From Schmidtea nova (Eukaryota), in assembly GCA_044892505.1 (NCBI GenBank), contig CM097882.1, positions 397,234,001 to 397,298,000 of the forward strand: 64,000 bases of DNA, written 5' to 3'. Positions within the stretch are counted from its first letter, which is position 1, and every line of letters starts with the position of its first letter. A program made the translations under genes and the position numbers. Under the pieces are notes generated by a model. The model did no database searches, had not been told where the DNA came from, and was given only the letters and a program-made list of their open reading frames with translations. Positions 1 to 64,000 of the stretch are shown here, piece after piece.

Positions 1-473
1 TGAAGTTAGACATGAAGTGAAAAATTATCTTCGATAATAGTCTAATGATAATTTAATTGTTAGTAATCAGAAAATGGCATCTCGATTGAAAAAATTGGTT
101 AAAATATATAACTACTAAAAATGGATATGATTGTTAATTTGGAAAAAAAATCGAAAATCAAATATATGTGGTCTTTCGTAATCAATTAGATTACAGGAAT
201 AAAATCCTGGATCTTTAATAAAATAAGAAGCATCATCAAGTTTAAGTATTCAAAAAGAAAATTTACTCTAGCAGGTAATATTTTTTCCCAGTGTTTTGAA
301 GATGTTGTATGAGATAATTATCGTTGAAAACAAGCTTACATTACTTTTTCACTTGACACAAATTTGTTACTAATGACAATTTTCCATAATTGATAAAAAC
401 ATTTTAGAAGAATGTTAATAGAGCCATACAAAAAAATCCAAATTTTTTTGGATTTAAAAAAATTAAATTTTAC

Positions 474-1342
474 CTGGTATTCCGGGAGTCGTAGTTCCAG
501 GTGTTGTAGATATAGTCGATGTACTTCCAGTAGTAGTTGTTACAGTAGGAGTTTGTGTTGTAGTAGATCTGGTCGTTGATTCAGTCGTTGATTCAGTCGT
601 TGATCCAGTCGTCGATTCAGTCGTTGATCCAGTCGTTGATTCAGTCGTTGATCCAGTCGTCGATTCAGTCGTTGATCCAATCGTTGATCCAGTCGTTGAT
701 CCAGTCGATGAACTTCCAGAGGTAGTTGTTTCTGACGTTGTACTTAAACCAGTAGTTGTTACAGTAGGAGTTTGAGTTGATGTAGTTCCAGTTGTTGTAG
801 TTCCAGTTGTTGTAGTTCCAGTTGTTGTAGTTCCAGTTGTGGTTGATTCAGTCGGAGTTGTAGTAATTACGGTTGTTGTTTCTTTTTCTCCGCAACCTTC
901 GATTGTTACTTTCAATGTCACTTTCTCTTTGGGTGATGACAAAGTAATTGTAATTTTTATAGCTACCACTTTCTCGACAACCCTCTCAATTTCCTCGTAT
1001 TCCTTTATGTATGTGACAGTGAGACCGGTTTCCAATGGTTTGTATTCCTTTTCGTTCTCATAAAGTACAAGCACACTGAAAAATATATTTTCCATAATTT
1101 TCGATCTTCAATATCTTGAATAAAATCTTACTTGAATGTTTGGATATTGACTATATTTTCAAATTTGATTTTCGTAACGATGACTGGTTTGTAGAATTTT
1201 ATTTCAAATTTCGGTTCTGTTTTAATTACAGTTGCATTCCAGGTGTCAGTTATGAGACTTGTTTCAGATGTTCCTTTTTCTGGTACAACAATTTCTTTCA
1301 CATACTCTTTTGTTGAAATCAAAACAGGCTTTTCCTTGCAAC
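474..1342 (-). CDS. Array 1 cassette (1342-1132, 1075-474)
   Basis: 211 + 602 = 813 nt = 271 codons. Junctions G|GT (Gly), AA|T (Asn), G|. Intron 1076-1131 is 56 nt. Confidence 0.9.
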
Positions 1343-4300
1343 CTGAAATGAGTTAAGGTTGTGAATTATATTTGCTCAATCGTGAATGTGTAAACAATTA
1401 CCTTAAGGTTAATTTTTGTATTTTATTTTATTTTTAATTCGGTATGATTTTATTTAATTACCATGAACTTTTATTTGATTTACGGAAAATTTAATTTTTG
1501 TTTAAAATTGTCAAAATTATTTAAGAAAAAATGAAAGAAATTTGAAAATAATATAAAAATATTGTTTAATTTTGGAGTTTTATTTAATGTGGAAAATCCA
1601 AATCTTTTAAATTCTCCTTATTCCGACATAAATTGTGGCAGAGCGAAACTTCATTGTAAATCTGAGTCATCGAATTGAGATTTATCAGAAAACATTTAAA
1701 ATGCAAGCTGATCAGATTATACAATCAATTATCGAACAATCCTTTCTATATTTAACTGTCTTTGTTGAAGTTAGACATGAAGTGAAAAATTATCTTCGAT
1801 AATAGTCTAATGATAATTTAATTGTTAGTAATCAGAAAATGGCATCTCGATTGAAAAAATTGGTTAAAATATATAACTACTAAAAATGGATATGATTGTT
1901 AATTTGGAAAAAAAATCGAAAATCAAATATATGTGGTCTTTCGTAATCAATTAGATTACAGGAATAAAATCCTGGATCTTTAATAAAATAAGAAGCATCA
2001 TCAAGTTTAAGTATTCAAAAAGAAAATTTACTCTAGCAGGTAATATTTTTTCCCAGTGTTTTGAAGATGTTGTATGAGATAATTATCGTTGAAAACAAGC
2101 TTACATTACTTTTTCACTTGACACAAATTTGTTACTAATGACAATTTTCCATAATTGATAAAAACATTTTAGAAGAATGTTAATAGAGCCATACAAAAAA
2201 ATCCAAATTTTTTTGGATTTAAAAAAATTAAATTTTACCTGGTATTCCGGGAGTCGTAGTTCCAGGTGTTGTAGATATAGTCGATGTACTTCCAGTAGTA
2301 GTTGTTACAGTAGGAGTTTGTGTTGTAGTAGATCTGGTCGTTGATTCAGTCGTTGATCCAGTTGTTGATCCAGTCGTCGATTCAGTCGTTGATCCAATCG
2401 TTGATCCAGTCGATGAACTTCCAGAGGTAATTGTTTCTGACGTTGTACTTAAACCAGTAGTTGTTACAGTAGGAGTTTGAGTTGATGTAGTTCCAGTTGT
2501 TGTAGTTCCAGTTGTTGTAGTTCCAGTTGTTGTAGTTCCAGTTGTGGTTGATTCAGTCGGAGTTGTAGTAATTACGGTTGTTGTTTCTTTTTCTCCGCAA
2601 CCTTCGATTGTTACTTTCAATGTCACTTTCTCTTTGGGTGATGACAAAGTAATTGTAATTTTTATAGCTACCACTTTTTCGACAACCCTCTCAATTTCCT
2701 CGTATTCCTTTATGTATGTGACAGTGAGACCGGTTTCAAATGGTTTGTATTCCTTTTCGTTCTCATAAAGTACAAGCACACTGAAAAATATATTTTCCAT
2801 AATTTTCGATCTTCAATATCTTGAATAAAATCTTACTTGAATGTTTGGATATTGACTATATTTTCAAATTTGATTTTCGTAACGATGACTGGTTTGTAGA
2901 ATTTTATTTCAAATTTCGGTTCTGTTTTAATTACAGTTGCATTCCAGGTGTCAGTTATGAGACTTGTTTCAGATGTTCCTTTTTCTGGTACAACAATTTC
3001 TTTCACATACTCTTTTGTTGAAATCAAAACAGGCTTTTCCTTGCAACCTGAAATGAGTTAAGGTTGTGAATTATATTTGCTCAATCGTGAATGTGTAAAC
3101 AATTACCTTAAGGTTAATTTTTGTATTTTATTTTATTTTTAATTCGGTATGATTTTATTTAATTACCATGAACTTTTATTTGATTTACGGAAAATTTAAT
3201 TTTTGTTTAAAATTGTCAAAATTATTTAAGAAAAAATGAAAGAAATTTGAAAATAATATAAAAATATTGTTTAATTTTGGAGTTTTATTTAATGTGGAAA
3301 ATCCAAATCTTTTAAATTCTCCTTATTCCGACATAAATTGTGGCAGAGCGAAACTTCATTGAAACTGAGTCATCGAATTGAGATTTATCAGAAAACATTT
3401 AAAATGCAAGCTGATCAGATTATACAATCAATTATCGAACAATCCTTTCTATATTTAACTGTCTTTGTTGAAGTTAGACATGAAGTGAAAAATTATCTTC
3501 GATAATAGTCTAATGATAATTTAATTGTTAGTAATCAGAAAATGGCATCTCGATTGAAAAAATTGGTTAAAATATATAACTACTAAAAATGGATATGATT
3601 GTTAATTTGGAAAAAAAATCGAAAATCAAATATATGTGGTCTTTCGTAATCAATTAGATTAGAGGAATAAAATCCTGGATCTTTTATAAAATAAGAAGCA
3701 TCATCAAGTTTAAGTATTCAAAAAGAAAATTTACTCTAGCAGGTAATATTTTTTCCCAGTGTTTTGAAGATGTTGTATGAGATAATTATCGTTGAAAACA
3801 AGCTTACATTACTTTTTCACTTGACACAAATTTGTTACTAATGACAATTTTCCATAATTGATAAAAACATTTTAGAAGAATGTTAATAGAGCCATACAAA
3901 AAAATCCAAATTTTTTTGGATTTAAAAAAATTAAATTTTACCTGGTATTCCGGGAGTCGTAGTTCCAGGTGTTGTAGATATAGTCGATGTACTTCCAGTA
4001 GTAGTTGTTACAGTAGGAGTTTGTGTTGTAGTAGATCTGGTCGTTGATTCAGTCGTTGATTCAGTCGTTGATCCAGTCGTCGATTCAGTCGTTGATCCAG
4101 TCGTTGATTCAGTCGTTGATCCAGTCGTCGATTCAGTCGTTGATCCAATCGTTGATCCAGTCGTTGATCCAGTCGATGAACTTCCAGAGGTAGTTGTTTC
4201 TGACGTTGTACTTAAACCAGTAGTTGTTACAGTAGGAGTTTGAGTTGATGTAGTTCCAGTTGTTGTAGTTCCAGTTGTTGTAGTTCCAGTTGTTGTAGTT

Positions 4301-7300
4301 CCAGTTGTGGTTGATTCAGTCGGAGTTGTAGTAATTACGGTTGTTGTTTCTTTTTCTCCGCAACCTTCGATTGTTACTTTCAATGTCACTTTCTCTTTGG
4401 GTGATGACAAAGTAATTGTAATTTTTATAGCTACCACTTTCTCGACAACCCTCTCAATTTCCTCGTATTCCTTTATGTATGTGACAGTGAGACCGGTTTC
4501 CAATGGTTTGTATTCCTTTTCGTTCTCATAAAGTACAAGCACACTGAAAAATATATTTTCCATAATTTTCGATCTTCAATATCTTGAATAAAATCTTACT
4601 TGAATGTTTGGATATTGACTATATTTTCAAATTTGATTTTCGTAACGATGACTGGTTTGTAGAATTTTATTTCAAATTTCGGTTCTGTTTTAATTACAGT
4701 TGCATTCCAGGTGTCAGTTATGAGACTTGTTTCAGATGTTCCTTTTTCTGGTACAACAATTTCTTTCACATACTCTTTTGTTGAAATCAAAACAGGCTTT
4801 TCCTTGCAACCTGAAATGAGTTAAGGTTGTGAATTATATTTGCTCAATCGTGAATGTGTAAACAATTACCTTAAGGTTAATTTTTGTATTTTATTTTATT
4901 TTTAATTCGGTATGATTTTATTTAATTACCATGAACTTTTATTTGATTTACGGAAAATTTAATTTTTGTTTAAAATTGTCAAAATTATTTAAGAAAAAAT
5001 GAAAGAAATTTGAAAATAATATAAAAATATTGTTTAATTTTGGAGTTTTATTTAATGTGGAAAATCCAAATCTTTTAAATTCTCCTTATTCCGACATAAA
5101 TTGTGGCAGAGCGAAACTTCATTGTAAATCTGAGTCATCGAATTGAGATTTATCAGAAAACATTTAAAATGCAAGCTGATCAGATTATACAATCAATTAT
5201 CGAACAATCCTTTCTATATTTAACTGTCTTTGTTGAAGTTAGACATGAAGTGAAAAATTATCTTCGATAATAGTCTAATGATAATTTAATTGTTAGTAAT
5301 CAGAAAATGGCATCTCGATTGAAAAAATTGGTTAAAATATATAACTACTAAAAATGGATATGATTGTTAATTTGGAAAAAAAATCGAAAATCAAATATAT
5401 GTGGTCTTTCGTAATCAATTAGATTACAGGAATAAAATCCTGGATCTTTAATAAAATAAGAAGCATCATCAAGTTTAAGTATTCAAAAAGAAAATTTACT
5501 CTAGCAGGTAATATTTTTTCCCAGTGTTTTGAAGATGTTGTATGAGATAATTATCGTTGAAAACAAGCTTACATTACTTTTTCACTTGACACAAATTTGT
5601 TACTAATGACAATTTTCCATAATTGATAAAAACATTTTAGAAGAATGTTAATAGAGCCATACAAAAAAATCCAAATTTTTTTGGATTTAAAAAAATTAAA
5701 TTTTACCTGGTATTCCGGGAGTCGTAGTTCCAGGTGTTGTAGATATAGTCGATGTACTTCCAGTAGTAGTTGTTACAGTAGGAGTTTGTGTTGTAGTAGA
5801 TCTGGTCGTTGATTCAGTCGTTGATTCAGTCGTTGATCCAGTCGTCGATTCAGTCGTTGATCCAGTCGTTGATTCAGTCGTTGATCCAGTCGTCGATTCA
5901 GTCGTTGATCCAATCGTTGATCCAGTCGTTGATCCAGTCGATGAACTTCCAGAGGTAGTTGTTTCTGACGTTGTACTTAAACCAGTAGTTGTTACAGTAG
6001 GAGTTTGAGTTGATGTAGTTCCAGTTGTTGTAGTTCCAGTTGTTGTAGTTCCAGTTGTTGTAGTTCCAGTTGTGGTTGATTCAGTCGGAGTTGTAGTAAT
6101 TACGGTTGTTGTTTCTTTTTCTCCGCAACCTTCGATTGTTACTTTCAATGTCACTTTCTCTTTGGGTGATGACAAAGTAATTGTAATTTTTATAGCTACC
6201 ACTTTCTCGACAACCCTCTCAATTTCCTCGTATTCCTTTATGTATGTGACAGTGAGACCGGTTTCCAATGGTTTGTATTCCTTTTCGTTCTCATAAAGTA
6301 CAAGCACACTGAAAAATATATTTTCCATAATTTTCGATCTTCAATATCTTGAATAAAATCTTACTTGAATGTTTGGATATTGACTATATTTTCAAATTTG
6401 ATTTTCGTAACGATGACTGGTTTGTAGAATTTTATTTCAAATTTCGGTTCTGTTTTAATTACAGTTGCATTCCAGGTGTCAGTTATGAGACTTGTTTCAG
6501 ATGTTCCTTTTTCTGGTACAACAATTTCTTTCACATACTCTTTTGTTGAAATCAAAACAGGCTTTTCCTTGCAACCTGAAATGAGTTAAGGTTGTGAATT
6601 ATATTTGCTCAATCGTGAATGTGTAAACAATTACCTTAAGGTTAATTTTTGTATTTTATTTTATTTTTAATTCGGTATGATTTTATTTAATTACCATGAA
6701 CTTTTATTTGATTTACGGAAAATTTAATTTTTGTTTAAAATTGTCAAAATTATTTAAGAAAAAATGAAAGAAATTTGAAAATAATATAAAAATATTGTTT
6801 AATTTTGGAGTTTTATTTAATGTGGAAAATCCAAATCTTTTAAATTCTCCTTATTCCGACATAAATTGTGGCAGAGCGAAACTTCATTGTAAATCTGAGT
6901 CATCGAATTGAGATTTATCAGAAAACATTTAAAATGCAAGCTGATCAGATTATACAATCAATTATCGAACAATCCTTTCTATATTTAACTGTCTTTGTTG
7001 AAGTTAGACATGAAGTGAAAAATTATCTTCGATAATAGTCTAATGATAATTTAATTGTTAGTAATCAGAAAATGGCATCTCGATTGAAAAAATTGGTTAA
7101 AATATATAACTACTAAAAATGGATATGATTGTTAATTTGGAAAAAAAATCGAAAATCAAATATATGTGGTCTTTCGTAATCAATTAGATTACAGGAATAA
7201 AATCCTGGATCTTTAATAAAATAAGAAGCATCATCAAGTTTAAGTATTCAAAAAGAAAATTTACTCTAGCAGGTAATATTTTTTCCCAGTGTTTTGAAGA

Positions 7301-10300
7301 TGTTGTATGAGATAATTATCGTTGAAAACAAGCTTACATTACTTTTTCACTTGACACAAATTTGTTACTAATGACAATTTTCCATAATTGATAAAAACAT
7401 TTTAGAAGAATGTTAATAGAGCCATACAAAAAAATCCAAATTTTTTTGGATTTAAAAAAATTAAATTTTACCTGGTATTCCGGGAGTCGTAGTTCCAGGT
7501 GTTGTAGATATAGTCGATGTACTTCCAGTAGTAGTTGTTACAGTAGGAGTTTGTGTTGTAGTAGATCTGGTCGTTGATTCAGTCGTTGATTCAGTCGTTG
7601 ATCCAGTCGTCGATTCAGTCGTTGATCCAGTCGTTGATTCAGTCGTTGATCCAGTCGTCGATTCAGTCGTTGATCCAATCGTTGATCCAGTCGTTGATCC
7701 AGTCGATGAACTTCCAGAGGTAGTTGTTTCTGACGTTGTACTTAAACCAGTAGTTGTTACAGTAGGAGTTTGAGTTGATGTAGTTCCAGTTGTTGTAGTT
7801 CCAGTTGTTGTAGTTCCAGTTGTTGTAGTTCCAGTTGTGGTTGATTCAGTCGGAGTTGTAGTAATTACGGTTGTTGTTTCTTTTTCTCCGCAACCTTCGA
7901 TTGTTACTTTCAATGTCACTTTCTCTTTGGGTGATGACAAAGTAATTGTAATTTTTATAGCTACCACTTTCTCGACAACCCTCTCAATTTCCTCGTATTC
8001 CTTTATGTATGTGACAGTGAGACCGGTTTCCAATGGTTTGTATTCCTTTTCGTTCTCATAAAGTACAAGCACACTGAAAAATATATTTTCCATAATTTTC
8101 GATCTTCAATATCTTGAATAAAATCTTACTTGAATGTTTGGATATTGACTATATTTTCAAATTTGATTTTCGTAACGATGACTGGTTTGTAGAATTTTAT
8201 TTCAAATTTCGGTTCTGTTTTAATTACAGTTGCATTCCAGGTGTCAGTTATGAGACTTGTTTCAGATGTTCCTTTTTCTGGTACAACAATTTCTTTCACA
8301 TACTCTTTTGTTGAAATCAAAACAGGCTTTTCCTTGCAACCTGAAATGAGTTAAGGTTGTGAATTATATTTGCTCAATCGTGAATGTGTAAACAATTACC
8401 TTAAGGTTAATTTTTGTATTTTATTTTATTTTTAATTCGGTATGGTTTTATTTAATTACCATGAACTTTTATTTGATTTACGGAAAATTTAATTTTTGTT
8501 TAAAATTGTCAAAATTATTTAAGAAAAAATGAAAGAAATTTGAAAATAATATAAAAATATTGTTTAATTTTGGAGTTTTATTTAATGTGGAAAATCCAAA
8601 TCTTTTAAATTCTCCTTATTCCGACATAAATTGTGGCAGAGCGAAACTTCATTGAAACTGAGTCATCGAATTGAGATTTATCAGAAAACATTTAAAATGC
8701 AAGCTGATCAGATTATACAATCAATTATCGAACAATCCTTTCTATATTTAACTGTCTTTGTTGAAGTTAGACATGAAGTGAAAAATTATCTTCGATAATA
8801 GTCTAATGATAATTTAATTGTTAGTAATCAGAAAATGGCATCTCGATTGAAAAAATTGGTTAAAATATATAACTACTAAAAATGGATATGATTGTTAATT
8901 TGGAAAAAAAATCGAAAATCAAATATATGTGGTCTTTCGTAATCAATTAGATTACAGGAATAAAATCCTGGATCTTTTATAAAATAAGAAGCATCATCAA
9001 GTTTAAGTATTCAAAAAGAAAATTTACTCTAGCAGGTAATATTTTTTCCCAGTGTTTTGAAGATGTTGTATGAGATAATTATCGTTGAAAACAAGCTTAC
9101 ATTACTTTTTCACTTGACACAAATTTGTTACTAATGACAATTTTCCATAATTGATAAAAACATTTTAGAAGAATGTTAATAGAGCCATACAAAAAAATCC
9201 AAATTTTTTTGGATTTAAAAAAATTAAATTTTACCTGGTATTCCGGGAGTCGTAGTTCCAGGTGTTGTAGATATAGTCGATGTACTTCCAGTAGTAGTTG
9301 TTACAGTAGGAGTTTGTGTTGTAGTAGATCTGGTCGTTGATTCAGTCGTTGATTCAGTCGTTGATCCAGTCGTTGATTCAGTCGTTGATCCAGTCGTCGA
9401 TTCAGTCGTTGATCCAATCGTTGATCCAGTCGATGAACTTCCAGAGGTAGTTGTTTCTGACGTTGTACTTAAACCAGTAGTTGTTACAGTAGGAGTTTGA
9501 GTTGATGTAGTTCCAGTTGTAGTAGTTCCAGTTGTTGTAGTTCCAGTTGTTGTATTTCCAGTTGTGGTTGATTCAGTCGGAGTTGTAGTAATTACGGTTG
9601 TAGTTTCTTTTTCTCCGCAACCTTCGATTGTTACTTTCAATGTCACTTTCTCTTTGGGTGATGACAAAGTAATTGTAATTTTTATAGCTACCACTTTCTC
9701 GACAACCCTCTCAATTTCCTCGTATTCCTTTATGTATGTGACAGTGAGACCGGTTTCCAATGGTTTGTATTCCTTTTCGTTCTCATAAAGTACAAGCACA
9801 CTGAAAAATATATTTTCCATAATTTTCGATCTTCAATATCTTGAATAAAATCTTACTTGAATGTTTGGATATTGACTATATTTTCAAATTTGATTTTCGT
9901 AACGATGACTGGTTTGTAGAATTTTATTTCAAATTTCGGTTCTGTTTTAATTACAGTTGCATTCCAGGTGTCAGTTATGAGACTTGTTTCAGATGTTCCT
10001 TTTTCTGGTACAACAATTTCTTTCACATACTCTTTTGTTGAAATCAAAACAGGCTTTTCCTTGCAACCTGAAATGAGTTAAGGTTGTGAATTATATTTGC
10101 TCAATCGTGAATGTGTAAACAATTACCTTAAGGTTAATTTTTGTATTTTATTTTATTTTTAATTCGGTATGATTTTATTTAATTACCATGAACTTTTATT
10201 TGATTTACGGAAAATTTAATTTTTGTTTAAAATTGTCAAAATTATTTAAGAAAAAATGAAAGAAATTTGAAAATAATATAAAAATATTGTTTAATTTTGG

Positions 10301-13300
10301 AGTTTTATTTAATGTGGAAAATCCAAATCTTTTAAATTCTCCTTATTCCGACATAAATTGTGGCAGAGCGAAACTTCATTGTAAAACTGAGTCATCGAAT
10401 TGAGATTTATCAGAAAACATTTAAAATGCAAGCTGATCAGATTATACAATCAATTATCGAACAATCCTTTCTATATTTAACTGTCTTTGTTGAAGTTAGA
10501 CATGAAGTGAAAAATTATCTTCGATAATAGTCTAATGATAATTTAATTGTTAGTAATCAGAAAATGGCATCTCGATTGAAAAAATTGGTTAAAATATATA
10601 ACTACTAAAAATGGATATGATTGTTAATTTGGAAAAAAAATCGAAAATCAAATATATGTGGTCTTTCGTAATCAATTAGATTACAGGAATAAAATCCTGG
10701 ATCTTTAATAAAATAAGAAGCATCATCAAGTTTAAGTATTCAAAAAGAAAATTTACTCTAGCAGGTAATATTTTTTCCCAGTGTTTTGAAGATGTTGTAT
10801 GAGATAATTATCGTTGAAAACAAGCTTACATTACTTTTTCACTTGACACAAATTTGTTACTAATGACAATTTTCCATAATTGATAAAAACATTTTAGAAG
10901 AATGTTAATAGAGCCATACAAAAAAATCCAAATTTTTTTGGATTTAAAAAAATTAAATTTTACCTGGTATTCCGGGAGTCGTAGTTCCAGGTGTTGTAGA
11001 TATAGTCGATGTACTTCCAGTAGTAGTTGTTACAGTAGGAGTTTGTGTTGTAGTAGATCTGGTCGTTGATTCAGTCGTTGATTCAGTCGTTGATCCAGTC
11101 GTCGATTCAGTCGTTGATCCAGTCGTTGATTCAGTCGTTGATCCAGTCGTCGATTCAGTCGTTGATCCAATCGTTGATCCAGTCGATGAACTTCCAGAGG
11201 TAGTTGTTTCTGACGTTGTACTTAAACCAGTAGTTGTTACAGTAGGAGTTTGAGTTGATGTAGTTCCAGTTGTTGTAGTTCCAGTTGTTGTAGTTCCAGT
11301 TGTGGTTGATTCAGTCGGAGTTGTAGTAATTACGGTTGTTGTTTCTTTTTCTCCGCAACCTTCGATTGTTACTTTCAATGTCACTTTCTCTTTGGGTGAT
11401 GACAAAGTAATTGTAATTTTTATAGCTACCACTTTCTCGACAACCCTCTCAATTTCCTCGTATTCCTTTATGTATGTGACAGTGAGACCGGTTTCCAATG
11501 GTTTGTATTCCTTTTCGTTCTCATAAAGTACAAGCACACTGAAAAATATATTTTCCATAATTTTCGATCTTCAATATCTTGAATAAAATCTTACTTGAAT
11601 GTTTGGATATTGACTATATTTTCAAATTTGATTTTCGTAACGATGACTGGTTTGTAGAATTTTATTTCAAATTTCGGTTCTGTTTTAATTACAGTTGCAT
11701 TCCAGGTGTCAGTTATGAGACTTGTTTCAGATGTTCCTTTTTCTGGTACAACAATTTCTTTCACATACTCTTTTGTTGAAATCAAAACAGGCTTTTCCTT
11801 GCAACCTGAAATGAGTTAAGGTTGTGAATTATATTTGCTCAATCGTGAATGTGTAAACAATTACCTTAAGGTTAATTTTTGTATTTTATTTTATTTTTAA
11901 TTCGGTATGATTTTATTTAATTACCATGAACTTTTATTTGATTTACGGAAAATTTAATTTTTGTTTAAAATTGTCAAAATTATTTAAGAAAAAATGAAAG
12001 AAATTTGAAAATAATATAAAAATATTGTTTAATTTTGGAGTTTTATTTAATGTGGAAAATCCAAATCTTTTAAATTCTCCTTATTCCGACATAAATTGTG
12101 GCAGAGCGAAACTTCATTGTAAAACTGAGTCATCGAATTGAGATTTATCAGAAAACATTTAAAATGCAAGCTGATCAGATTATACAATCAATTATCGAAC
12201 AATCCTTTCTATATTTAACTGTCTTTGTTGAAGTTAGACATGAAGTGAAAAATTATCTTCGATAATAGTCTAATGATAATTTAATTGTTAGTAATCAGAA
12301 AATGGCATCTCGATTGAAAAAATTGGTTAAAATATATAACTACTAAAAATGGATATGATTGTTAATTTGGAAAAAAAATCGAAAATCAAATATATGTGGT
12401 CTTTGGTAATCAATTAGATTACAGGAATAAAATCCTGGATCTTTAATAAAATAAGAAGCATCATCAAGTTTAAGTATTCAAAAAGAAAATTTACTCTAGC
12501 AGGTAATATTTTTTCCCAGTGTTTTGAAGATGTTGTATGAGATAATTATCGTTGAAAACAAGCTTACATTACTTTTTCACTTGACACAAATTTGTTACTA
12601 ATGACAATTTTCCATAATTGATAAAAACATTTTAGAAGAATGTTAATAGAGCCATACAAAAAAATCCAAATTTTTTTGGATTTAAAAAAATTAAATTTTA
12701 CCTGGTATTCCGGGAGTCGTAGTTCCAGGTGTTGTAGATATAGTCGATGTACTTCCAGTAGTAGTTGTTACAGTAGGAGTTTGTGTTGTAGTAGATCTGG
12801 TCGTTGATTCAGTCGTTGATTCAGTCGTTGATCCAGTCGTCGATTCAGTCGTTGATCCAGTCGTTGATCCAGTCGTTGATCCAGTCGTCGATTCAGTCGT
12901 TGATCCAATCGTTGATCCAGTCGATGAACTTCCAGTAGTAGTTGTTACAGTAGGAGTTTGTGTTGTAGTAGATCTGGTCGTTGATTCAGTCGTTGATTCA
13001 GTCGTTGATCCAGTCGTCGATTCAGTCGTTGATTTAGTCGTTGATCCAGTCGTCGATTCAGTCGTTGATCCAATCGTTGATCCAGTCGATGAACTTCCAG
13101 AGGTAGTAGTTTCTGACGTTGTACTTAAACCAGTAGTTGTTACAGTAGGAGTTTGAGTTGATGTAGTTCCAGTTGTTTTAGTTCCAGTTGTTGTAGTTCC
13201 AGTTGTTGTAGTTCCAGTTGTGGTTGATTCAGTCGGAGTTGTAGTAATTACGGTTGTTGTTTCTTTTTCTCCGCAACCTTCGATTGTTACTTTCAATGTC

Positions 13301-16300
13301 ACTTTCTCTTTGGGTGATGACAAAGTAATTGTAATTTTTATAGCTACCACTTTCTCGACAACCCTCTCAATTTCCTCGTATTCCTTTATGTATGTGACAG
13401 TGAGACCGGTTTCCAATGGTTTGTATTCCTTTTCGTTCTCATAAAGTACAAGCACACTGAAAAATATATTTTCCATAATTTTCGATCTTCAATATCTTGA
13501 ATAAAATCTTACTTGAATGTTTGGATATTGACTATATTTTCAAATTTGATTTTCGTAACGATGACTGGTTTGTAGAATTTTATTTCAAATTTCGGTTCTG
13601 TTTTAATTACAGTTGCATTCCAGGTGTCAGTTATGAGACTTGTTTCAGATGTTCCTTTTTCTGGTACAACAATTTCTTTCACATACTCTTTTGTTGAAAT
13701 CAAAACAGGCTTTTCCTTGCAACCTGAAATGAGTTAAGGTTGTGAATTATATTTGCTCAATCGTGAATGTGTAAACAATTACCTTAAGGTTAATTTTTGT
13801 ATTTTATTTTATTTTTAATTCGGTATGATTTTATTTAATTACCATGAACTTTTATTTGATTTACGGAAAATTTAATTTTTGTTTAAAATTGTCAAAATTA
13901 TTTAAGAAAAAATGAAAGAAATTTGAAAATAATATAAAAATATTGTTTAATTTTGGAGTTTTATTTAATGTGGAAAATCCAAATCTTTTAAATTCTCCTT
14001 ATTCCGACATAAATTGTGGCAGAGCGAAACTTCATTGTAAAACTGAGTCATCGAATTGAGATTTATCAGAAAACATTTAAAATGCAAGCTGATCAGATTA
14101 TACAATCAATTATCGAACAATCCTTTCTATATTTAACTGTCTTTGTTGAAGTTAGACATGAAGTGAAAAATTATCTTCGATAATAGTCTAATGATAATTT
14201 AATTGTTAGTAATCAGAAAATGGCATCTCGATTGAAAAAATTGGTTAAAATATATAACTACTAAAAATGGATATGATTGTTAATTTGGAAAAAAAATCGA
14301 AAATCAAATATATGTGGTCTTTGGTAATCAATTAGATTACAGGAATAAAATCCTGGATCTTTAATAAAATAAGAAGCATCATCAAGTTTAAGTATTCAAA
14401 AAGAAAATTTACTCTAGCAGGTAATATTTTTTCCCAGTGTTTTGAAGATGTTGTATGAGATAATTATCGTTGAAAACAAGCTTACATTACTTTTTCACTT
14501 GACACAAATTTGTTACTAATGACAATTTTCCATAATTGATAAAAACATTTTAGAAGAATGTTAATAGAGCCATACAAAAAAATCCAAATTTTTTTGGATT
14601 TAAAAAAATTAAATTTTACCTGGTATTCCGGGAGTCGTAGTTCCAGGTGTTGTAGATATAGTCGATGTACTTCCAGTAGTAGTTGTTACAGTAGGAGTTT
14701 GTGTTGTAGTAGATCTGGTCGTTGATTCAGTCGTTGATTCAGTCGTTGATCCAGTCGTCGATTCAGTCGTTGATCCAGTCGTTGATCCAGTCGTCGATTC
14801 AGTCGTTGATCCAATCGTTGATCCAGTCGATGAACTTCCAGTAGTAGTTGTTACAGTAGGAGTTTGTGTTGTAGTAGATCTGGTCGTTGATTCAGTCGTT
14901 GATTCAGTCGTTGATCCAGTCGTCGATTCAGTCGTTGATTTAGTCGTTGATCCAGTCGTCGATTCAGTCGTTGATCCAATCGTTGATCCAGTCGATGAAC
15001 TTCCAGAGGTAGTAGTTTCTGACGTTGTACTTAAACCAGTAGTTGTTACAGTAGGAGTTTGAGTTGATGTAGTTCCAGTTGTTTTAGTTCCAGTTGTTGT
15101 AGTTCCAGTTGTTGTAGTTCCAGTTGTGGTTGATTCAGTCGGAGTTGTAGTAATTACGGTTGTTGTTTCTTTTTCTCCGCAACCTTCGATTGTTACTTTC
15201 AATGTCACTTTCTCTTTGGGTGATGACAAAGTAATTGTAATTTTTATAGCTACCACTTTCTCGACAACCCTCTCAATTTCCTCGTATTCCTTTATGTATG
15301 TGACAGTGAGACCGGTTTCCAATGGTTTGTATTCCTTTTCGTTCTCATAAAGTACAAGCACACTGAAAAATATATTTTCCATAATTTTCGATCTTCAATA
15401 TCTTGAATAAAATCTTACTTGAATGTTTGGATATTGACTATATTTTCAAATTTGATTTTCGTAACGATGACTGGTTTGTAGAATTTTATTTCAAATTTCG
15501 GTTCTGTTTTAATTACAGTTGCATTCCAGGTGTCAGTTATGAGACTTGTTTCAGATGTTCCTTTTTCTGGTACAACAATTTCTTTCACATACTCTTTTGT
15601 TGAAATCAAAACAGGCTTTTCCTTGCAACCTGAAATGAGTTAAGGTTGTGAATTATATTTGCTCAATCGTGAATGTGTAAACAATTACCTTAAGGTTAAT
15701 TTTTGTATTTTATTTTATTTTTAATTCGGTATGATTTTATTTAATTACCATGAACTTTTATTTGATTTACGGAAAATTTAATTTTTGTTTAAAATTGTCA
15801 AAATTATTTAAGAAAAAATGAAAGAAATTTGAAAATAATATAAAAATATTGTTTAATTTTGGAGTTTTATTTAATGTGGAAAATCCAAATCTTTTAAATT
15901 CTCCTTATTCCGACATAAATTGTGTTAAAGAAAAACTTCATTGTAAGACTATGAGTCATCGAATTGAGATTTATCAGAAAACATTTAAATATACGCTTAT
16001 TATGTTCTAATTATTCTCTGATTTTGATGCAAAATTTTCAATATTTTTGTGTAATATTTTATAAAGCGGCTTGTATTTTTACAAATACTTAAGAAACATT
16101 TTAATATTTTGTTCTCTCAGCGCGTATTTTATACCTTGATCTGTTTTATACTTGAATAAATTTCAATGGCCCTAGAATTATTATTTCTTTCACATTAATT
16201 GTTATTTAATTTGGTTTATATTTATTATTTCTACGATAGTTTCCCCAATACCTTTATTAGCTTTATTTATTGGTCTTCTCTATTGTCAGTGTGAAAATTT

Positions 16301-19300
16301 GTTTATCATATAACTACAATATCATCCCGTTTTTAATAGGTATTTTAACACCTTTCGTTCTTAGAATATACATAGTTTTTCGAAACAAAATTGTCTGTCT
16401 TTTGTTGAAAGCGCTGATTTTTCTTTGGACTCTATCCAATTTCACTTGTTCGTACAACGTTTCTCAGATCTGTGCAACTTAATTATTTTATTCCATTCAA
16501 AATTCATCTACAAATTTCAACTCGTTAGTCATTGGAAATGCCTGTCTCTCTTTAGTTTTCTTTGATTGTCCAAAGTCTAGACATATCCTTGATCAATTTT
16601 TACTTACACATTAGTATTCTGGTGCATGGTTAATTGAATTTTCCCTATAATTCACTTCATTTCTTGATTTTTTATTGCTTATTCTTTCCTTTCTTTCACT
16701 AAATTTATTTATTGGTTTCTATGTTTTATATTTATTAGTTCTCCCTTTTTGACTTCTATATTCTATAAGGTCAGCACATTCTACTTTTCATCTTGTTGCT
16801 ATTTTAACGTTTTTCTTTCTTGTTAATATTTCTACTAGATTTCTGTTCATTCATTTTGATTTCAAACTTTATCTGTAACTTCACACCTTCAATTATTTCT
16901 GGAATAGCATTCTTAACAATAAAACCTTTTATTAGTTTCTTTGTGTCTAATTTTGTATCCATATTTATCTTTATAATGTTTCCAACTTGCTGTTATTCGC
17001 ATAATCTTATTGATTCATTTGTTTTAATCATTTCTTGATTTTGCAATTTTGCAATTTTTCATTACTGTCTTCGCCATTACTTTTGTTCGTGCTACGGTCA
17101 AGTAAACAGTCTTTCATCGAATCTTTTTTACCTTTATACTTGGTCTTCTTTGTATTCTGTTATAACTTATCCTTGTTGCTTTACATCTTCTATCGTTTAA
17201 TTTAGTATTCACGACTTCATTTATTGAAATATCCCCTTCTTTTTTTCATAAATCTATACACTTTTCTGTTGTTCTATTATCTGGTTGTTTGGAAATTTCA
17301 GCCGATTTTGAACACATTGCTTGAATGAGATTCTTTAGGTTAAGTGAATGAGATAAACCCCCTTAACGTGTTGAACTTCATTTTTGACCTTGAGTTAGTT
17401 ATAAGCATTAAATGCCAAAATGCATTTTTTGGTTCTTTCTTTTAGTACCAACATTANNNNNNNNNNNNNNNNNNNNNNNNNNNNNNNNNNNNNNNNNNNN
17501 NNNNNNNNNNNNNNNNNNNNNNNNNNNNNNNNNNNNNNNNNNNNNNNNNNNNNNNNNNNNNNNNNNNNNNNNNNNNNNNNNNNNNNTGATGTTGGTACTA
17601 AAAGGAAGAACCAAAAAATACATTTCGGCATTTAATGCTTATAACTAACTCAAGGTCAAAAATGAAATATCAAAAAGATTAAAGGTATCGAATTCAACTA
17701 TTTACGACCATGTGGTGCGGCTTGGTTTTATTAGTGACCTTGATGTTTGGATACTACACAAATTAAACTAACCGAATGGGTTGTACGGTATTTCCATGTG
17801 CGACTTGTTGCTTAAACGTATCGAAAACCAGCCTTTTTTGAAGCGTATAATAACTAGAGATGAGAAATAAATCTTTTACAACAACGTAGAGAGTAGGGTC
17901 ATTCCAGTGAACCGACGTTAACCACGCCAAAACCAACATTCATGCAGGGAAAGTTATGTTTTGTTGTTGGTGTGATTGGACGAACATTCCTTGTTATGAG
18001 ATGTTTCCACGTAACCAAACAATTAACTCTGAAAAACATAATGTAATCAGCTGGATAATTTGAGGGAAGCAATTCAACAGAAATGCCTAGAATTTGTCAA
18101 TTTTAAAGGAGTAGTCTTCTATCAGGATAAAGCTATACGTCTCTTTGGCCTCCCGACAAAAGTTATTAGAGCTTGGTTGGGATGTCTTGCCTCGTCCACC
18201 ATATAGTCCTGCCTTGACACTGTAAGACTACCATCTGTTTCGCTCTTTAGAAAATTCGTTTAACAAAAAATCATTTAATTCTCTGTATGACTAAAAAGCA
18301 CAACTGTCGGAACTTTTTATTATCTAAGTCACGGACTTTCTTTGAGATTGTGATAATGAAATTTCCAGAAAGATGGCGAATCGTTATTAAACAAAATGGA
18401 GAATTGATCATTTAATAAACCGAATTATTATTAAAGAAGATTTTGTTTTTAATCTTATTTAAAAATCGACAGAGTTTCCGAACAAACCGATGCAGCATAC
18501 TTATATTAGGATTTGAATCTAAAGAATATCTCCGATAAATGTCTCTTTTGATGGAGCTTTTCCTCTTGGTTGTTTACCATCTTCATATTCTATCGTTTTC
18601 ATTTTTTTATTTGTAAGGTCTCTGATCTTTTTGGAAATCAACTGCTGCTATCTAATCTTTTGTTCTTCACGTGTCTCTATCTTTGATTTTTCATTCGATT
18701 TCAGTATTTTATATTACTTCTATAATATTCCCCTTTGGTATTGGTTTAACTATCTCATTTCGCTTATTTATATTTATATAACATTTTTCTCACTATGACC
18801 TTCTAAATTACACCTTTTACATGATATATTTGGACAATTTCTGTGTATGTATCCTTTTTCTCTGCATCCATTCTATTCTATTTCTGATAGTACATTGACT
18901 TTTAACGTGACCCGTTTTCTGACAGTTTGAAGATCCTACTTCCTTGATCAATATTTCGTTTGTCTCTCTTTATACGGCTTTTTATATGTTGTTTCTTATC
19001 TTGTCACATACTGTAACTCTTTGGATTATGGATTACTATGTTAACGAATGCTATAGCATTATTAACTTTTTCGATCTTTTTTATTATAGATTTTATCTTC
19101 TTTGCTGTTTCTAGCTTTTGCATTTCAATCTCTTTTCTTATTTCGCTGTCTCAAAAACAATGTATTAATACACATTTCTTGATTTCCTCTTCGTTTCATT
19201 TATGGCTAAATTAGTTCTTTGTTAGTTTCTTCACTTTGTCTACCAATACTTCAGCTGAGCCTACTCCCACTAAATCATTCACTAATGATCTAAGTTTCTC

Positions 19301-22300
19301 GGAGGCGTTTCTAGTTTCTCCTCGAAAGTTCTTCCTTCTGCTTTTTCATACTTCTCAATAAAAATATTATCAATATCTGTTGCATTTTTCCTGCTGCTTT
19401 TGTTTTGTTAAAGAATCGTTTGCAGTTTTGAACGAAGTCTTCCAGGTTGTCTCCTTTAGAAATCGGATTTGGCAAGAACCTTTTTATTAGGAGATTCGTG
19501 ATTGTCGTTGTCATACTAACTTCTATCACATTTAAATTTTCTGCATCCATTAAAACTAAATTGATAATAAATTTAATTTCAAAACATCCAAAAATTACTG
19601 ATATTTTAATTCAGATTTATTCAAAGAAACATTCCATAATTTTGAGTCGTTTTTTAATTTAGCCAATAATTTTTAAAATTATAAATTTCAAAATAGAATT
19701 CAATTCAAATATGCGATAATTCCCATATTATCATTTTTAAAATTATTCTTTAATTTTAAAATAAATCTGCTAATATTTTCTTCATTGATTTTCTCTTCAT
19801 AATTTTTATAAATATTTTATTTGAAAGTTTAATATTTTAAAATCACATTCTACTTTTATTTTTTTTAAATTATAAATCCCCTTATAGGTTATTAATGTTT
19901 AGTCTTTAAAAATTACTGGTAAATCAAACCGGTAACAGAAAATAATTTATTGAATTACCACTTTTTTTAATTTCGGTAAATATACTACCCTATTTATCAC
20001 ATATTACGGATGTTTCTCCCTATTTCTTTATATTTTTTATTTATTTATAAATATATATAGGCAAATCATACCATATGTCCCAGGTGTCGTTGGTATCACT
20101 TTTGTAGTGGTGACTGCTAAATCAAAAATCAAAACAATAAATCTTTCATTTTTTTATTAAAATTATATACTTGTAGTTATTTCTGTACTAGTCGATTGAC
20201 ATTTCAATGTCGTTTGACAATTTCCCCATATTTTCTTATCTATTTTTTCCATCATAAGACATTGACATATCTGGCATTCATTTATTTGACATAATTCTCC
20301 AACCTATTAAAATGATATATATACATTTATATGTATTAAACCTTGCAAATTTTTGTTTACCTTTCTTTCAATTAATGTTTCATTGGTGTTACACATACAA
20401 GGACAGTTACAATTCGTTGATTTAACGCATAATTTATTTACGACATCTTTTACATATTCCGTTGGGCAATTGCATTGTTCAATTTGATATTGGCAGTTCA
20501 TTGTGTTGTTGTTGTTTATTAGGAAATTCTTTTGGCATGTTTCTTCGCATGTTTTTTCATACAAGCAATATTTGGGTACTATTTTTTCAATAAATGCCTT
20601 ATCATTTTATTAAAAAATATTTATTACCTATACACTGTGGTCTTGTCGTCGGACAGATCGTAGTTGTACTGTTTAAAAATAATTTAACTCTTACGAAAAT
20701 AATAAATGAATATAAATAAAATTGTTCCAAATACTTACCAACTGCAATTTAGACTAAATTAATTTATTATTCCTATTTCTAAAACAACCGAATATACACC
20801 TGAAGTGTCAATAAAATTTTAGTAATATTCCCTATGTATATTATTTATTAAGATTGATAAGGTCTATGTGATAGAATTAATGCTAAAAAACTTAGTGACC
20901 AAAATGACTTGCTATTAGTGTCTACAGCTGAATGTCTTCCCCGAAGTAACCACAAATCAACATATCAGTTTTATATAATACCAATGCTATTTATATAATA
21001 CTTTGTGCTTCGTCTGTGGTATTATACTACAGATGAAACACAGACTTTGCTGGAATAGGCATACATTAGATAGTTCGGCCAGCGGAAGTTTACTGGGTGG
21101 CATTTTTAATTGATATATTAGCATATCTTTTATAATATGACAAAAAACACAAAAATGTAACTTTTGCAAACTATATTTTAAATCATAACGAAAAAAAGGT
21201 GCCGGGACGCCGTTCCGGCGCTTTCCGTCAGAAAAATTACACTGATTATAAATAAATATTTTAAATCATAAAAAAGCATTTTACATAAACGAATTTCAGA
21301 TATTTAAAATATTTATCCTAAATTTTATTAGTCATTTATATTATTTCTTTTTGCAATGAGTTGAACGGGTCTACTTCTATACGCTCCATTCGACTAGAGC
21401 AGTGATTTTCAACCAGTGTGGACCACTAGAAGTTGAGAAAAGATTTTTAAATGGTAGAGTTTTTAAAAAAGGAAAAATACATTAAAAATATTTTTATTTG
21501 CTATCATTTTTGAAAGTTTTTGAAAAAGCCTGAGACTTCGAATCGACAATGAAATGCGAGCTTCTTTGTCGACATTGGAACATTATTAAATTTTGATTTT
21601 CATTCGAAAGCAGGTACAATCTTTTCATTAGAGCAATTTAAATAAATATGGAATTTTTTTGCCATAAAAATTAGTAAGCCTTTTCAGATGGTCAGTGAAA
21701 GTTTTAAGATTCATTTAGTGTGCCACATGCCAAGAAGCTTAAGAATCACTGGACTAGATGCTGGTATTTATTTGTTGATATTATTTTTGTGGTTATTCAC
21801 AACGAAAGTTTCATTTTATCTCCTTAAAACCTTTGAATTGGTAGTGTTAATCTTTTATTTATTAGTGTTTTTTTTGGTATTTGTGATAATTTATTTATAA
21901 TTAATTTTTACATAATTTTTTATACACAATAAAAGTAAAAAGTAACTAAACGACGAAGAATAAGTTGTATACATATTTCGTATTTAAATTAATCTAAAAT
22001 ATAATTATAAATAAATTATCACAATAACCAAACAATACTAATAAATGAAATACTAACGCTATCTAATGCAAAGGTCACCATATCAAATGATAAACACTAT
22101 CAGTAGTAAATAGAACTTTAATTTTGGTAGGTAACTACATGTTGTGAATTGTATATGATAGTTTGCATTTGTTAATCTATCTATCTTTTCAATTCAAATT
22201 TAACAGTATGAAACCAATAACATGAGTATGAATAATTGGCTGAGCAACTGGCCCAGTTTGGCAATCCTCCTTTTGTTTCATTTGTTTCCTGGGTTGACAT

Positions 22301-25300
22301 TCAATAAATTTGGCTACTTTAATTACAATGCTTTCTCTCATTAAATAAAATTTTAAAACCAAAAGTTTATTAAGTATTTTAAAAAGAATATGAAACAATG
22401 TTATCGAAATTTAATATAATGCATAACGTACTTGAAACAATATCCGTCTTTTTCGATTGTATCTGGAGGACAAAATTTACAAACATTATCCGTTTCGTTT
22501 TGCATTACAAAGCACGAATCATTGACTTTCCGTTTGATGTCAGTGATTGGTAGATCAATTATCTTTTCTGTCCACTCACAATCGATACTGGTAACGCATT
22601 TCGGTTTGCCTACATAGATAGATTTAAACATATTACAAAACAATACACTGATTTTAACTCCTTCTCACACCATTTCTTATTACTAGTACTATCAGGGCTT
22701 AACCAAGTGGGAGACTTTGGGATATAAATTACCAATTTAGCTTGACAAAATAATGATTTAAAATTTCTGAGCTACAAATACGCGTTATCATAATATAATT
22801 TATTCTTTAACAATATGAGCACGATGTTTATATTGTAAATTGGACTTATTTGAAGCATAGACGTCACGTACCCTCTTGCATCACCTGCGGTTGCAGGGGG
22901 GCCCCATAAATATGACGGGAAAAGTTAACACACATTTTTTAGATTAAATTATAGAGTTGAGGTAAAGAAGACATCAGAATGACAGTTTAGAGATGTACCC
23001 AGGATCCAAACAAAACACAGAACAGCAGTATGTATTAGATTGGTAGTGTATTGTTTGTTTACGTCCTAAAAATGGAAATCACGATTTGTACGCGGATACC
23101 GTAAGTCCTTCGCAGGCAAGACCGGTCTAATTTAAATGCGCTACTATCGCAGCAAAAAAAGGCAATTTTACAAGTCTCTATTTGTCACCAGAAGTGCATA
23201 CAGTAGCCATATCATTTTTAATAAAAAAACGTGAAAACGATCTGGCTGTGCATAATTTTCACCTGAGAAATGTTGCAGGGGGCTACCAGAAAGCACGCGA
23301 TACTCTGATTTGAAGTATGTTACTTGAGATAATTAATTATTGTTAACTGACACAACAAATATAGAAAATACTTTTATAAAATAAATATATGAAGTTTTTA
23401 CTGAAGCTACTGTAACTTGTATTTATCTATCAACATAAACTTATAAGTAGTGACTTTACTCTTTATTTTAAGAAGAATAATATTATTCCTAAAACTACTA
23501 CTTATTAATTTATTAATTATTTTTATATTTCAGTAATTCTTTGGATAAATATAAATAATCTTCCTGAATTATTGCACCCACCCGGGACATATACGCTCCA
23601 TTGGTTTAGCTAGGTGGGATCGCGCCACGTTGATTTAGTAATGAAGACACAAAAATTAACGAAAGATAAGTGGGGAAATCATTTACTAGCTGTAAAATGA
23701 AGCTGCTACACGATATAAAACACTAAAGTTGATATACATCAAAAGAAAAATTAAAAATATGAAAGTTGAGACTTAAGAGACTAAAAACGAATTCACAAAA
23801 GTCGACTCTGTTCTACAAGCGCCTAATTTTTTAATATATGAAAAAGGCTGTGACAAAAATTAATAGCTTTTATAATAAATAAAAAAAAGAAAATTTCTTT
23901 AATAGAAAAAAATATCGAAGGACAAAATAAGAAATGCTAATGATAATAATAAAAATATTTTTATGTTGCTATTATTTTCCAAATATTGTTGAGGTTGTCT
24001 AGATTAATTAAAAAAATATTTAAAAGCACAAAAATTGTGTGTAAATCAATAAAAAGGCCTAATTTAGAAAATTTCAGAAAAAATAACAAATCAAGTGCAA
24101 AAATGAATTAAAAATAGAAAAAATTAAAAATTAATATTTTTCTAGGAAACAGATTTGTGTAATTGGAAAATACGAATATAATAATTTCAAATATATTTCA
24201 AATACAAACTTTCTAAGTAATTAATGGAACAAAACAAATAAATATAATTATGGAAGAGATTTTCTGAGCTGTCGGCCTTTCTAGGTTAAACAAAATGAAA
24301 AATAAAATACTTTAAGTTTTATTGTAAAACTAGACAACCCTAAACTGGACAGGCGAGATGACGGTCTGCTTAGCAAAATTAATTTTAATTTATTTCTATG
24401 AGAATTCAGGCCCAATAACTAGCTAGCTAAAACAAATAATTTGATTTATTGAGTGGATTTAGAACTTATAATTAAATTGACGAAAATAATGAATAAGAGA
24501 GAGAAAGCCTTATAAAAGAAGCAAGGAACCTCAATAAATTGTCAATTAATTGAAGAATTTAACAGAATTATAAAGTATTTGAGTCGATTATCAGTGAGAC
24601 TAAGAATAATTGCGATTAAGTTAATGAAAGAATTTTAAAAGTATTTACGGTGGTTTTCTACTAAATTAAAACCAAAAAATAAAAAGTGCAGATATGCAAG
24701 TGACTGTGTAATTGTAATTTAGTCAAATAAAAGTTTATTGTGTTGGGACTTGCTTAATTTGTTAAATAGTTCGAGGAGTCAAAGTTTATACCGACTTAGT
24801 CATCAATAATCAAACAATATGTACATCTTCCCTGGGGCCTTACCACTTCTTAGCATTTCAATTTACAATAATAATGTCCCTAGTTAAAGAAAAACAACGT
24901 TTTCACTAATATAAAAATTTGTAACTATGGCTTTATTTTTCTACTGTAGAAAAATTATGATATTAAAATGTCAGGGGTGCTATAATGTTTTCGCAGATAT
25001 CTAAGAATGGCTGAACATCAAATAAAAATAACAATTTATAAATTTATAAATAACAATTTACATGCACTGGTTGTTGTAATTTGAGTAGTCGTGGTCTTTT
25101 CATTGCAATTATTCTCGTTTTTGGAAGTATAGTAACATTTTATGGAAACTTTGCTTTTAATACTTTTATCTCTCATAGTAAAGACTCCAGGTGGGCATGT
25201 GCAATCAGACTCCTTTGTGACATTCTTCACATAGACAGGTAAATCAACACAATTAGAACAGTCTTTATGGCAGTTGGATGTTATTTCACAATTCGTCGTT

Positions 25301-28300
25301 ACATTACGATCTGCATTACATGAACAACACATGTCTTCATCATAACTCACATGATAATTCTCCTGTAAGAATATAATGATAGATATTAAATCTTTTTCTT
25401 GCATGTATATATATATATATATATACATATATATAATTTCCTATGTATGTTTGTTTGTTTGTTTGTGTGTAACGCTGTCTTCACTAACTCATAACCTTCT
25501 CATTTCTTTAAATAGAAAGCTCAAACAAAAAGTGTTTAAAAGATCTTTTCAGAAGCTTTTCAGCGGTATATAATACGTTTTATTTCATTCTCAATTTTGA
25601 TGAATTTGTTTTACATGACAGTTTTTTTTGACATTTTTTTATTATACATCTGTCATTTAAAGTAATAGAAAGCTCAAACAAAAAGTATTATAAGCGTTTT
25701 TTCAAAAGCTATCCAACGATCTATAATACTACCTTCTACTTTAATATAAAATAAAGTTTGGCATATAGCCATTATATGGTAGAAGACTTGATTATATTCT
25801 ACTTTAATAATACCTCATTTATTTCAGTTGAAATTTTCGGCTGAAAAAAATATTCAGCTGAAAAAAATTTATTTCGAAAAATTCTTTCATTTTTGACGGG
25901 TAACACACTAGTATATATATATATATATGTGTGTGTATAATATAATATATATAAAAGCAGGACTCAAATACTCGTGTATAATTTGAATTTTTTGATCTAA
26001 AGCTACATAAAAATGAAAAGAAAACTACTAGAATGGAAAGGATTTTATTAATAACTCTCAAGTGTAGAGCATTCGATTCTTTCAAGAGGAGGTAAATACA
26101 CAGGAAGAAGTAAGAAGTCAATTGGAAAGAATTTTGTATTGGAGTGATCAAAATATTTCATCAAATAAACATTGCGGAGAAAGGCTTAACACGTTCACCT
26201 TATTTTATATATTTTTATTCACTTTATAATCATAAAAACAATATCAGCTTTAAATTCTTGTACTTTCGTTCTCGAGTTTTTACGATTTTTTACGATTTTC
26301 TTGCATAGCAATTTTATTAGCCAAACAAGAGTTTCTTCAAGAAATACAGATCTCACGAAACAAGCATTATAGTTAAATTCTGAATCAAATACTACAAACA
26401 TATTTGAGATTTGATGAAATTTTCTGTATTCGGTTTTATTGAGGGTTAAAAAAGTATCAGTTTGACTTCAACCTTTCATATTTTAAGCTCCAATAGAATC
26501 TCAGGTATCAAACATATTTATAAGACATTTGGGTTGAGGACAATTTGTTTGTCATATTTTCAGCTTTCTGTGTCTCCTGAGTTTTGATATTGTGATATAA
26601 CAAAAATATTTAATATACTTCAAAATGTAACGTTCGTAGATTTATTTTCAACATTGAAGGCACATTTTTCCTTCACACTAGGACTACCCGGGAATTCTTA
26701 TACCCAAAACTACCGACAAGTCAAATAGCCAGACTAGTGATTATGTCTCTTAAAAGGTGTTAGTGCTAATAATAAATAGGAATAGTGTAAGTTATTTTTT
26801 GTAATTTGTCAACAATTTGCTCTGTTTATGCATGAGATTGCCGGAAAAAACATTTCGTGAACTAAAAGCATGTTAAGTGAATAGTGATAATAAAATTTGC
26901 GAATAACTCCCAGAAAAAAACAATACTTACTTCGGTACAATCTGAACAACTTGTTTTGTTTAATATCTGACACGTTTTTTCTCCATTGTCACAAATACAG
27001 GATTTCTTCACACATTTATTGATGGTTTCGAAATAAATCGTCTGTTGGTTCTGTATTGAATATAAAATTTAATTTAACATTTTAAAACTCACGAATTTAA
27101 TACAAATTATTAAAGCAGTATTATAATAATCGTTTTTATTTTTTATTACATAACATACACTAGTTTTGGGTTTTTAACGATTTGAACAGGAATGCAGTTA
27201 TAACCTAACTCGATGTGTCTTTATTCAAAACAACAAAACCAACATAATTAAGAATAAATCTTAATTTGTTTCAATAATTTATATTAAATCAGAATTCAAA
27301 TATTCAGCAATAAGTAGGAAATCAATTAAAAGAATTTCGTATTGGAGTGATCATGATATTTTAAAGATCGAAATATTTTATCAAATAAGTATTGGGAAGA
27401 AGGGCTTAATACTTTCAACTTATTTTTATATTTTAGTAAACTCTGCTAACGACAAAACAATTTATAATTTAAATCTGATCCAGATTAACGCCATCTTCGA
27501 AATAGATATTGAAAAGATTTAAAACAATTAAATTCAAAATGGGATTTATTTTCGAGACATTTATAAATGAGCATTTTATTTTAAAAAAAGGATTTTAATT
27601 TTATATATAATTTTTTTAAATGTTATATTAAAAAATATTTTGATTTTATATATAAGTTTTTAAAAATTCTTTTTAAACGGTCTAATTATTGAAGATTATC
27701 AAAAAAAAAATTAATAAGTCAAATAAATTTTGAAAATTTGGAATTTTAATTTAATCTATCTCGAGAATAAATTTTAATTTGTTTCTATAATTTATATTAA
27801 ATCAGAATTCAATTATTCGGTAAGAAGAAGCAAGTCAATTGGGAAAAATTTCGTATTGGAGTGATCAAGATCGTTTTATCAAGATCGAAATATTTTATCA
27901 AATAAACAAGATTTGTTTTCGACAAAATAACTTTTCAAATATTTACTTGATCAATTTAATATTCGAACTATATAATATTCAATGCGAGAGCACTTGAAAT
28001 TTTAATAAGCAATATATGATACAAATCCTCAGCGCTATTTAAAAGTCACTGTAAACATTTTATTTTCAACCAATATGAAAAATGTAATTAAACTCATTTT
28101 TTTACATATAAGCAGTAGTCGTAATATCATCTGCTTTTTGAGGGCAACATCTGTAATTCTCCAAAACTATGCCAAAGTCGTAATAAGGTTACAGTCTGAT
28201 AGGACATTATAAGAATAGACGTAGGAATAGGTAGATGTACAGACAAGCATATTACCATTTTCTGTTAAACGTAATGAATTCAGGAATTGACGGAGAATTA

Positions 28301-28833
28301 TTAACTGTCTAAAAGAAACTTTTGCATGCTTATAAGCAATACTATACCAAATATTATGTCAGATTGGAATTAACGATCTGTTTCATGATATCGAAAATCT
28401 ATTCAATTGGTTAAAAATGCATGAGACTAAATACAGCTCTGTTTATAATGTTGACATGCCTGAGTTAGGAGGAATGTCGATCGAATAAGAATGAAAGAAC
28501 TATTTATTCTTAGCAAAGCTCTAATATTTTTAGAAATATTGTCTCGGAATTAGCTAAAATACGTGATTGTAATTACTCAATTTGGCTGCAATCACGAAAC
28601 AAAACGAAGGAACAATTGAATGGCTAAAGATTATAAATATTTTTTTAAAAGGAAGTTATTTAAATTATTTAGCTATTTTTATTTGTTTAAATTTTACTTT
28701 TTGATATTTTTTATTGAAATTTAATTTATGGAATTGACGTCATTTAAAGAATATTTTGGTTAAACATGAATAATCAAATAAAGTTTTCTTACATAATTGT
28801 GTATTTTGAAATTTTGAAGAAATAAAATAAGTG

Positions 28834-28924
<91 letters not shown>

Positions 28925-31900
28925 CTTAAATTTAAAATTGAATAAATCCCTTTTAGACTTCTACATTTAATATTATTGTTATAAAAGTTACTATATATAA
29001 AAAAAGAATAGTAACAGACCCCTTGCCAATCATTCTCACCCGTCATTTTTGTATTGCCTATCTCCCTACAGTATTCCTTGAACATAACGCCAGGCATAAT
29101 ATACTGTAAAGTTTTTTTTCTCAGTTTTGAAAACTGGATTTTTTATAATAGAATGCTTAGAAATTTTATTTAAATATGAATATAAAAAAACCTGACGTTC
29201 AAATAAATATAATTTGAAATTATTCTTTTAATTTTAAAGCTAAACATTTGTCATTTCTTGCTAATATGATTGATCTACCTCATAAGTGAAGGATTCGACC
29301 TGAACACAAATTGAGTCTATTTCTACTGCTGTCATGCACCATTTTTCCTTTACGTGCAATTGCATAAATTCAGGTATACGAAGAACAATTTTACCATGAG
29401 TTATAAGTTCTTCATCCCTCTTATCTAAAATGTTGGCTGTATCTTCCGTAATTTTTATAAATGAAATTATTTGTGGTACATGCTTGGTCATAAATATCGA
29501 AACAAAGCTTTCTTTCTCTTTTATTTCACATCCCGCGGCAAAAAACCAATCATCGCCTTCTTCATTTTCTAAAAAATTGAAATTCTCAGCAATTATTTCG
29601 CGATTTTCTTTATCCCAATCATCATAGGTAAAGTCAGATTGTAAAAGTCTTTGTAAAATAGAATGAAGTCCATCAATGTTAAAATCTGCTTTAGGGGCAA
29701 TTCCACAAAATTTAAATGCATTTGCAACAAGATTCAAATCCCTCAATACTATATAATACAACTCTGCAACTGTTAACAGTTTTCTGGTTTGGAATTTACA
29801 AACGTACCCATGAATTGTGTGTTTTTTTTAAAACTTCATATATAAATTTTGATACAATAAATTTTTCGCAATACAATGTCTAAGCGTTATTCGAATAAAG
29901 TGCCTAGGAGTCGTACCACTCACACAGAATGCCCAATTTCGGGAGAAGATTGCAGTGTAAAATATAATTGTATGCATTTACCTATGTCAAATATTGAAAA
30001 AGATCATAAAGGAAGGATTATCCCACCTTAATTTCATAATATAAAAAAGGAACATATTCCGGACCTGGAACATAGAATAATTTTTAAAGTTTGGAGACCA
30101 AAGTTGAACCAGATTATATTTTTATACCGGCTTCATCGCCTGATTATTAGTATTAAAAAAAACTTTCAAAATATAAATATATTGTTCATACAAAATAATT
30201 ATGTTTTTTGCACTCTTATTTATCATGGTCGCTTTAAAAAATTAATTTTAAAAATATTATGAAATATAACTTTGTTGCCCACTACAGGAATCGCGGTTAA
30301 TCCGCTCCAGACTACCGCGATAAGTGAATTTCCGCGAAATAAGATTTTTGTTAATAACTTGGATATTTTTGTAGTGAGAGCATAGAAATAAAGCCCACTA
30401 GTCACCATTATAATAGCATGTATTACCCATGTAGCATGTGTGTACGCGCATTACTCTCACGAGCACTGTGTTGATTATGTACTGTGATTGAAATATATAA
30501 TTAAAAAATCACGATATAGCATGAAATTCGAAGCGCGAAGTGGCGAGAGATTACTGTATTCATGTATGAATGTAATTAATATTTTATTTCAAATATATAT
30601 TTCAGAGTAGCATTTTATTGGCTATAGTTGAATTAGAAGCATTTGTTACCATATTGCTAAATGAAGTACAGGCTTATTTTCAAGAGCAAGATCAAGAAAC
30701 CCATAAGAAACCTCAGTCCAACGCAACACATTAATGACAATTTATTATATTTTAAATAATTTAATAAGGACTTCATCTTTTTCATATCATAAAAAATCAT
30801 AAAAAGTAATGATTTGCATACCCAATATTTTTTACCATCAACGATGCATGAAGAGGCTTTGAAACAGCCGAAAATTTTCATGGAAAAATAAGCCTCACTT
30901 TCACCAATACTGAATTCTAACAAACTGATAGATAAGGAGGATATATTTTTGTTGATATCTAGAAAGACTTTTCCATTATTATTTGAAGATAATCTTGAAC
31001 TGTGAGTTATAAATTGAGAATCAACATAGATCACATGAACAGATTTTATATATTCTCCAATAAAAATCTGAAATTAAAAAAGTAAAAAATTTTAAAATAT
31101 TAAAAAATAAATTTCAAACTTGGGAAATATAAGGGAGAGATGAATTTCCATCAAATGTAAATTTCATAGAAAATTCTTTTTGATTTACAATGACGACAGA
31201 TCCAGAACGTAGAGCAGATATTAAATCAGAACGGTTGACTCCAGTTACAAAAGATAAAATTTGATCTGTAACTAGAATATCAGTATATTGAAGTGTCTCC
31301 ACAATTACGCAGGGAGCTAAAAAAATAGACTAAATTTATATAAGTTTAAAAAAGTAAAACAAACCAGGAGTAGATGCACTAGTTGATAATGTAGTGGACA
31401 TCAATGAACTGGCAGACGAAGAACTAAGGGGCGAAGTTGTTGTTTCAGAAGAAATCACAGTCGAAGATTCAAAGGAAAATGTAGATGACAGACTGGGAGT
31501 TGCAGAAGTTGTTGTAGTTGTAAGGGTAGTTGTTTCAAGTTCAGCACATCCTTCAATTGAAACTTTCAAAGAAACCCTTTCTCTTTTAATCTGTTCAAAG
31601 ACATTAACAATAAGCACAGTGACGTTTTCTTTATATTTATTAATTTCAACAAATGTATTTGAAGGTGGAACGAGTACATCAGTGATTAATGTTTCATATA
31701 GGTCGCTTTTATCAGATTTATAATAAAAACTAAATTAATATTAAGCCATAAAAAATAATTTCAAAATAAAGCAAATATTACTTGAATGACTTTAAATTAA
31801 TAATATTTTCAATTTTTATCTTAGAAATTGTAACAGGTCTACGGAAAAAAATATGAAATTTAGGATTATAAGAAATAATGGTGCCATTCCAGGAATCTTC

Positions 31901-34900
31901 GATCAAACTGAATCCAGATGTTCCATTTATTGGTATACGAACTTCATTCACAAATTCTTTGGTCGAAATCAATACAGACTTTTCTTGACAACCTAAAATA
32001 AGACAGTATTAAGAAACAAATCGAAAAATCATGAAAGGATCTCATTAAAGGACTGCTTCCAAAAATGGAAGTTTCAACGAAATATAGTGTCTTAAAACCG
32101 CGGAGGTAAAGAATTTAAAATACAAAGAAGAGAACAAAACAAATAGATGAAATTAATGAATTTCAAAAACAAAACAGATTCACCTCAGATACTTTGTATT
32201 ATTAAATTTATATAAATAAAGCAAATCATTAAAACAAATGACAATTAAGATATGGCAATAAAAAAATTTTAAAACAAATTATTTAAATAAATTACGAAAA
32301 GATAAAACTCGATAAATATTTCTGTAACATTAAAAAGATTCGAAATATATTTATTCGAGGTATTGTTGATAAAAAACTGAGGTTAAAATTTAGTAAAATA
32401 ATCATATAATTTGAAAATAAACAATGATAAAAATATAAAAAAATAAATAAAAAAAATTTGAGATATTTCTTAAAAATAAAATAATTCAGGATTGCAAAAT
32501 ATACTGGGTAAGTCATGAATGTGAACACAATTATAAAAAGGCAATTTTCTATCTTATATTAAATTTTACATTTTGTTAGGTATAATGTATATTATAAAAC
32601 GTGATCCATATATTCCTTTTATTGGTACAAATATTTCTTTCACATACTCTTTTGTTGAAATCAAAACAGGCTTTTCCTTGCAACCTGAAATGAGTGAAGG
32701 TTGTGAATTATATTTGCTCAATCGTGAATGTGTAAACAATTACCTTAAGGTTAATTTTTTAATTTAATTTAATTTAACTTATAATTTTTGTATGATTATA
32801 TTTAATTACCATGAACACTTTCATTTGACCTACAGAAAATATAATTTTTGTTCAAAATTGTCAATATTATTTAAGACAAAATGAAAGGAATTTGGAAATC
32901 CTATAAAAATAATTTTTAATTTTTGAGTTTTTTTATATGTGGAAAATCCAAATGTTATAAATTCTCTTAATTCCGACATGAATTGTGCTCGATAGAAGAT
33001 GAATTGTAAAACCGTGAGTCACCGAATTGAGATTTATCAGAAAACATTTGAAATGTAAGCTGATCAGATTATAAAATCAATTATCGAACCATCCTTTCTA
33101 TATTTAACTGTCTTTGTTTAAAGTTCATCATGAAGCGTCAAATTATCTTCAAAAGTAGTCTAATGATAGTTTAGTTGATAATAATCAGAAAATGGCATCT
33201 CGATTGAAGAAATTGGTTAAAATATATCTACTGAAAATGGATATGATTGATAATTTGAAAAAGAAATTCGAAAATAAATTATATGTGGTTATTGGTATTT
33301 AACTAGATTACAGGAATAAAATACTGGATCTTTCTAAAAATAAGAAGCATCATCCAGTTTAAGTATTCAAAATGAAAATATACTCTAGAAGGTAATATTT
33401 TGTCCCAGTGTTTTGAAATTTTGTATGAAATAATTTTCGTTGAAAACAAGCTTACATTATTTTTCACTTGACAAAAAGTTTTTACTAATGACAAATAATT
33501 ATAATTGATACAAACATTTTAAAAGAAAGTTAATAGAGCAATACAAAAAAATCTAAATTTTGTTGATTTTTAAAAATATTAAATTTTACCTGGTATCCTG
33601 GGGGTCGTAGTTCCAGATGTTGTAGATATAGTTGATGTACTTCCAGTGGTAGTAGTTTCTGACGTTGTACTTGAACCAGTAGTTGTTACAGTAGGAGTTT
33701 CAGTTGATGTGGTAGATCCTGTAGTTGTTGCAGTAGGTGTTAAAGTTGAAGTTCCTGTGGTAGTGGATCCAGTTGTTGTAGTTCCAGTTGTTGTAGTTCC
33801 AGTTGTTGTTGTTCCAGTTGTCGTTGATTCAGTCGGAAGTGTAGTAATTACAGTTGTTGTTTCTTTTTCTCCGCAACCTTCGATTGTTACTTTCAATGTC
33901 ACTTTCTCTTTGGGCGATGACAAAGTAATTGTAATTTTTATAGCTACTACTTTCTCGACAACCCTCTCAATTTCCTCGTATTCCTTTATGTATGTGACAG
34001 TGAGACCGGTTTCTAATGGTTTGTATTCTTTTTCGTTCTCATAAAGTACAAGCACACTGAAAATTATATTTTCCATAATTTTCGATATTCAATATCTTGA
34101 GAAAAATCTTACTTGAATGTTTGGATATTGACTATATTTTCAAATTTGATCTTCGTAACGATGACTGGTTTGTAGAATTTTATTTCAAATTTCGGTTCTG
34201 TTTTAATTACAGTTGCATTCCAGGTGTCAGTTATGAGACTTGTTTCAGATGTTCCTTTTTCTGGTACAACAATTTCTTTCACATACTCTTTTGTTGAAAT
34301 CAAAACAGGCTTTTCTTTGCAACCTGAAATGAGTGAAGGTTGTGAAATATATTTGCTCAATCGTGAATGTGTAAACAATTACCTTAAGGTTAATTTTTTA
34401 ATTTAATTTAATTTAATTTAACTTATAATTTTTGTATGATTATATTTAATTACCATGAACACTTTCATTTGACCTACAGAAAATATAATTTTTGTTCAAA
34501 ATTGTCAATATTATTTAAGACAAAATGAAAGGAATTTGGAAATCCTATAAAAATAATTTTTAATTTTTGAGTTTTTTATATGTGGAAAATCCAAATGTTA
34601 TAAATTCTCTTAATTCCGACATGAATTGTGCTCGATAAAAGATTAATTGTAAAACCGTGAGTCACCGAATTGAGATTTATCAGAAAACATTTGAAATGTA
34701 AGCTGATCAGATTATAAAATCAATTATCGAACCATCCTTTCTATATTTAACTGTCTTTGTTTAAAGTTCATCATGAAGCGTCAAATTATCTTCAAAAGTA
34801 GTCTAATGATAGTTTAGTTGATAATAATCAGAAAATGGCATCTCGATTGAAGAAATTGGTTAAAATATATCTACTGAAAATGGATATGATTGATAATTTG

Positions 34901-37900
34901 AAAAAGAAATTCGAAAATAAATTATATGTGGTTATTGGTATTTAACTAGATTACAGGAATAAAATACTGGATCTTTCTAAAAATAAGAAGCATCACCCAG
35001 TTTAAGTATTCAAAATGAAAATATACTCTAGAAGGTAATATTTTGTCCCAGTGTTTTGAAATTTTGTATGAAATAATTTTCGTTGAAAACAAGCTTACAT
35101 TATTTTTCACTTGACAAAAAGTTTTTACTAATGACAAATAATTATAATTGATACAAACATTTTAAAAGAAAGTTAATAGAGCAATACAAAAAAATCTAAA
35201 TTTGTTGTTTTTGGAAAAAATTAAATTTTACCTGGTATTCTGGGGGTCGTAGTTCCAGATGTTGTAGATATAGTTGATGTACTTCCAGTGGTAGTTGTTA
35301 CAGTAGGAGTTTGTGTTGTAGTAGATCCTGTCGTTGATCCAGTCGATGTACTTCCAGAGGTAGTTGTTTCTGACGTTGTACTTGAACCAGTAGTTGTTAC
35401 AGTAGGAGTTTCAGTTGATGTGGTAGATCCTGTAGTTGTTGCAGTAGGTGTTAAAGTTGAAGTTCCTGTGGTAGTGGATCCAGTTGTTGTAGTTCCAGTT
35501 GTTGTAGTTCCAGTTGTTGTAGTTCCAGTTGTTGTTGTTCCAGTTGTCGTTGATTCAGTCGGAAGTGTAGTAATTACAGTTGTTGTTTCTTTTTCTCCGC
35601 AACCTTCGATTGTTACTTTCAATGTCACTTTCTCTTTGGGCGATGACAAAGTAATTGTAATTTTTATAGCTACTACTTTCTCGACAACCCTCTCAATTTC
35701 CTCGTATTCCTTTATGTATGTGACAGTGAGACCGGTTTCTAATGGTTTGTATTCTTTTTCGTTCTCATAAAGTACAAGCACACTGAAAATTATATTTTCC
35801 ATAATTTTCGATATTCAATATCTTGAGAAAAATCTTACTTGAATGTTTGGATATTGACTATATTTTCAAATTTGATCTTCGTAACGATGACTGGTTTGTA
35901 GAATTTTATTTCAAATTTCGGTTCTGTTTTAATTACAGTTGCATTCCAGGTGTCAGTTATGAGACTTGTTTCAGATGTTCCTTTTTCTGGTACAACAATT
36001 TCTTTCACATACTCTTTTGTTGAAATCAAAACAGGCTTTTCTTTGCAACCTGAAATGAGTGAAGGTTGTGAATTATATTTGCTCAATCGTGAATGTGTAA
36101 ACAATTACCTTAAGGTTAATTTTTTAATTTAATTTAATTTAATTTAACTTATAATTTTTGTATGATTATATTTAATTACCATGAACACTTTCATTTGACC
36201 TACAGAAAATATAATTTTTGTTCAAAATTGTCAATATTATTTAAGACAAAATGAAAGGAATTTGGAAATCCTATAAAAATAATTTTTAATTTTTGAGTTT
36301 TTTATATGTGGAAAATCCAAATGTTATAAATTCTCTTAATTCCGACATGAATTGTGCTCGATAAAAGATTAATTGTAAAACCGTGAGTCACCGAATTGAG
36401 ATTTATCAGAAAACATTTGAAATGTAAGCTGATCAGATTATAAAATCAATTATCGAACCATCCTTTCTATATTTAACTGTCTTTGTTTAAAGTTCATCAT
36501 GAAGCGTCAAATTATCTTCAAAAGTAGTCTAATGATAGTTTAGTTCATAATAATCAGAAAATGGCATCTCGATTGAAGAAATTGGTTAAAATATATCTAC
36601 TGAAAATGGATATGATTGATAATTTGAAAAAGAAATTCGAAAATAAATTATATGTGGTTATTGGTATTTAACTAGATTACGGGAATAAAATACTGGATCT
36701 TTCTAAAAATAAGAAGCATCACCCAGTTTAAGTATTCAAAATGAAAATATACTCTAGAAGGTAATATTTTGTCCCAGTGTTTTGAAATTTTGTATGAAAT
36801 AATTTTCGTTGAAAACAAGCTTACATTATTTTTCACTTGACAAAAAGTTTTTACTAATGACAAATAATTATAATTGATACAAACATTTTAAAAGAAAGTT
36901 AATAGAGCAATACAAAAAAATCTAAATTTGTTGTTTTTGGAAAAAATTAAATTTTACCTGGTATTCTGGGGGTCGTAGTTCCAGATGTTGTAGATATAGT
37001 TGATGTACTTCCAGTGGTAGTTGTTACAGTAGGAGTTTGTGTTGTAGTAGATCCTGTCGTTGATCCAGTAGATGTACTTCCAGAGGTAGTTGTTTCTGAC
37101 GTTGTACTTGAACCAGTAGTTGTTACAGTAGGAGTTTCAGTTGATGTGGTAGATCCTGTAGTTGTTGCAGTAGGTGTTAAAGTTGAAGTTCCTGTGGTAG
37201 TGGATCCAGTTGTTGTAGTTCCAGTTGTTGTAGTTCCAGTTGTTGTAGTTCCAGTTGTTGTTGTTCCAGTTGTCGTTGATTCAGTCGGAAGTGTAGTAAT
37301 TACAGTTGTTGTTTCTTTTTCTCCGCAACCTTCGATTGTTACTTTCAATGTCACTTTCTCTTTGGGCGATGACAAAGTAATTGTAATTTTTATAGCTACT
37401 ACTTTCTCGACAACCCTCTCAATTTCCTCGTATTCCTTTATGTATGTGACAGTGAGACCGGTTTCTAATGGTTTGTATTCTTTTTCGTTCTCATAAAGTA
37501 CAAGCACACTGAAAATTATATTTTCCATAATTTTCGATATTCAATATCTTGAGAAAAATCTTACTTGAATGTTTGGATATTGACTATATTTTCAAATTTG
37601 ATCTTCGTAACGATGACTGGTTTGTAGAATTTTATTTCAAATTTCGGTTCTGTTTTAATTACAGTTGCATTCCAGGTGTCAGTTATGAGACTTGTTTCAG
37701 ATGTTCCTTTTTCTGGTACAACAATTTCTTTCACATACTCTTTTGTTGAAATCAAAACAGGCTTTTCTTTGCAACCTGAAATGAGTGAAGGTTGTGAATT
37801 ATATTTGCTCAATCGTGAATGTGTAAACAATTACCTTAAGGTTAATTTTTTAATTTAATTTAATTTAATTTAACTTATAATTTTTGTATGATTATATTTA

Positions 37901-40900
37901 ATTACCATGAACACTTTCATTTGACCTACAGAAAATATAATTTTTGTTCAAAATTGTCAATATTATTTAAGACAAAATGAAAGGAATTTGGAAATCCTAT
38001 AAAAATAATTTTTAATTTTTGAGTTTTTTATATGTGGAAAATCCAAATGTTATAAATTCTCTTAATTCCGACATGAATTGTGCTCGATAAAAGATTAATT
38101 GTAAAACCGTGAGTCACCGAATTGAGATTTATCAGAAAACATTTGAAATGTAAGCTGATCAGATTATAAAATCAATTATCGAACCATCCTTTCTATATTT
38201 AACTGTCTTTGTTTAAAGTTCATCATGAAGCGTCAAATTATCTTCAAAAGTAGTCTAATGATAGTTTAGTTGATAATAATCAGAAAATGGCATCTCGATT
38301 GAAGAAATTGGTTAAAATATATCTACTGAAAATGGATATGATTGATAATTTGAAAAAGAAATTCGAAAATAAATTATATGTGGTTATTGGTATTTAACTA
38401 GATTACAGGAATAAAATACTGGATCTTTCTAAAAATAAGAAGCATCACCCAGTTTAAGTATTCAAAATGAAAATATACTCTAGAATGTAATATTTTGTCC
38501 CAGTGTTTTGAAATTTTGTATGAAATAATTTTCGTTGAAAACAAGCTTACATTATTTTTCACTTGACAAAAAGTTTTTACTAATGACAAATAATTATAAT
38601 TGATACAAACATTTTAAAAGAAAGTTAATAGAGCAATACAAAAAAATCTAAATTTGTTGTTTTTGGAAAAAATTAAATTTTACCTGGTATTCTGGGGGTC
38701 GTAGTTCCAGATGTTGTAGATATAGTTGATGTACTTCCAGTGGTAGTTGTTACAGTAGGAGTTTGTGTTGTAGTAGATCCTGTCGTTGATCCAGTCGATG
38801 TACTTCCAGAGGTAGTTGTTTCTGACGTTGTACTTGAACCAGTAGTTGTTACAGTAGGAGTTTCAGTTGATGTGGTAGATCCTGTAGTTGTTGCAGTAGG
38901 TGTTAAAGTTGAAGTTCCTGTGGTAGTGGATCCAGTTGTTGTAGTTCCAGTTGTTGTAGTTCCAGTTGTTGTAGTTCCAGTTGTTGTTGTTCCAGTTGTC
39001 GTTGATTCAGTCGGAAGTGTAGTAATTACAGTTGTTGTTTCTTTTTCTCCGCAACCTTCGATTGTTACTTTCAATGTCACTTTCTCTTTGGGCGATGACA
39101 AAGTAATTGTAATTTTTATAGCTACTACTTTCTCGACAACCCTCTCAATTTCCTCGTATTCCTTTATGTATGTGACAGTGAGACCGGTTTCTAATGGTTT
39201 GTATTCTTTTTCGTTCTCATAAAGTACAAGCACACTGAAAATTATATTTTCCATAATTTTCGATATTCAATATCTTGAGAAAAATCTTACTTGAATGTTT
39301 GGATATTGACTATATTTTCAAATTTGATCTTCGTAACGATGACTGGTTTGTAGAATTTTATTTCAAATTTCGGTTCTGTTTTAATTACAGTTGCATTCCA
39401 GGTGTCAGTTATGAGACTTGTTTCAGATGTTCCTTTTTCTGGTACAACAATTTCTTTCACATACTCTTTTGTTGAAATCAAAACAGGCTTTTCTTTGCAA
39501 CCTGAAATGAGTGAAGGTTGTGAATTATATTTGCTCAATCGTGAATGTGTAAACAATTACCTTAAGGTTAATTTTTTAATTTAATTTAATTTAATTTAAC
39601 TTATAATTTTTGTATGATTATATTTAATTACCATGAACACTTTCATTTGACCTACAGAAAATATAATTTTTGTTCAAAATTGTCAATATTATTTAAGACA
39701 AAATGAAAGGAATTTGGAAATCCTATAAAAATAATTTTTAATTTTTGAGTTTTTTATATGTGGAAAATCCAAATGTTATAAATTCTCTTAATTCCGACAT
39801 GAATTGTGCTCGATAAAAGATTAATTGTAAAACCGTGAGTCACCGAATTGAGATTTATCAGAAAACATTTGAAATGTAAGCTGATCAGATTATAAAATCA
39901 ATTATCGAACCATCCTTTCTATATTTAACTGTCTTTGTTTAAAGTTCATCATGAAGCGTCAAATTATCTTCAAAAGTAGTCTAATGATAGTTTAGTTGAT
40001 AATAATCAGAAAATGGCATCTCGATTGAAGAAATTGGTTAAAATATATCTACTGAAAATGGATATGATTGATAATTTGAAAAAGAAATTCGAAAATAAAT
40101 TATATGTGGTTATTGGTATTTAACTAGATTACAGGAATAAAATACTGGATCTTTCTAAAAATAAGAAGCATCACCCAGTTTAAGTATTCAAAATGAAAAT
40201 ATACTCTAGAAGGTAATATTTTGTCCCAGTGTTTTGAAATTTTGTATGAAATAATTTTCGTTGAAAACAAGCTTACATTATTTTTCACTTGACAAAAAGT
40301 TTTTACTAATGACAAATAATTATAATTGATACAAACATTTTAAAAGAAAGTTAATAGAGCAATACAAAAAAATCTAAATTTGTTGTTTTTGGAAAAAATT
40401 AAATTTTACCTGGTATTCTGGGGGTCGTAGTTCCAGATGTTGTAGATATAGTTGATGTACTTCCAGTGGTAGTTGTTACAGTAGGAGTTTGTGTTGTAGT
40501 AGATCCTGTCGTTGATCCAGTCGATGTACTTCCAGAGGTAGTTGTTTCTGACGTTGTACTTGAACCAGTAGTTGTTACAGTAGGAGTTTCAGTTGATGTG
40601 GTAGATCCTGTAGTTGTTGCAGTAGGTGTTAAAGTTGAAGTTCCTGTGGTAGTGGATCCAGTTGTTGTAGTTCCAGTTGTTGTAGTTCCAGTTGTTGTAG
40701 TTCCAGTTGTTGTTGTTCCAGTTGTCGTTGATTCAGTCGGAAGTGTAGTAATTACAGTTGTTGTTTCTTTTTCTCCGCAACCTTCGATTGTTACTTTCAA
40801 TGTCACTTTCTCTTTGGGCGATGACAAAGTAATTGTAATTTTTATAGCTACTACTTTCTCGACAACCCTCTCAATTTCCTCGTATTCCTTTATGTATGTG

Positions 40901-43900
40901 ACAGTGAGACCGGTTTCTAATGGTTTGTATTCTTTTTCGTTCTCATAAAGTACAAGCACACTGAAAATTATATTTTCCATAATTTTCGATATTCAATATC
41001 TTGAGAAAAATCTTACTTGAATGTTTGGATATTGACTATATTTTCAAATTTGATCTTCGTAACGATGACTGGTTTGTAGAATTTTATTTCAAATTTCGGT
41101 TCTGTTTTAATTACAGTTGCATTCCAGGTGTCAGTTATGAGACTTGTTTCAGATGTTCCTTTTTCTGGTACAACAATTTCTTTCACATACTCTTTTGTTG
41201 AAATCAAAACAGGCTTTTCTTTGCAACCTGAAATGAGTGAAGGTTGTGAATTATATTTGCTCAATCGTGAATGTGTAAACAATTACCTTAAGGTTAATTT
41301 TTTAATTTAATTTAATTTAATTTAACTTATAATTTTTGTATGATTATATTTAATTACCATGAACACTTTCATTTGACCTACAGAAAATATAATTTTTGTT
41401 CAAAATTGTCAATATTATTTAAGACAAAATGAAAGGAATTTGGAAATCCTATAAAAATAATTTTTAATTTTTGAGTTTTTTATATGTGGAAAATCCAAAT
41501 GTTATAAATTCTCTTAATTCCGACATGAATTGTGCTCGATAAAAGATTAATTGTAAAACCGTGAGTCACCGAATTGAGATTTATCAGAAAACATTTGAAA
41601 TGTAAGCTGATCAGATTATAAAATCAATTATCGAACCATCCTTTCTATATTTAACTGTCTTTGTTTAAAGTTCATCATGAAGCGTCAAATTATCTTCAAA
41701 AGTAGTCTAATGATAGTTTAGTTGATAATAATCAGAAAATGGCATCTCGATTGAAGAAATTGGTTAAAATATATCTACTGAAAATGGATATGATTGATAA
41801 TTTGAAAAAGAAATTCGAAAATAAATTATATGTGGTTATTGGTATTTAACTAGATTACAGGAATAAAATACTGGATCTTTCTAAAAATAAGAAGCATCAC
41901 CCAGTTTAAGTATTCAAAATGAAAATATACTCTAGAAGGTAATATTTTGTCCCAGTGTTTTGAAATTTTGTATGAAATAATTTTCGTTGAAAACAAGCTT
42001 ACATTATTTTTCACTTGACAAAAAGTTTTTACTAATGACAAATAATTATAATTGATACAAACATTTTAAAAGAAAGTTAATAGAGCAATACAAAAAAATC
42101 TAAATTTGTTGTTTTTGGAAAAAATTAAATTTTACCTGGTATTCCGGGGGTCGTAGTTCCAGATGTTGTAGATATAGTTGATGTACTTCCAGTGGTAGTT
42201 GTTACAGTAGGAGTTTGTGTTGTAGTAGATCCTGTCGTTGATCCAGTCGATGTACTTCCAGAGGTAGTTGTTTCTGACGTTGTACTTGAACCAGTAGTTG
42301 TTACAGTAGGAGTTTCAGTTGATGTGGTAGATCCTGTAGTTGTTGCAGTAGGTGTTAAAGTTGAAGTTCCTGTGGTAGTGGATCCAGTTGTTGTAGTTCC
42401 AGTTGTTGTAGTTCCAGTTGTTGTAGTTCCAGTTGTTGTTGTTCCAGTTGTCGTTGATTCAGTCGGAAGTGTAGTAATTACAGTTGTTGTTTCTTTTTCT
42501 CCGCAACCTTCGATTGTTACTTTCAATGTCACTTTCTCTTTGGGCGATGACAAAGTAATTGTAATTTTTATAGCTACTACTTTCTCGACAACCCTCTCAA
42601 TTTCCTCGTATTCCTTTATGTATGTGACAGTGAGACCGGTTTCTAATGGTTTGTATTCTTTTTCGTTCTCATAAAGTACAAGCACACTGAAAATTATATT
42701 TTCCATAATTTTCGATATTCAATATCTTGAGAAAAATCTTACTTGAATGTTTGGATATTGACTATATTTTCAAATTTGATCTTCGTAACGATGACTGGTT
42801 TGTAGAATTTTATTTCAAATTTCGGTTCTGTTTTAATTACAGTTGCATTCCAGGTGTCAGTTATGAGACTTGTTTCAGATGTTCCTTTTTCTGGTACAAC
42901 AATTTCTTTCACATACTCTTTTGTTGAAATCAAAACAGGCTTTTCTTTGCAACCTGAAATGAGTGAAGGTTGTGAATTATATTTGCTCAATCGTGAATGT
43001 GTAAACAATTACCTTAAGGTTAATTTTTTAATTTAATTTAATTTAATTTAACTTATAATTTTTGTATGATTATATTTAATTACCATGAACACTTTCATTT
43101 GACCTACAGAAAATATAATTTTTGTTCAAAATTGTCAATATTATTTAAGACAAAATGAAAGGAATTTGGAAATCCTATAAAAATAATTTTTAATTTTTGA
43201 GTTTTTTATATGTGGAAAATCCAAATGTTATAAATTCTCTTAATTCCGACATGAATTGTGCTCGATAAAAGATTAATTGTAAAACCGTGAGTCACCGAAT
43301 TGAGATTTATCAGAAAACATTTGAAATGTAAGCTGATCAGATTATAAAATCAATTATCGAACCATCCTTTCTATATTTAACTGTCTTTGTTTAAAGTTCA
43401 TCATGAAGCGTCAAATTATCTTCAAAAGTAGTCTAATGATAGTTTAGTTGATAATAATCAGAAAATGGCATCTCGATTGAAGAAATTGGTTAAAATATAT
43501 CTACTGAAAATGGATATGATTGATAATTTGAAAAAGAAATTCGAAAATAAATTATATGTGGTTATTGGTATTTAACTAGATTACAGGAATAAAATACTGG
43601 ATCTTTCTAAAAATAAGAAGCATCACCCAGTTTAAGTATTCAAAATGAAAATATACTCTAGAAGGTAATATTTTGTCCCAGTGTTTTGAAATTTTGTATG
43701 AAATAATTTTCGTTGAAAACAAGCTTACATTATTTTTCACTTGACAAAAAGTTTTTACTAATGACAAATAATTATAATTGATACAAACATTTTAAAAGAA
43801 AGTTAATAGAGCAATACAAAAAAATCTAAATTTGTTGTTTTTGGAAAAAATTAAATTTTACCTGGTATTCCGGGGGTCGTAGTTCCAGATGTTGTAGATA

Positions 43901-46900
43901 TAGTTGATGTACTTCCAGTGGTAGTTGTTACAGTAGGAGTTTGTGTTGTAGTAGATCCTGTCGTTGATCCAGTCGATGTACTTCCAGAGGTAGTTGTTTC
44001 TGACGTTGTACTTGAACCAGTAGTTGTTACAGTAGGAGTTTCAGTTGATGTGGTAGATCCTGTAGTTGTTGCAGTAGGTGTTAAAGTTGAAGTTCCTGTG
44101 GTAGTGGATCCAGTTGTTGTAGTTCCAGTTGTTGTAGTTCCAGTTGTTGTAGTTCCAGTTGTTGTTGTTCCAGTTGTCGTTGATTCAGTCGGAAGTGTAG
44201 TAATTACAGTTGTTGTTTCTTTTTCTCCGCAACCTTCGATTGTTACTTTCAATGTCACTTTCTCTTTGGGCGATGACAAAGTAATTGTAATTTTTATAGC
44301 TACTACTTTCTCGACAACCCTCTCAATTTCCTCGTATTCCTTTATGTATGTGACAGTGAGACCGGTTTCTAATGGTTTGTATTCTTTTTCGTTCTCATAA
44401 AGTACAAGCACACTGAAAATTATATTTTCCATAATTTTCGATATTCAATATCTTGAGAAAAATCTTACTTGAATGTTTGGATATTGACTATATTTTCAAA
44501 TTTGATCTTCGTAACGATGACTGGTTTGTAGAATTTTATTTCAAATTTCGGTTCTGTTTTAATTACAGTTGCATTCCAGGTGTCAGTTATGAGACTTGTT
44601 TCAGATGTTCCTTTTTCTGGTACAACAATTTCTTTCACATACTCTTTTGTTGAAATCAAAACAGGCTTTTCTTTGCAACCTGAAATGAGTGAAGGTTGTG
44701 AATTATATTTGCTCAATCGTGAATGTGTAAACAATTACCTTAAGGTTAATTTTTTAATTTAATTTAATTTAATTTAACTTATAATTTTTGTATGATTATA
44801 TTTAATTACCATGAACACTTTCATTTGACCTACAGAAAATATAATTTTTGTTCAAAATTGTCAATATTATTTAAGACAAAATGAAAGGAATTTGGAAATC
44901 CTATAAAAATAATTTTTAATTTTTGAGTTTTTTATATGTGGAAAATCCAAATGTTATAAATTCTCTTAATTCCGACATGAATTGTGCTCGATAAAAGATT
45001 AATTGTAAAACCGTGAGTCACCGAATTGAGATTTATCAGAAAACATTTGAAATGTAAGCTGATCAGATTATAAAATCAATTATCGAACCATCCTTTCTAT
45101 ATTTAACTGTCTTTGTTTAAAGTTCATCATGAAACGTCAAATTATCTTCAAAAGTAGTCTAATGATAGTTTAGTTGATAATAATCAGAAAATGGCATCTC
45201 GATTGAAGAAATTGGTTAAAATATATCTACTGAAAATGGATATGATTGATAATTTGAAAAAGAAATTCGAAAATAAATTATATGTGGTTATTGGTATTTA
45301 ACTAGATTACAGGAATAAAATACTGGATCTTTCTAAAAATAAGAAGCATCATCCAGTTTAAGTATTCAAAATGAAAATATACTCTAGAAGGTAATATTTT
45401 GTCCCAGTGTTTTGAAATTTTGTATGAAATAATTTTCGTTGAAAACAAGCTTACATTATTTTTCACTTGACAAAAAGTTTTTACTAATGACAAATAATTA
45501 TAATTGATACAAACATTTTAAAAGAAAGTTAATAGAGCAATACAAAAAAATCTAAATTTGTTGTTTTTGGAAAAAATTAAATTTTACCTGGTATTCTGGG
45601 GGTCGTAGTTCCAGATGTTGTAGATATAGTTGATGTACTTCCAGTGGTAGTTGTTACAGTAGGAGTTTGTGTTGTAGTAGATCCTGTCGTTGATCCAGTC
45701 GATGTACTTCCAGAGGTAGTTGTTTCTGACGTTGTACTTGAACCAGTAGTTGTTACAGTAGGAGTTTCAGTTGATGTGGTAGATCCTGTAGTTGTTGCAG
45801 TAGGTGTTAAAGTTGAAGTTCCTGTGGTAGTGGATCCAGTTGTTGTAGTTCCAGTTGTTGTAGTTCCAGTTGTTGTAGTTCCAGTTGTTGTTGTTCCAGT
45901 TGTCGTTGATTCAGTCGGAAGTGTAGTAATTACAGTTGTTGTTTCTTTTTCTCCGCAACCTTCGATTGTTACTTTCAATGTCACTTTCTCTTTGGGCGAT
46001 GACAAAGTAATTGTAATTTTTATAGCTACTACTTTCTCGACAACCCTCTCAATTTCCTCGTATTCCTTTATGTATGTGACAGTGAGACCGGTTTCTAATG
46101 GTTTGTATTCTTTTTCGTTCTCATAAAGTACAAGCACACTGAAAATTATATTTTCCATAATTTTCGATAATCAATATCTTGAGAAAAATTTTACTTGAAT
46201 GTTTGGATATTGACTATATTTTCAAATTTGATCTTCGTAACGATGACTGGTTTGTAGAATTTTATTTCAAATTTCGGTTCTGTTTTAATTACAGTTGCAT
46301 TCCAGGTGTCAGTTATGAGACTTGTTTCAGATGTTCCTTTTTCTGGTACAACAATTTCTTTCACATACTCTTTTGTTGAAATCAAAACAGGCTTTTCTTT
46401 GCAACCTGAAATGAGTGAAGGTTGTGAATTATATTTGCTCAATCGTGAATGTGTAAACAATTACCTTAAGGTTAATTTTTTAATTTAATTTAATTTAACT
46501 TATAATTTTTGTATGATTATATTTAATTACCATGAACACTTTCATTTGACCTACAGAAAATATAATTTTTGTTCAAAATTGTCAATATTATTTAAGACAA
46601 AATGAAAGGAATTTGGAAATCCTATAAAAATAATTTTTAATTTTTGAGTTTTTTTATATGTGGAAAATCCAAATGTTATAAATTCTGTTAACTCCGACAT
46701 GAATTGTGCTCGATAGAAGATTAATTGTAAAACCGTGAGTCACCGAATTGAGATTTATCAGAAAACATTTGAAATGTAAGCTGATCAGATTATAAAATCA
46801 ATTATCGAACCATCCTTTCTATATTTAACTGTCTTTGTTTAAAGTTCATCATGAAGCGTCAAATTATCTTCAAAAGTAGTCTAATGATAGTTTAGTTGAT

Positions 46901-49900
46901 AATAATCAGAAAATGGCATCTCGATTGAAGAAATTGGTTAAAATATATCTACTGAAAATGGATATGATTGATAATTTGAAAAAGAAATTCGAAAATAAGT
47001 TATATGTGGTTATTGGTATTTAACTAGATTACGGGAATAAAATACTGGATCTTTCTAAAAATAAGAAGCATCATCCAGTTTAAGTATTCAAAATGAAAAT
47101 TTTCTCTAGTAGGTGTTATTTTATTCAGTTTTTTGAAGATATCACTGAAAGATTTCCTTCATCATGTATCAAGTATGGATTGGTGCATTATTCTTTAGGA
47201 AACTGAGCCTCTTAATCTCTAGAAGAAAATGAGTAAGCTCATTTTCCAGAATGGCACCGTATCCTCCTTACGTCATGTGATTGCTGTACTTCACTAGAGG
47301 ATAAGTTCCACGAGCTGAGAAAAGACTCCAAAACATAATGGAATGTTATCTATATTTCACAGTTTGCTGAATGCAGTCAGAGTGAAATCATTCTTCTACA
47401 CGACGCCAGCAGCATATCTGTCCTTCAAATTTTAAAAGAGTGATACGTGATTCGTCACTCCAAATGACTAAACGCTTTTATTTTGCTGTCCAACTCTTTC
47501 TCTCCTGACACCACTTCGAGTGACGACGACGAATTGTTTCTGTAATCAAAGGCTTCCTTGCTAAGTATCTACCATAGAAACAATAAAAATGTAATTCTCA
47601 ATGAATTATGGACATGATGTTATACACAGGGACAGTTTTATATATGCTCAAACGTGAATTTGTAAACAATTACCTTAAGATTAATTTTTTACCGACGATG
47701 AGGCACCACAAGTCATTTCAGCTGCCGTTGTGTACGGATGCTCAGATGTTTAGGGTGGCCTGACGTACTTGTTGACATGTGTCTTCTCCTGGCGGTACTT
47801 TCTCAGGAAATACTTACTAGTTCCTTTGTGATTGCTAGTCAACGCAGCAGTTTCACTCTGACTTTTTCCACAAACGTAACAGCCGTAAATAATGCCTTTC
47901 TGAAAAACTGTAATCTCTCTCTGAGTAACCATTTTTAAGAAAATGACAATCCTCCATTATCATGACTCACTGTTGTGAGTCTGATGTGAATAGTCATATC
48001 ATAAGAAAGTAACAATCCTTCATTAACATGACTCACTGTTATCGCTTTTGTGTGTCTGGTGTGAGTAGTCATATTCTGTGTGTGTCTGTGTGTGAGTTCC
48101 TGTGTGCGTACATGTACGCATGCAGCATGTTGAAGGTGTTGGTGACCATTGTTCCCTTTGCTGTTCACATTGCACTGCAGACGTTCATTATAAACTTCAA
48201 TATGTAAATAATATCCTGACTGGAGACTTTTGGTAGGCTAGGGTACCTATGGTAATTAACTAATTTGCATAAATAAAATACTCGATTTTATAAAATGTAA
48301 AAATGCTTTTATTTAATTAGAACGTTTATAAAACAATAAGGAAACATTTAAAATTTGTTGATATTTAAAATAAATAAATTTTACCTGTTATTATGCTGGT
48401 CGTACTTCCCGGTGTTGTAGATGTTAGTGACAGTGAACTAGATCCTGTTTGTGTTGCTGTCGGCGTTTGAGTAGAAATTGTGGTTGATCTCATTGTCGAT
48501 TCTGCCGTTGATTGCTTTTCTACGCATCCCATTATTATCAATTTTAATTTTAGTTCTTCGGATTTGTTAATTTTTGTCATCATTATTGATAGTTTGGACA
48601 CCTTGATATTAATATTGTCAATTTTGATTTGTTCACTTTCGTTTTTATTTTCTTCGTTCGCTTTCAGTATTTTTGATTGTCCAGAATTTCCCTCTGCTAT
48701 AATTATCCTATTTTCATAAATGAAATTTGATAAAATTAATGGAATTTCATATAGTAATCATACGTGTATCTCCCGATGTTTGAATGATGATCAAATATTA
48801 TATCTGTTATAACTATTGGTTGGTAAAAATTTATAATTATATTTGGTGTTATGTCTTTAACATTTGCTGTCCAAAATTCTGTCAAAATCTTTTCTTTATT
48901 TTCAAAATTGCTGCTTGGGATTATTTCGCTTATGAATTCTTTCGTTGAAACTAAGGTTAAATTTTCTTTGCAAACTGAATTATTAGATATTGGTTAAATG
49001 ATAATTATCCATTATATATGTAACTTGATGGTGGCGTTGACGTTGTCGGAGGGGGAGTTTTCGATGTGGTTGGTGTCGTTGAGACTGTCAAAAATAAAAA
49101 TAATATATAATAATTAAATAATATTTTATTTAAGAGATTTGCTATTTTAGTTTTTAGTTATAATTGACTGTTAGTTCATTGGTCTAGTTTTATTATTAGA
49201 AAATCCTTAGTACAGTTTTAGAAATTTTTAATTATTTTTAATTAATAATTTTTACATCCTATAAACTGTTTTATTTTGTTGAGGATACCTAAATTAGAAA
49301 TAATATAATAAATAAACAAAATTACTTGGGGGAAAATCGTCATGGGGAATGACCCGATTGATAGGAGCTTGGGAAAGAAAAGGGGAATAAAAAGGAATGA
49401 GAAATGAGGAAGGAAAACAAAAGAAAAGAAATCAGACAAGGAAAATGAAATAGAGGTCAGCAATAATTAATTAGTGCAAACAGGAAGAAATTCTAAAGTT
49501 GGGAAAAACAAAAAACAACAACAAGAATTTTATCTTGACAACCGGTCAGAGATAACGTGGGCAAAAAAATCAAACAAGTCGGAGCGGCAAAAGAGAAACA
49601 GAGGTTATCTTGACGGCTGTCAGAGATAACTCCGTTGCTGGAAAAATGAATGGGAAATTGTTGGAAAAAATGGAATTACAAGTGGTAATATTAAGTGCCA
49701 CAAAGTGAAGAGATATAAAAGGAGAAACACAGCAGAAGCGATCAGAATTTTAGAAAGAAGTTTCAGAGAAATTTAGAGAGAAGTTTTGACAGAATTAAAG
49801 AAAGAAGTTTAGAGAGCAGAATATAATCAGAAGTTTGGGAGAAGATTTAAGAAAATACCGAGAAAATTATTGGAGAGATTGAAAGATTGTGTGAAGCCAG

Positions 49901-52526
49901 AGGAAACTGAAAGAGAAGAAAATAAAGAACGTGAAAGAAATTGAGTGAAACCCGTTGTCATCGATTAATAATAGAGTAAAACTCAACCAGTAAACCCAAG
50001 TCAAACCCAGAAGACAACCAGCCAGAATACCAATTGTTATACCCCTCAGTGGTGAGTGATCGTTCGAGCCAAGATAATACAAAGTGCTATTCTTCACCAT
50101 CGGGTCGTAATAAGCACCATGTAATCAGTTGTTGGTCTGTTGATTTTGGTCAATTCCGTGTTAAAGAAGATATTTATGATATTCAATAAAATTTTCCAGT
50201 GTTAATTGTTATTGTGGTCAATTAAAAGACACGCTTGGAGTCAGATATTTGATTGGTAACTTTTACCATTTCACCAACAACCCCAGAACCCAAAGATTTC
50301 ATGTAATTATATATTATTCAAAATTTGAAGTTCAGTTGAGAAAAATTTTGACAAATTAAAAGAAATTCATCAAATCTCGCTATCTAAATAATAATAGAAA
50401 ATTCAGATGGGAAGTAAGATATATGGTGAAAGGATGTCAGTCACGCTATAAAGGAAATGTTCATATATTTCTGTCTATTTTCTTAAATACGTATCAGAAC
50501 GAATTTGGATGTTCCTGATAAAGACCCGTTAAGGGCGATCGCCAGCATAACTTACACTGATGGCCGGCTCGGCTTGGCTTGTTATAATAGTAACCTCGAG
50601 CTAGTGTAATACAGTTCTTTCATTCTAATTTTATCATAAAATTTCTCAATCAGTTTCAGTATTAGTCAATTTGACTGGATGGATCTATGCATTTGTTTTG
50701 GAGCCTAACATATGTTAAGGAGTGTCATTAATTTGAATAAAATTAAAATTAAATTTGTTAATAAGATATATTTTGATTTAAATTTATAAAGTTCAATAAA
50801 AATATTTTAAACTCATTTAAATATTTATTAATATTTTATAAAAATTAAGACACATAGTAATTGTTAAATATAATCAAATTATATAATTAACGTTGCACAT
50901 ATGTCCGTAACTTTATATTATATTATTTTAATTCATTTTAAATATTATATTTTTAAATAATTAATTACAGTAATTAAATAATATAAAAAATTTTTATTTT
51001 TTATTATTATAATTTAACAGAAATCTTTTTATTGTTTATCGGTATCGGAGTATTTTTAAAATATAATAATATAATTCCAGATCAATGAGAGAATTAATCT
51101 AAATTATGCCAGTATATCACATGATTTTTCACGATTTACAGCTAGTACATAAATAATCTTTGTTTTATAGAATTAAAGTATCTTTTAATTATTATAAATT
51201 TTATTTCATTTAATGAATAATAAAATTTAATTTACTTAAAATATTTAAATTGTTTCAAAAGCATTTTAAAAACAAATATAAAATACTTAATTTTTAAAAT
51301 TTAATCAATTTTGACAATTTCATTAATTTATTAAGTGATTAATAGACATATAAATAAATATATTTACTTGTTATTAATTATATTTAAAATTCTTTTTAAA
51401 AATAATATATAATTATATCATGTCATACTTGTTGAAGTCGTTGCCGTTTCATTTTTCGTCGTAGTCGGAGTTATTGTTGCCGTAGTAGGTTTTTTCTCAC
51501 CGCAACCTTCAATTTTGGCCTTGATTAGGATGTCCTTATTCTGATCGGATCTTTCGAATATAAATTGGATCGATGTGATTTCAATATCAATGTTGGGAAT
51601 TTTTGTATTTCCATCAATATTTACGTAATTGTCTATGAACTTATTCCACTGATTGCTTGTACGTATCACGGAAATTCTGTAGAAAATTATTAATTTTTAT
51701 TTTTATTTTGAAAAAAAGTAGTACTGATAGCGGTTGACATTGACAAAAAAGAACGATATTGTTTTTATGTACATTTTACTATTGAATTCTATTTTCAATT
51801 GTGGTTTCAAATCTCTGATAAATGGTTCCCATCCGATTTCTGTCATAATTTCATCAGCACCTCCATTGGTACCCTTGATTGATGATGCTGAGATTGATTT
51901 CACATATTCCCATTTCGAAATGACGACAGGTTCCTCACAAACTAAAGACGGTATCGATAAGACTCGTGAAGGTTAATATAATAAAGTATTACATTTAGCT
52001 GTTGTTGATTTGGCTGTGGAGAAAGTGGCTGAAAGATGAAATACATAACAAAATTATTTCATTTTTATTATTTATCCATGCTAGTGGATAAAGAAATATT
52101 TTCCAGGAAATAATTTTATAGATAAAAGTTATTCATAGTTTTAGAAAATTATAATTTGATATTATTTCATTTGTATTTCAAAAAATATATAAATAACAAA
52201 TAATTTCTTTAATAATTTTGTATAATTTACAAATAAATTTTTCAAAATTAAAATAAGGGGTTTTCAAAATTTTGTGATATTGGACTCCTTCAAGAAATTC
52301 TCAACTTTGCATTGACCCCTTATATTACATTATGCATTGAAATGTGTCGACCAAACAAATGAACCGTCCTCTGATGAAGAGTCCAGGTTTCAAAAGATTT
52401 CATCCGTTTAGTTTGTTTTGCGAGGATATTATAAAATTAGGACCCTGATTTATCAACCTTGAAATTGTAAATATTACTTTGCATAATAAAAATTGTAATG
52501 AAACTAATTAATCGTATTGATAAATT

Positions 52527-52588
<62 letters not shown>

Positions 52589-55500
52589 TTTCAAAACATA
52601 TCAAAACATTTTTTTTCACAAAATTTTTGGCACTGCATTTTTTAAATGTTTGTTTATTAAAGATAAATTGTTTAATAGCAAATTATTTATAGCAAATTGT
52701 TTAAAGAGAAGAAAATTAATTTTTTGTCTTAAAAAAACAAGTGTATAAAATTGCAAATAATATCCAAGGTGAAATAAATTCAAAGATTTTAACTTTTATA
52801 GCGCTATGGACACATGTGTTCGGCAAAATCGTTCACCGCGGGCTACGAACTAATATATTGGTATTCACACAACCATTTAATCTGGGCTATAAACGCACAT
52901 TTGCGATTGATGCTTGTAAGCCTAGCGATATAAAAACATAGTACACCATGTTTCAATCAATATATTTTACAATGAAATTTCAGAGTTAGTAAGCCCAGCA
53001 CGCGAGTTGTCATAAAATGTTTGCAGCCCACAATACACGCTCAATGTCGCACAACTCAGTACTCAAATGGTTAATGAATGATAAGTAGAAAAATAAATTA
53101 TAAATGAAAAATAATAATAACTTGTTTCACTTAATGTTGAAGTAATTGCCGTTTCGATTGTTGTCATTATTGTTGATGTGGAAACTATAACCAGTCAAAT
53201 ACATAAATTTATATACAGATATTATTAGCCTACCGGTTGTAATGCAGTCAGCTATTATTTCTTTTTCGCATTCAAATCCGTTTATTTTACACGTACTAAA
53301 TTTATAATAAAATTATTTCAAAACATTAAAATAACCATTTATGACAGTTTTTAATTATAGTCATTCCTAAAGGATATTCTTTGCCATTTTCATCTTTGCA
53401 TGTGCATTGAGGTTTTTCAGATACACATTGATCTAATATGCATAATACAATAAAATATTATAAATATTAATTTTATTGATTAAAAAGCATTAAATATTTG
53501 CAATATATTTAATTTTTTTGTAATCACTAAATTTAAGCAAATTTTTTTTTAAATTTTAGCAAAGTAATTTCAGAAATTTCCATAATTTTATTTTAAAGAC
53601 TATAGATAGGGTTGCCTGGTGAAACATTAAAGGATACCGGACAAAATTTTAAAATAAACCTTAGACTATGCTATTTTTAAAAAAAACTAAATTTTAAAAT
53701 AAAAATAAGATATTTTTATTATTTTTTATATTTTTCATTCTGCGAAGTAGCTTTTAGCAGTTTTTTATTTTTAGAAAATATTTCTTTTAACATTTTGGCA
53801 TATATAAGGAATATTAAAGAAGATACAAAATTCGCTTTTTACTAAATTCAACGACATCCGATTACGTTCGTTAGTCCATAGATTGCCCGTCACACTAAAA
53901 ATTAATATAAAATTATATTTAGTTTTTCACTTAATAATTCAAACTTTAGATTAATTTATCACTTTACTATACCGGCAGAAAACTTTAAATAATACTTTAA
54001 TATTTTGCATTTCATATTAAACTACAATTTTTATAAAATAAAATTTTCAATAGCCTACTACGGTATAAAAAATTTGAATTTCAAAATTTTCAAAGCATTA
54101 GGAGAAATACCGGACAAATGTACGTCCGGTCCTTCTAACTTTTTTCCCACCGGACAAGTAGTTGAATTAATGGACTGTCCGGTTCGAAACCGGATACCTA
54201 GCAACCGTAACTATAGATCAAAGTTTTTTTATTTGCAAACGAATTCTTGGTAATGTGATTTTCTTACACACTATAAATAGGCAGTGCCGAAAATCCGCGT
54301 GGCAATATAACAGAAATTTAATCTAGTCTTAAAAATACAATTATGGAAATTACTAGAATAGAAAAGAAAAAATCAAAGATGAATGAAATAACATTTGCTA
54401 CTGATTAAGAAAATAATATTATATAATATATAAAAAAAATTATCGGATGACTGTTTTAAAAACAAATTAAAAAGTATCACTTTGTGATACACAGTGCAAT
54501 CTTTGCGTCTCATTTATAGCACCAATGACAGCCAATAGCTCAAAACTAGTGTATCACAAAACTAGGGTATCACAAAGCTTTACCTTTTATTAATATTATA
54601 TAAGTTATATTTTATATGAATTTAATTTTTTTTAAGTTTCCAAGGTAAATTAAGCTATTTACTTAAGATTATTAAATTATACAATAATTAATACCGTCTT
54701 TTAAATATGTGTTATTTTTGCAAAAGCATCCTTCCATACAATCTGAAATACAACTTCTAGTTCCTATACATGTTTCTGGACAAACTTTTTCACAAGGTTT
54801 ATATTCTCGATCTGGTGGACACATGATTGCTGGAAATTTTTGAATAAACACATGTAAATCATATCAACTATATTTACGGCAATTTTCATAGTTTCTCCAT
54901 TGAATCTTTATATTGTATCTGTTGCATTCATGTACATATTGAGATATTGCTGTGCACACACAAAGACAGTCATCCCCGCGATCACAAGCACAAGAATCTT
55001 GTACGCATTTATCATAATATAACTGGTATCTTACAGTGCTATGACAAGGCTCAAAAGTTTCACTTTTCAAAATAGAACAACGTTTAATGGCCCAACTTTC
55101 TCTAAATTTGTTAATATCACATGGGTTTTTAGTAACTTCAGGATATGGACATGATGTCTTAAGTTTCCAGCTGTCAGCAAATGCATTTACATCCGCATCA
55201 ATTATCCCAGCTCGATTTCTAAAAATATTAAATTTTTAATCATTAATAATGTAAATTTTTTCAATGATTAACATATTCAACTATTTGGGTCACAACTTTA
55301 TTTTAGAAAAAAATTAATTAAATATTATTTTAATAAAATCATTTTTCTTATTGTTCAATTTTAATCTTTTTCTCTTTTTGTTCGTCTTTATTTACTTTTC
55401 TATTAAAGAGAAATATTTTTTATATTTAGTAGAAAATATTTTACACTTAATTCTAGTTAGTTACATACAATTTTTAAAAGAACGTTATTTGAAAATTTTC

Positions 55501-57000
55501 TCTCTATCATATAATGCATAATCTGTCCAATTTCACGAAGTAGCTCTTTTCTACAGTTATATTATGTTAGACATTAAAAATGATTAACTTTATTTTAACT
55601 TATTGATTTGAATTTTTGCTTTATTTTAATTTACAACATGATGTTTTTATTCTTACATGTCAACAAAAAATCCTCGTTCATCTTTCCTTGTCAAATTTCA
55701 GCAAATATTTCTTTTAAAACTTTATGTTGTATTTATTATTAAAGATTTATTTAAAATAAATTTGGCATATTAATTTGAATTTTGCCAAATAGTCATGGTA
55801 ACGGTAGCTAAATTTAAGAAATGTACTTANNNNNNNNNNNNNNNNNNNNNNNNNNNNNNNNNNNNNNNNNNNNNNNNNNNNNNNNNNNNNNNNNNNNNNN
55901 NNNNNNNNNNNNNNNNNNNNNNNNNNNNNNNNNNNNNNNNNNNNNNNNNNNNNNNNNNNNNNNNNNNNNNNNNNNNNNNNNNNNNNNNNNNNNNNNNNNN
56001 NNNNNNNNNNNNNNNNNNNNNNNNNNNNNNNNNNATAAAATTAAATAATATATAATAAATAAATAAAATGTTTGGAGTAAAATTGACAGTGTAAACGATA
56101 TGATGTTCTGGAATTCGGTGAAAAAGAAGGAAAACAAAAATTTTAAAAATAAGAAGATAATAGCAAAATTAAAGAAATCAAAAAAAAGTAAATGAAGGTT
56201 ATTGCTAATTAATAATTACAAAAGGGAAAAATAAATTCCAAAATTGAAAACAAAAACAAGAAAGAAATTCATATATTGACAGCTGGTCAGAGATAACAAG
56301 AGTGCAGAAGAAAAATTGAAACAACAAAAAGGAAAGAATGGCAAATCTCGACATCTGTCAGAAATAATGCAGTAGTTATGAAAAAAGTAGAGTATGCTGG
56401 AGGCAAAGAAAGGCGAAAACAACAATAATCTCAAGTACCAGAGAAGGGCAGTCTATAAAAATGATAAGCTACAGTTGATGAATAATAAAAAATTAGTAAA
56501 AGTAAAGTATTGGAAGTTAATTAATTAGTGGAGACAAATTCGTAGAGAATATATATAGAAGAATTTGAGAGTATATACTAAAAACGAGTTTTTAGTAATT
56601 TATAGAGTTCAAGCGAGAAATAACGAATCCAAAAATCAATTGAATACTAACAGAGGAAAAACCTAACGAGTAAAATAACCAAGTCAAAGTCAGAGAGGAC
56701 AATTAGATCGATTTTCCAATTGTTGAATCTAAGTCAGTAGTGGGTGATAGTAAATTATAGATACTATACGCTAATGCTATTCTTCGTGAAGTGTTGTAAT
56801 AAGCACTGTATAGTAACCCGTGGTGATATTGAATAGGTCATGTAAATGTAATCTGTTTTGTCATTTGTAAAAATAAATAAAGGTTTAAATTGTCTGAAAA
56901 TCAAATAAAGCACGCTTGTAGTCAGATAACTAATTGGTTAATTTGTATATCATCAACAACCCAATAACACAACATTCTATTTAATTGTACTTGACGTTCA

Positions 57001-57065
<65 letters not shown>

Positions 57066-60000
57066 AATTATTTTACACAGCAACACAAATGTTTTTTGCA
57101 AGAATTCATTAGTAAATATTACCGTAGGTCATTGTCAACATTGTCATCAAAATTTCCGCACAATCCGCAAACATTACTTTTATATTCCGGTGACAAAATG
57201 ACATCAACTGACAATTGCCGATCCCATTGAATAGTGACTTCTTTCGTAACTATGACAATGCTGCTGATGTAATCATGTTTGGAAAATATTCCCGTTCCCA
57301 AATAAGGTGACCAAGTAGGATTTCTGCCGATTATTGGTGCAGCACCACGAATCAAATGAATAATGTGATCTTTATAGTAGAATCTTATTGATTTAGTACA
57401 ACTTGTACCCTTGGCACCGCATTCTACATTTTCGATTACTATTCTGAATATTCCGGATTTTTTGTTGCAATAGTCTTCCAGTAAAACATAACTACAGTCT
57501 CCTTGAAAATCGAAAAACTTCCCATCAAAAGACATGTAATGTGATTCACCCCATGCTTTGCATAAACCTTAATAATTTATAAAATATTATTGTCTCATCT
57601 AATTTATTATAAAAGATTTAATGATTTACCAGCACAGTCTCGTTTTGGACATTCCCATTTTCCACTTCTGCAAGTACTGCATTAAAATTTATATTTAAAA
57701 TTCAACTAAAATTATAGCATTATATACCATGTCAATTGGCATTCAAATGGGCCACGAGTTATCACTGCCGATTCATTGAAACTTTGATTTTGCCAAAAAC
57801 ATGGACATTCACCTTTTGGGATACACTTGTTGTTATCATAGACTTCTCCGTTTTCGCAATAGCATCCGGGTTCACAGGAATTTGGATCACAAATTAAATT
57901 CATGTCTCTACATGTTCTTTGACAACCACCACAATCTTTCCATACTTTTCCATTAGGACAATAGCTCTGTGCTGCATTTTATACATAATTTAATAGTAAA
58001 TTATCAGATGTTGTATTACACGAGCAATCTTTAGTTGTACAGTTCCACAATCCGTTGATGCAAGTGCATGTATTGCAGCGATCTTTTCTTTCTTCTTTAG
58101 CATTATAATCTCTTCCCATATACTCGCACTTGCAGTCTTCAACTTTAACGCAATTTCCGCTTTTTTCTTCAATAACCATATCCTAAAGAATCTGAGTAAA
58201 AAGACATTGAGATATTTATAAGCTTACATCAGGACATTGGCAACCATCTATACAATCGTTATCGCAATTCGGTCTTTGTCTTAGTCGGCAAGTCGCGGAA
58301 CAACTTGATCCACATTCTTTGTAAACCATATTCTTTGGACATGTTACAGCTAAAAATATAAAATTGTTAGAGAAACTCCGAATCTAAAACATTATTACGG
58401 CAAAACTCTGGCGTTCTCCACTGAAATTGAATTCCTTTAATTGAGCATATTCTAGCATATGCAGAGTACGCTGAGCATTCGCAATTTACGGTGCTGGCAT
58501 TTCTCAATAAGCCACAGTTACAAACATCATGTTTACATTGAGTAACAAATTTATCCGATGAAACCAAGGCTTCGCAATCTTTGAATGGACCTTAAATTCA
58601 CTAAATTAAAAGAATTAATCCTAAAGTTTATCTGACCTTGTCCGAATTTCCCGCAAACTTCATTGGCAATCTTTCCCCATTCAATACTTGTTTCACATAA
58701 TCCAAGATACGACTGCCTTAATACTTCTCCATGACAAGTTTGAGTTAATCTATATCTCGCTGCTAATTCAGAATCATCCTTTGCCGGCGCACCGTCAGGC
58801 ATGATGTTGTCGTCTTCGGGATCTCCATTGAAATTTCCACATAGCCCGGTTACCTAAGACGCATTTACTACAATTCTTTTGTCCCTAAACTCCATTTACC
58901 TTTTTCGCGTATTTAGCCGACAAAACTAATTCTATTCGTGAATCGTCTTTCCGAAAAACGCTAAACAGATCTCCTGCCTCAATCTTTAAGCCGTCGCTTG
59001 TGACTTTAAACACTGAAATTTCTACACCTTTATTGACTTTGGACGGTATAATTGCGATCTTGCTGTTTATTAATACTTCGGTTTTGGATTTAATTCTAAA
59101 TTCAATTGGATAAAATCTGCGTTATTTTGATTCACAAACATACTCGATTTCAGTTTGATTTAAACCTTCTCCGAAAAGTATTTTTATTCCTTTGGCACAT
59201 GTTATATCTTCGGAATTAAAACAAAATTTATTTTCAACGATAATTGACAATTGCGGCATGTCACTCTCGATTTCTTTAGGCATAACAGCAATATATTGGC
59301 ATTGTCCTTCTACAAAAATGTGTTGATTGTCAAAGGTAACAAAGTGCGGATCTCCAGTAATGATACATCTCGACGAACATTGGTCGTGAGTGTCGCAATT
59401 CCATAAACCTCGACTCTCGCATAGACTGCAAACGGAAACGAAAGTTAAGTTTCTATGTTGTGATATCATTTACCAATTTTGGCAGCCTTTCTTCATTTTA
59501 TCACCGAATTTATATGAATTTATTTGTTTTGCTGATGCTCGGTATTCACATGGACATTCATCTGCTCTTTTGCATTGGTTCTTGTACCAAAAGAAGTCTA
59601 TTTAAAAGAATGTTATACATTACTTATTATATAAATTTATTTTAATAATTAATTTAATTTTTCTTAATGAAAGTCAATTTATTTTTTAACTAATCTATTT
59701 CTGTCCAAAGTATGATATAAGGCAGGGCTTCTTAAACTTTTTTCATTCACGACCCCATCTATGATTGTGGATTTTTTTTGGTGACCCCATATAAATATAA
59801 AATACAGATATATAAATATTTTATGATGATTTATTGATTAGGTTTAGAATTTGTTTAGAAACATATAAAAATATAAAATTCAAAATTGAACAAAAAGTTG
59901 TTAAATTGTATTTATTATAGTTACAAATATTATATGCTGTATTTTTCATCAAAATTTCAGTTTTGGTAATAAAACATTTAAATTTTATTTTAAATTCGTG

Positions 60001-63000
60001 TATTTAAATATTTTACATTTAAATCTCGTGACCCCGTTTGGGATCGCGACCCATAGTTTAAGAAGTCTTGATATAAGGTAAGCAAGACGAATGAACACAA
60101 GTGAGGGTAATCATAATACAATGTGCTTATTCTGATGCCTGTAAAATATTTAATCTTTTGAAAAACTTATATAAAGCAATTTTAAGTCGTTGAAATACTG
60201 TTTTGTATACAGGACAGTCTTTCAACTATATAAAAATTTAACATAAGATTAACTAATTAGTGCATAAGATTATTTTGATATCAATCGCAACATTTCTTTG
60301 AACAAAAATTATTCATAAGCTTAAACGTGACATTAAAGATCGATGTATACATAAACCAACTTATATCCTTTTAAAACAAATTCCTGCTATAAGCAGAGAA
60401 ATGTGTAGAGCATTCAAATCATACATACAGTCAGATGCACTTGACAACTAGATACAAATAAATACATCCGAGTCTATTTTAACCTATCCAGCTAACACAC
60501 AAAAAATCACTTGAGCGTGATCGAAAATATTGAAATGGTGTATTATCACAAAATAAATTAAACCATGATTATTTGGTGGTATAAACAAATAAACAGCAAA
60601 TGTCCATTATAGAACATAATATTGCGCTTTGTAAATTGTTACTATGTCTAAATAGTTCTTTGGTAAACATTTGGTCATATTTATGCAGCAGTTTATTTAT
60701 TTTTATTTCAAATAAATTGTTAAAAGAAAACTGGGGACTGACTAAAGCTACTTATATAAAAACGAAAACAAATAACAATAAAATGTAAAATTTTTAATGG
60801 CTGACTTCTTTTGAGCTTATCTACATTTTATCGGCACCATGTAAGAAACTCATTCTTTCAAGGCACTAATGAAAGCCAAAAATGCTTTAAACATTAAAAT
60901 CTTAATTTTAATCATTAAGTCATCCGAATCCAAAAAATCATCGGAACTAGAAAATATTCAATATTCAATTGTTGTTTCATCTAGGAGAAAAGAAATGGGG
61001 AGACATTTTCATTAATGAAAATCTTAATTGGACGAAAGCCCTGGTTTAACACTAGACATACCAATGCGGTCAAATGACAGCCTTTTAGACTTTGATCAAA
61101 ATTTTTAAATACAATTTTTTCGATTTTCCTCAACTTTTTTTACTTTTTCTTTAATATATAGATATTTAATTTTTCAACATTTATCTCTCTATTTCTTTCG
61201 TCTTTGCTGATCATCCTATGCGTTGTACCGCTATCTACCATGGCAGGTTTTTTAGCAAATAAAAAATGTTTTAACTTAGTGTTCATATGGCCTTTATGAC
61301 ATTTTCAAATAATTTTTAATAAAGAAATATTTTTAAGAAAAAATTATTACAAAATAGTCTGTACCTTTTCTACAATAACAACCAGGAGTACAAATTTTTG
61401 AACAGTCCACATCGTCATTGTTGAATCCGCATCTGTTATTGCAATTATTTCCACAGTCAGACCAAATCATTTTATTCGGACAAATTGGTTCTTCTAAATA
61501 CATAAAGAAATTTCATTTACCTATTTACTTAATGGCAAATAAATTTAAAATATAATATATTATAATTTTATTCATTTCTTTACCACAGTCTAATTTATAT
61601 CTCCAATTGTTGCTGATGACATTGTCCGGGGAGCTCAAAAACGCGATATCCCTTAATAAGTCACACGAGTTTTTCTTATTTTTCATTTGACAAAATTCTG
61701 CATAACAAATTTCATCGAATTTTTTTCCGAAAATTGCTATGACTTTCTCGCACGTTGCCATCTGAAGTTTTGTAAAAAATAATCAAATTGATCTAGTTTT
61801 AAAATATTCCAAATACTTCATTCAGATCACAATTTATCATTTGAATAGCCGGATCAGGCTTCAAACGGTTTTCTCTCGATACTGATAACCATGTTTTTAT
61901 GAAATCCAGATCTGAATAAATTGGGTTCATTGACGCATCAACCGTTTCGAACTTGTCTTCACCATTGCCATCGTAAAGACCGCACAAGCCACAGACTTGC
62001 TTTTTCATTGTCGCTGGAGCAAACACAAAAATTGATCCTTTTTTATTGTAGAAAATACTCAAATCTATCCAGAAAATATTTTATGTTAAAACTGAAAGTC
62101 TTTTGCTTAAAAACCGAACCTTTGATTCCTTTGACATAGAAATATTGTCCCCGGTCAGATATTTGAAATTCGGCTTTGCTATATGGGAATGAATAACTGA
62201 TATTTCCAACTTTCACTCCTTCTGATGAAAGGTAAGTCGATTCAACACTATCTTTGAATAGGAACTAAAATAATCAAAAATACTTATTATTATAATAAAT
62301 TATTAATAATTATTATTATGATAATCATNNNNNNNNNNNNNNNNNNNNNNNNNNNNNNNNNNNNNNNNNNNNNNNNNNNNNNNNNNNNNNNNNNNNNNNN
62401 NNNNNNNNNNNNNNNNNNNNNNNNNNNNNNNNNNNNNNNNNNNNNNNNNNNNNNNNNNNNNNNNNNNNNNNNNNNNNNNNNNNNNNNNNNNNNNNNNNNN
62501 NNNNNNNNNNNNNNNNNNNNNNNNNNNNNNNNNNNNNNNNNNNNNNNNNNNNNNNNNNNNNNNNNNNNNNNNNNNNNNNNNNNNNNNNNNNNNNNNNNNN
62601 NNNNNNNNNNNNNNNNNNNNNNNNNNNNNNNNNNNNNNNNNNNNNNNNNNNNNNNNNNNNNNNNNNNNNNNNNNNNNNNNNNNNNNNNNNNNNNNNNNNN
62701 NNNNNNNNNNNNNNNNNNNNNNNNNNNNNNNNNNNNNNNNNNNTAACTTTGATTGTAATTTCACAATCATCACTGGTTTTATTTGAACAGCTTTCATGAG
62801 GAATAACAATTATTTGATAGGTAGGCGGTCGATTTAGGCAATCTTGGACTAAAACCATATTTCCAGTGAAATTTGTTTGGACTGTTTTAGTTCTATCGAA
62901 TGTTTTGTAAGACCTCCCATTCATATATGCGCATTGTGCTTGTTCGGCTAACTCAAAGTTCTTAGCCACTAGAATAAACATATTGCAGTTCAAAATTAAA

Positions 63001-63247
63001 TATTTTTTAAAATAAATATATTTTAACCTGGCGCCACTTCAGCCCCATAAAGTTCACATTGCTGTCCAAATCTGCTTGTTTCTCTACAGTCGCATATATT
63101 CGGTTCTATGCATTTTCCTGGACCGCAGCCTTTTTCACAAACCGCTGGAAAAAAATAACATACATAAAAAAATTATTCATTAATATTTTGCTATTTATCC
63201 TACGTTCATTGCATATCTTTCCGGACCATCCAAGGCAACACGCTTTT
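474..63247 (-). CDS. Giant multi-exon secreted VWD/C8/TIL + discoidin-like + Thr-rich protein (gel-forming mucin / hemolectin / SCO-spondin-like), incomplete at both ends
   Basis: GT-AG exons could be chained with matching phases from 63247 to 474, except the junction after the 29.1 kb exon, which is unresolved. Motifs: VCGLCGNFD and GDPHFVTFD (VWD), C8 and TIL Cys spacing, long T/S runs. The family call comes from motif recognition; orthology was not tested. Confidence 0.85.
2239..3047 (-). CDS. Array 1 cassette (3047-2837, 2780-2239)
   Basis: 251 aa; L to F variant (KPFETG). Confidence 0.88.
3942..4810 (-). CDS. Array 1 cassette (4810-4600, 4543-3942)
   Basis: 271 aa. Confidence 0.88.
5707..6575 (-). 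CDS. Array 1 cassette (6575-6365, 6308-5707)
   Basis: 271 aa. Confidence 0.88.
7472..8340 (-). CDS. Array 1 cassette (8340-8130, 8073-7472)
   Basis: 271 aa. Confidence 0.88.
9235..10067 (-). CDS. Array 1 cassette (10067-9857, 9800-9235)
   Basis: 259 aa. Confidence 0.88.
10964..11805 (-). CDS. Array 1 cassette (11805-11595, 11538-10964)
   Basis: 262 aa. Confidence 0.88.
12702..13723 (-). CDS. Array 1 cassette (13723-13513, 13456-12702)
   Basis: 322 aa; internal linker duplication. Confidence 0.88.
14620..15629 (-). CDS. Array 1 cassette (15629-15419, 15362-14620)
   Basis: Canonical sites; 318 aa; internal linker duplication. Confidence 0.88.
17279..18492 (+). mobile_element. Mariner (DD34D-type) transposon, defective
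   Basis: STIYDHVVRLGFISDLDVWILHKL, FLKRIITRDEK, LELGWDVLPRPPYSP, DYHLFRSL; stops and frameshifts; degenerate TIRs GGTTGTTTGGAAATTTCAGCCGATTTT (about 17283) and AAAATCGACAGAGTTTCCGAACAAACC (about 18462). Confidence 0.88.
17457..17586. other. Assembly gap (130 N)
   Basis: N run. Confidence 1.
20072..20753 (-). CDS. Microexon plus TIL/vWC-like and PTS exons (20753-20739, 20668-20628, 20578-20361, 20303-20171, 20116-20072)
   Basis: LNCSC-TTTICPTTRPQCI-VPKYCLYEKTCEETCQK...CNCPTEY...LCVKSTNCNCPCMC...VGELCQINECQICQC...TTKVIPTTPGTYG. The last donor is phase 1, matching exon A at 15629. Confidence 0.75.
21400..21751 (+). mobile_element. hAT (Charlie-like) non-autonomous element
   Basis: Ends CAGTGATT...AATCACTG; TSD GACTAGAG / GACTAGAT (7 of 8); remnant of a transposase C-terminus (EMRASLS...KQVQSFH*). 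Confidence 0.7.
22432..22609 (-). CDS. Cys-rich exon
   Basis: Phase 1 to 2; CKPKCVTSIDCEW...VCKFCPPDTIEKDGYCF; donor AA|GTACGT. Confidence 0.72.
25062..25362 (-). CDS. Cys-rich exon
   Basis: ENYHVSYDEDMCCSCNAD...NCHKDCSNC...DCTCPPG...TTTTQITTTSA; acceptor TTACAG|, donor T|GTAAAT. Confidence 0.75.
26100..27910. repeat. Three degenerate copies of a roughly 100-150 bp motif (about 26100, 27300, 27820)
   Basis: Shared core GTATTGGAGTGATCA...ATATTT.ATCAAATAA. Confidence 0.65.
28837..28923. repeat. (TA)n microsatellite
   Basis: Pure TA run. Confidence 0.97.
29020..29103 (-). CDS. Probable small exon YIMPGVMFKEYCREI; donor uncertain
   Basis: Good acceptor TTTACAG| in phase 0, matching the upstream exon. 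The 3' end is ambiguous (G|GTGAGA or GGG|GTCTGT). Confidence 0.45.
29261..29761 (-). mobile_element. Intronic 166-aa ORF, possibly the C-terminal part of a pogo-like DDE transposase
   Basis: ANAFKFCGI...LHSILQRLL resembles the post-catalytic motif of pogo-family transposases. It lacks mucin-type Cys/Thr composition. Confidence 0.35.
30283..30558. mobile_element. pogo/Tigger-like short non-autonomous element
   Basis: Right end reverse complement TACAGTAATCTCTCGCCACTTCGCG; left end TACAGG...TCGCGGTTAATCCGCTCCAGAC..CCGCGATAAGTGAA. Termini resemble Tigger-like elements (recognised from memory). Confidence 0.5.
30822..31316 (-). CDS. More divergent discoidin-like module 4 (31316-31120, 31067-30822)
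   Basis: APCVIVETLQY...FSMKFTFDG...Q|IFIGEYIKSVHVIY...FSMKIFGC-FKASSCIVDGKKYW. The internal intron is phase 0, unlike the other modules. Confidence 0.7.
31365..31992 (-). CDS. Divergent discoidin-like module 3 plus S/T linker (31992-31782, 31729-31365)
   Basis: 211-nt first exon ISTKEFVNEV...SWNGT...FFRRPVTISKIKIEN; second exon ...VSLKVSIEGC plus TTT/SSS linker. Confidence 0.85.
32570..32684 (-). pseudogene. Truncated or degenerate copy of exon A with intact acceptor
   Basis: Reads GCKEKPVLISTKEYVKEIFVPIKGIYGSRFIIYIIPNKM then TAA (32568-32566). Homology to exon A is lost after about 80 nt. Confidence 0.65.
33590..34323 (-). CDS. Array 2 cassette with shorter linker (34323-34113, 34056-33590)
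   Basis: Same splice sites; linker 28 aa shorter; 226 aa. Confidence 0.88.
35232..36049 (-). CDS. Array 2 cassette (36049-35839, 35782-35232)
   Basis: Same splice sites. Confidence 0.88.
36958..37775 (-). CDS. Array 2 cassette (37775-37565, 37508-36958)
   Basis: Same splice sites. Confidence 0.88.
38684..39501 (-). CDS. Array 2 cassette (39501-39291, 39234-38684)
   Basis: Same splice sites. Confidence 0.88.
40410..41227 (-). CDS. Array 2 cassette (41227-41017, 40960-40410)
   Basis: Same splice sites; TTPRIPG variant. Confidence 0.88.
42136..42953 (-). CDS. Array 2 cassette (42953-42743, 42686-42136)
   Basis: Same splice sites; TTPGIPG variant. Confidence 0.88.
43862..44679 (-). CDS. Array 2 cassette (44679-44469, 44412-43862)
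   Basis: Same splice sites; TTPGIPG variant. Confidence 0.88.
45588..46405 (-). CDS. Array 2 cassette (exon A 46405-46195, exon B 46138-45588)
   Basis: Acceptor TTTCAG|GT TGC, 56-nt phase-2 intron, donor CCAG|GTAAAA; 254 aa. Confidence 0.88.
47110..47540 (-). mobile_element. Tc1-like transposase relic
   Basis: Minus-strand fragments VIWSDESRITLLKFEGQICCWRR...TVK, IMFWSLFSARG, ILENEL and NNAPIHT resemble the Tc1 DDE core; interrupted by stops and frameshifts. Confidence 0.72.
48385..49084 (-). CDS. PTS exon (49084-49025) and divergent discoidin-like module 2 (48974-48764, 48707-48385)
   Basis: CKENLTLVSTKEFISEI...FWTANV...FYQPIVIT...LKLKLIIMGC plus T/S linker. The first module exon is 211 nt, the same as array exon A. 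Confidence 0.8.
49480..50290. repeat. Unclassified interspersed repeat, copy 1
   Basis: Shares GCTATTCTTC, GTAATAAGCAC, CACGCTTG.AGTCAGATA, ATTGGT and CAGAGATAAC in the same order with 56150-56980. Confidence 0.55.
51429..51941 (-). CDS. Divergent discoidin-like module 1 plus Thr linker (exons 51941-51725, 51676-51429)
   Basis: CEEPVVISKWEYV...GWEPFIRDLKPQLKIEF...ILIKAKIEGC. Same two-exon layout with a phase-2 internal intron as the array cassette. Confidence 0.8.
51993..53432 (-). CDS. Short Cys-rich (vWC-like) and Thr-rich exons (53432-53336, 53295-53234, 53184-53131, 52028-51993)
   Basis: QCVSEKPQCTCKDENGKEYPLG...NCHKCTCKINGFEC, then STSTIMTTIET and TFSTAKSTTAK. Phases are consistent. 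Confidence 0.75.
52530..52584. repeat. (TA)n microsatellite
   Basis: Pure TA run. Confidence 0.97.
53607..54209. mobile_element. hAT-type MITE
   Basis: Ends TAGGGTTGCCTGG / CCTAGCAACCGTA; perfect 8-bp TSD ACTATAGA; subterminal CCGGAC repeats. Confidence 0.8.
54695..55218 (-). CDS. C8 (55218-54878) and TIL (54829-54695) exons of the third D assembly
   Basis: YYDKCVQDSCACDRGDDCLCVCTAISQYVHEC; CPPDREYKPCEKVCPETC...CMEGCFC. Phase 2 to phase 2 joins VWD3 across the 55830-56034 gap. Confidence 0.88.
55830..56034. other. Assembly gap (205 N), intronic
   Basis: N run. Confidence 1.
56150..56980. repeat. Unclassified interspersed repeat, copy 2
   Basis: Collinear diverged motifs with 49480-50290. 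Confidence 0.55.
57001..57063. repeat. (ATT)n microsatellite
   Basis: Pure ATT run. Confidence 0.97.
57123..58185 (-). CDS. TIL/vWC-like exons and VWD3
   Basis: ERKDRCNTCTCINGLWNC; CEPGCYCENG; exon 57567-57123 GLCKAWGESHYMSFDGKFFDFQGDCSYVL...VCGLCGNFDDNVDNDLR. Confidence 0.9.
58230..59597 (-). CDS. TIL end, VWD2, C8 and TIL exons
   Basis: Exons 59597-59474 and 59425-59144 (CIITGDPHFVTFD), then about 59095-58900, 58853 onward (VTGLCGNFNGD), PFKDCEALVSSDKFVTQCKHDVCNC and CPKNMVYKECGSSCSATC. Some inner boundaries are approximate. Confidence 0.85.
59723..60070. mobile_element. hAT-type MITE
   Basis: TIR CAGGGCTTCTTAAACT / AGTTTAAGAAGTCTTG; perfect 8-bp TSD ATATAAGG; subterminal GACCCC motifs. 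Confidence 0.85.
61365..62968 (-). CDS. VWD1-C8-TIL exons (62968-62748, 62264-62120, 62064-61817, 61761-61584, 61493-61365)
   Basis: CAYMNGRSYKTFD...VCGLCGLYDGNGED; TIL CPNKMIWSDCGNNCNNRC...CTPGCYC. Phases match across the 62329-62743 gap. Confidence 0.85.
62329..62743. other. Assembly gap (415 N), intronic
   Basis: N run. Confidence 1.
63028..63247 (-). CDS. N-terminal EMI-like end and EGF-like exons (63247-63204, 63144-63028)
   Basis: Spliced translation KACCLGWSGKICNEP-VCEKGCGPGKCIEPNICDCRETSRFGQQCE. Not in the ORF track. A further small exon near 63305-63340 is likely. Confidence 0.75.
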
Positions 63248-64000
63248 CTAAAGATTAGAGTTTTGTTTAATCTAACTAAACATTTAAAAAGTAAAAATTA
63301 CTTTTCTTCTGACCCACAGTAATGAGATTCTGAATTTCTGAATCAAAATATTATTTAAAATAATTCACAACTTATTATATACCCTTTAAGGAAAACAATT
63401 TGAAATTGAAGAAGTAGAAGTAGAAGCTTTAGTTGAGTCATGAGTGATATTTTCTGTTTCATCAACAGAAAACTTCAAAGATAGGTAAGTCAACTCTCAC
63501 TCGGATTTATATAGTTTTCTAAAAAAATCTAATCTCTTCTGTACACATTGTGAAAGAAGATTATTCTTCACTCGTTGAATGGTTTTGAGGAGTAATCTGA
63601 ACCACAAATATTGGTCTTGATATTGTGGTCTTATTTATTCAGTGAACACCTTTACCTAATCCGATTATGGCTGAATCCTGATAACGTTGGGAAATTTTAA
63701 TTCTCAAATTATATTTTTTGCCTCAAATATTTAGAAGCAATAAGTAAAAATAGCAAAAAAAATTATTTTCCATTTTCTTTTTTTGAAATTTAATTTGTTT
63801 TTATAAAGATTTTTATAAAATTAAATTTTTGATCAATAATTTTTTATAACTATCTTTTGGTTTCACCTTTGACCTTTTTTATTCAATAATTTTCATATTT
63901 ACCATTTGGAAGACAATAGATATTTTTGACTATTTTGCTTGATTGGTACTCGATATTTCAGTTCAGCCTTTATCAAGTTTGCATACACACTTGATAAAGG

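What the first reader, a model, noticed from the sequence alone, without database searches (positions are those of the whole stretch)
1..47140. Two independently homogenised exon-plus-intron arrays inside one gene encode an identical domain
Seen: within each array, even the roughly 0.9 kb introns are near-identical. Between arrays, introns and linkers are clearly diverged. The roughly 400 nt encoding the domain show 6 fixed differences between arrays, all synonymous (e.g. gattttcg/gatcttcg, gggtgat/gggcgat, ttccaat/ttctaat), so the consensus protein domain is identical. Inference: concerted evolution acts per array (unequal crossover including introns), with purifying selection and possibly cross-array conversion confined to the domain exons. 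The approximately 17 kb non-repetitive, TE-rich spacer may isolate the two arrays.
Basis: partly seen in the sequence, partly recalled or inferred. Interest (0 to 1): 0.7.

Follow-up and report, generated by a model that had tools for sequence, protein, structure and literature searches.

The report
Flatworm mucin gene with two arrays
A giant slime-protein (mucin-like) gene, probably of a planarian flatworm, holds two separately amplified runs of a two-exon "lectin-like bead plus sugar-carrying linker" cassette. The bead stays identical between the runs because protein-changing mutations are removed, so this is a tidy but ordinary example of a known kind of gene growth.

Summary
On the minus strand, 9 units (window 1-15989) and 8 units (32685-47140) each comprise exon A (211 nt), a 56-nt intron, exon B and a ~0.9-kb intron. 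Long introns differ by 0.15-0.35% within an array and 12% between arrays. The 402 nt encoding the 134-aa domain carry exactly 6 fixed differences, all synonymous.

Corrections:
- Array 1 runs 14.5 kb past the window start, so it has 18 units (26 in all). Six of them carry L85F within a two-unit higher-order repeat.
- The spacer also holds an intact diverged cassette and a truncated exon A.
- The domain is a divergent F5/8 type C (discoidin) fold.
- The gene looks like a gel-forming mucin: VWD-C8-TIL upstream, a cystine-knot-like end downstream.

Interpretation:
- Per-array amplification or homogenisation by unequal exchange, plus strong purifying selection, is supported (0 nonsynonymous differences against ~37 expected).
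- Exon-confined cross-array conversion is not supported. I counted 6 synonymous differences against 10.5 expected (P=0.10), pS equals the embedded short intron's divergence (7%), and no unit is mosaic.
- One weak low-divergence tract covers 75 nt of intron plus exon A (p=0.04).

No reads could be laid, so the assembly, the join across the N gap and expression remain untested. This is a new member of a known kind.

The parts
1..15989 (-). Array 1, window part: 9 of 18 cassette units. The array continues to about window -14,550 in the genome.
4600..4810 (-). Exon A of a typical unit (211 nt, enters in phase 1); N-terminal half of the discoidin-like domain, with its first Cys and the invariant Trp
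4544..4599 (-). 56-nt intron inside the domain (GT..AG in all 26 units)
3942..4543 (-). Exon B: C-terminal half of the domain (ends ..EGCGEKE), then a 92-188 aa linker of about 70% Ser+Thr with 12-nt repeats; leaves in phase 1
3048..3941 (-). Long (~0.9 kb) intron of a typical unit; its last 74-75 nt before exon A are almost identical between arrays
15990..32591 (-). 16.6-kb spacer between the arrays: dispersed repeats, microsatellites and further exons of the same series
17371..17673 (.). N gap 17457-17586 flanked by 85-nt inverted-repeat arms placed symmetrically about it; non-coding
25036..25363 (-). Candidate Cys-rich exon ending in a Thr run. Its donor is phase 1, but the acceptor phase does not fit a direct join to the preceding cassette. 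Unverified.
31365..31992 (-). Intact diverged cassette: exon A' 31782-31992 (211 nt, 57% aa identity), 52-nt intron, exon B' 31365-31729 (365 nt); phases 1-1, open frame
32592..32684 (-). Truncated exon A (88% nt identity) behind an intact unit-type acceptor, followed by unrelated sequence with an in-frame stop; probably a pseudo-exon that must be skipped
32685..47140 (-). Array 2: 8 cassette units, period exactly 1726 nt (last unit 1639 nt), plus 735 nt of unit-type intron upstream of the first exon A
48509..48972 (-). Older diverged copy of the domain (exon A-like 48775-48972, exon B-like 48509-48706)
51490..51936 (-). Oldest upstream copy of the domain; matches database protein P0004 residues 418-553 at 60%
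54672..55070 (-). C8 (54864-55070) and TIL (54672-54851) exons
57119..62993 (-). Three VWD-domain exon groups (57119-57535, 59122-59469, 62744-62993), i.e. the N-terminal mucin/VWF-type assemblies; N gaps at 55830-56034 and 62329-62743

Best explanation
The window holds the central part of one very large minus-strand gene for a secreted, gel-forming-mucin-like protein of a flatworm (probably a planarian).

Architecture. The N-terminus carries VWD-C8-TIL assemblies. The C-terminus, 16-18 kb below the window start, looks like a cystine knot. The middle is a string of cassettes. Each cassette is a 134-aa divergent F5/8 type C (discoidin) domain closed by a Cys pair, followed by a heavily Ser/Thr-rich linker that is presumably O-glycosylated.

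Why cassettes can be copied. Each cassette is two exons with symmetric phase-1 borders, so any number of copies stays in frame.

History. At least six old cassettes lie in series. Two of them were each amplified in tandem together with their introns, to 8 and 18 copies, by unequal crossing-over or replication slippage. Each array is now nearly uniform, while the two arrays differ by 12% at intron sites.

Why the domain is identical. Protein-changing substitutions have been removed by purifying selection, while synonymous sites and the small internal intron drifted at roughly the neutral rate. No exon-specific exchange between arrays is needed.

Shown here: anatomy, copy structure, substitution pattern, fold class, domain context. 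Inferred: the single transcript, glycosylation, a glycan-binding or cross-linking role for the beads, and the exchange mechanism.
For: Gene model. Splice sites and phases were read directly. All 25 units with the canonical donor are open and a multiple of 3 long, 6,601 aa in total. GT..AG is kept in all 26 short introns.

Homogeneity. Long-intron divergence is 0.15%/0.35% within arrays against 12.1% between. Array 2 forms one clade on a long branch in both the intron tree and the domain-coding tree.

Unequal-exchange signatures. Array 1 shows a two-unit higher-order repeat: alternating 1717/1765-nt units share L85F, a synonymous change and linker deletions. Edge units retain states of the other array.

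Selection. Nonsynonymous differences are 0 against 37.4 expected (P=6e-17). Synonymous differences are 6 against 10.5 expected (P=0.10). The short intron is 7.1% diverged and pS is 7.0%.

Domain identity.
- Protein-language-model neighbours are F5_F8_type_C clusters.
- The exon-A profile finds true FA58C-plus-PTS repeat proteins among 1.84 billion representatives (P0005 E=2e-9, P0010).
- hhalign of the family against those FA58C copies gives 94.7% probability, E=6e-8, over 113 columns.
- An AF2 model of the paralogous copy in P0004 has only discoidin, FVIII-C2 and CBM32 domains among its best Foldseek hits (E about 2e-6, TM 0.55-0.62).

Gene context.
- Pfam finds VWD, C8 and TIL on window ORFs.
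- Database proteins P0004 (VWD-C8-TIL plus the first bead) and P0001 (last array unit, terminal bead, C..GGC..CC.P motif) map collinearly to the two ends of the locus at 60-93% identity.
- A weak Cys_knot match has E=0.033, and a downstream ORF carries GCECNSC.

Not allelic copies. The flanks of the two arrays are unrelated.

Not featureless copies. The longest exact repeats are 5.2 kb and 3.0 kb.

Literature. F5_F8 domains are described as characteristic of lophotrochozoan gel-forming-mucin-like proteins (PMC4948705).
Against: - No RNA evidence. The single-transcript model and skipping of the truncated exon at 32592-32684 are therefore inferred.
- An N gap lies between the arrays.
- The Cys-rich candidate exon does not fit in phase, so the exon chain across the spacer is incomplete.
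- Synonymous divergence is nominally lower than long-intron divergence (7% against 12%).
- None of the 6 synonymous changes is a transversion, against 4.9 expected.
- A tract of intron plus exon A is less diverged than the rest (p=0.04). Some cross-array exchange is therefore not excluded.
- The array domain itself was not folded or scanned as a joined protein. Pfam finds nothing on the single exons.
Confidence: 0.72

Rival explanations
1. Occasional ectopic gene conversion between the two arrays, 17 kb or more apart, keeps the domain-coding part (at least exon A) identical, on top of purifying selection.
For: The least diverged stretch of putatively neutral sites is the last 75 nt of the long intron plus exon A's synonymous sites plus 9 nt of the short intron: 3 differences against 14.6 expected, permutation p=0.04. 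Only 1 of the 74 intron nt before exon A differs. Silent sites of the domain region overall are 7.0% diverged against 12.0% in the long intron, Fisher p=0.09.
Against: The tract is not confined to exons and leaves out exon B, which has 4 synonymous differences against 5.2 expected, and most of the short intron (4/56). All six diagnostic exon sites are fixed in all 26 units. No unit is mosaic; foreign states are isolated single sites, mainly in edge units. The significance is marginal and the tract was found post hoc. A conserved branch-point, pyrimidine-tract or splicing-enhancer block would give the same picture.
Confidence: 0.15
2. Assembly artefact. The arrays are collapsed, over-polished or wrongly joined at the N gap, or are divergent haplotypes placed in tandem, so the near-identity within arrays or the 'one gene' layout is not real.
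For: Some units are 100% identical and array 2's period is exactly 1726 nt. An N gap sits between the arrays. No reads could be laid.
Against: Copies carry structured, copy-specific variants (higher-order repeat, singletons, linker-length classes). The longest exact repeats are 5.2 kb and 3.0 kb, within the reach of long reads. The arrays' flanks are unrelated and hold different parts of the gene in the expected order, which rules out simple haplotype duplication. The gap's edges are arms of one small inverted repeat. Four runs of one study hold 46-83% of the sampled words of 28324-34323, but they may be the source data.
Confidence: 0.08
3. The locus is not one functional gene. Array 2 ends at the truncated exon A, which brings an in-frame stop, so either two transcripts exist or part of the locus is a decaying pseudogene.
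For: The truncated exon at 32592-32684 keeps a perfect unit-type acceptor and runs into a stop. The Cys-rich ORF does not fit in phase. There is no RNA support.
Against: All 25 measured units, the diverged cassette after the truncated exon and the terminal bead are open and phase-compatible. There are 0 nonsynonymous differences against 37 expected. All linker length changes preserve the frame. N-terminal VWD assemblies are found only upstream of array 2 and the cystine-knot-like end only downstream of array 1.
Confidence: 0.1

Closest known systems
[quoted passage not shown]
   Same: An intragenic tandem array whose 5.6-kb unit holds two exons plus introns and encodes one protein domain. Copies are nearly identical, and the repeat subtypes (A, B, C) differ only by two or three synonymous exon substitutions (PMC4378929).
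   Different: Here two separate arrays of the same cassette lie in one gene and are 12% apart in their introns. The units are 1.7 kb. The domain is discoidin-like with a mucin linker. Copy-number polymorphism is not known.
Gel-forming mucins and protostome mucin-like proteins with F5_F8_type_C domains (hemolectin/hemocytin type)
   Same: N-terminal VWD-C8-TIL assemblies, PTS regions and a cystine-knot-type end. F5_F8 domains are reported as characteristic of lophotrochozoan members (PMC4948705). Small Cys-bounded domains interrupt the PTS region, as CysD does in MUC2 and MUC5.
   Different: The interspersed domain is a compact, sequence-divergent discoidin that Pfam misses on single exons. It is repeated about 30 times. 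The PTS region is encoded by many small exons with introns rather than one giant exon. No fourth VWD or VWC domain was seen between array 1 and the knot.
FA58C-plus-PTS repeat proteins found in the representative library (P0005, P0010)
   Same: Alternation of an F5/8 type C domain (Cys ... GC) with Thr-rich linkers. The exon-A profile matches their conserved Trp/strand motif.
   Different: Their domains are canonical (Pfam E 1e-46 to 1e-59) and about 20 residues longer. Their organisms and gene structures are unknown.
A second giant mucin-like gene 3.7 Mb away in the same genome (earlier notes s1-381109 and s1-381132)
   Same: It is described as two homogenised exon-intron arrays encoding a two-Cys, discoidin-like bead between glycosylated linkers.
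   Different: That domain has 151 aa and no Trp, and is not detected by the exon-A profile of this gene. I did not examine that locus.

Membership tests
F5/8 type C (discoidin, Pfam PF00754 / CBM32-like fold) | Significant match to the Pfam family model | tested here: not met
Exon A and exon B peptides scanned separately give no F5_F8_type_C hit.
F5/8 type C (discoidin, Pfam PF00754 / CBM32-like fold) | Profile-level homology to bona fide FA58C domains | tested here: met
   The exon-A profile hits P0005 and P0010, whose Pfam F5_F8_type_C E-values are 4e-59 and 2e-46. hhalign of A2 against A3 gives 94.7% probability, E=6e-8, over 113 columns.
F5/8 type C (discoidin, Pfam PF00754 / CBM32-like fold) | Beta-sandwich discoidin fold | tested here: inconclusive
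   The model is of the paralogous copy P0004:408-556 with the family alignment (pLDDT 63.6, pTM 0.61). The best Foldseek PDB hits are all discoidin, FVIII C2 or CBM32 (E 2e-6, TM 0.55-0.62). The confidence is moderate, and it is not the array domain itself.
F5/8 type C (discoidin, Pfam PF00754 / CBM32-like fold) | Cys near each end of the domain (closing disulfide) and a conserved Trp in the first third | tested here: met
   The domain starts GC.. and ends ..EGC. Trp is invariant across the five diverged copies. The disulfide itself is inferred.
Gel-forming mucin / VWF-type secreted polymer | N-terminal repeated VWD-C8-TIL assemblies | tested here: met
   VWD E=4e-26, 3e-10 and 5e-3 (the last is below Pfam's cutoff and is cut by an N gap). 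C8 E=1e-17 and TIL E=1e-7. Further VWD, C8 and TIL pieces come from mapping P0004.
Gel-forming mucin / VWF-type secreted polymer | Long Pro/Thr/Ser-rich region | tested here: met
   26 linkers of 92-188 aa with about 70% Ser+Thr. Glycosylation was not tested.
Gel-forming mucin / VWF-type secreted polymer | C-terminal cystine knot (CTCK) | tested here: inconclusive
   Pfam Cys_knot E=0.033, below the cutoff and covering the first half only. A following ORF with GCECNSC gives no Pfam hit alone. The motif-level match is shared with P0001.
Gel-forming mucin / VWF-type secreted polymer | All parts in one transcript, with a signal peptide | not testable with these tools
The 5' end of the gene was not mapped.
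Concerted evolution of a tandem array | Copies within an array far more alike than copies between arrays, non-coding parts included | tested here: met
   Long intron 0.15-0.35% within against 12.1% between.
Concerted evolution of a tandem array | Paralogous copies within a species more alike than positional orthologues between species (repeated homogenisation rather than one recent burst) | not testable with these tools
   The only related sequences are two UniParc proteins with no DNA on record. The last unit's domain is 100% identical to its neighbours but about 79% to P0001, while its linker is alignable to P0001's. This fits either history.

The most novel reading that the evidence does not exclude
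The block made of the last 75 intron nucleotides plus exon A is kept nearly identical between two arrays that are otherwise 12% apart. Two causes are possible. One is recurrent ectopic conversion across the 17-kb spacer. The other is that the intron block, which contains a CCTTAAG|GTAAT 5'-splice-site-like palindrome 60 nt before the acceptor, is a dedicated splicing element that enforces orderly cassette-by-cassette splicing in a 26-fold repeated exon array.
Probability: 0.2. Interest if true: 0.5.

Novelty: new member of a known kind. Interest (0 to 1): 0.35.

Why it matters
The locus gives a clean natural experiment. Two independently homogenised copies of one exon-intron cassette sit in the same gene, with an internal 56-nt intron serving as a built-in neutral control. 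Together they separate the effects of unequal exchange, selection and conversion. It documents how flatworm mucus or glue proteins reach giant size by copying symmetric-phase cassettes, introns included. It also adds a compact, sequence-divergent discoidin 'bead' to the domains that interrupt mucin glycan rods, which suggests lectin-type self-cross-linking of planarian slime. None of this overturns current views; LPA KIV-2 and other mucin arrays show the same principles.

Tried and rejected
- Pfam on single exons found nothing useful.
- A PDB sequence-profile search with exon A gave chance-level hits only.
- A word-index protein search with the exon-B ORF gave no hits.
- The look-up of encoding contigs for P0001 and P0004 found nothing on record, so no sister-species DNA was available.
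My local scripts did keep the whole window as a BLAST subject or alignment source. No depth, variant or splice evidence could therefore be obtained.
- Haplotype mis-join is rejected: the arrays' flanks are unrelated and hold different gene parts.
- A 'TE-only spacer' is rejected: the spacer contains an intact cassette.
- The Cys-rich ORF at 25036-25428 cannot be taken as a certain exon; its acceptor phase does not fit.
- Pfam on the putative last knot exon gave no hit.
Exons were searched one at a time by reference, and the fold comes from a database protein's paralogous copy.
Full report
WHAT IS THERE

The window is AT-rich (about 30% G+C). It is G000:C1:397,234,001-397,298,000 of a 1.25-Gb assembly in 283 contigs, with matches on three contigs named C1-C3 (C1 is 612 Mb). 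Earlier notes of this scan call the genome planarian. The closest database proteins are two UniParc-only entries. I did not establish the organism's name.

Self-comparison shows two direct tandem arrays. The coding strand is minus.

A typical unit, read directly:
- Exon A, 4810..4600: 211 nt, entered in phase 1.
- A 56-nt intron.
- Exon B, 4543..3942: 602 nt, left in phase 1.
- A long intron of about 894 nt.

Exon A plus the first 191 nt of exon B encode a 134-aa domain that begins GC.. and ends ..EGC. The rest of exon B is a 92-188 aa linker with about 70% Ser+Thr, built partly from the 12-nt repeat seen.

CHECK OF THE OBSERVATION

In the window there are 9 units of array 1 and 8 of array 2. 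Array 2's period is exactly 1726 nt, apart from its last, 1639-nt unit. Units differ by 0-13 substitutions within an array and by about 190 between arrays.

Divergence by partition:

| Partition | Within array 1 | Within array 2 | Between arrays |
|---|---|---|---|
| Long intron | 0.15% | 0.35% | 12.1% |
| Short intron | 0% | 0.9% | 7.6% |
| Linker | 1.4% | 0.4% | about 20%, plus large indels |
| Domain coding | 0.26% | 0% | 1.6% |

Exactly six sites of the 402 domain-coding nt are fixed between arrays. All six are A<->G changes at third codon positions, and all are synonymous.

Three amendments:
- The window cuts array 1. The genome has nine more units, 18 in all, ending at window coordinate about -14,550.
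- Six array-1 units carry one amino-acid change, L85F.
- The spacer is not empty of gene parts (see "The rest of the gene").

THE N GAP

The gap at 17457-17586 lies in non-coding spacer, 1.8 kb upstream (in gene sense) of array 1's first exon A. No frame crosses it.

Its two edges, 17371-17456 and 17587-17673, are reverse complements of each other (94%) and lie symmetrically about the N run. That is what a small palindromic element with an unread centre would give. It is not what a join of unrelated contigs would give.

Continuity could not be tested with reads. I sent none of those letters as a query to any search tool afterwards, although my local scripts kept the whole window as a subject.

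IS IT AN ARTEFACT?

The flanks of the two arrays are unrelated and carry different parts of the gene. The arrays are therefore not two haplotypes placed in tandem.

Copies are not featureless:
- Array 1's distal half is a two-unit higher-order repeat. Alternating 1717- and 1765-nt units share L85F, a synonymous change and linker deletions.
- There are singletons and several linker-length classes.
- The longest exact repeats are 5.2 kb (array 1) and 3.0 kb (array 2), which long reads can resolve.

This argues against collapse or over-polishing but does not prove the copy numbers.

THE REST OF THE GENE

Upstream on the minus strand lie three VWD exon groups, a C8 exon and a TIL exon (Pfam). Then come two old, diverged copies of the bead at 51936..51490 and 48972..48509.

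After array 2 there is a truncated exon A (32684..32592). It sits behind a perfect unit-type acceptor and runs into a stop. Next comes an intact diverged cassette: 31992..31782, a 52-nt intron, then 31729..31365, with phases 1-1. A Cys-rich ORF at 25428..25036 has a donor of the right phase, but its acceptor phase does not fit.

After array 1 come a last diverged bead and a cystine-knot-like end. The Pfam Cys_knot match is below the cutoff (E=0.033), a C..GGC..CC.P motif is present, and a following ORF carries GCECNSC.

Two database proteins map collinearly to the two ends at 60-93% identity. They are P0004 (VWD-C8-TIL plus the first bead) and P0001 (last array unit, terminal bead, knot). They look like gene models from a related species.

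All 25 units with the canonical donor are open and a multiple of three long, giving 6,601 aa. The architecture is that of one gel-forming-mucin-like gene. No RNA evidence exists here.

WHAT THE BEAD IS

Pfam sees nothing in the single exons, and the word search was blank. The following lines of evidence point the same way:
- Protein-language-model neighbours of exon A are F5_F8_type_C clusters (a lead only).
- A profile of five diverged exon-A copies (A1) searched against 1.84 billion representatives found 11 proteins. They include true F5/8 type C plus Thr-rich-linker repeat proteins.
- Profile-profile comparison of the family with those FA58C copies gives 94.7% probability, E=6e-8.
- An AF2 model of the paralogous copy in P0004, using the family alignment (pLDDT 63.6), has only discoidin, factor VIII C2 and CBM32 domains among its best Foldseek PDB hits.

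I conclude that the bead is a compact, divergent discoidin domain. That step was left out.

In this genome the subtype is confined to this locus, apart from one weak hit on C2.

F5_F8 domains are reported as characteristic of lophotrochozoan gel-forming-mucin-like proteins (PMC4948705).

TESTING THE INTERPRETATION

Expected counts were derived from the long intron's transition and transversion rates (38 and 69 in 891 sites). The domain should then show 10.5 synonymous and 37.4 nonsynonymous differences. I counted 6 and 0, giving P(<=6)=0.10 and P(0)=6e-17.

Further comparisons:
- pS (6/86 = 7.0%) equals the divergence of the 56-nt intron that lies between the two domain exons (4/56 = 7.1%).
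- Neither differs significantly from the long intron: p=0.22 for pS alone, and p=0.09 for silent sites and short intron pooled.
- No unit is a mosaic of the two array types. 'Foreign' states are isolated single sites, mostly in edge units.

One residue of doubt remains. The last 75 nt of the long intron plus exon A form the least diverged tract of silent sites, with 3 differences against 14.6 expected, permutation p=0.04. None of the six synonymous changes is a transversion, against 4.9 expected. The tract is not confined to exons and excludes exon B. A splicing-signal constraint would look the same.

CONCERTED EVOLUTION OR RECENT BURSTS?

The higher-order repeat, the frame-preserving linker slippage and the more 'ancestral' edge units are the classical marks of unequal exchange. 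They fit both repeated homogenisation and a single recent amplification of one cassette per array.

The last unit of array 1 has a domain identical to its neighbours but a private linker that aligns with P0001's. This is again compatible with both histories. Only sister-species DNA can decide, and none was on record.

COMPARISON AND VERDICT

The closest analogue is the LPA KIV-2 repeat. It has two exons plus introns per unit, near-identical copies, and subtypes that differ only by synonymous changes (PMC4378929). The protein belongs with protostome gel-forming-mucin-like proteins that carry F5_F8 domains.

I did not test that locus.

The finding is real and well described. Part of its interpretation holds: per-array homogenisation and purifying selection. 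The exon-confined cross-array conversion is not supported. It is a new member of a known kind, of moderate interest.

Noticed in passing
window 2567-2780, and units outside the window (about -885 to -13058): Six array-1 units carry L85F (TTG>TTT). Array 2 has TTA at the same codon, so one site shows three states. The related-species protein P0001 also has Phe there, so Phe could be ancestral or convergent.
   Followed up: partly
window 4811-4885 and the same place in every unit: The conserved 75-nt end of the long intron contains CCTTAAG|GTAAT, a palindrome that looks like a 5' splice site about 60 nt before the real acceptor. Its function is unknown.
   Followed up: partly
window 55830-56034 and 62329-62743: Two further N runs lie inside the VWD/C8 region of the same gene. 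The second cuts a VWD exon (ORF 62744-62993 runs into it).
   Followed up: no
window 25403-25953, 20908-21275, 17663-18469: Dispersed repeats of about 330-800 nt with many copies at 76-91% identity on C1, C2 and C3 (7,969 first-look candidates for the whole 13.4-kb spacer query, only 39 scored). They are probably short non-autonomous elements.
   Followed up: partly
window 29261-29761 (-): A 166-aa ORF in the spacer with no Pfam family. It may be a transposon remnant or chance.
   Followed up: partly
L003:2802-3011 (+) and window about -22761..-23159 (-): There are two ORFs near the gene's 3' end. One is in the intron that splits the cystine-knot-like end; the other is downstream of the gene. 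By eye they look like transposase fragments (a helix-turn-helix piece and a pogo/DDE-like piece). I did not scan them.
   Followed up: no
G000:C2:447758427-447758597 (+): This is the only match to the exon-A profile outside this locus (E=1.6e-6, 98-aa open frame). It may be a distant paralogue.
   Followed up: no
window 28821-28936 and 25395-25430: Long (TA)n microsatellites in the spacer. They also produce spurious inverted-repeat calls.
   Followed up: no

What the first reader, a model, noticed from the sequence alone, without database searches (positions are those of the whole stretch)
474..63247. Giant beads-on-a-string mucin: three D assemblies followed by at least 21 discoidin-like domains alternating with Thr-rich linkers
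Seen: phase-compatible splicing joins EMI-like/EGF-(VWD-C8-TIL)x3 to 17 near-identical cassettes plus 4 divergent ones. Each cassette encodes a domain of about 131 aa bounded by two Cys (GCKEKP ... LKVTIEGC) and a T/S/G linker. The 17 cassettes add about 4500 aa and the array runs off the window. Known: F5/8 type C (discoidin) domains start with a Cys and end in an LRxELxGC-like motif whose Cys pairs with it; hemolectin and SCO-spondin carry only one or two such domains; vertebrate MUC2/5AC/5B interleave PTS with CysD. Inference: a secreted polymeric mucus, adhesive or clotting protein well over 6000 aa displaying a highly multivalent array of lectin-like domains. Invertebrate mucins with F5/8C domains have been reported; the copy number and cassette-array build are what stand out.
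Basis: partly seen in the sequence, partly recalled or inferred. Interest (0 to 1): 0.85.

Follow-up and report, generated by a model that had tools for sequence, protein, structure and literature searches.

The report
Giant mucin with 31 discoidin-like beads
This window holds most of one very large invertebrate mucus-type (gel-forming mucin) gene in which about 31 small lectin-like domains alternate with sugar-carrying threonine-rich linkers; it is an extreme version of a known layout, and no RNA data yet back it.

Summary
On the minus strand, Pfam finds three VWD-C8-TIL assemblies plus a D' TIL. These are followed by 2-exon cassettes, each a 131-aa Cys-to-Cys domain plus a linker of about 55% Thr. 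The window holds 17 near-identical and 4 divergent cassettes. Nine more identical cassettes, a fifth divergent one and a C-terminal cystine knot lie below the window.

With canonical GT-AG sites, 71 exons from the end of D3 to the stop codon join into one stop-free frame of 8,117 codons. The whole protein is about 9,300 aa. All three assembly gaps fall in introns.

Between the two arrays the domain-coding DNA differs at 6 of 409 sites, all synonymous. Introns differ by 11-13%. The domain is therefore under purifying selection.

The discoidin reading holds at fold and superfamily level only. Pfam F5_F8_type_C is the top hit but below threshold. A profile of the domain reaches true F5/8C domains in a Ciona mucin-like protein. 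An AlphaFold model of the orthologous domain is a galactose-binding-like jelly roll.

The only sequencing runs found were DNA, so there is no transcript evidence. Mucin-like proteins with F5/8C domains are already described in Lophotrochozoa. This gene is a new variant of a known kind.

The parts
63026..63250 (-). Two small Cys-rich exons (..CCLGWSGKIC.. and an EGF-like exon) upstream of VWD1. The start codon and signal peptide were not identified.
   Evidence: sequence and splice phases; only weak EGF hits (E=0.015) and no EMI hit.
61336..63038 (-). D1 assembly: VWD1 (exons 63038-62744, 62264-~62100, 62080-61802), C8-1 (61782-61528) and TIL-1 (61512-61336). The gap at 62329-62743 lies in an intron.
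   Evidence: CGLCG motif seen.
57982..59601 (-). D2 assembly: E1 remainder, VWD2 (59469-58554, with a GDPH motif), C8-2, TIL-2 and E2.
   Evidence: VWD 3.2e-10, C8 1.1e-15. (TIL 5.3e-9, VWF E-module 1.4e-4).
57628..57978 (-). D' (TIL' and E').
   Evidence: TIL 4.1e-9. Colinear with P0004 residues 1-73.
53131..57568 (-). D3 assembly: VWD3 (57568-57122), C8-3 (55229-54867), TIL-3 (54863-54675), E3 (53432-53336 and 53295-53234), then a short S/T exon (53184-53131). The gap at 55830-56034 is intronic.
51429..51941 (-). Divergent cassette d1 (exons 51941-51725 and 51676-51429).
   Evidence: 47.6 bits against a profile of the other domains. P0004 aligns at 60% identity.
48385..48974 (-). Divergent cassette d2 (exons 48974-48764 and 48707-48385).
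   Evidence: 59.6 bits.
33590..46405 (-). Array 1: 8 near-identical 2-exon cassettes, period 1726 nt. Each codes a 131-aa domain plus a ~122-aa linker of 56% Thr.
32592..32684 (-). Truncated copy of exon A after array 1. It keeps the acceptor but has no in-phase donor and runs into a stop. It is presumed skipped.
30822..31992 (-). Divergent cassettes d3 (31992-31782 and 31729-31365) and d4 (31316-31120 and 31067-30822). d4 is a marginal member.
   Evidence: d3 61.3 bits, d4 9.1 bits.
20171..27050 (-). Five unique Cys-rich exons between the arrays: 27050-26931, 25362-25062, 22609-22428, 20597-20361 and 20303-20171. The last ends in an S/T stretch in phase 1.
   Evidence: Single-copy in the genome. 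No Pfam family.
474..15629 (-). Array 2, in-window part: 9 near-identical cassettes with periods of 1705-1918 nt and linkers of about 120-190 aa. The array continues below the window.
   Evidence: Nine further copies, d5, a cystine knot and the stop are in L004 and L005.

Best explanation
This is one roughly 82-kb minus-strand gene of an AT-rich invertebrate genome. It encodes a secreted, polymer-forming mucin of about 9,300 aa.

Domain order:
- small Cys-rich/EGF-like exons;
- D1-D2-D'-D3 (VWD-C8-TIL-E assemblies);
- cassettes d1 and d2;
- 8 identical cassettes;
- d3 and d4;
- five Cys-rich exons;
- 18 identical cassettes;
- d5;
- a C-terminal cystine knot.

Each cassette is a 127-132-aa domain closed by a first and a last Cys, followed by a Thr/Ser/Gly linker of about 120-190 aa. 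The domain is a divergent member of the discoidin / F5-8C / CBM32 (galactose-binding-like) jelly-roll superfamily.

Inferred mechanism, by analogy with MUC2, MUC5B and VWF:
- tail-to-tail dimerisation through the cystine knot;
- head-to-head disulfide multimerisation through D3;
- dense O-glycosylation of the linkers, turning them into stiff rods;
- the ~31 folded beads acting as regularly spaced non-glycosylated nodes, the role CysD domains play in vertebrate mucins.

The beads may bind glycans or surfaces and so cross-link or anchor the gel.

Shown here: domain content, exon structure, the open frame, selective constraint and the fold of an orthologous bead.

Inferred only: secretion, polymerisation, glycosylation, ligand binding and tissue.
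For: 1. D assemblies: Pfam hits. The orthologous D'D3 is closest to MUC5AC, MUC2 and MUC5B.

2. Cystine knot: Pfam Cys_knot is the only hit, at E=6.9e-5 and 23.5 bits against a cut-off of 24.0, covering 7-91 of 105 positions.

3. One frame: 71 exons, all with AG...GT boundaries, join into 8,117 codons without a stop from 53432 down to 18,055 bases below the window's first base. This part is 38.7% Ser+Thr.

4. Constraint between the two arrays:
- exon A differs at 2 of 211 nt;
- the domain part of exon B differs at 4 of 198 nt;
- all six changes are synonymous;
- the long intron is 86.5% identical;
- the 56-nt intron between the two exons differs at 6 of 56 sites.

5. Uniqueness: the canonical exon A occurs 26 times in the 1.25-Gb genome, always in this gene.

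6. Conservation elsewhere:
- Orthologous database proteins P0001 (last cassette, d5, knot) and P0004 (D'D3 plus d1) exist.
- Two environmental contigs carry the same cassette. L022 has the same 211-nt exon A, the same intron phases and a Thr-rich linker.

7. Fold and homology of the bead:
- F5_F8_type_C is the only or top Pfam hit for spliced d5 (E=0.0042), P0001 (0.0041) and the L022 cassette (0.0035).
- The exon-A profile hits Ciona mucin-5AC-like at E=2.9e-7 among 1.84 billion proteins.
- The full-domain profile hits the same protein at E=1.1e-10, in five stretches. The one stretch whose Pfam coordinates were returned overlaps a true F5/8C domain in register, and the spacing of the other four fits.
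- Atlas search, AlphaFold and Foldseek agree on the jelly-roll fold.
Against: - No transcript evidence. The four runs found are genomic DNA, with contigs colinear through introns.
- No start codon or signal peptide was found.
- The link from array 1 to array 2 crosses 18 kb. That stretch holds a TE-like ORF, a truncated exon A with an intact acceptor, an assembly gap, and one junction (22.4 kb to 20.6 kb) that stays in frame only with weaker sites. I chose splice sites to keep the frame, so the single ORF is not an independent test.
- The canonical domain itself has no Pfam hit. Its two halves find nothing convincing among solved structures.
- The AlphaFold alignment contained true Ciona F5/8C rows, which may pull the model towards that fold.
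- The copy number of 99-100% identical cassettes depends on the assembly.
Confidence: 0.72

Rival explanations
1. There are two adjacent genes rather than one. An upstream gene would run D1-D3, d1, d2, array 1, d3, d4 and some Cys-rich exons. A separate downstream gene would run array 2, d5 and the cystine knot. Alternatively, the upstream transcript may end at the truncated exon A.
For: - 18 kb separates the arrays and contains a TE-like ORF and a gap.
- The truncated exon A at 32684 keeps a perfect acceptor and runs into a stop.
- The 22.4 kb to 20.6 kb junction is ambiguous.
- No RNA data are available.
- Pfam does not recognise the Cys-rich exons.
Against: - Array 2 begins with a phase-1 acceptor and has no start codon or signal peptide of its own.
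- The exon at 20303-20171 ends in an S/T stretch in phase 1, which is exactly what a cassette acceptor needs.
- d4's exon B ends at a phase-0 donor inside a Cys-rich stretch, so the upstream part has no natural end.
- A stop-free chain with GT-AG sites exists through the whole interval.
- The intervening Cys-rich open frames are single-copy and too long and Cys-rich for chance in 29% GC DNA (own estimate).
- Only the downstream end carries the cystine knot that a D1-D3 mucin needs in order to polymerise.
Confidence: 0.2
2. The gene is as described, but the product is a glue or cohesive component of an adhesive or capture secretion, or a clotting protein of the hemolectin type, rather than a lubricating or barrier mucus.
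For: - VWD-C8-TIL combined with lectin-type domains is a recurring theme in aquatic adhesive proteins of flatworms, sea stars and limpets (PMC8621496).
- Hemolectin combines three VWD units with F5/8C domains (PMC4948705).
Against: - Hemolectin's two further C-terminal VWD units are absent here.
- About 4,000 aa of Thr-rich linker plus a terminal cystine knot is the gel-forming-mucin signature.
- Function and tissue could not be tested with these tools.
Confidence: 0.25
3. The arrays are decaying or untranscribed exon-like repeats, or an assembly artefact, and not part of a working protein.
For: There is no RNA evidence. Repeats that are 99-100% identical are hard to assemble.
Against: - Between the arrays there are zero non-synonymous and 6 synonymous changes, while introns diverge 11-13%.
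- No cassette carries a stop or frameshift.
- Linker lengths vary in a higher-order two-cassette pattern.
- Relatives keep the same cassette.
Confidence: 0.04

Closest known systems
Vertebrate gel-forming mucins (MUC2, MUC5AC, MUC5B) and VWF
   Same: - The N-terminus is D1-D2-D'-D3 built of VWD-C8-TIL-E units.
- The CGLCG motif is present in D1 and D3.
- The long Ser/Thr-rich central region is interrupted by small folded Cys-bounded domains.
- There is a C-terminal cystine knot.
- The orthologous D'D3 is about 36% identical to fish MUC5AC, MUC2 and MUC5B.
   Different: - The interrupting domain is a discoidin-like jelly roll, not CysD.
- No D4 was found, and no VWC domain is recognised by Pfam before the knot.
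- The linkers are Thr/Ser/Gly-rich with only 4-5% Pro.
- The central region is built of 2-exon cassettes, not one giant exon.
Lophotrochozoan and arthropod mucin-like proteins with F5_F8_type_C domains, including hemolectin (Lang et al. 2016, PMC4948705)
   Same: Three N-terminal VWD-C8-TIL units are followed by discoidin-type domains. The paper states that the F5_F8 domain is characteristic of lophotrochozoan mucin-like proteins.
   Different: - Hemolectin has a '3+2' VWD layout with few F5/8C domains and little or no PTS.
- This gene has no C-terminal VWD units.
- It has about 31 beads, each paired with a long linker.
- The beads fall below the Pfam threshold.
Ciona intestinalis 'mucin-5AC-like' XP_026696163.1 (P0011)
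   Same: - It has five Cys...GC-bounded F5/8C domains, each followed by a ~110-aa Thr/Ser/Pro linker. TIL/VWC-type Cys-rich modules and more PTS follow.
- It is the only named protein reached by the cassette profile.
   Different: - It has only 5 beads, which diverge from one another and are clear Pfam F5/8C members (E=3e-58).
- The gene model has no VWD part.
- Single-domain scores against the cassette profile are weak (24.5 bits at most).
Discoidin / F5-8C / CBM32 / DOC domains (galactose-binding-like fold)
   Same: - The size is similar, at about 130 aa.
- A first and a last Cys bracket the domain.
- The conserved Trp and the ...I.F..P..IT.I... strand pattern are present.
- The C-terminal L+V.I.GC motif is present.
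- The model of the orthologous bead matches muskelin discoidin, APC10, CBM32, Bacteroides F5/8C, neuropilin b1, CASPR2 and FVIII C2 at TM 0.55-0.74.
   Different: - Sequence scores are below the Pfam cut-off (17.6-17.9 bits against 28.2).
- The canonical copies have lost the '..S.DG..W' motif that d1, d5 and the L022 relative keep.
- No ligand-binding residues could be assigned.

Membership tests
Gel-forming mucin / VWF family | N-terminal D1-D2-D'-D3 made of VWD-C8-TIL(-E) assemblies | tested here: met
   Pfam finds VWD x3, C8 x3, TIL x4 and an E module in the right order. The order is colinear with ortholog P0004.
Gel-forming mucin / VWF family | Long Pro/Thr/Ser (PTS) region(s) suited to dense O-glycosylation | tested here: met
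   Linkers are 53-56% Thr and 14-17% Ser. There are 3,136 Ser+Thr in the 8,117 residues after D3. Pro is low, at 4-5%. Glycosylation itself is not testable here.
Gel-forming mucin / VWF family | C-terminal cystine-knot (CTCK) dimerisation domain | tested here: inconclusive
   Cys_knot is the only Pfam hit, at E=6.9e-5 and 23.5 bits, 0.5 bit under the cut-off. The CxGxC and CCxP...CxCxxC motifs are present. The domain lies below the window, in L005.
Gel-forming mucin / VWF family | Signal peptide, secretion and disulfide-linked polymers | not testable with these tools
   No start codon or signal peptide was identified upstream of 63250. No RNA or protein data are available.
Vertebrate MUC2/5AC/5B subtype | CysD domains in the PTS region, and D4-B-C domains before the knot | tested here: not met
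   No CysD (Mucin2_WxxW), fourth VWD or VWC hit appeared in any scanned piece.
Pfam F5_F8_type_C (PF00754) | Score at or above the curated gathering threshold (28.2 bits) | tested here: not met
   - Canonical domain: no hit.
- d1: no hit.
- d5: 17.6 bits, E=0.0042.
- Ortholog P0001: 17.7 bits.
- L022 relative: 17.9 bits.
- The genome-wide six-frame scan with PF00754 lists 18 places, none in this gene.
Galactose-binding-like (discoidin) fold superfamily | Eight-stranded jelly-roll fold, with the N- and C-terminal Cys placed to pair | tested here: inconclusive
   - Met for the orthologous d5 domain P0001:131-262. AlphaFold gives pLDDT 82.7 and pTM 0.79. Foldseek gives 289 PDB matches at E<=0.001, all listed ones of this fold. 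The Atlas gives TM 0.72-0.80.
- The window's own spliced domains could not be folded. Their link to d5 is by profile only, at 45-99 bits in leave-one-out tests.
Hemolectin type (3+2 VWD) | Two further VWD-C8-TIL units after the F5/8C domains | tested here: not met
   No VWD or C8 was found downstream of 54675, either in the window or in the 40 kb below it.

The most novel reading that the evidence does not exclude
The ~31 discoidin-like beads are active lectins that bind the O-glycans of neighbouring linkers, on the same or another chain. The polymer would then be a self-cross-linking 'lectin-glycan zipper'. Its gel strength or stickiness would be set by bead number. Homogenised 2-exon cassettes would let that number change quickly by unequal crossing-over.
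Probability: 0.12. Interest if true: 0.7.

Novelty: new variant of a known kind. Interest (0 to 1): 0.45.

Why it matters
Vertebrate mucins interrupt their glycan rods with CysD domains, and the role of those domains in gel architecture is still debated. This gene fills the same positions with about 31 copies of a different fold, one with a lectin pedigree. The copies are kept identical at protein level by selection (0 of 6 changes are non-synonymous) while their introns drift.

If expressed, it is a natural experiment in how folded nodes spaced along a mucin polymer shape mucus or glue. It is also a clean example of a protein region encoded by exon-intron cassette arrays rather than by a single giant repeat exon.

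The gene also defines a divergent discoidin subfamily that current Pfam thresholds miss. Relatives of that subfamily are present in environmental metagenomes.

Tried and rejected
- RNA support. The look-up of sequencing runs gave four runs. The 0.46 word share of three of them first looked exon-like. Read laying showed they are low-coverage DNA: contigs run through introns, and all 'joints' have 20-23-nt sides in repeats. There is no transcript evidence.
- Exon B search. The search for homologous proteins with the domain half of exon B found nothing in its length range.
- Spliced canonical domain. After that it was not sent to any other remote tool, so the canonical unit itself was never folded.
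- Half-domain profiles against PDB sequences. Exon A found nothing. Exon B gave only chance-level hits.
- Local hhalign of the six-domain alignment against this genome's own PF00754 matches. These look like F-type lectins by eye. No similarity was found (probability 0.1).
- VWC reading of the d4-to-27050 junction. The Cys pattern looks VWC-like by eye, but Pfam gives nothing. That junction rests on phase and open frame only.
- EMI label. No Pfam support.
- Source organism of P0001 and P0004. These are UniParc-only records without a name, and the encoding contig is not on record. From memory, a 1.25-Gb, 29% GC genome in three very large pieces suggests a planarian flatworm. This was not tested.
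- Spliced sequences sent to Pfam as typed letters: d5, d1, the knot, the d4 junction and the L022 cassette. These were typed from script output and are not exact window strings.

Full report
**What is there**

The window is 29% GC. It carries, on the minus strand, a long series of short open frames separated by AT-rich introns.

Pfam on the open-frame pieces identifies:
- VWD1-C8-TIL (63038-61336);
- VWD2-C8-TIL-E (59469-57982);
- a free TIL with E' (57978-57628, the D' position);
- VWD3-C8-TIL-E (57568-53234).

This is the D1-D2-D'-D3 order of gel-forming mucins and VWF. The best named homologues of the orthologous D'D3 segment are fish MUC5AC, MUC2 and MUC5B at about 36% identity. Upstream there are only two small Cys-rich exons. 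One gives weak EGF hits and there is no EMI hit. I could not find a start codon with a usable donor or a signal peptide.

**Cassettes**

Each canonical unit has the following structure:
- exon A, 211 nt, with acceptor cag|GT TGC in phase 1;
- a 56-nt phase-2 intron;
- exon B, ending CCA G|gtaaa in phase 1;
- a ~900-nt intron.

The unit codes a 131-aa Cys-to-Cys domain (CKEKPV...TIEGC) plus a linker of 53-56% Thr, 14-17% Ser and 11-12% Gly.

The window holds 8 units at 46405-33590 and 9 at 15629-474. The divergent units d1, d2, d3 and d4 share the Cys boundaries and the position of the internal intron; its phase 2 is shared by d1-d3 and d5 but is 0 in d4. In leave-one-out profile tests d1, d2, d3 and d5 score 45-61 bits, while d4 scores only 9.

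**Beyond the window**

The window is G000:C1:397234001-397298000. In the 40 kb below it there are:
- nine more canonical units;
- a fifth divergent unit, d5;
- directly after d5's short S/T linker, a cystine knot split over two exons and ending in a stop 18,055 bases below the window's first base.

Pfam Cys_knot is the only hit for the spliced knot, at E=6.9e-5 and 23.5 bits against a cut-off of 24.0.

The totals are 26 canonical units plus 4-5 divergent ones. The canonical exon A occurs nowhere else in the 1.25-Gb genome.

**Assembly gaps (tested first, as asked)**

- 62329-62743: the exon reaches the gap at ...ATC AAA|GTTA. An AT-rich stretch with a good acceptor follows the gap. The phase-0 join ...ITIK|FLFKD... 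matches ...SIR FYYKD... at the same point of VWD3.
- 55830-56034: this lies between the VWD3 and C8-3 exons. Ortholog P0004 is continuous across it.
- 17457-17586: this lies in the intron before array 2. About 80 nt on each side are inverted copies of each other. That suggests an unresolved foldback element rather than a join of unrelated contigs.

No letters were filled in or looked up.

**One gene or two**

The two arrays are 18 kb apart. After array 1 there is a truncated exon A with an intact acceptor but no in-phase donor. Then come d3 and d4. The interval further holds:
- five unique Cys-rich open frames at 27050, 25362, 22609, 20597 and 20303, single-copy in the genome;
- a TE-like ORF at 29827-29264.

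The last Cys-rich exon ends ...QSTSTEITT in phase 1, which is what a cassette acceptor needs.

Joining 71 exons with AG/GT at every boundary gives one stop-free frame of 8,117 codons, from E3 to the stop after the knot. With about 1,250 aa upstream, the protein is about 9,300 aa. I chose the sites so that the frame is kept. One junction (22.4 kb to 20.6 kb) needs weaker sites. This makes the single-gene model coherent but does not prove it. I put one gene at about 0.75.

**Is it coding and constrained?**

Within each array the units are 99.5-99.8% identical in the long intron and 100% identical in exon A. That is the signature of concerted evolution.

Between the arrays:
- the long intron is 86.5% identical;
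- the 56-nt intron between the two exons differs at 6 of 56 sites;
- the 409 domain-coding bases differ at 6 sites, all synonymous.

Gene conversion would not spare a 56-nt intron lying between two conserved exons. This is purifying selection on the protein.

Relatives exist:
- P0001 carries the last cassette, d5 and the knot (73% identical to this locus over d5 plus knot by tblastn; the d5 domain itself about 82% by eye).
- P0004 carries TIL'-VWD3-C8-TIL-E joined to d1 (87-93% identical in the conserved parts). It is a gene model and is not known to rest on RNA.
- Two environmental contigs of about 1 kb carry the cassette. L022 has a Thr-rich linker exon in phase 1, a 211-nt exon A, a phase-2 intron and an exon B with a further Thr-rich linker.

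**What the bead is**

Sequence evidence is sub-threshold but consistent:
- F5_F8_type_C is the only or top Pfam hit for spliced d5 (E=0.0042), for P0001 (0.0041) and for the L022 cassette (0.0035), in register.
- The canonical unit and d1 give nothing.
- A profile of the six exon-A pieces, searched against 1.84 billion proteins, finds the orthologues and then Ciona mucin-5AC-like (E=2.9e-7).
- The local full-domain profile scores that Ciona protein at E=1.1e-10 in five stretches. The one stretch whose Pfam coordinates were returned overlaps a bona fide F5/8C domain in register, the spacing of the other four fits the remaining four domains, and Pfam reports five F5/8C stretches overall at E=3.7e-59.

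Fold evidence comes from the orthologous d5 domain, P0001:131-262:
- Its Atlas neighbours by language-model features are nearly all F5/8C clusters (score 0.94).
- The Atlas's own model aligns to galactose-binding-like folds at TM 0.72-0.80.
- An AlphaFold model from a 15-row alignment has pLDDT 82.7 and pTM 0.79 and is all-beta.
- Foldseek matches muskelin discoidin, APC10/DOC, CBM32, Bacteroides F5/8C, neuropilin b1, CASPR2 and FVIII C2 at probability 1.00.

Caveats:
- The alignment contained true Ciona F5/8C rows.
- The fold was shown for an orthologue of d5, not for the canonical unit. The canonical unit is tied to d5 only by profile similarity, shared exon structure and shared Cys boundaries.
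- Remote tools refuse spliced sequences, so the canonical unit was not folded.

**Comparison with what is known**

Lang et al. 2016 (PMC4948705) report F5_F8 domains as characteristic of lophotrochozoan mucin-like proteins. They also describe hemolectin's 3+2 VWD layout.

The Ciona protein already shows five F5/8C beads alternating with PTS linkers.

New here are:
- the scale, at about 31 beads and about 9,300 aa;
- the full mucin frame, with D1-D3 at one end, a cystine knot at the other, and no D4 or hemolectin-type C-terminal VWDs;
- the divergent bead subfamily;
- the two homogenised exon-intron cassette arrays.

I class it as a new variant of a known kind.

**Function**

Inferred only: polymerisation through the knot and D3, O-glycosylated rod-like linkers, and beads acting as spaced nodes that may bind glycans or surfaces. 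Whether the product is barrier mucus, gliding mucus or an adhesive (compare PMC8621496) cannot be decided here.

**Earlier scan notes**

Earlier notes on this genome list other giant mucin genes elsewhere on the same chromosome. I did not test them.

Noticed in passing
window 59330-59370 (VWD2 exon, minus strand): VWD2 carries a GDPH motif (..CIITGDPHFVTFD..). This is the autocatalytic Asp-Pro cleavage motif known from MUC2/MUC5AC D4 and FCGBP. VWD1 and VWD3 lack it.
   Followed up: no
window 49100-50300 and 53500-54300: Contig k-mer depth in the DNA runs rises 100- to 1000-fold above the flanks. These are very high-copy repeats inside introns of the mucin gene.
   Followed up: no
window 29264-29827 (minus strand): A 188-aa open frame with no Pfam hit sits in the long intron after d4. 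It looks like the tail of a transposase-type ORF.
   Followed up: partly
window 17377-17666: The assembly gap at 17457-17586 is flanked by ~80-nt arms that are reverse complements of each other at about 96%. It looks like a foldback or MITE-like element whose centre was not resolved.
   Followed up: yes
L003:7714-8832 (7.7-8.8 kb above the window's high end, minus strand): A separate single-exon 373-aa ORF has an N-terminal hydrophobic segment and what looks, by eye, like tandem C2 domains (synaptotagmin-like). It is the next gene upstream of the mucin.
   Followed up: no
G000:C2:402.95-403.14 Mb and G000:C1:457.00-457.21 Mb (loci L011-L019): Two clusters of single-exon secreted proteins of about 170 aa match PF00754. 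By eye they have the look of F-type (fucose-binding) lectins. They are unrelated to the mucin bead by hhalign.
   Followed up: partly
window 15629 down to L005 (array 2): Array 2 has a higher-order repeat. Cassettes with KPFETG and a 255-aa unit alternate with cassettes with KPLETG and a 271-aa unit, giving a ~3.48-kb double period over at least ten units.
   Followed up: partly
L020, L021 (ENA metagenome assemblies) and L022 (JGI 3300031718): Environmental metagenome contigs of about 1 kb (24-35% GC) carry the same mucin cassette. This is eukaryotic DNA in metagenomes, probably from related animals.
   Followed up: partly
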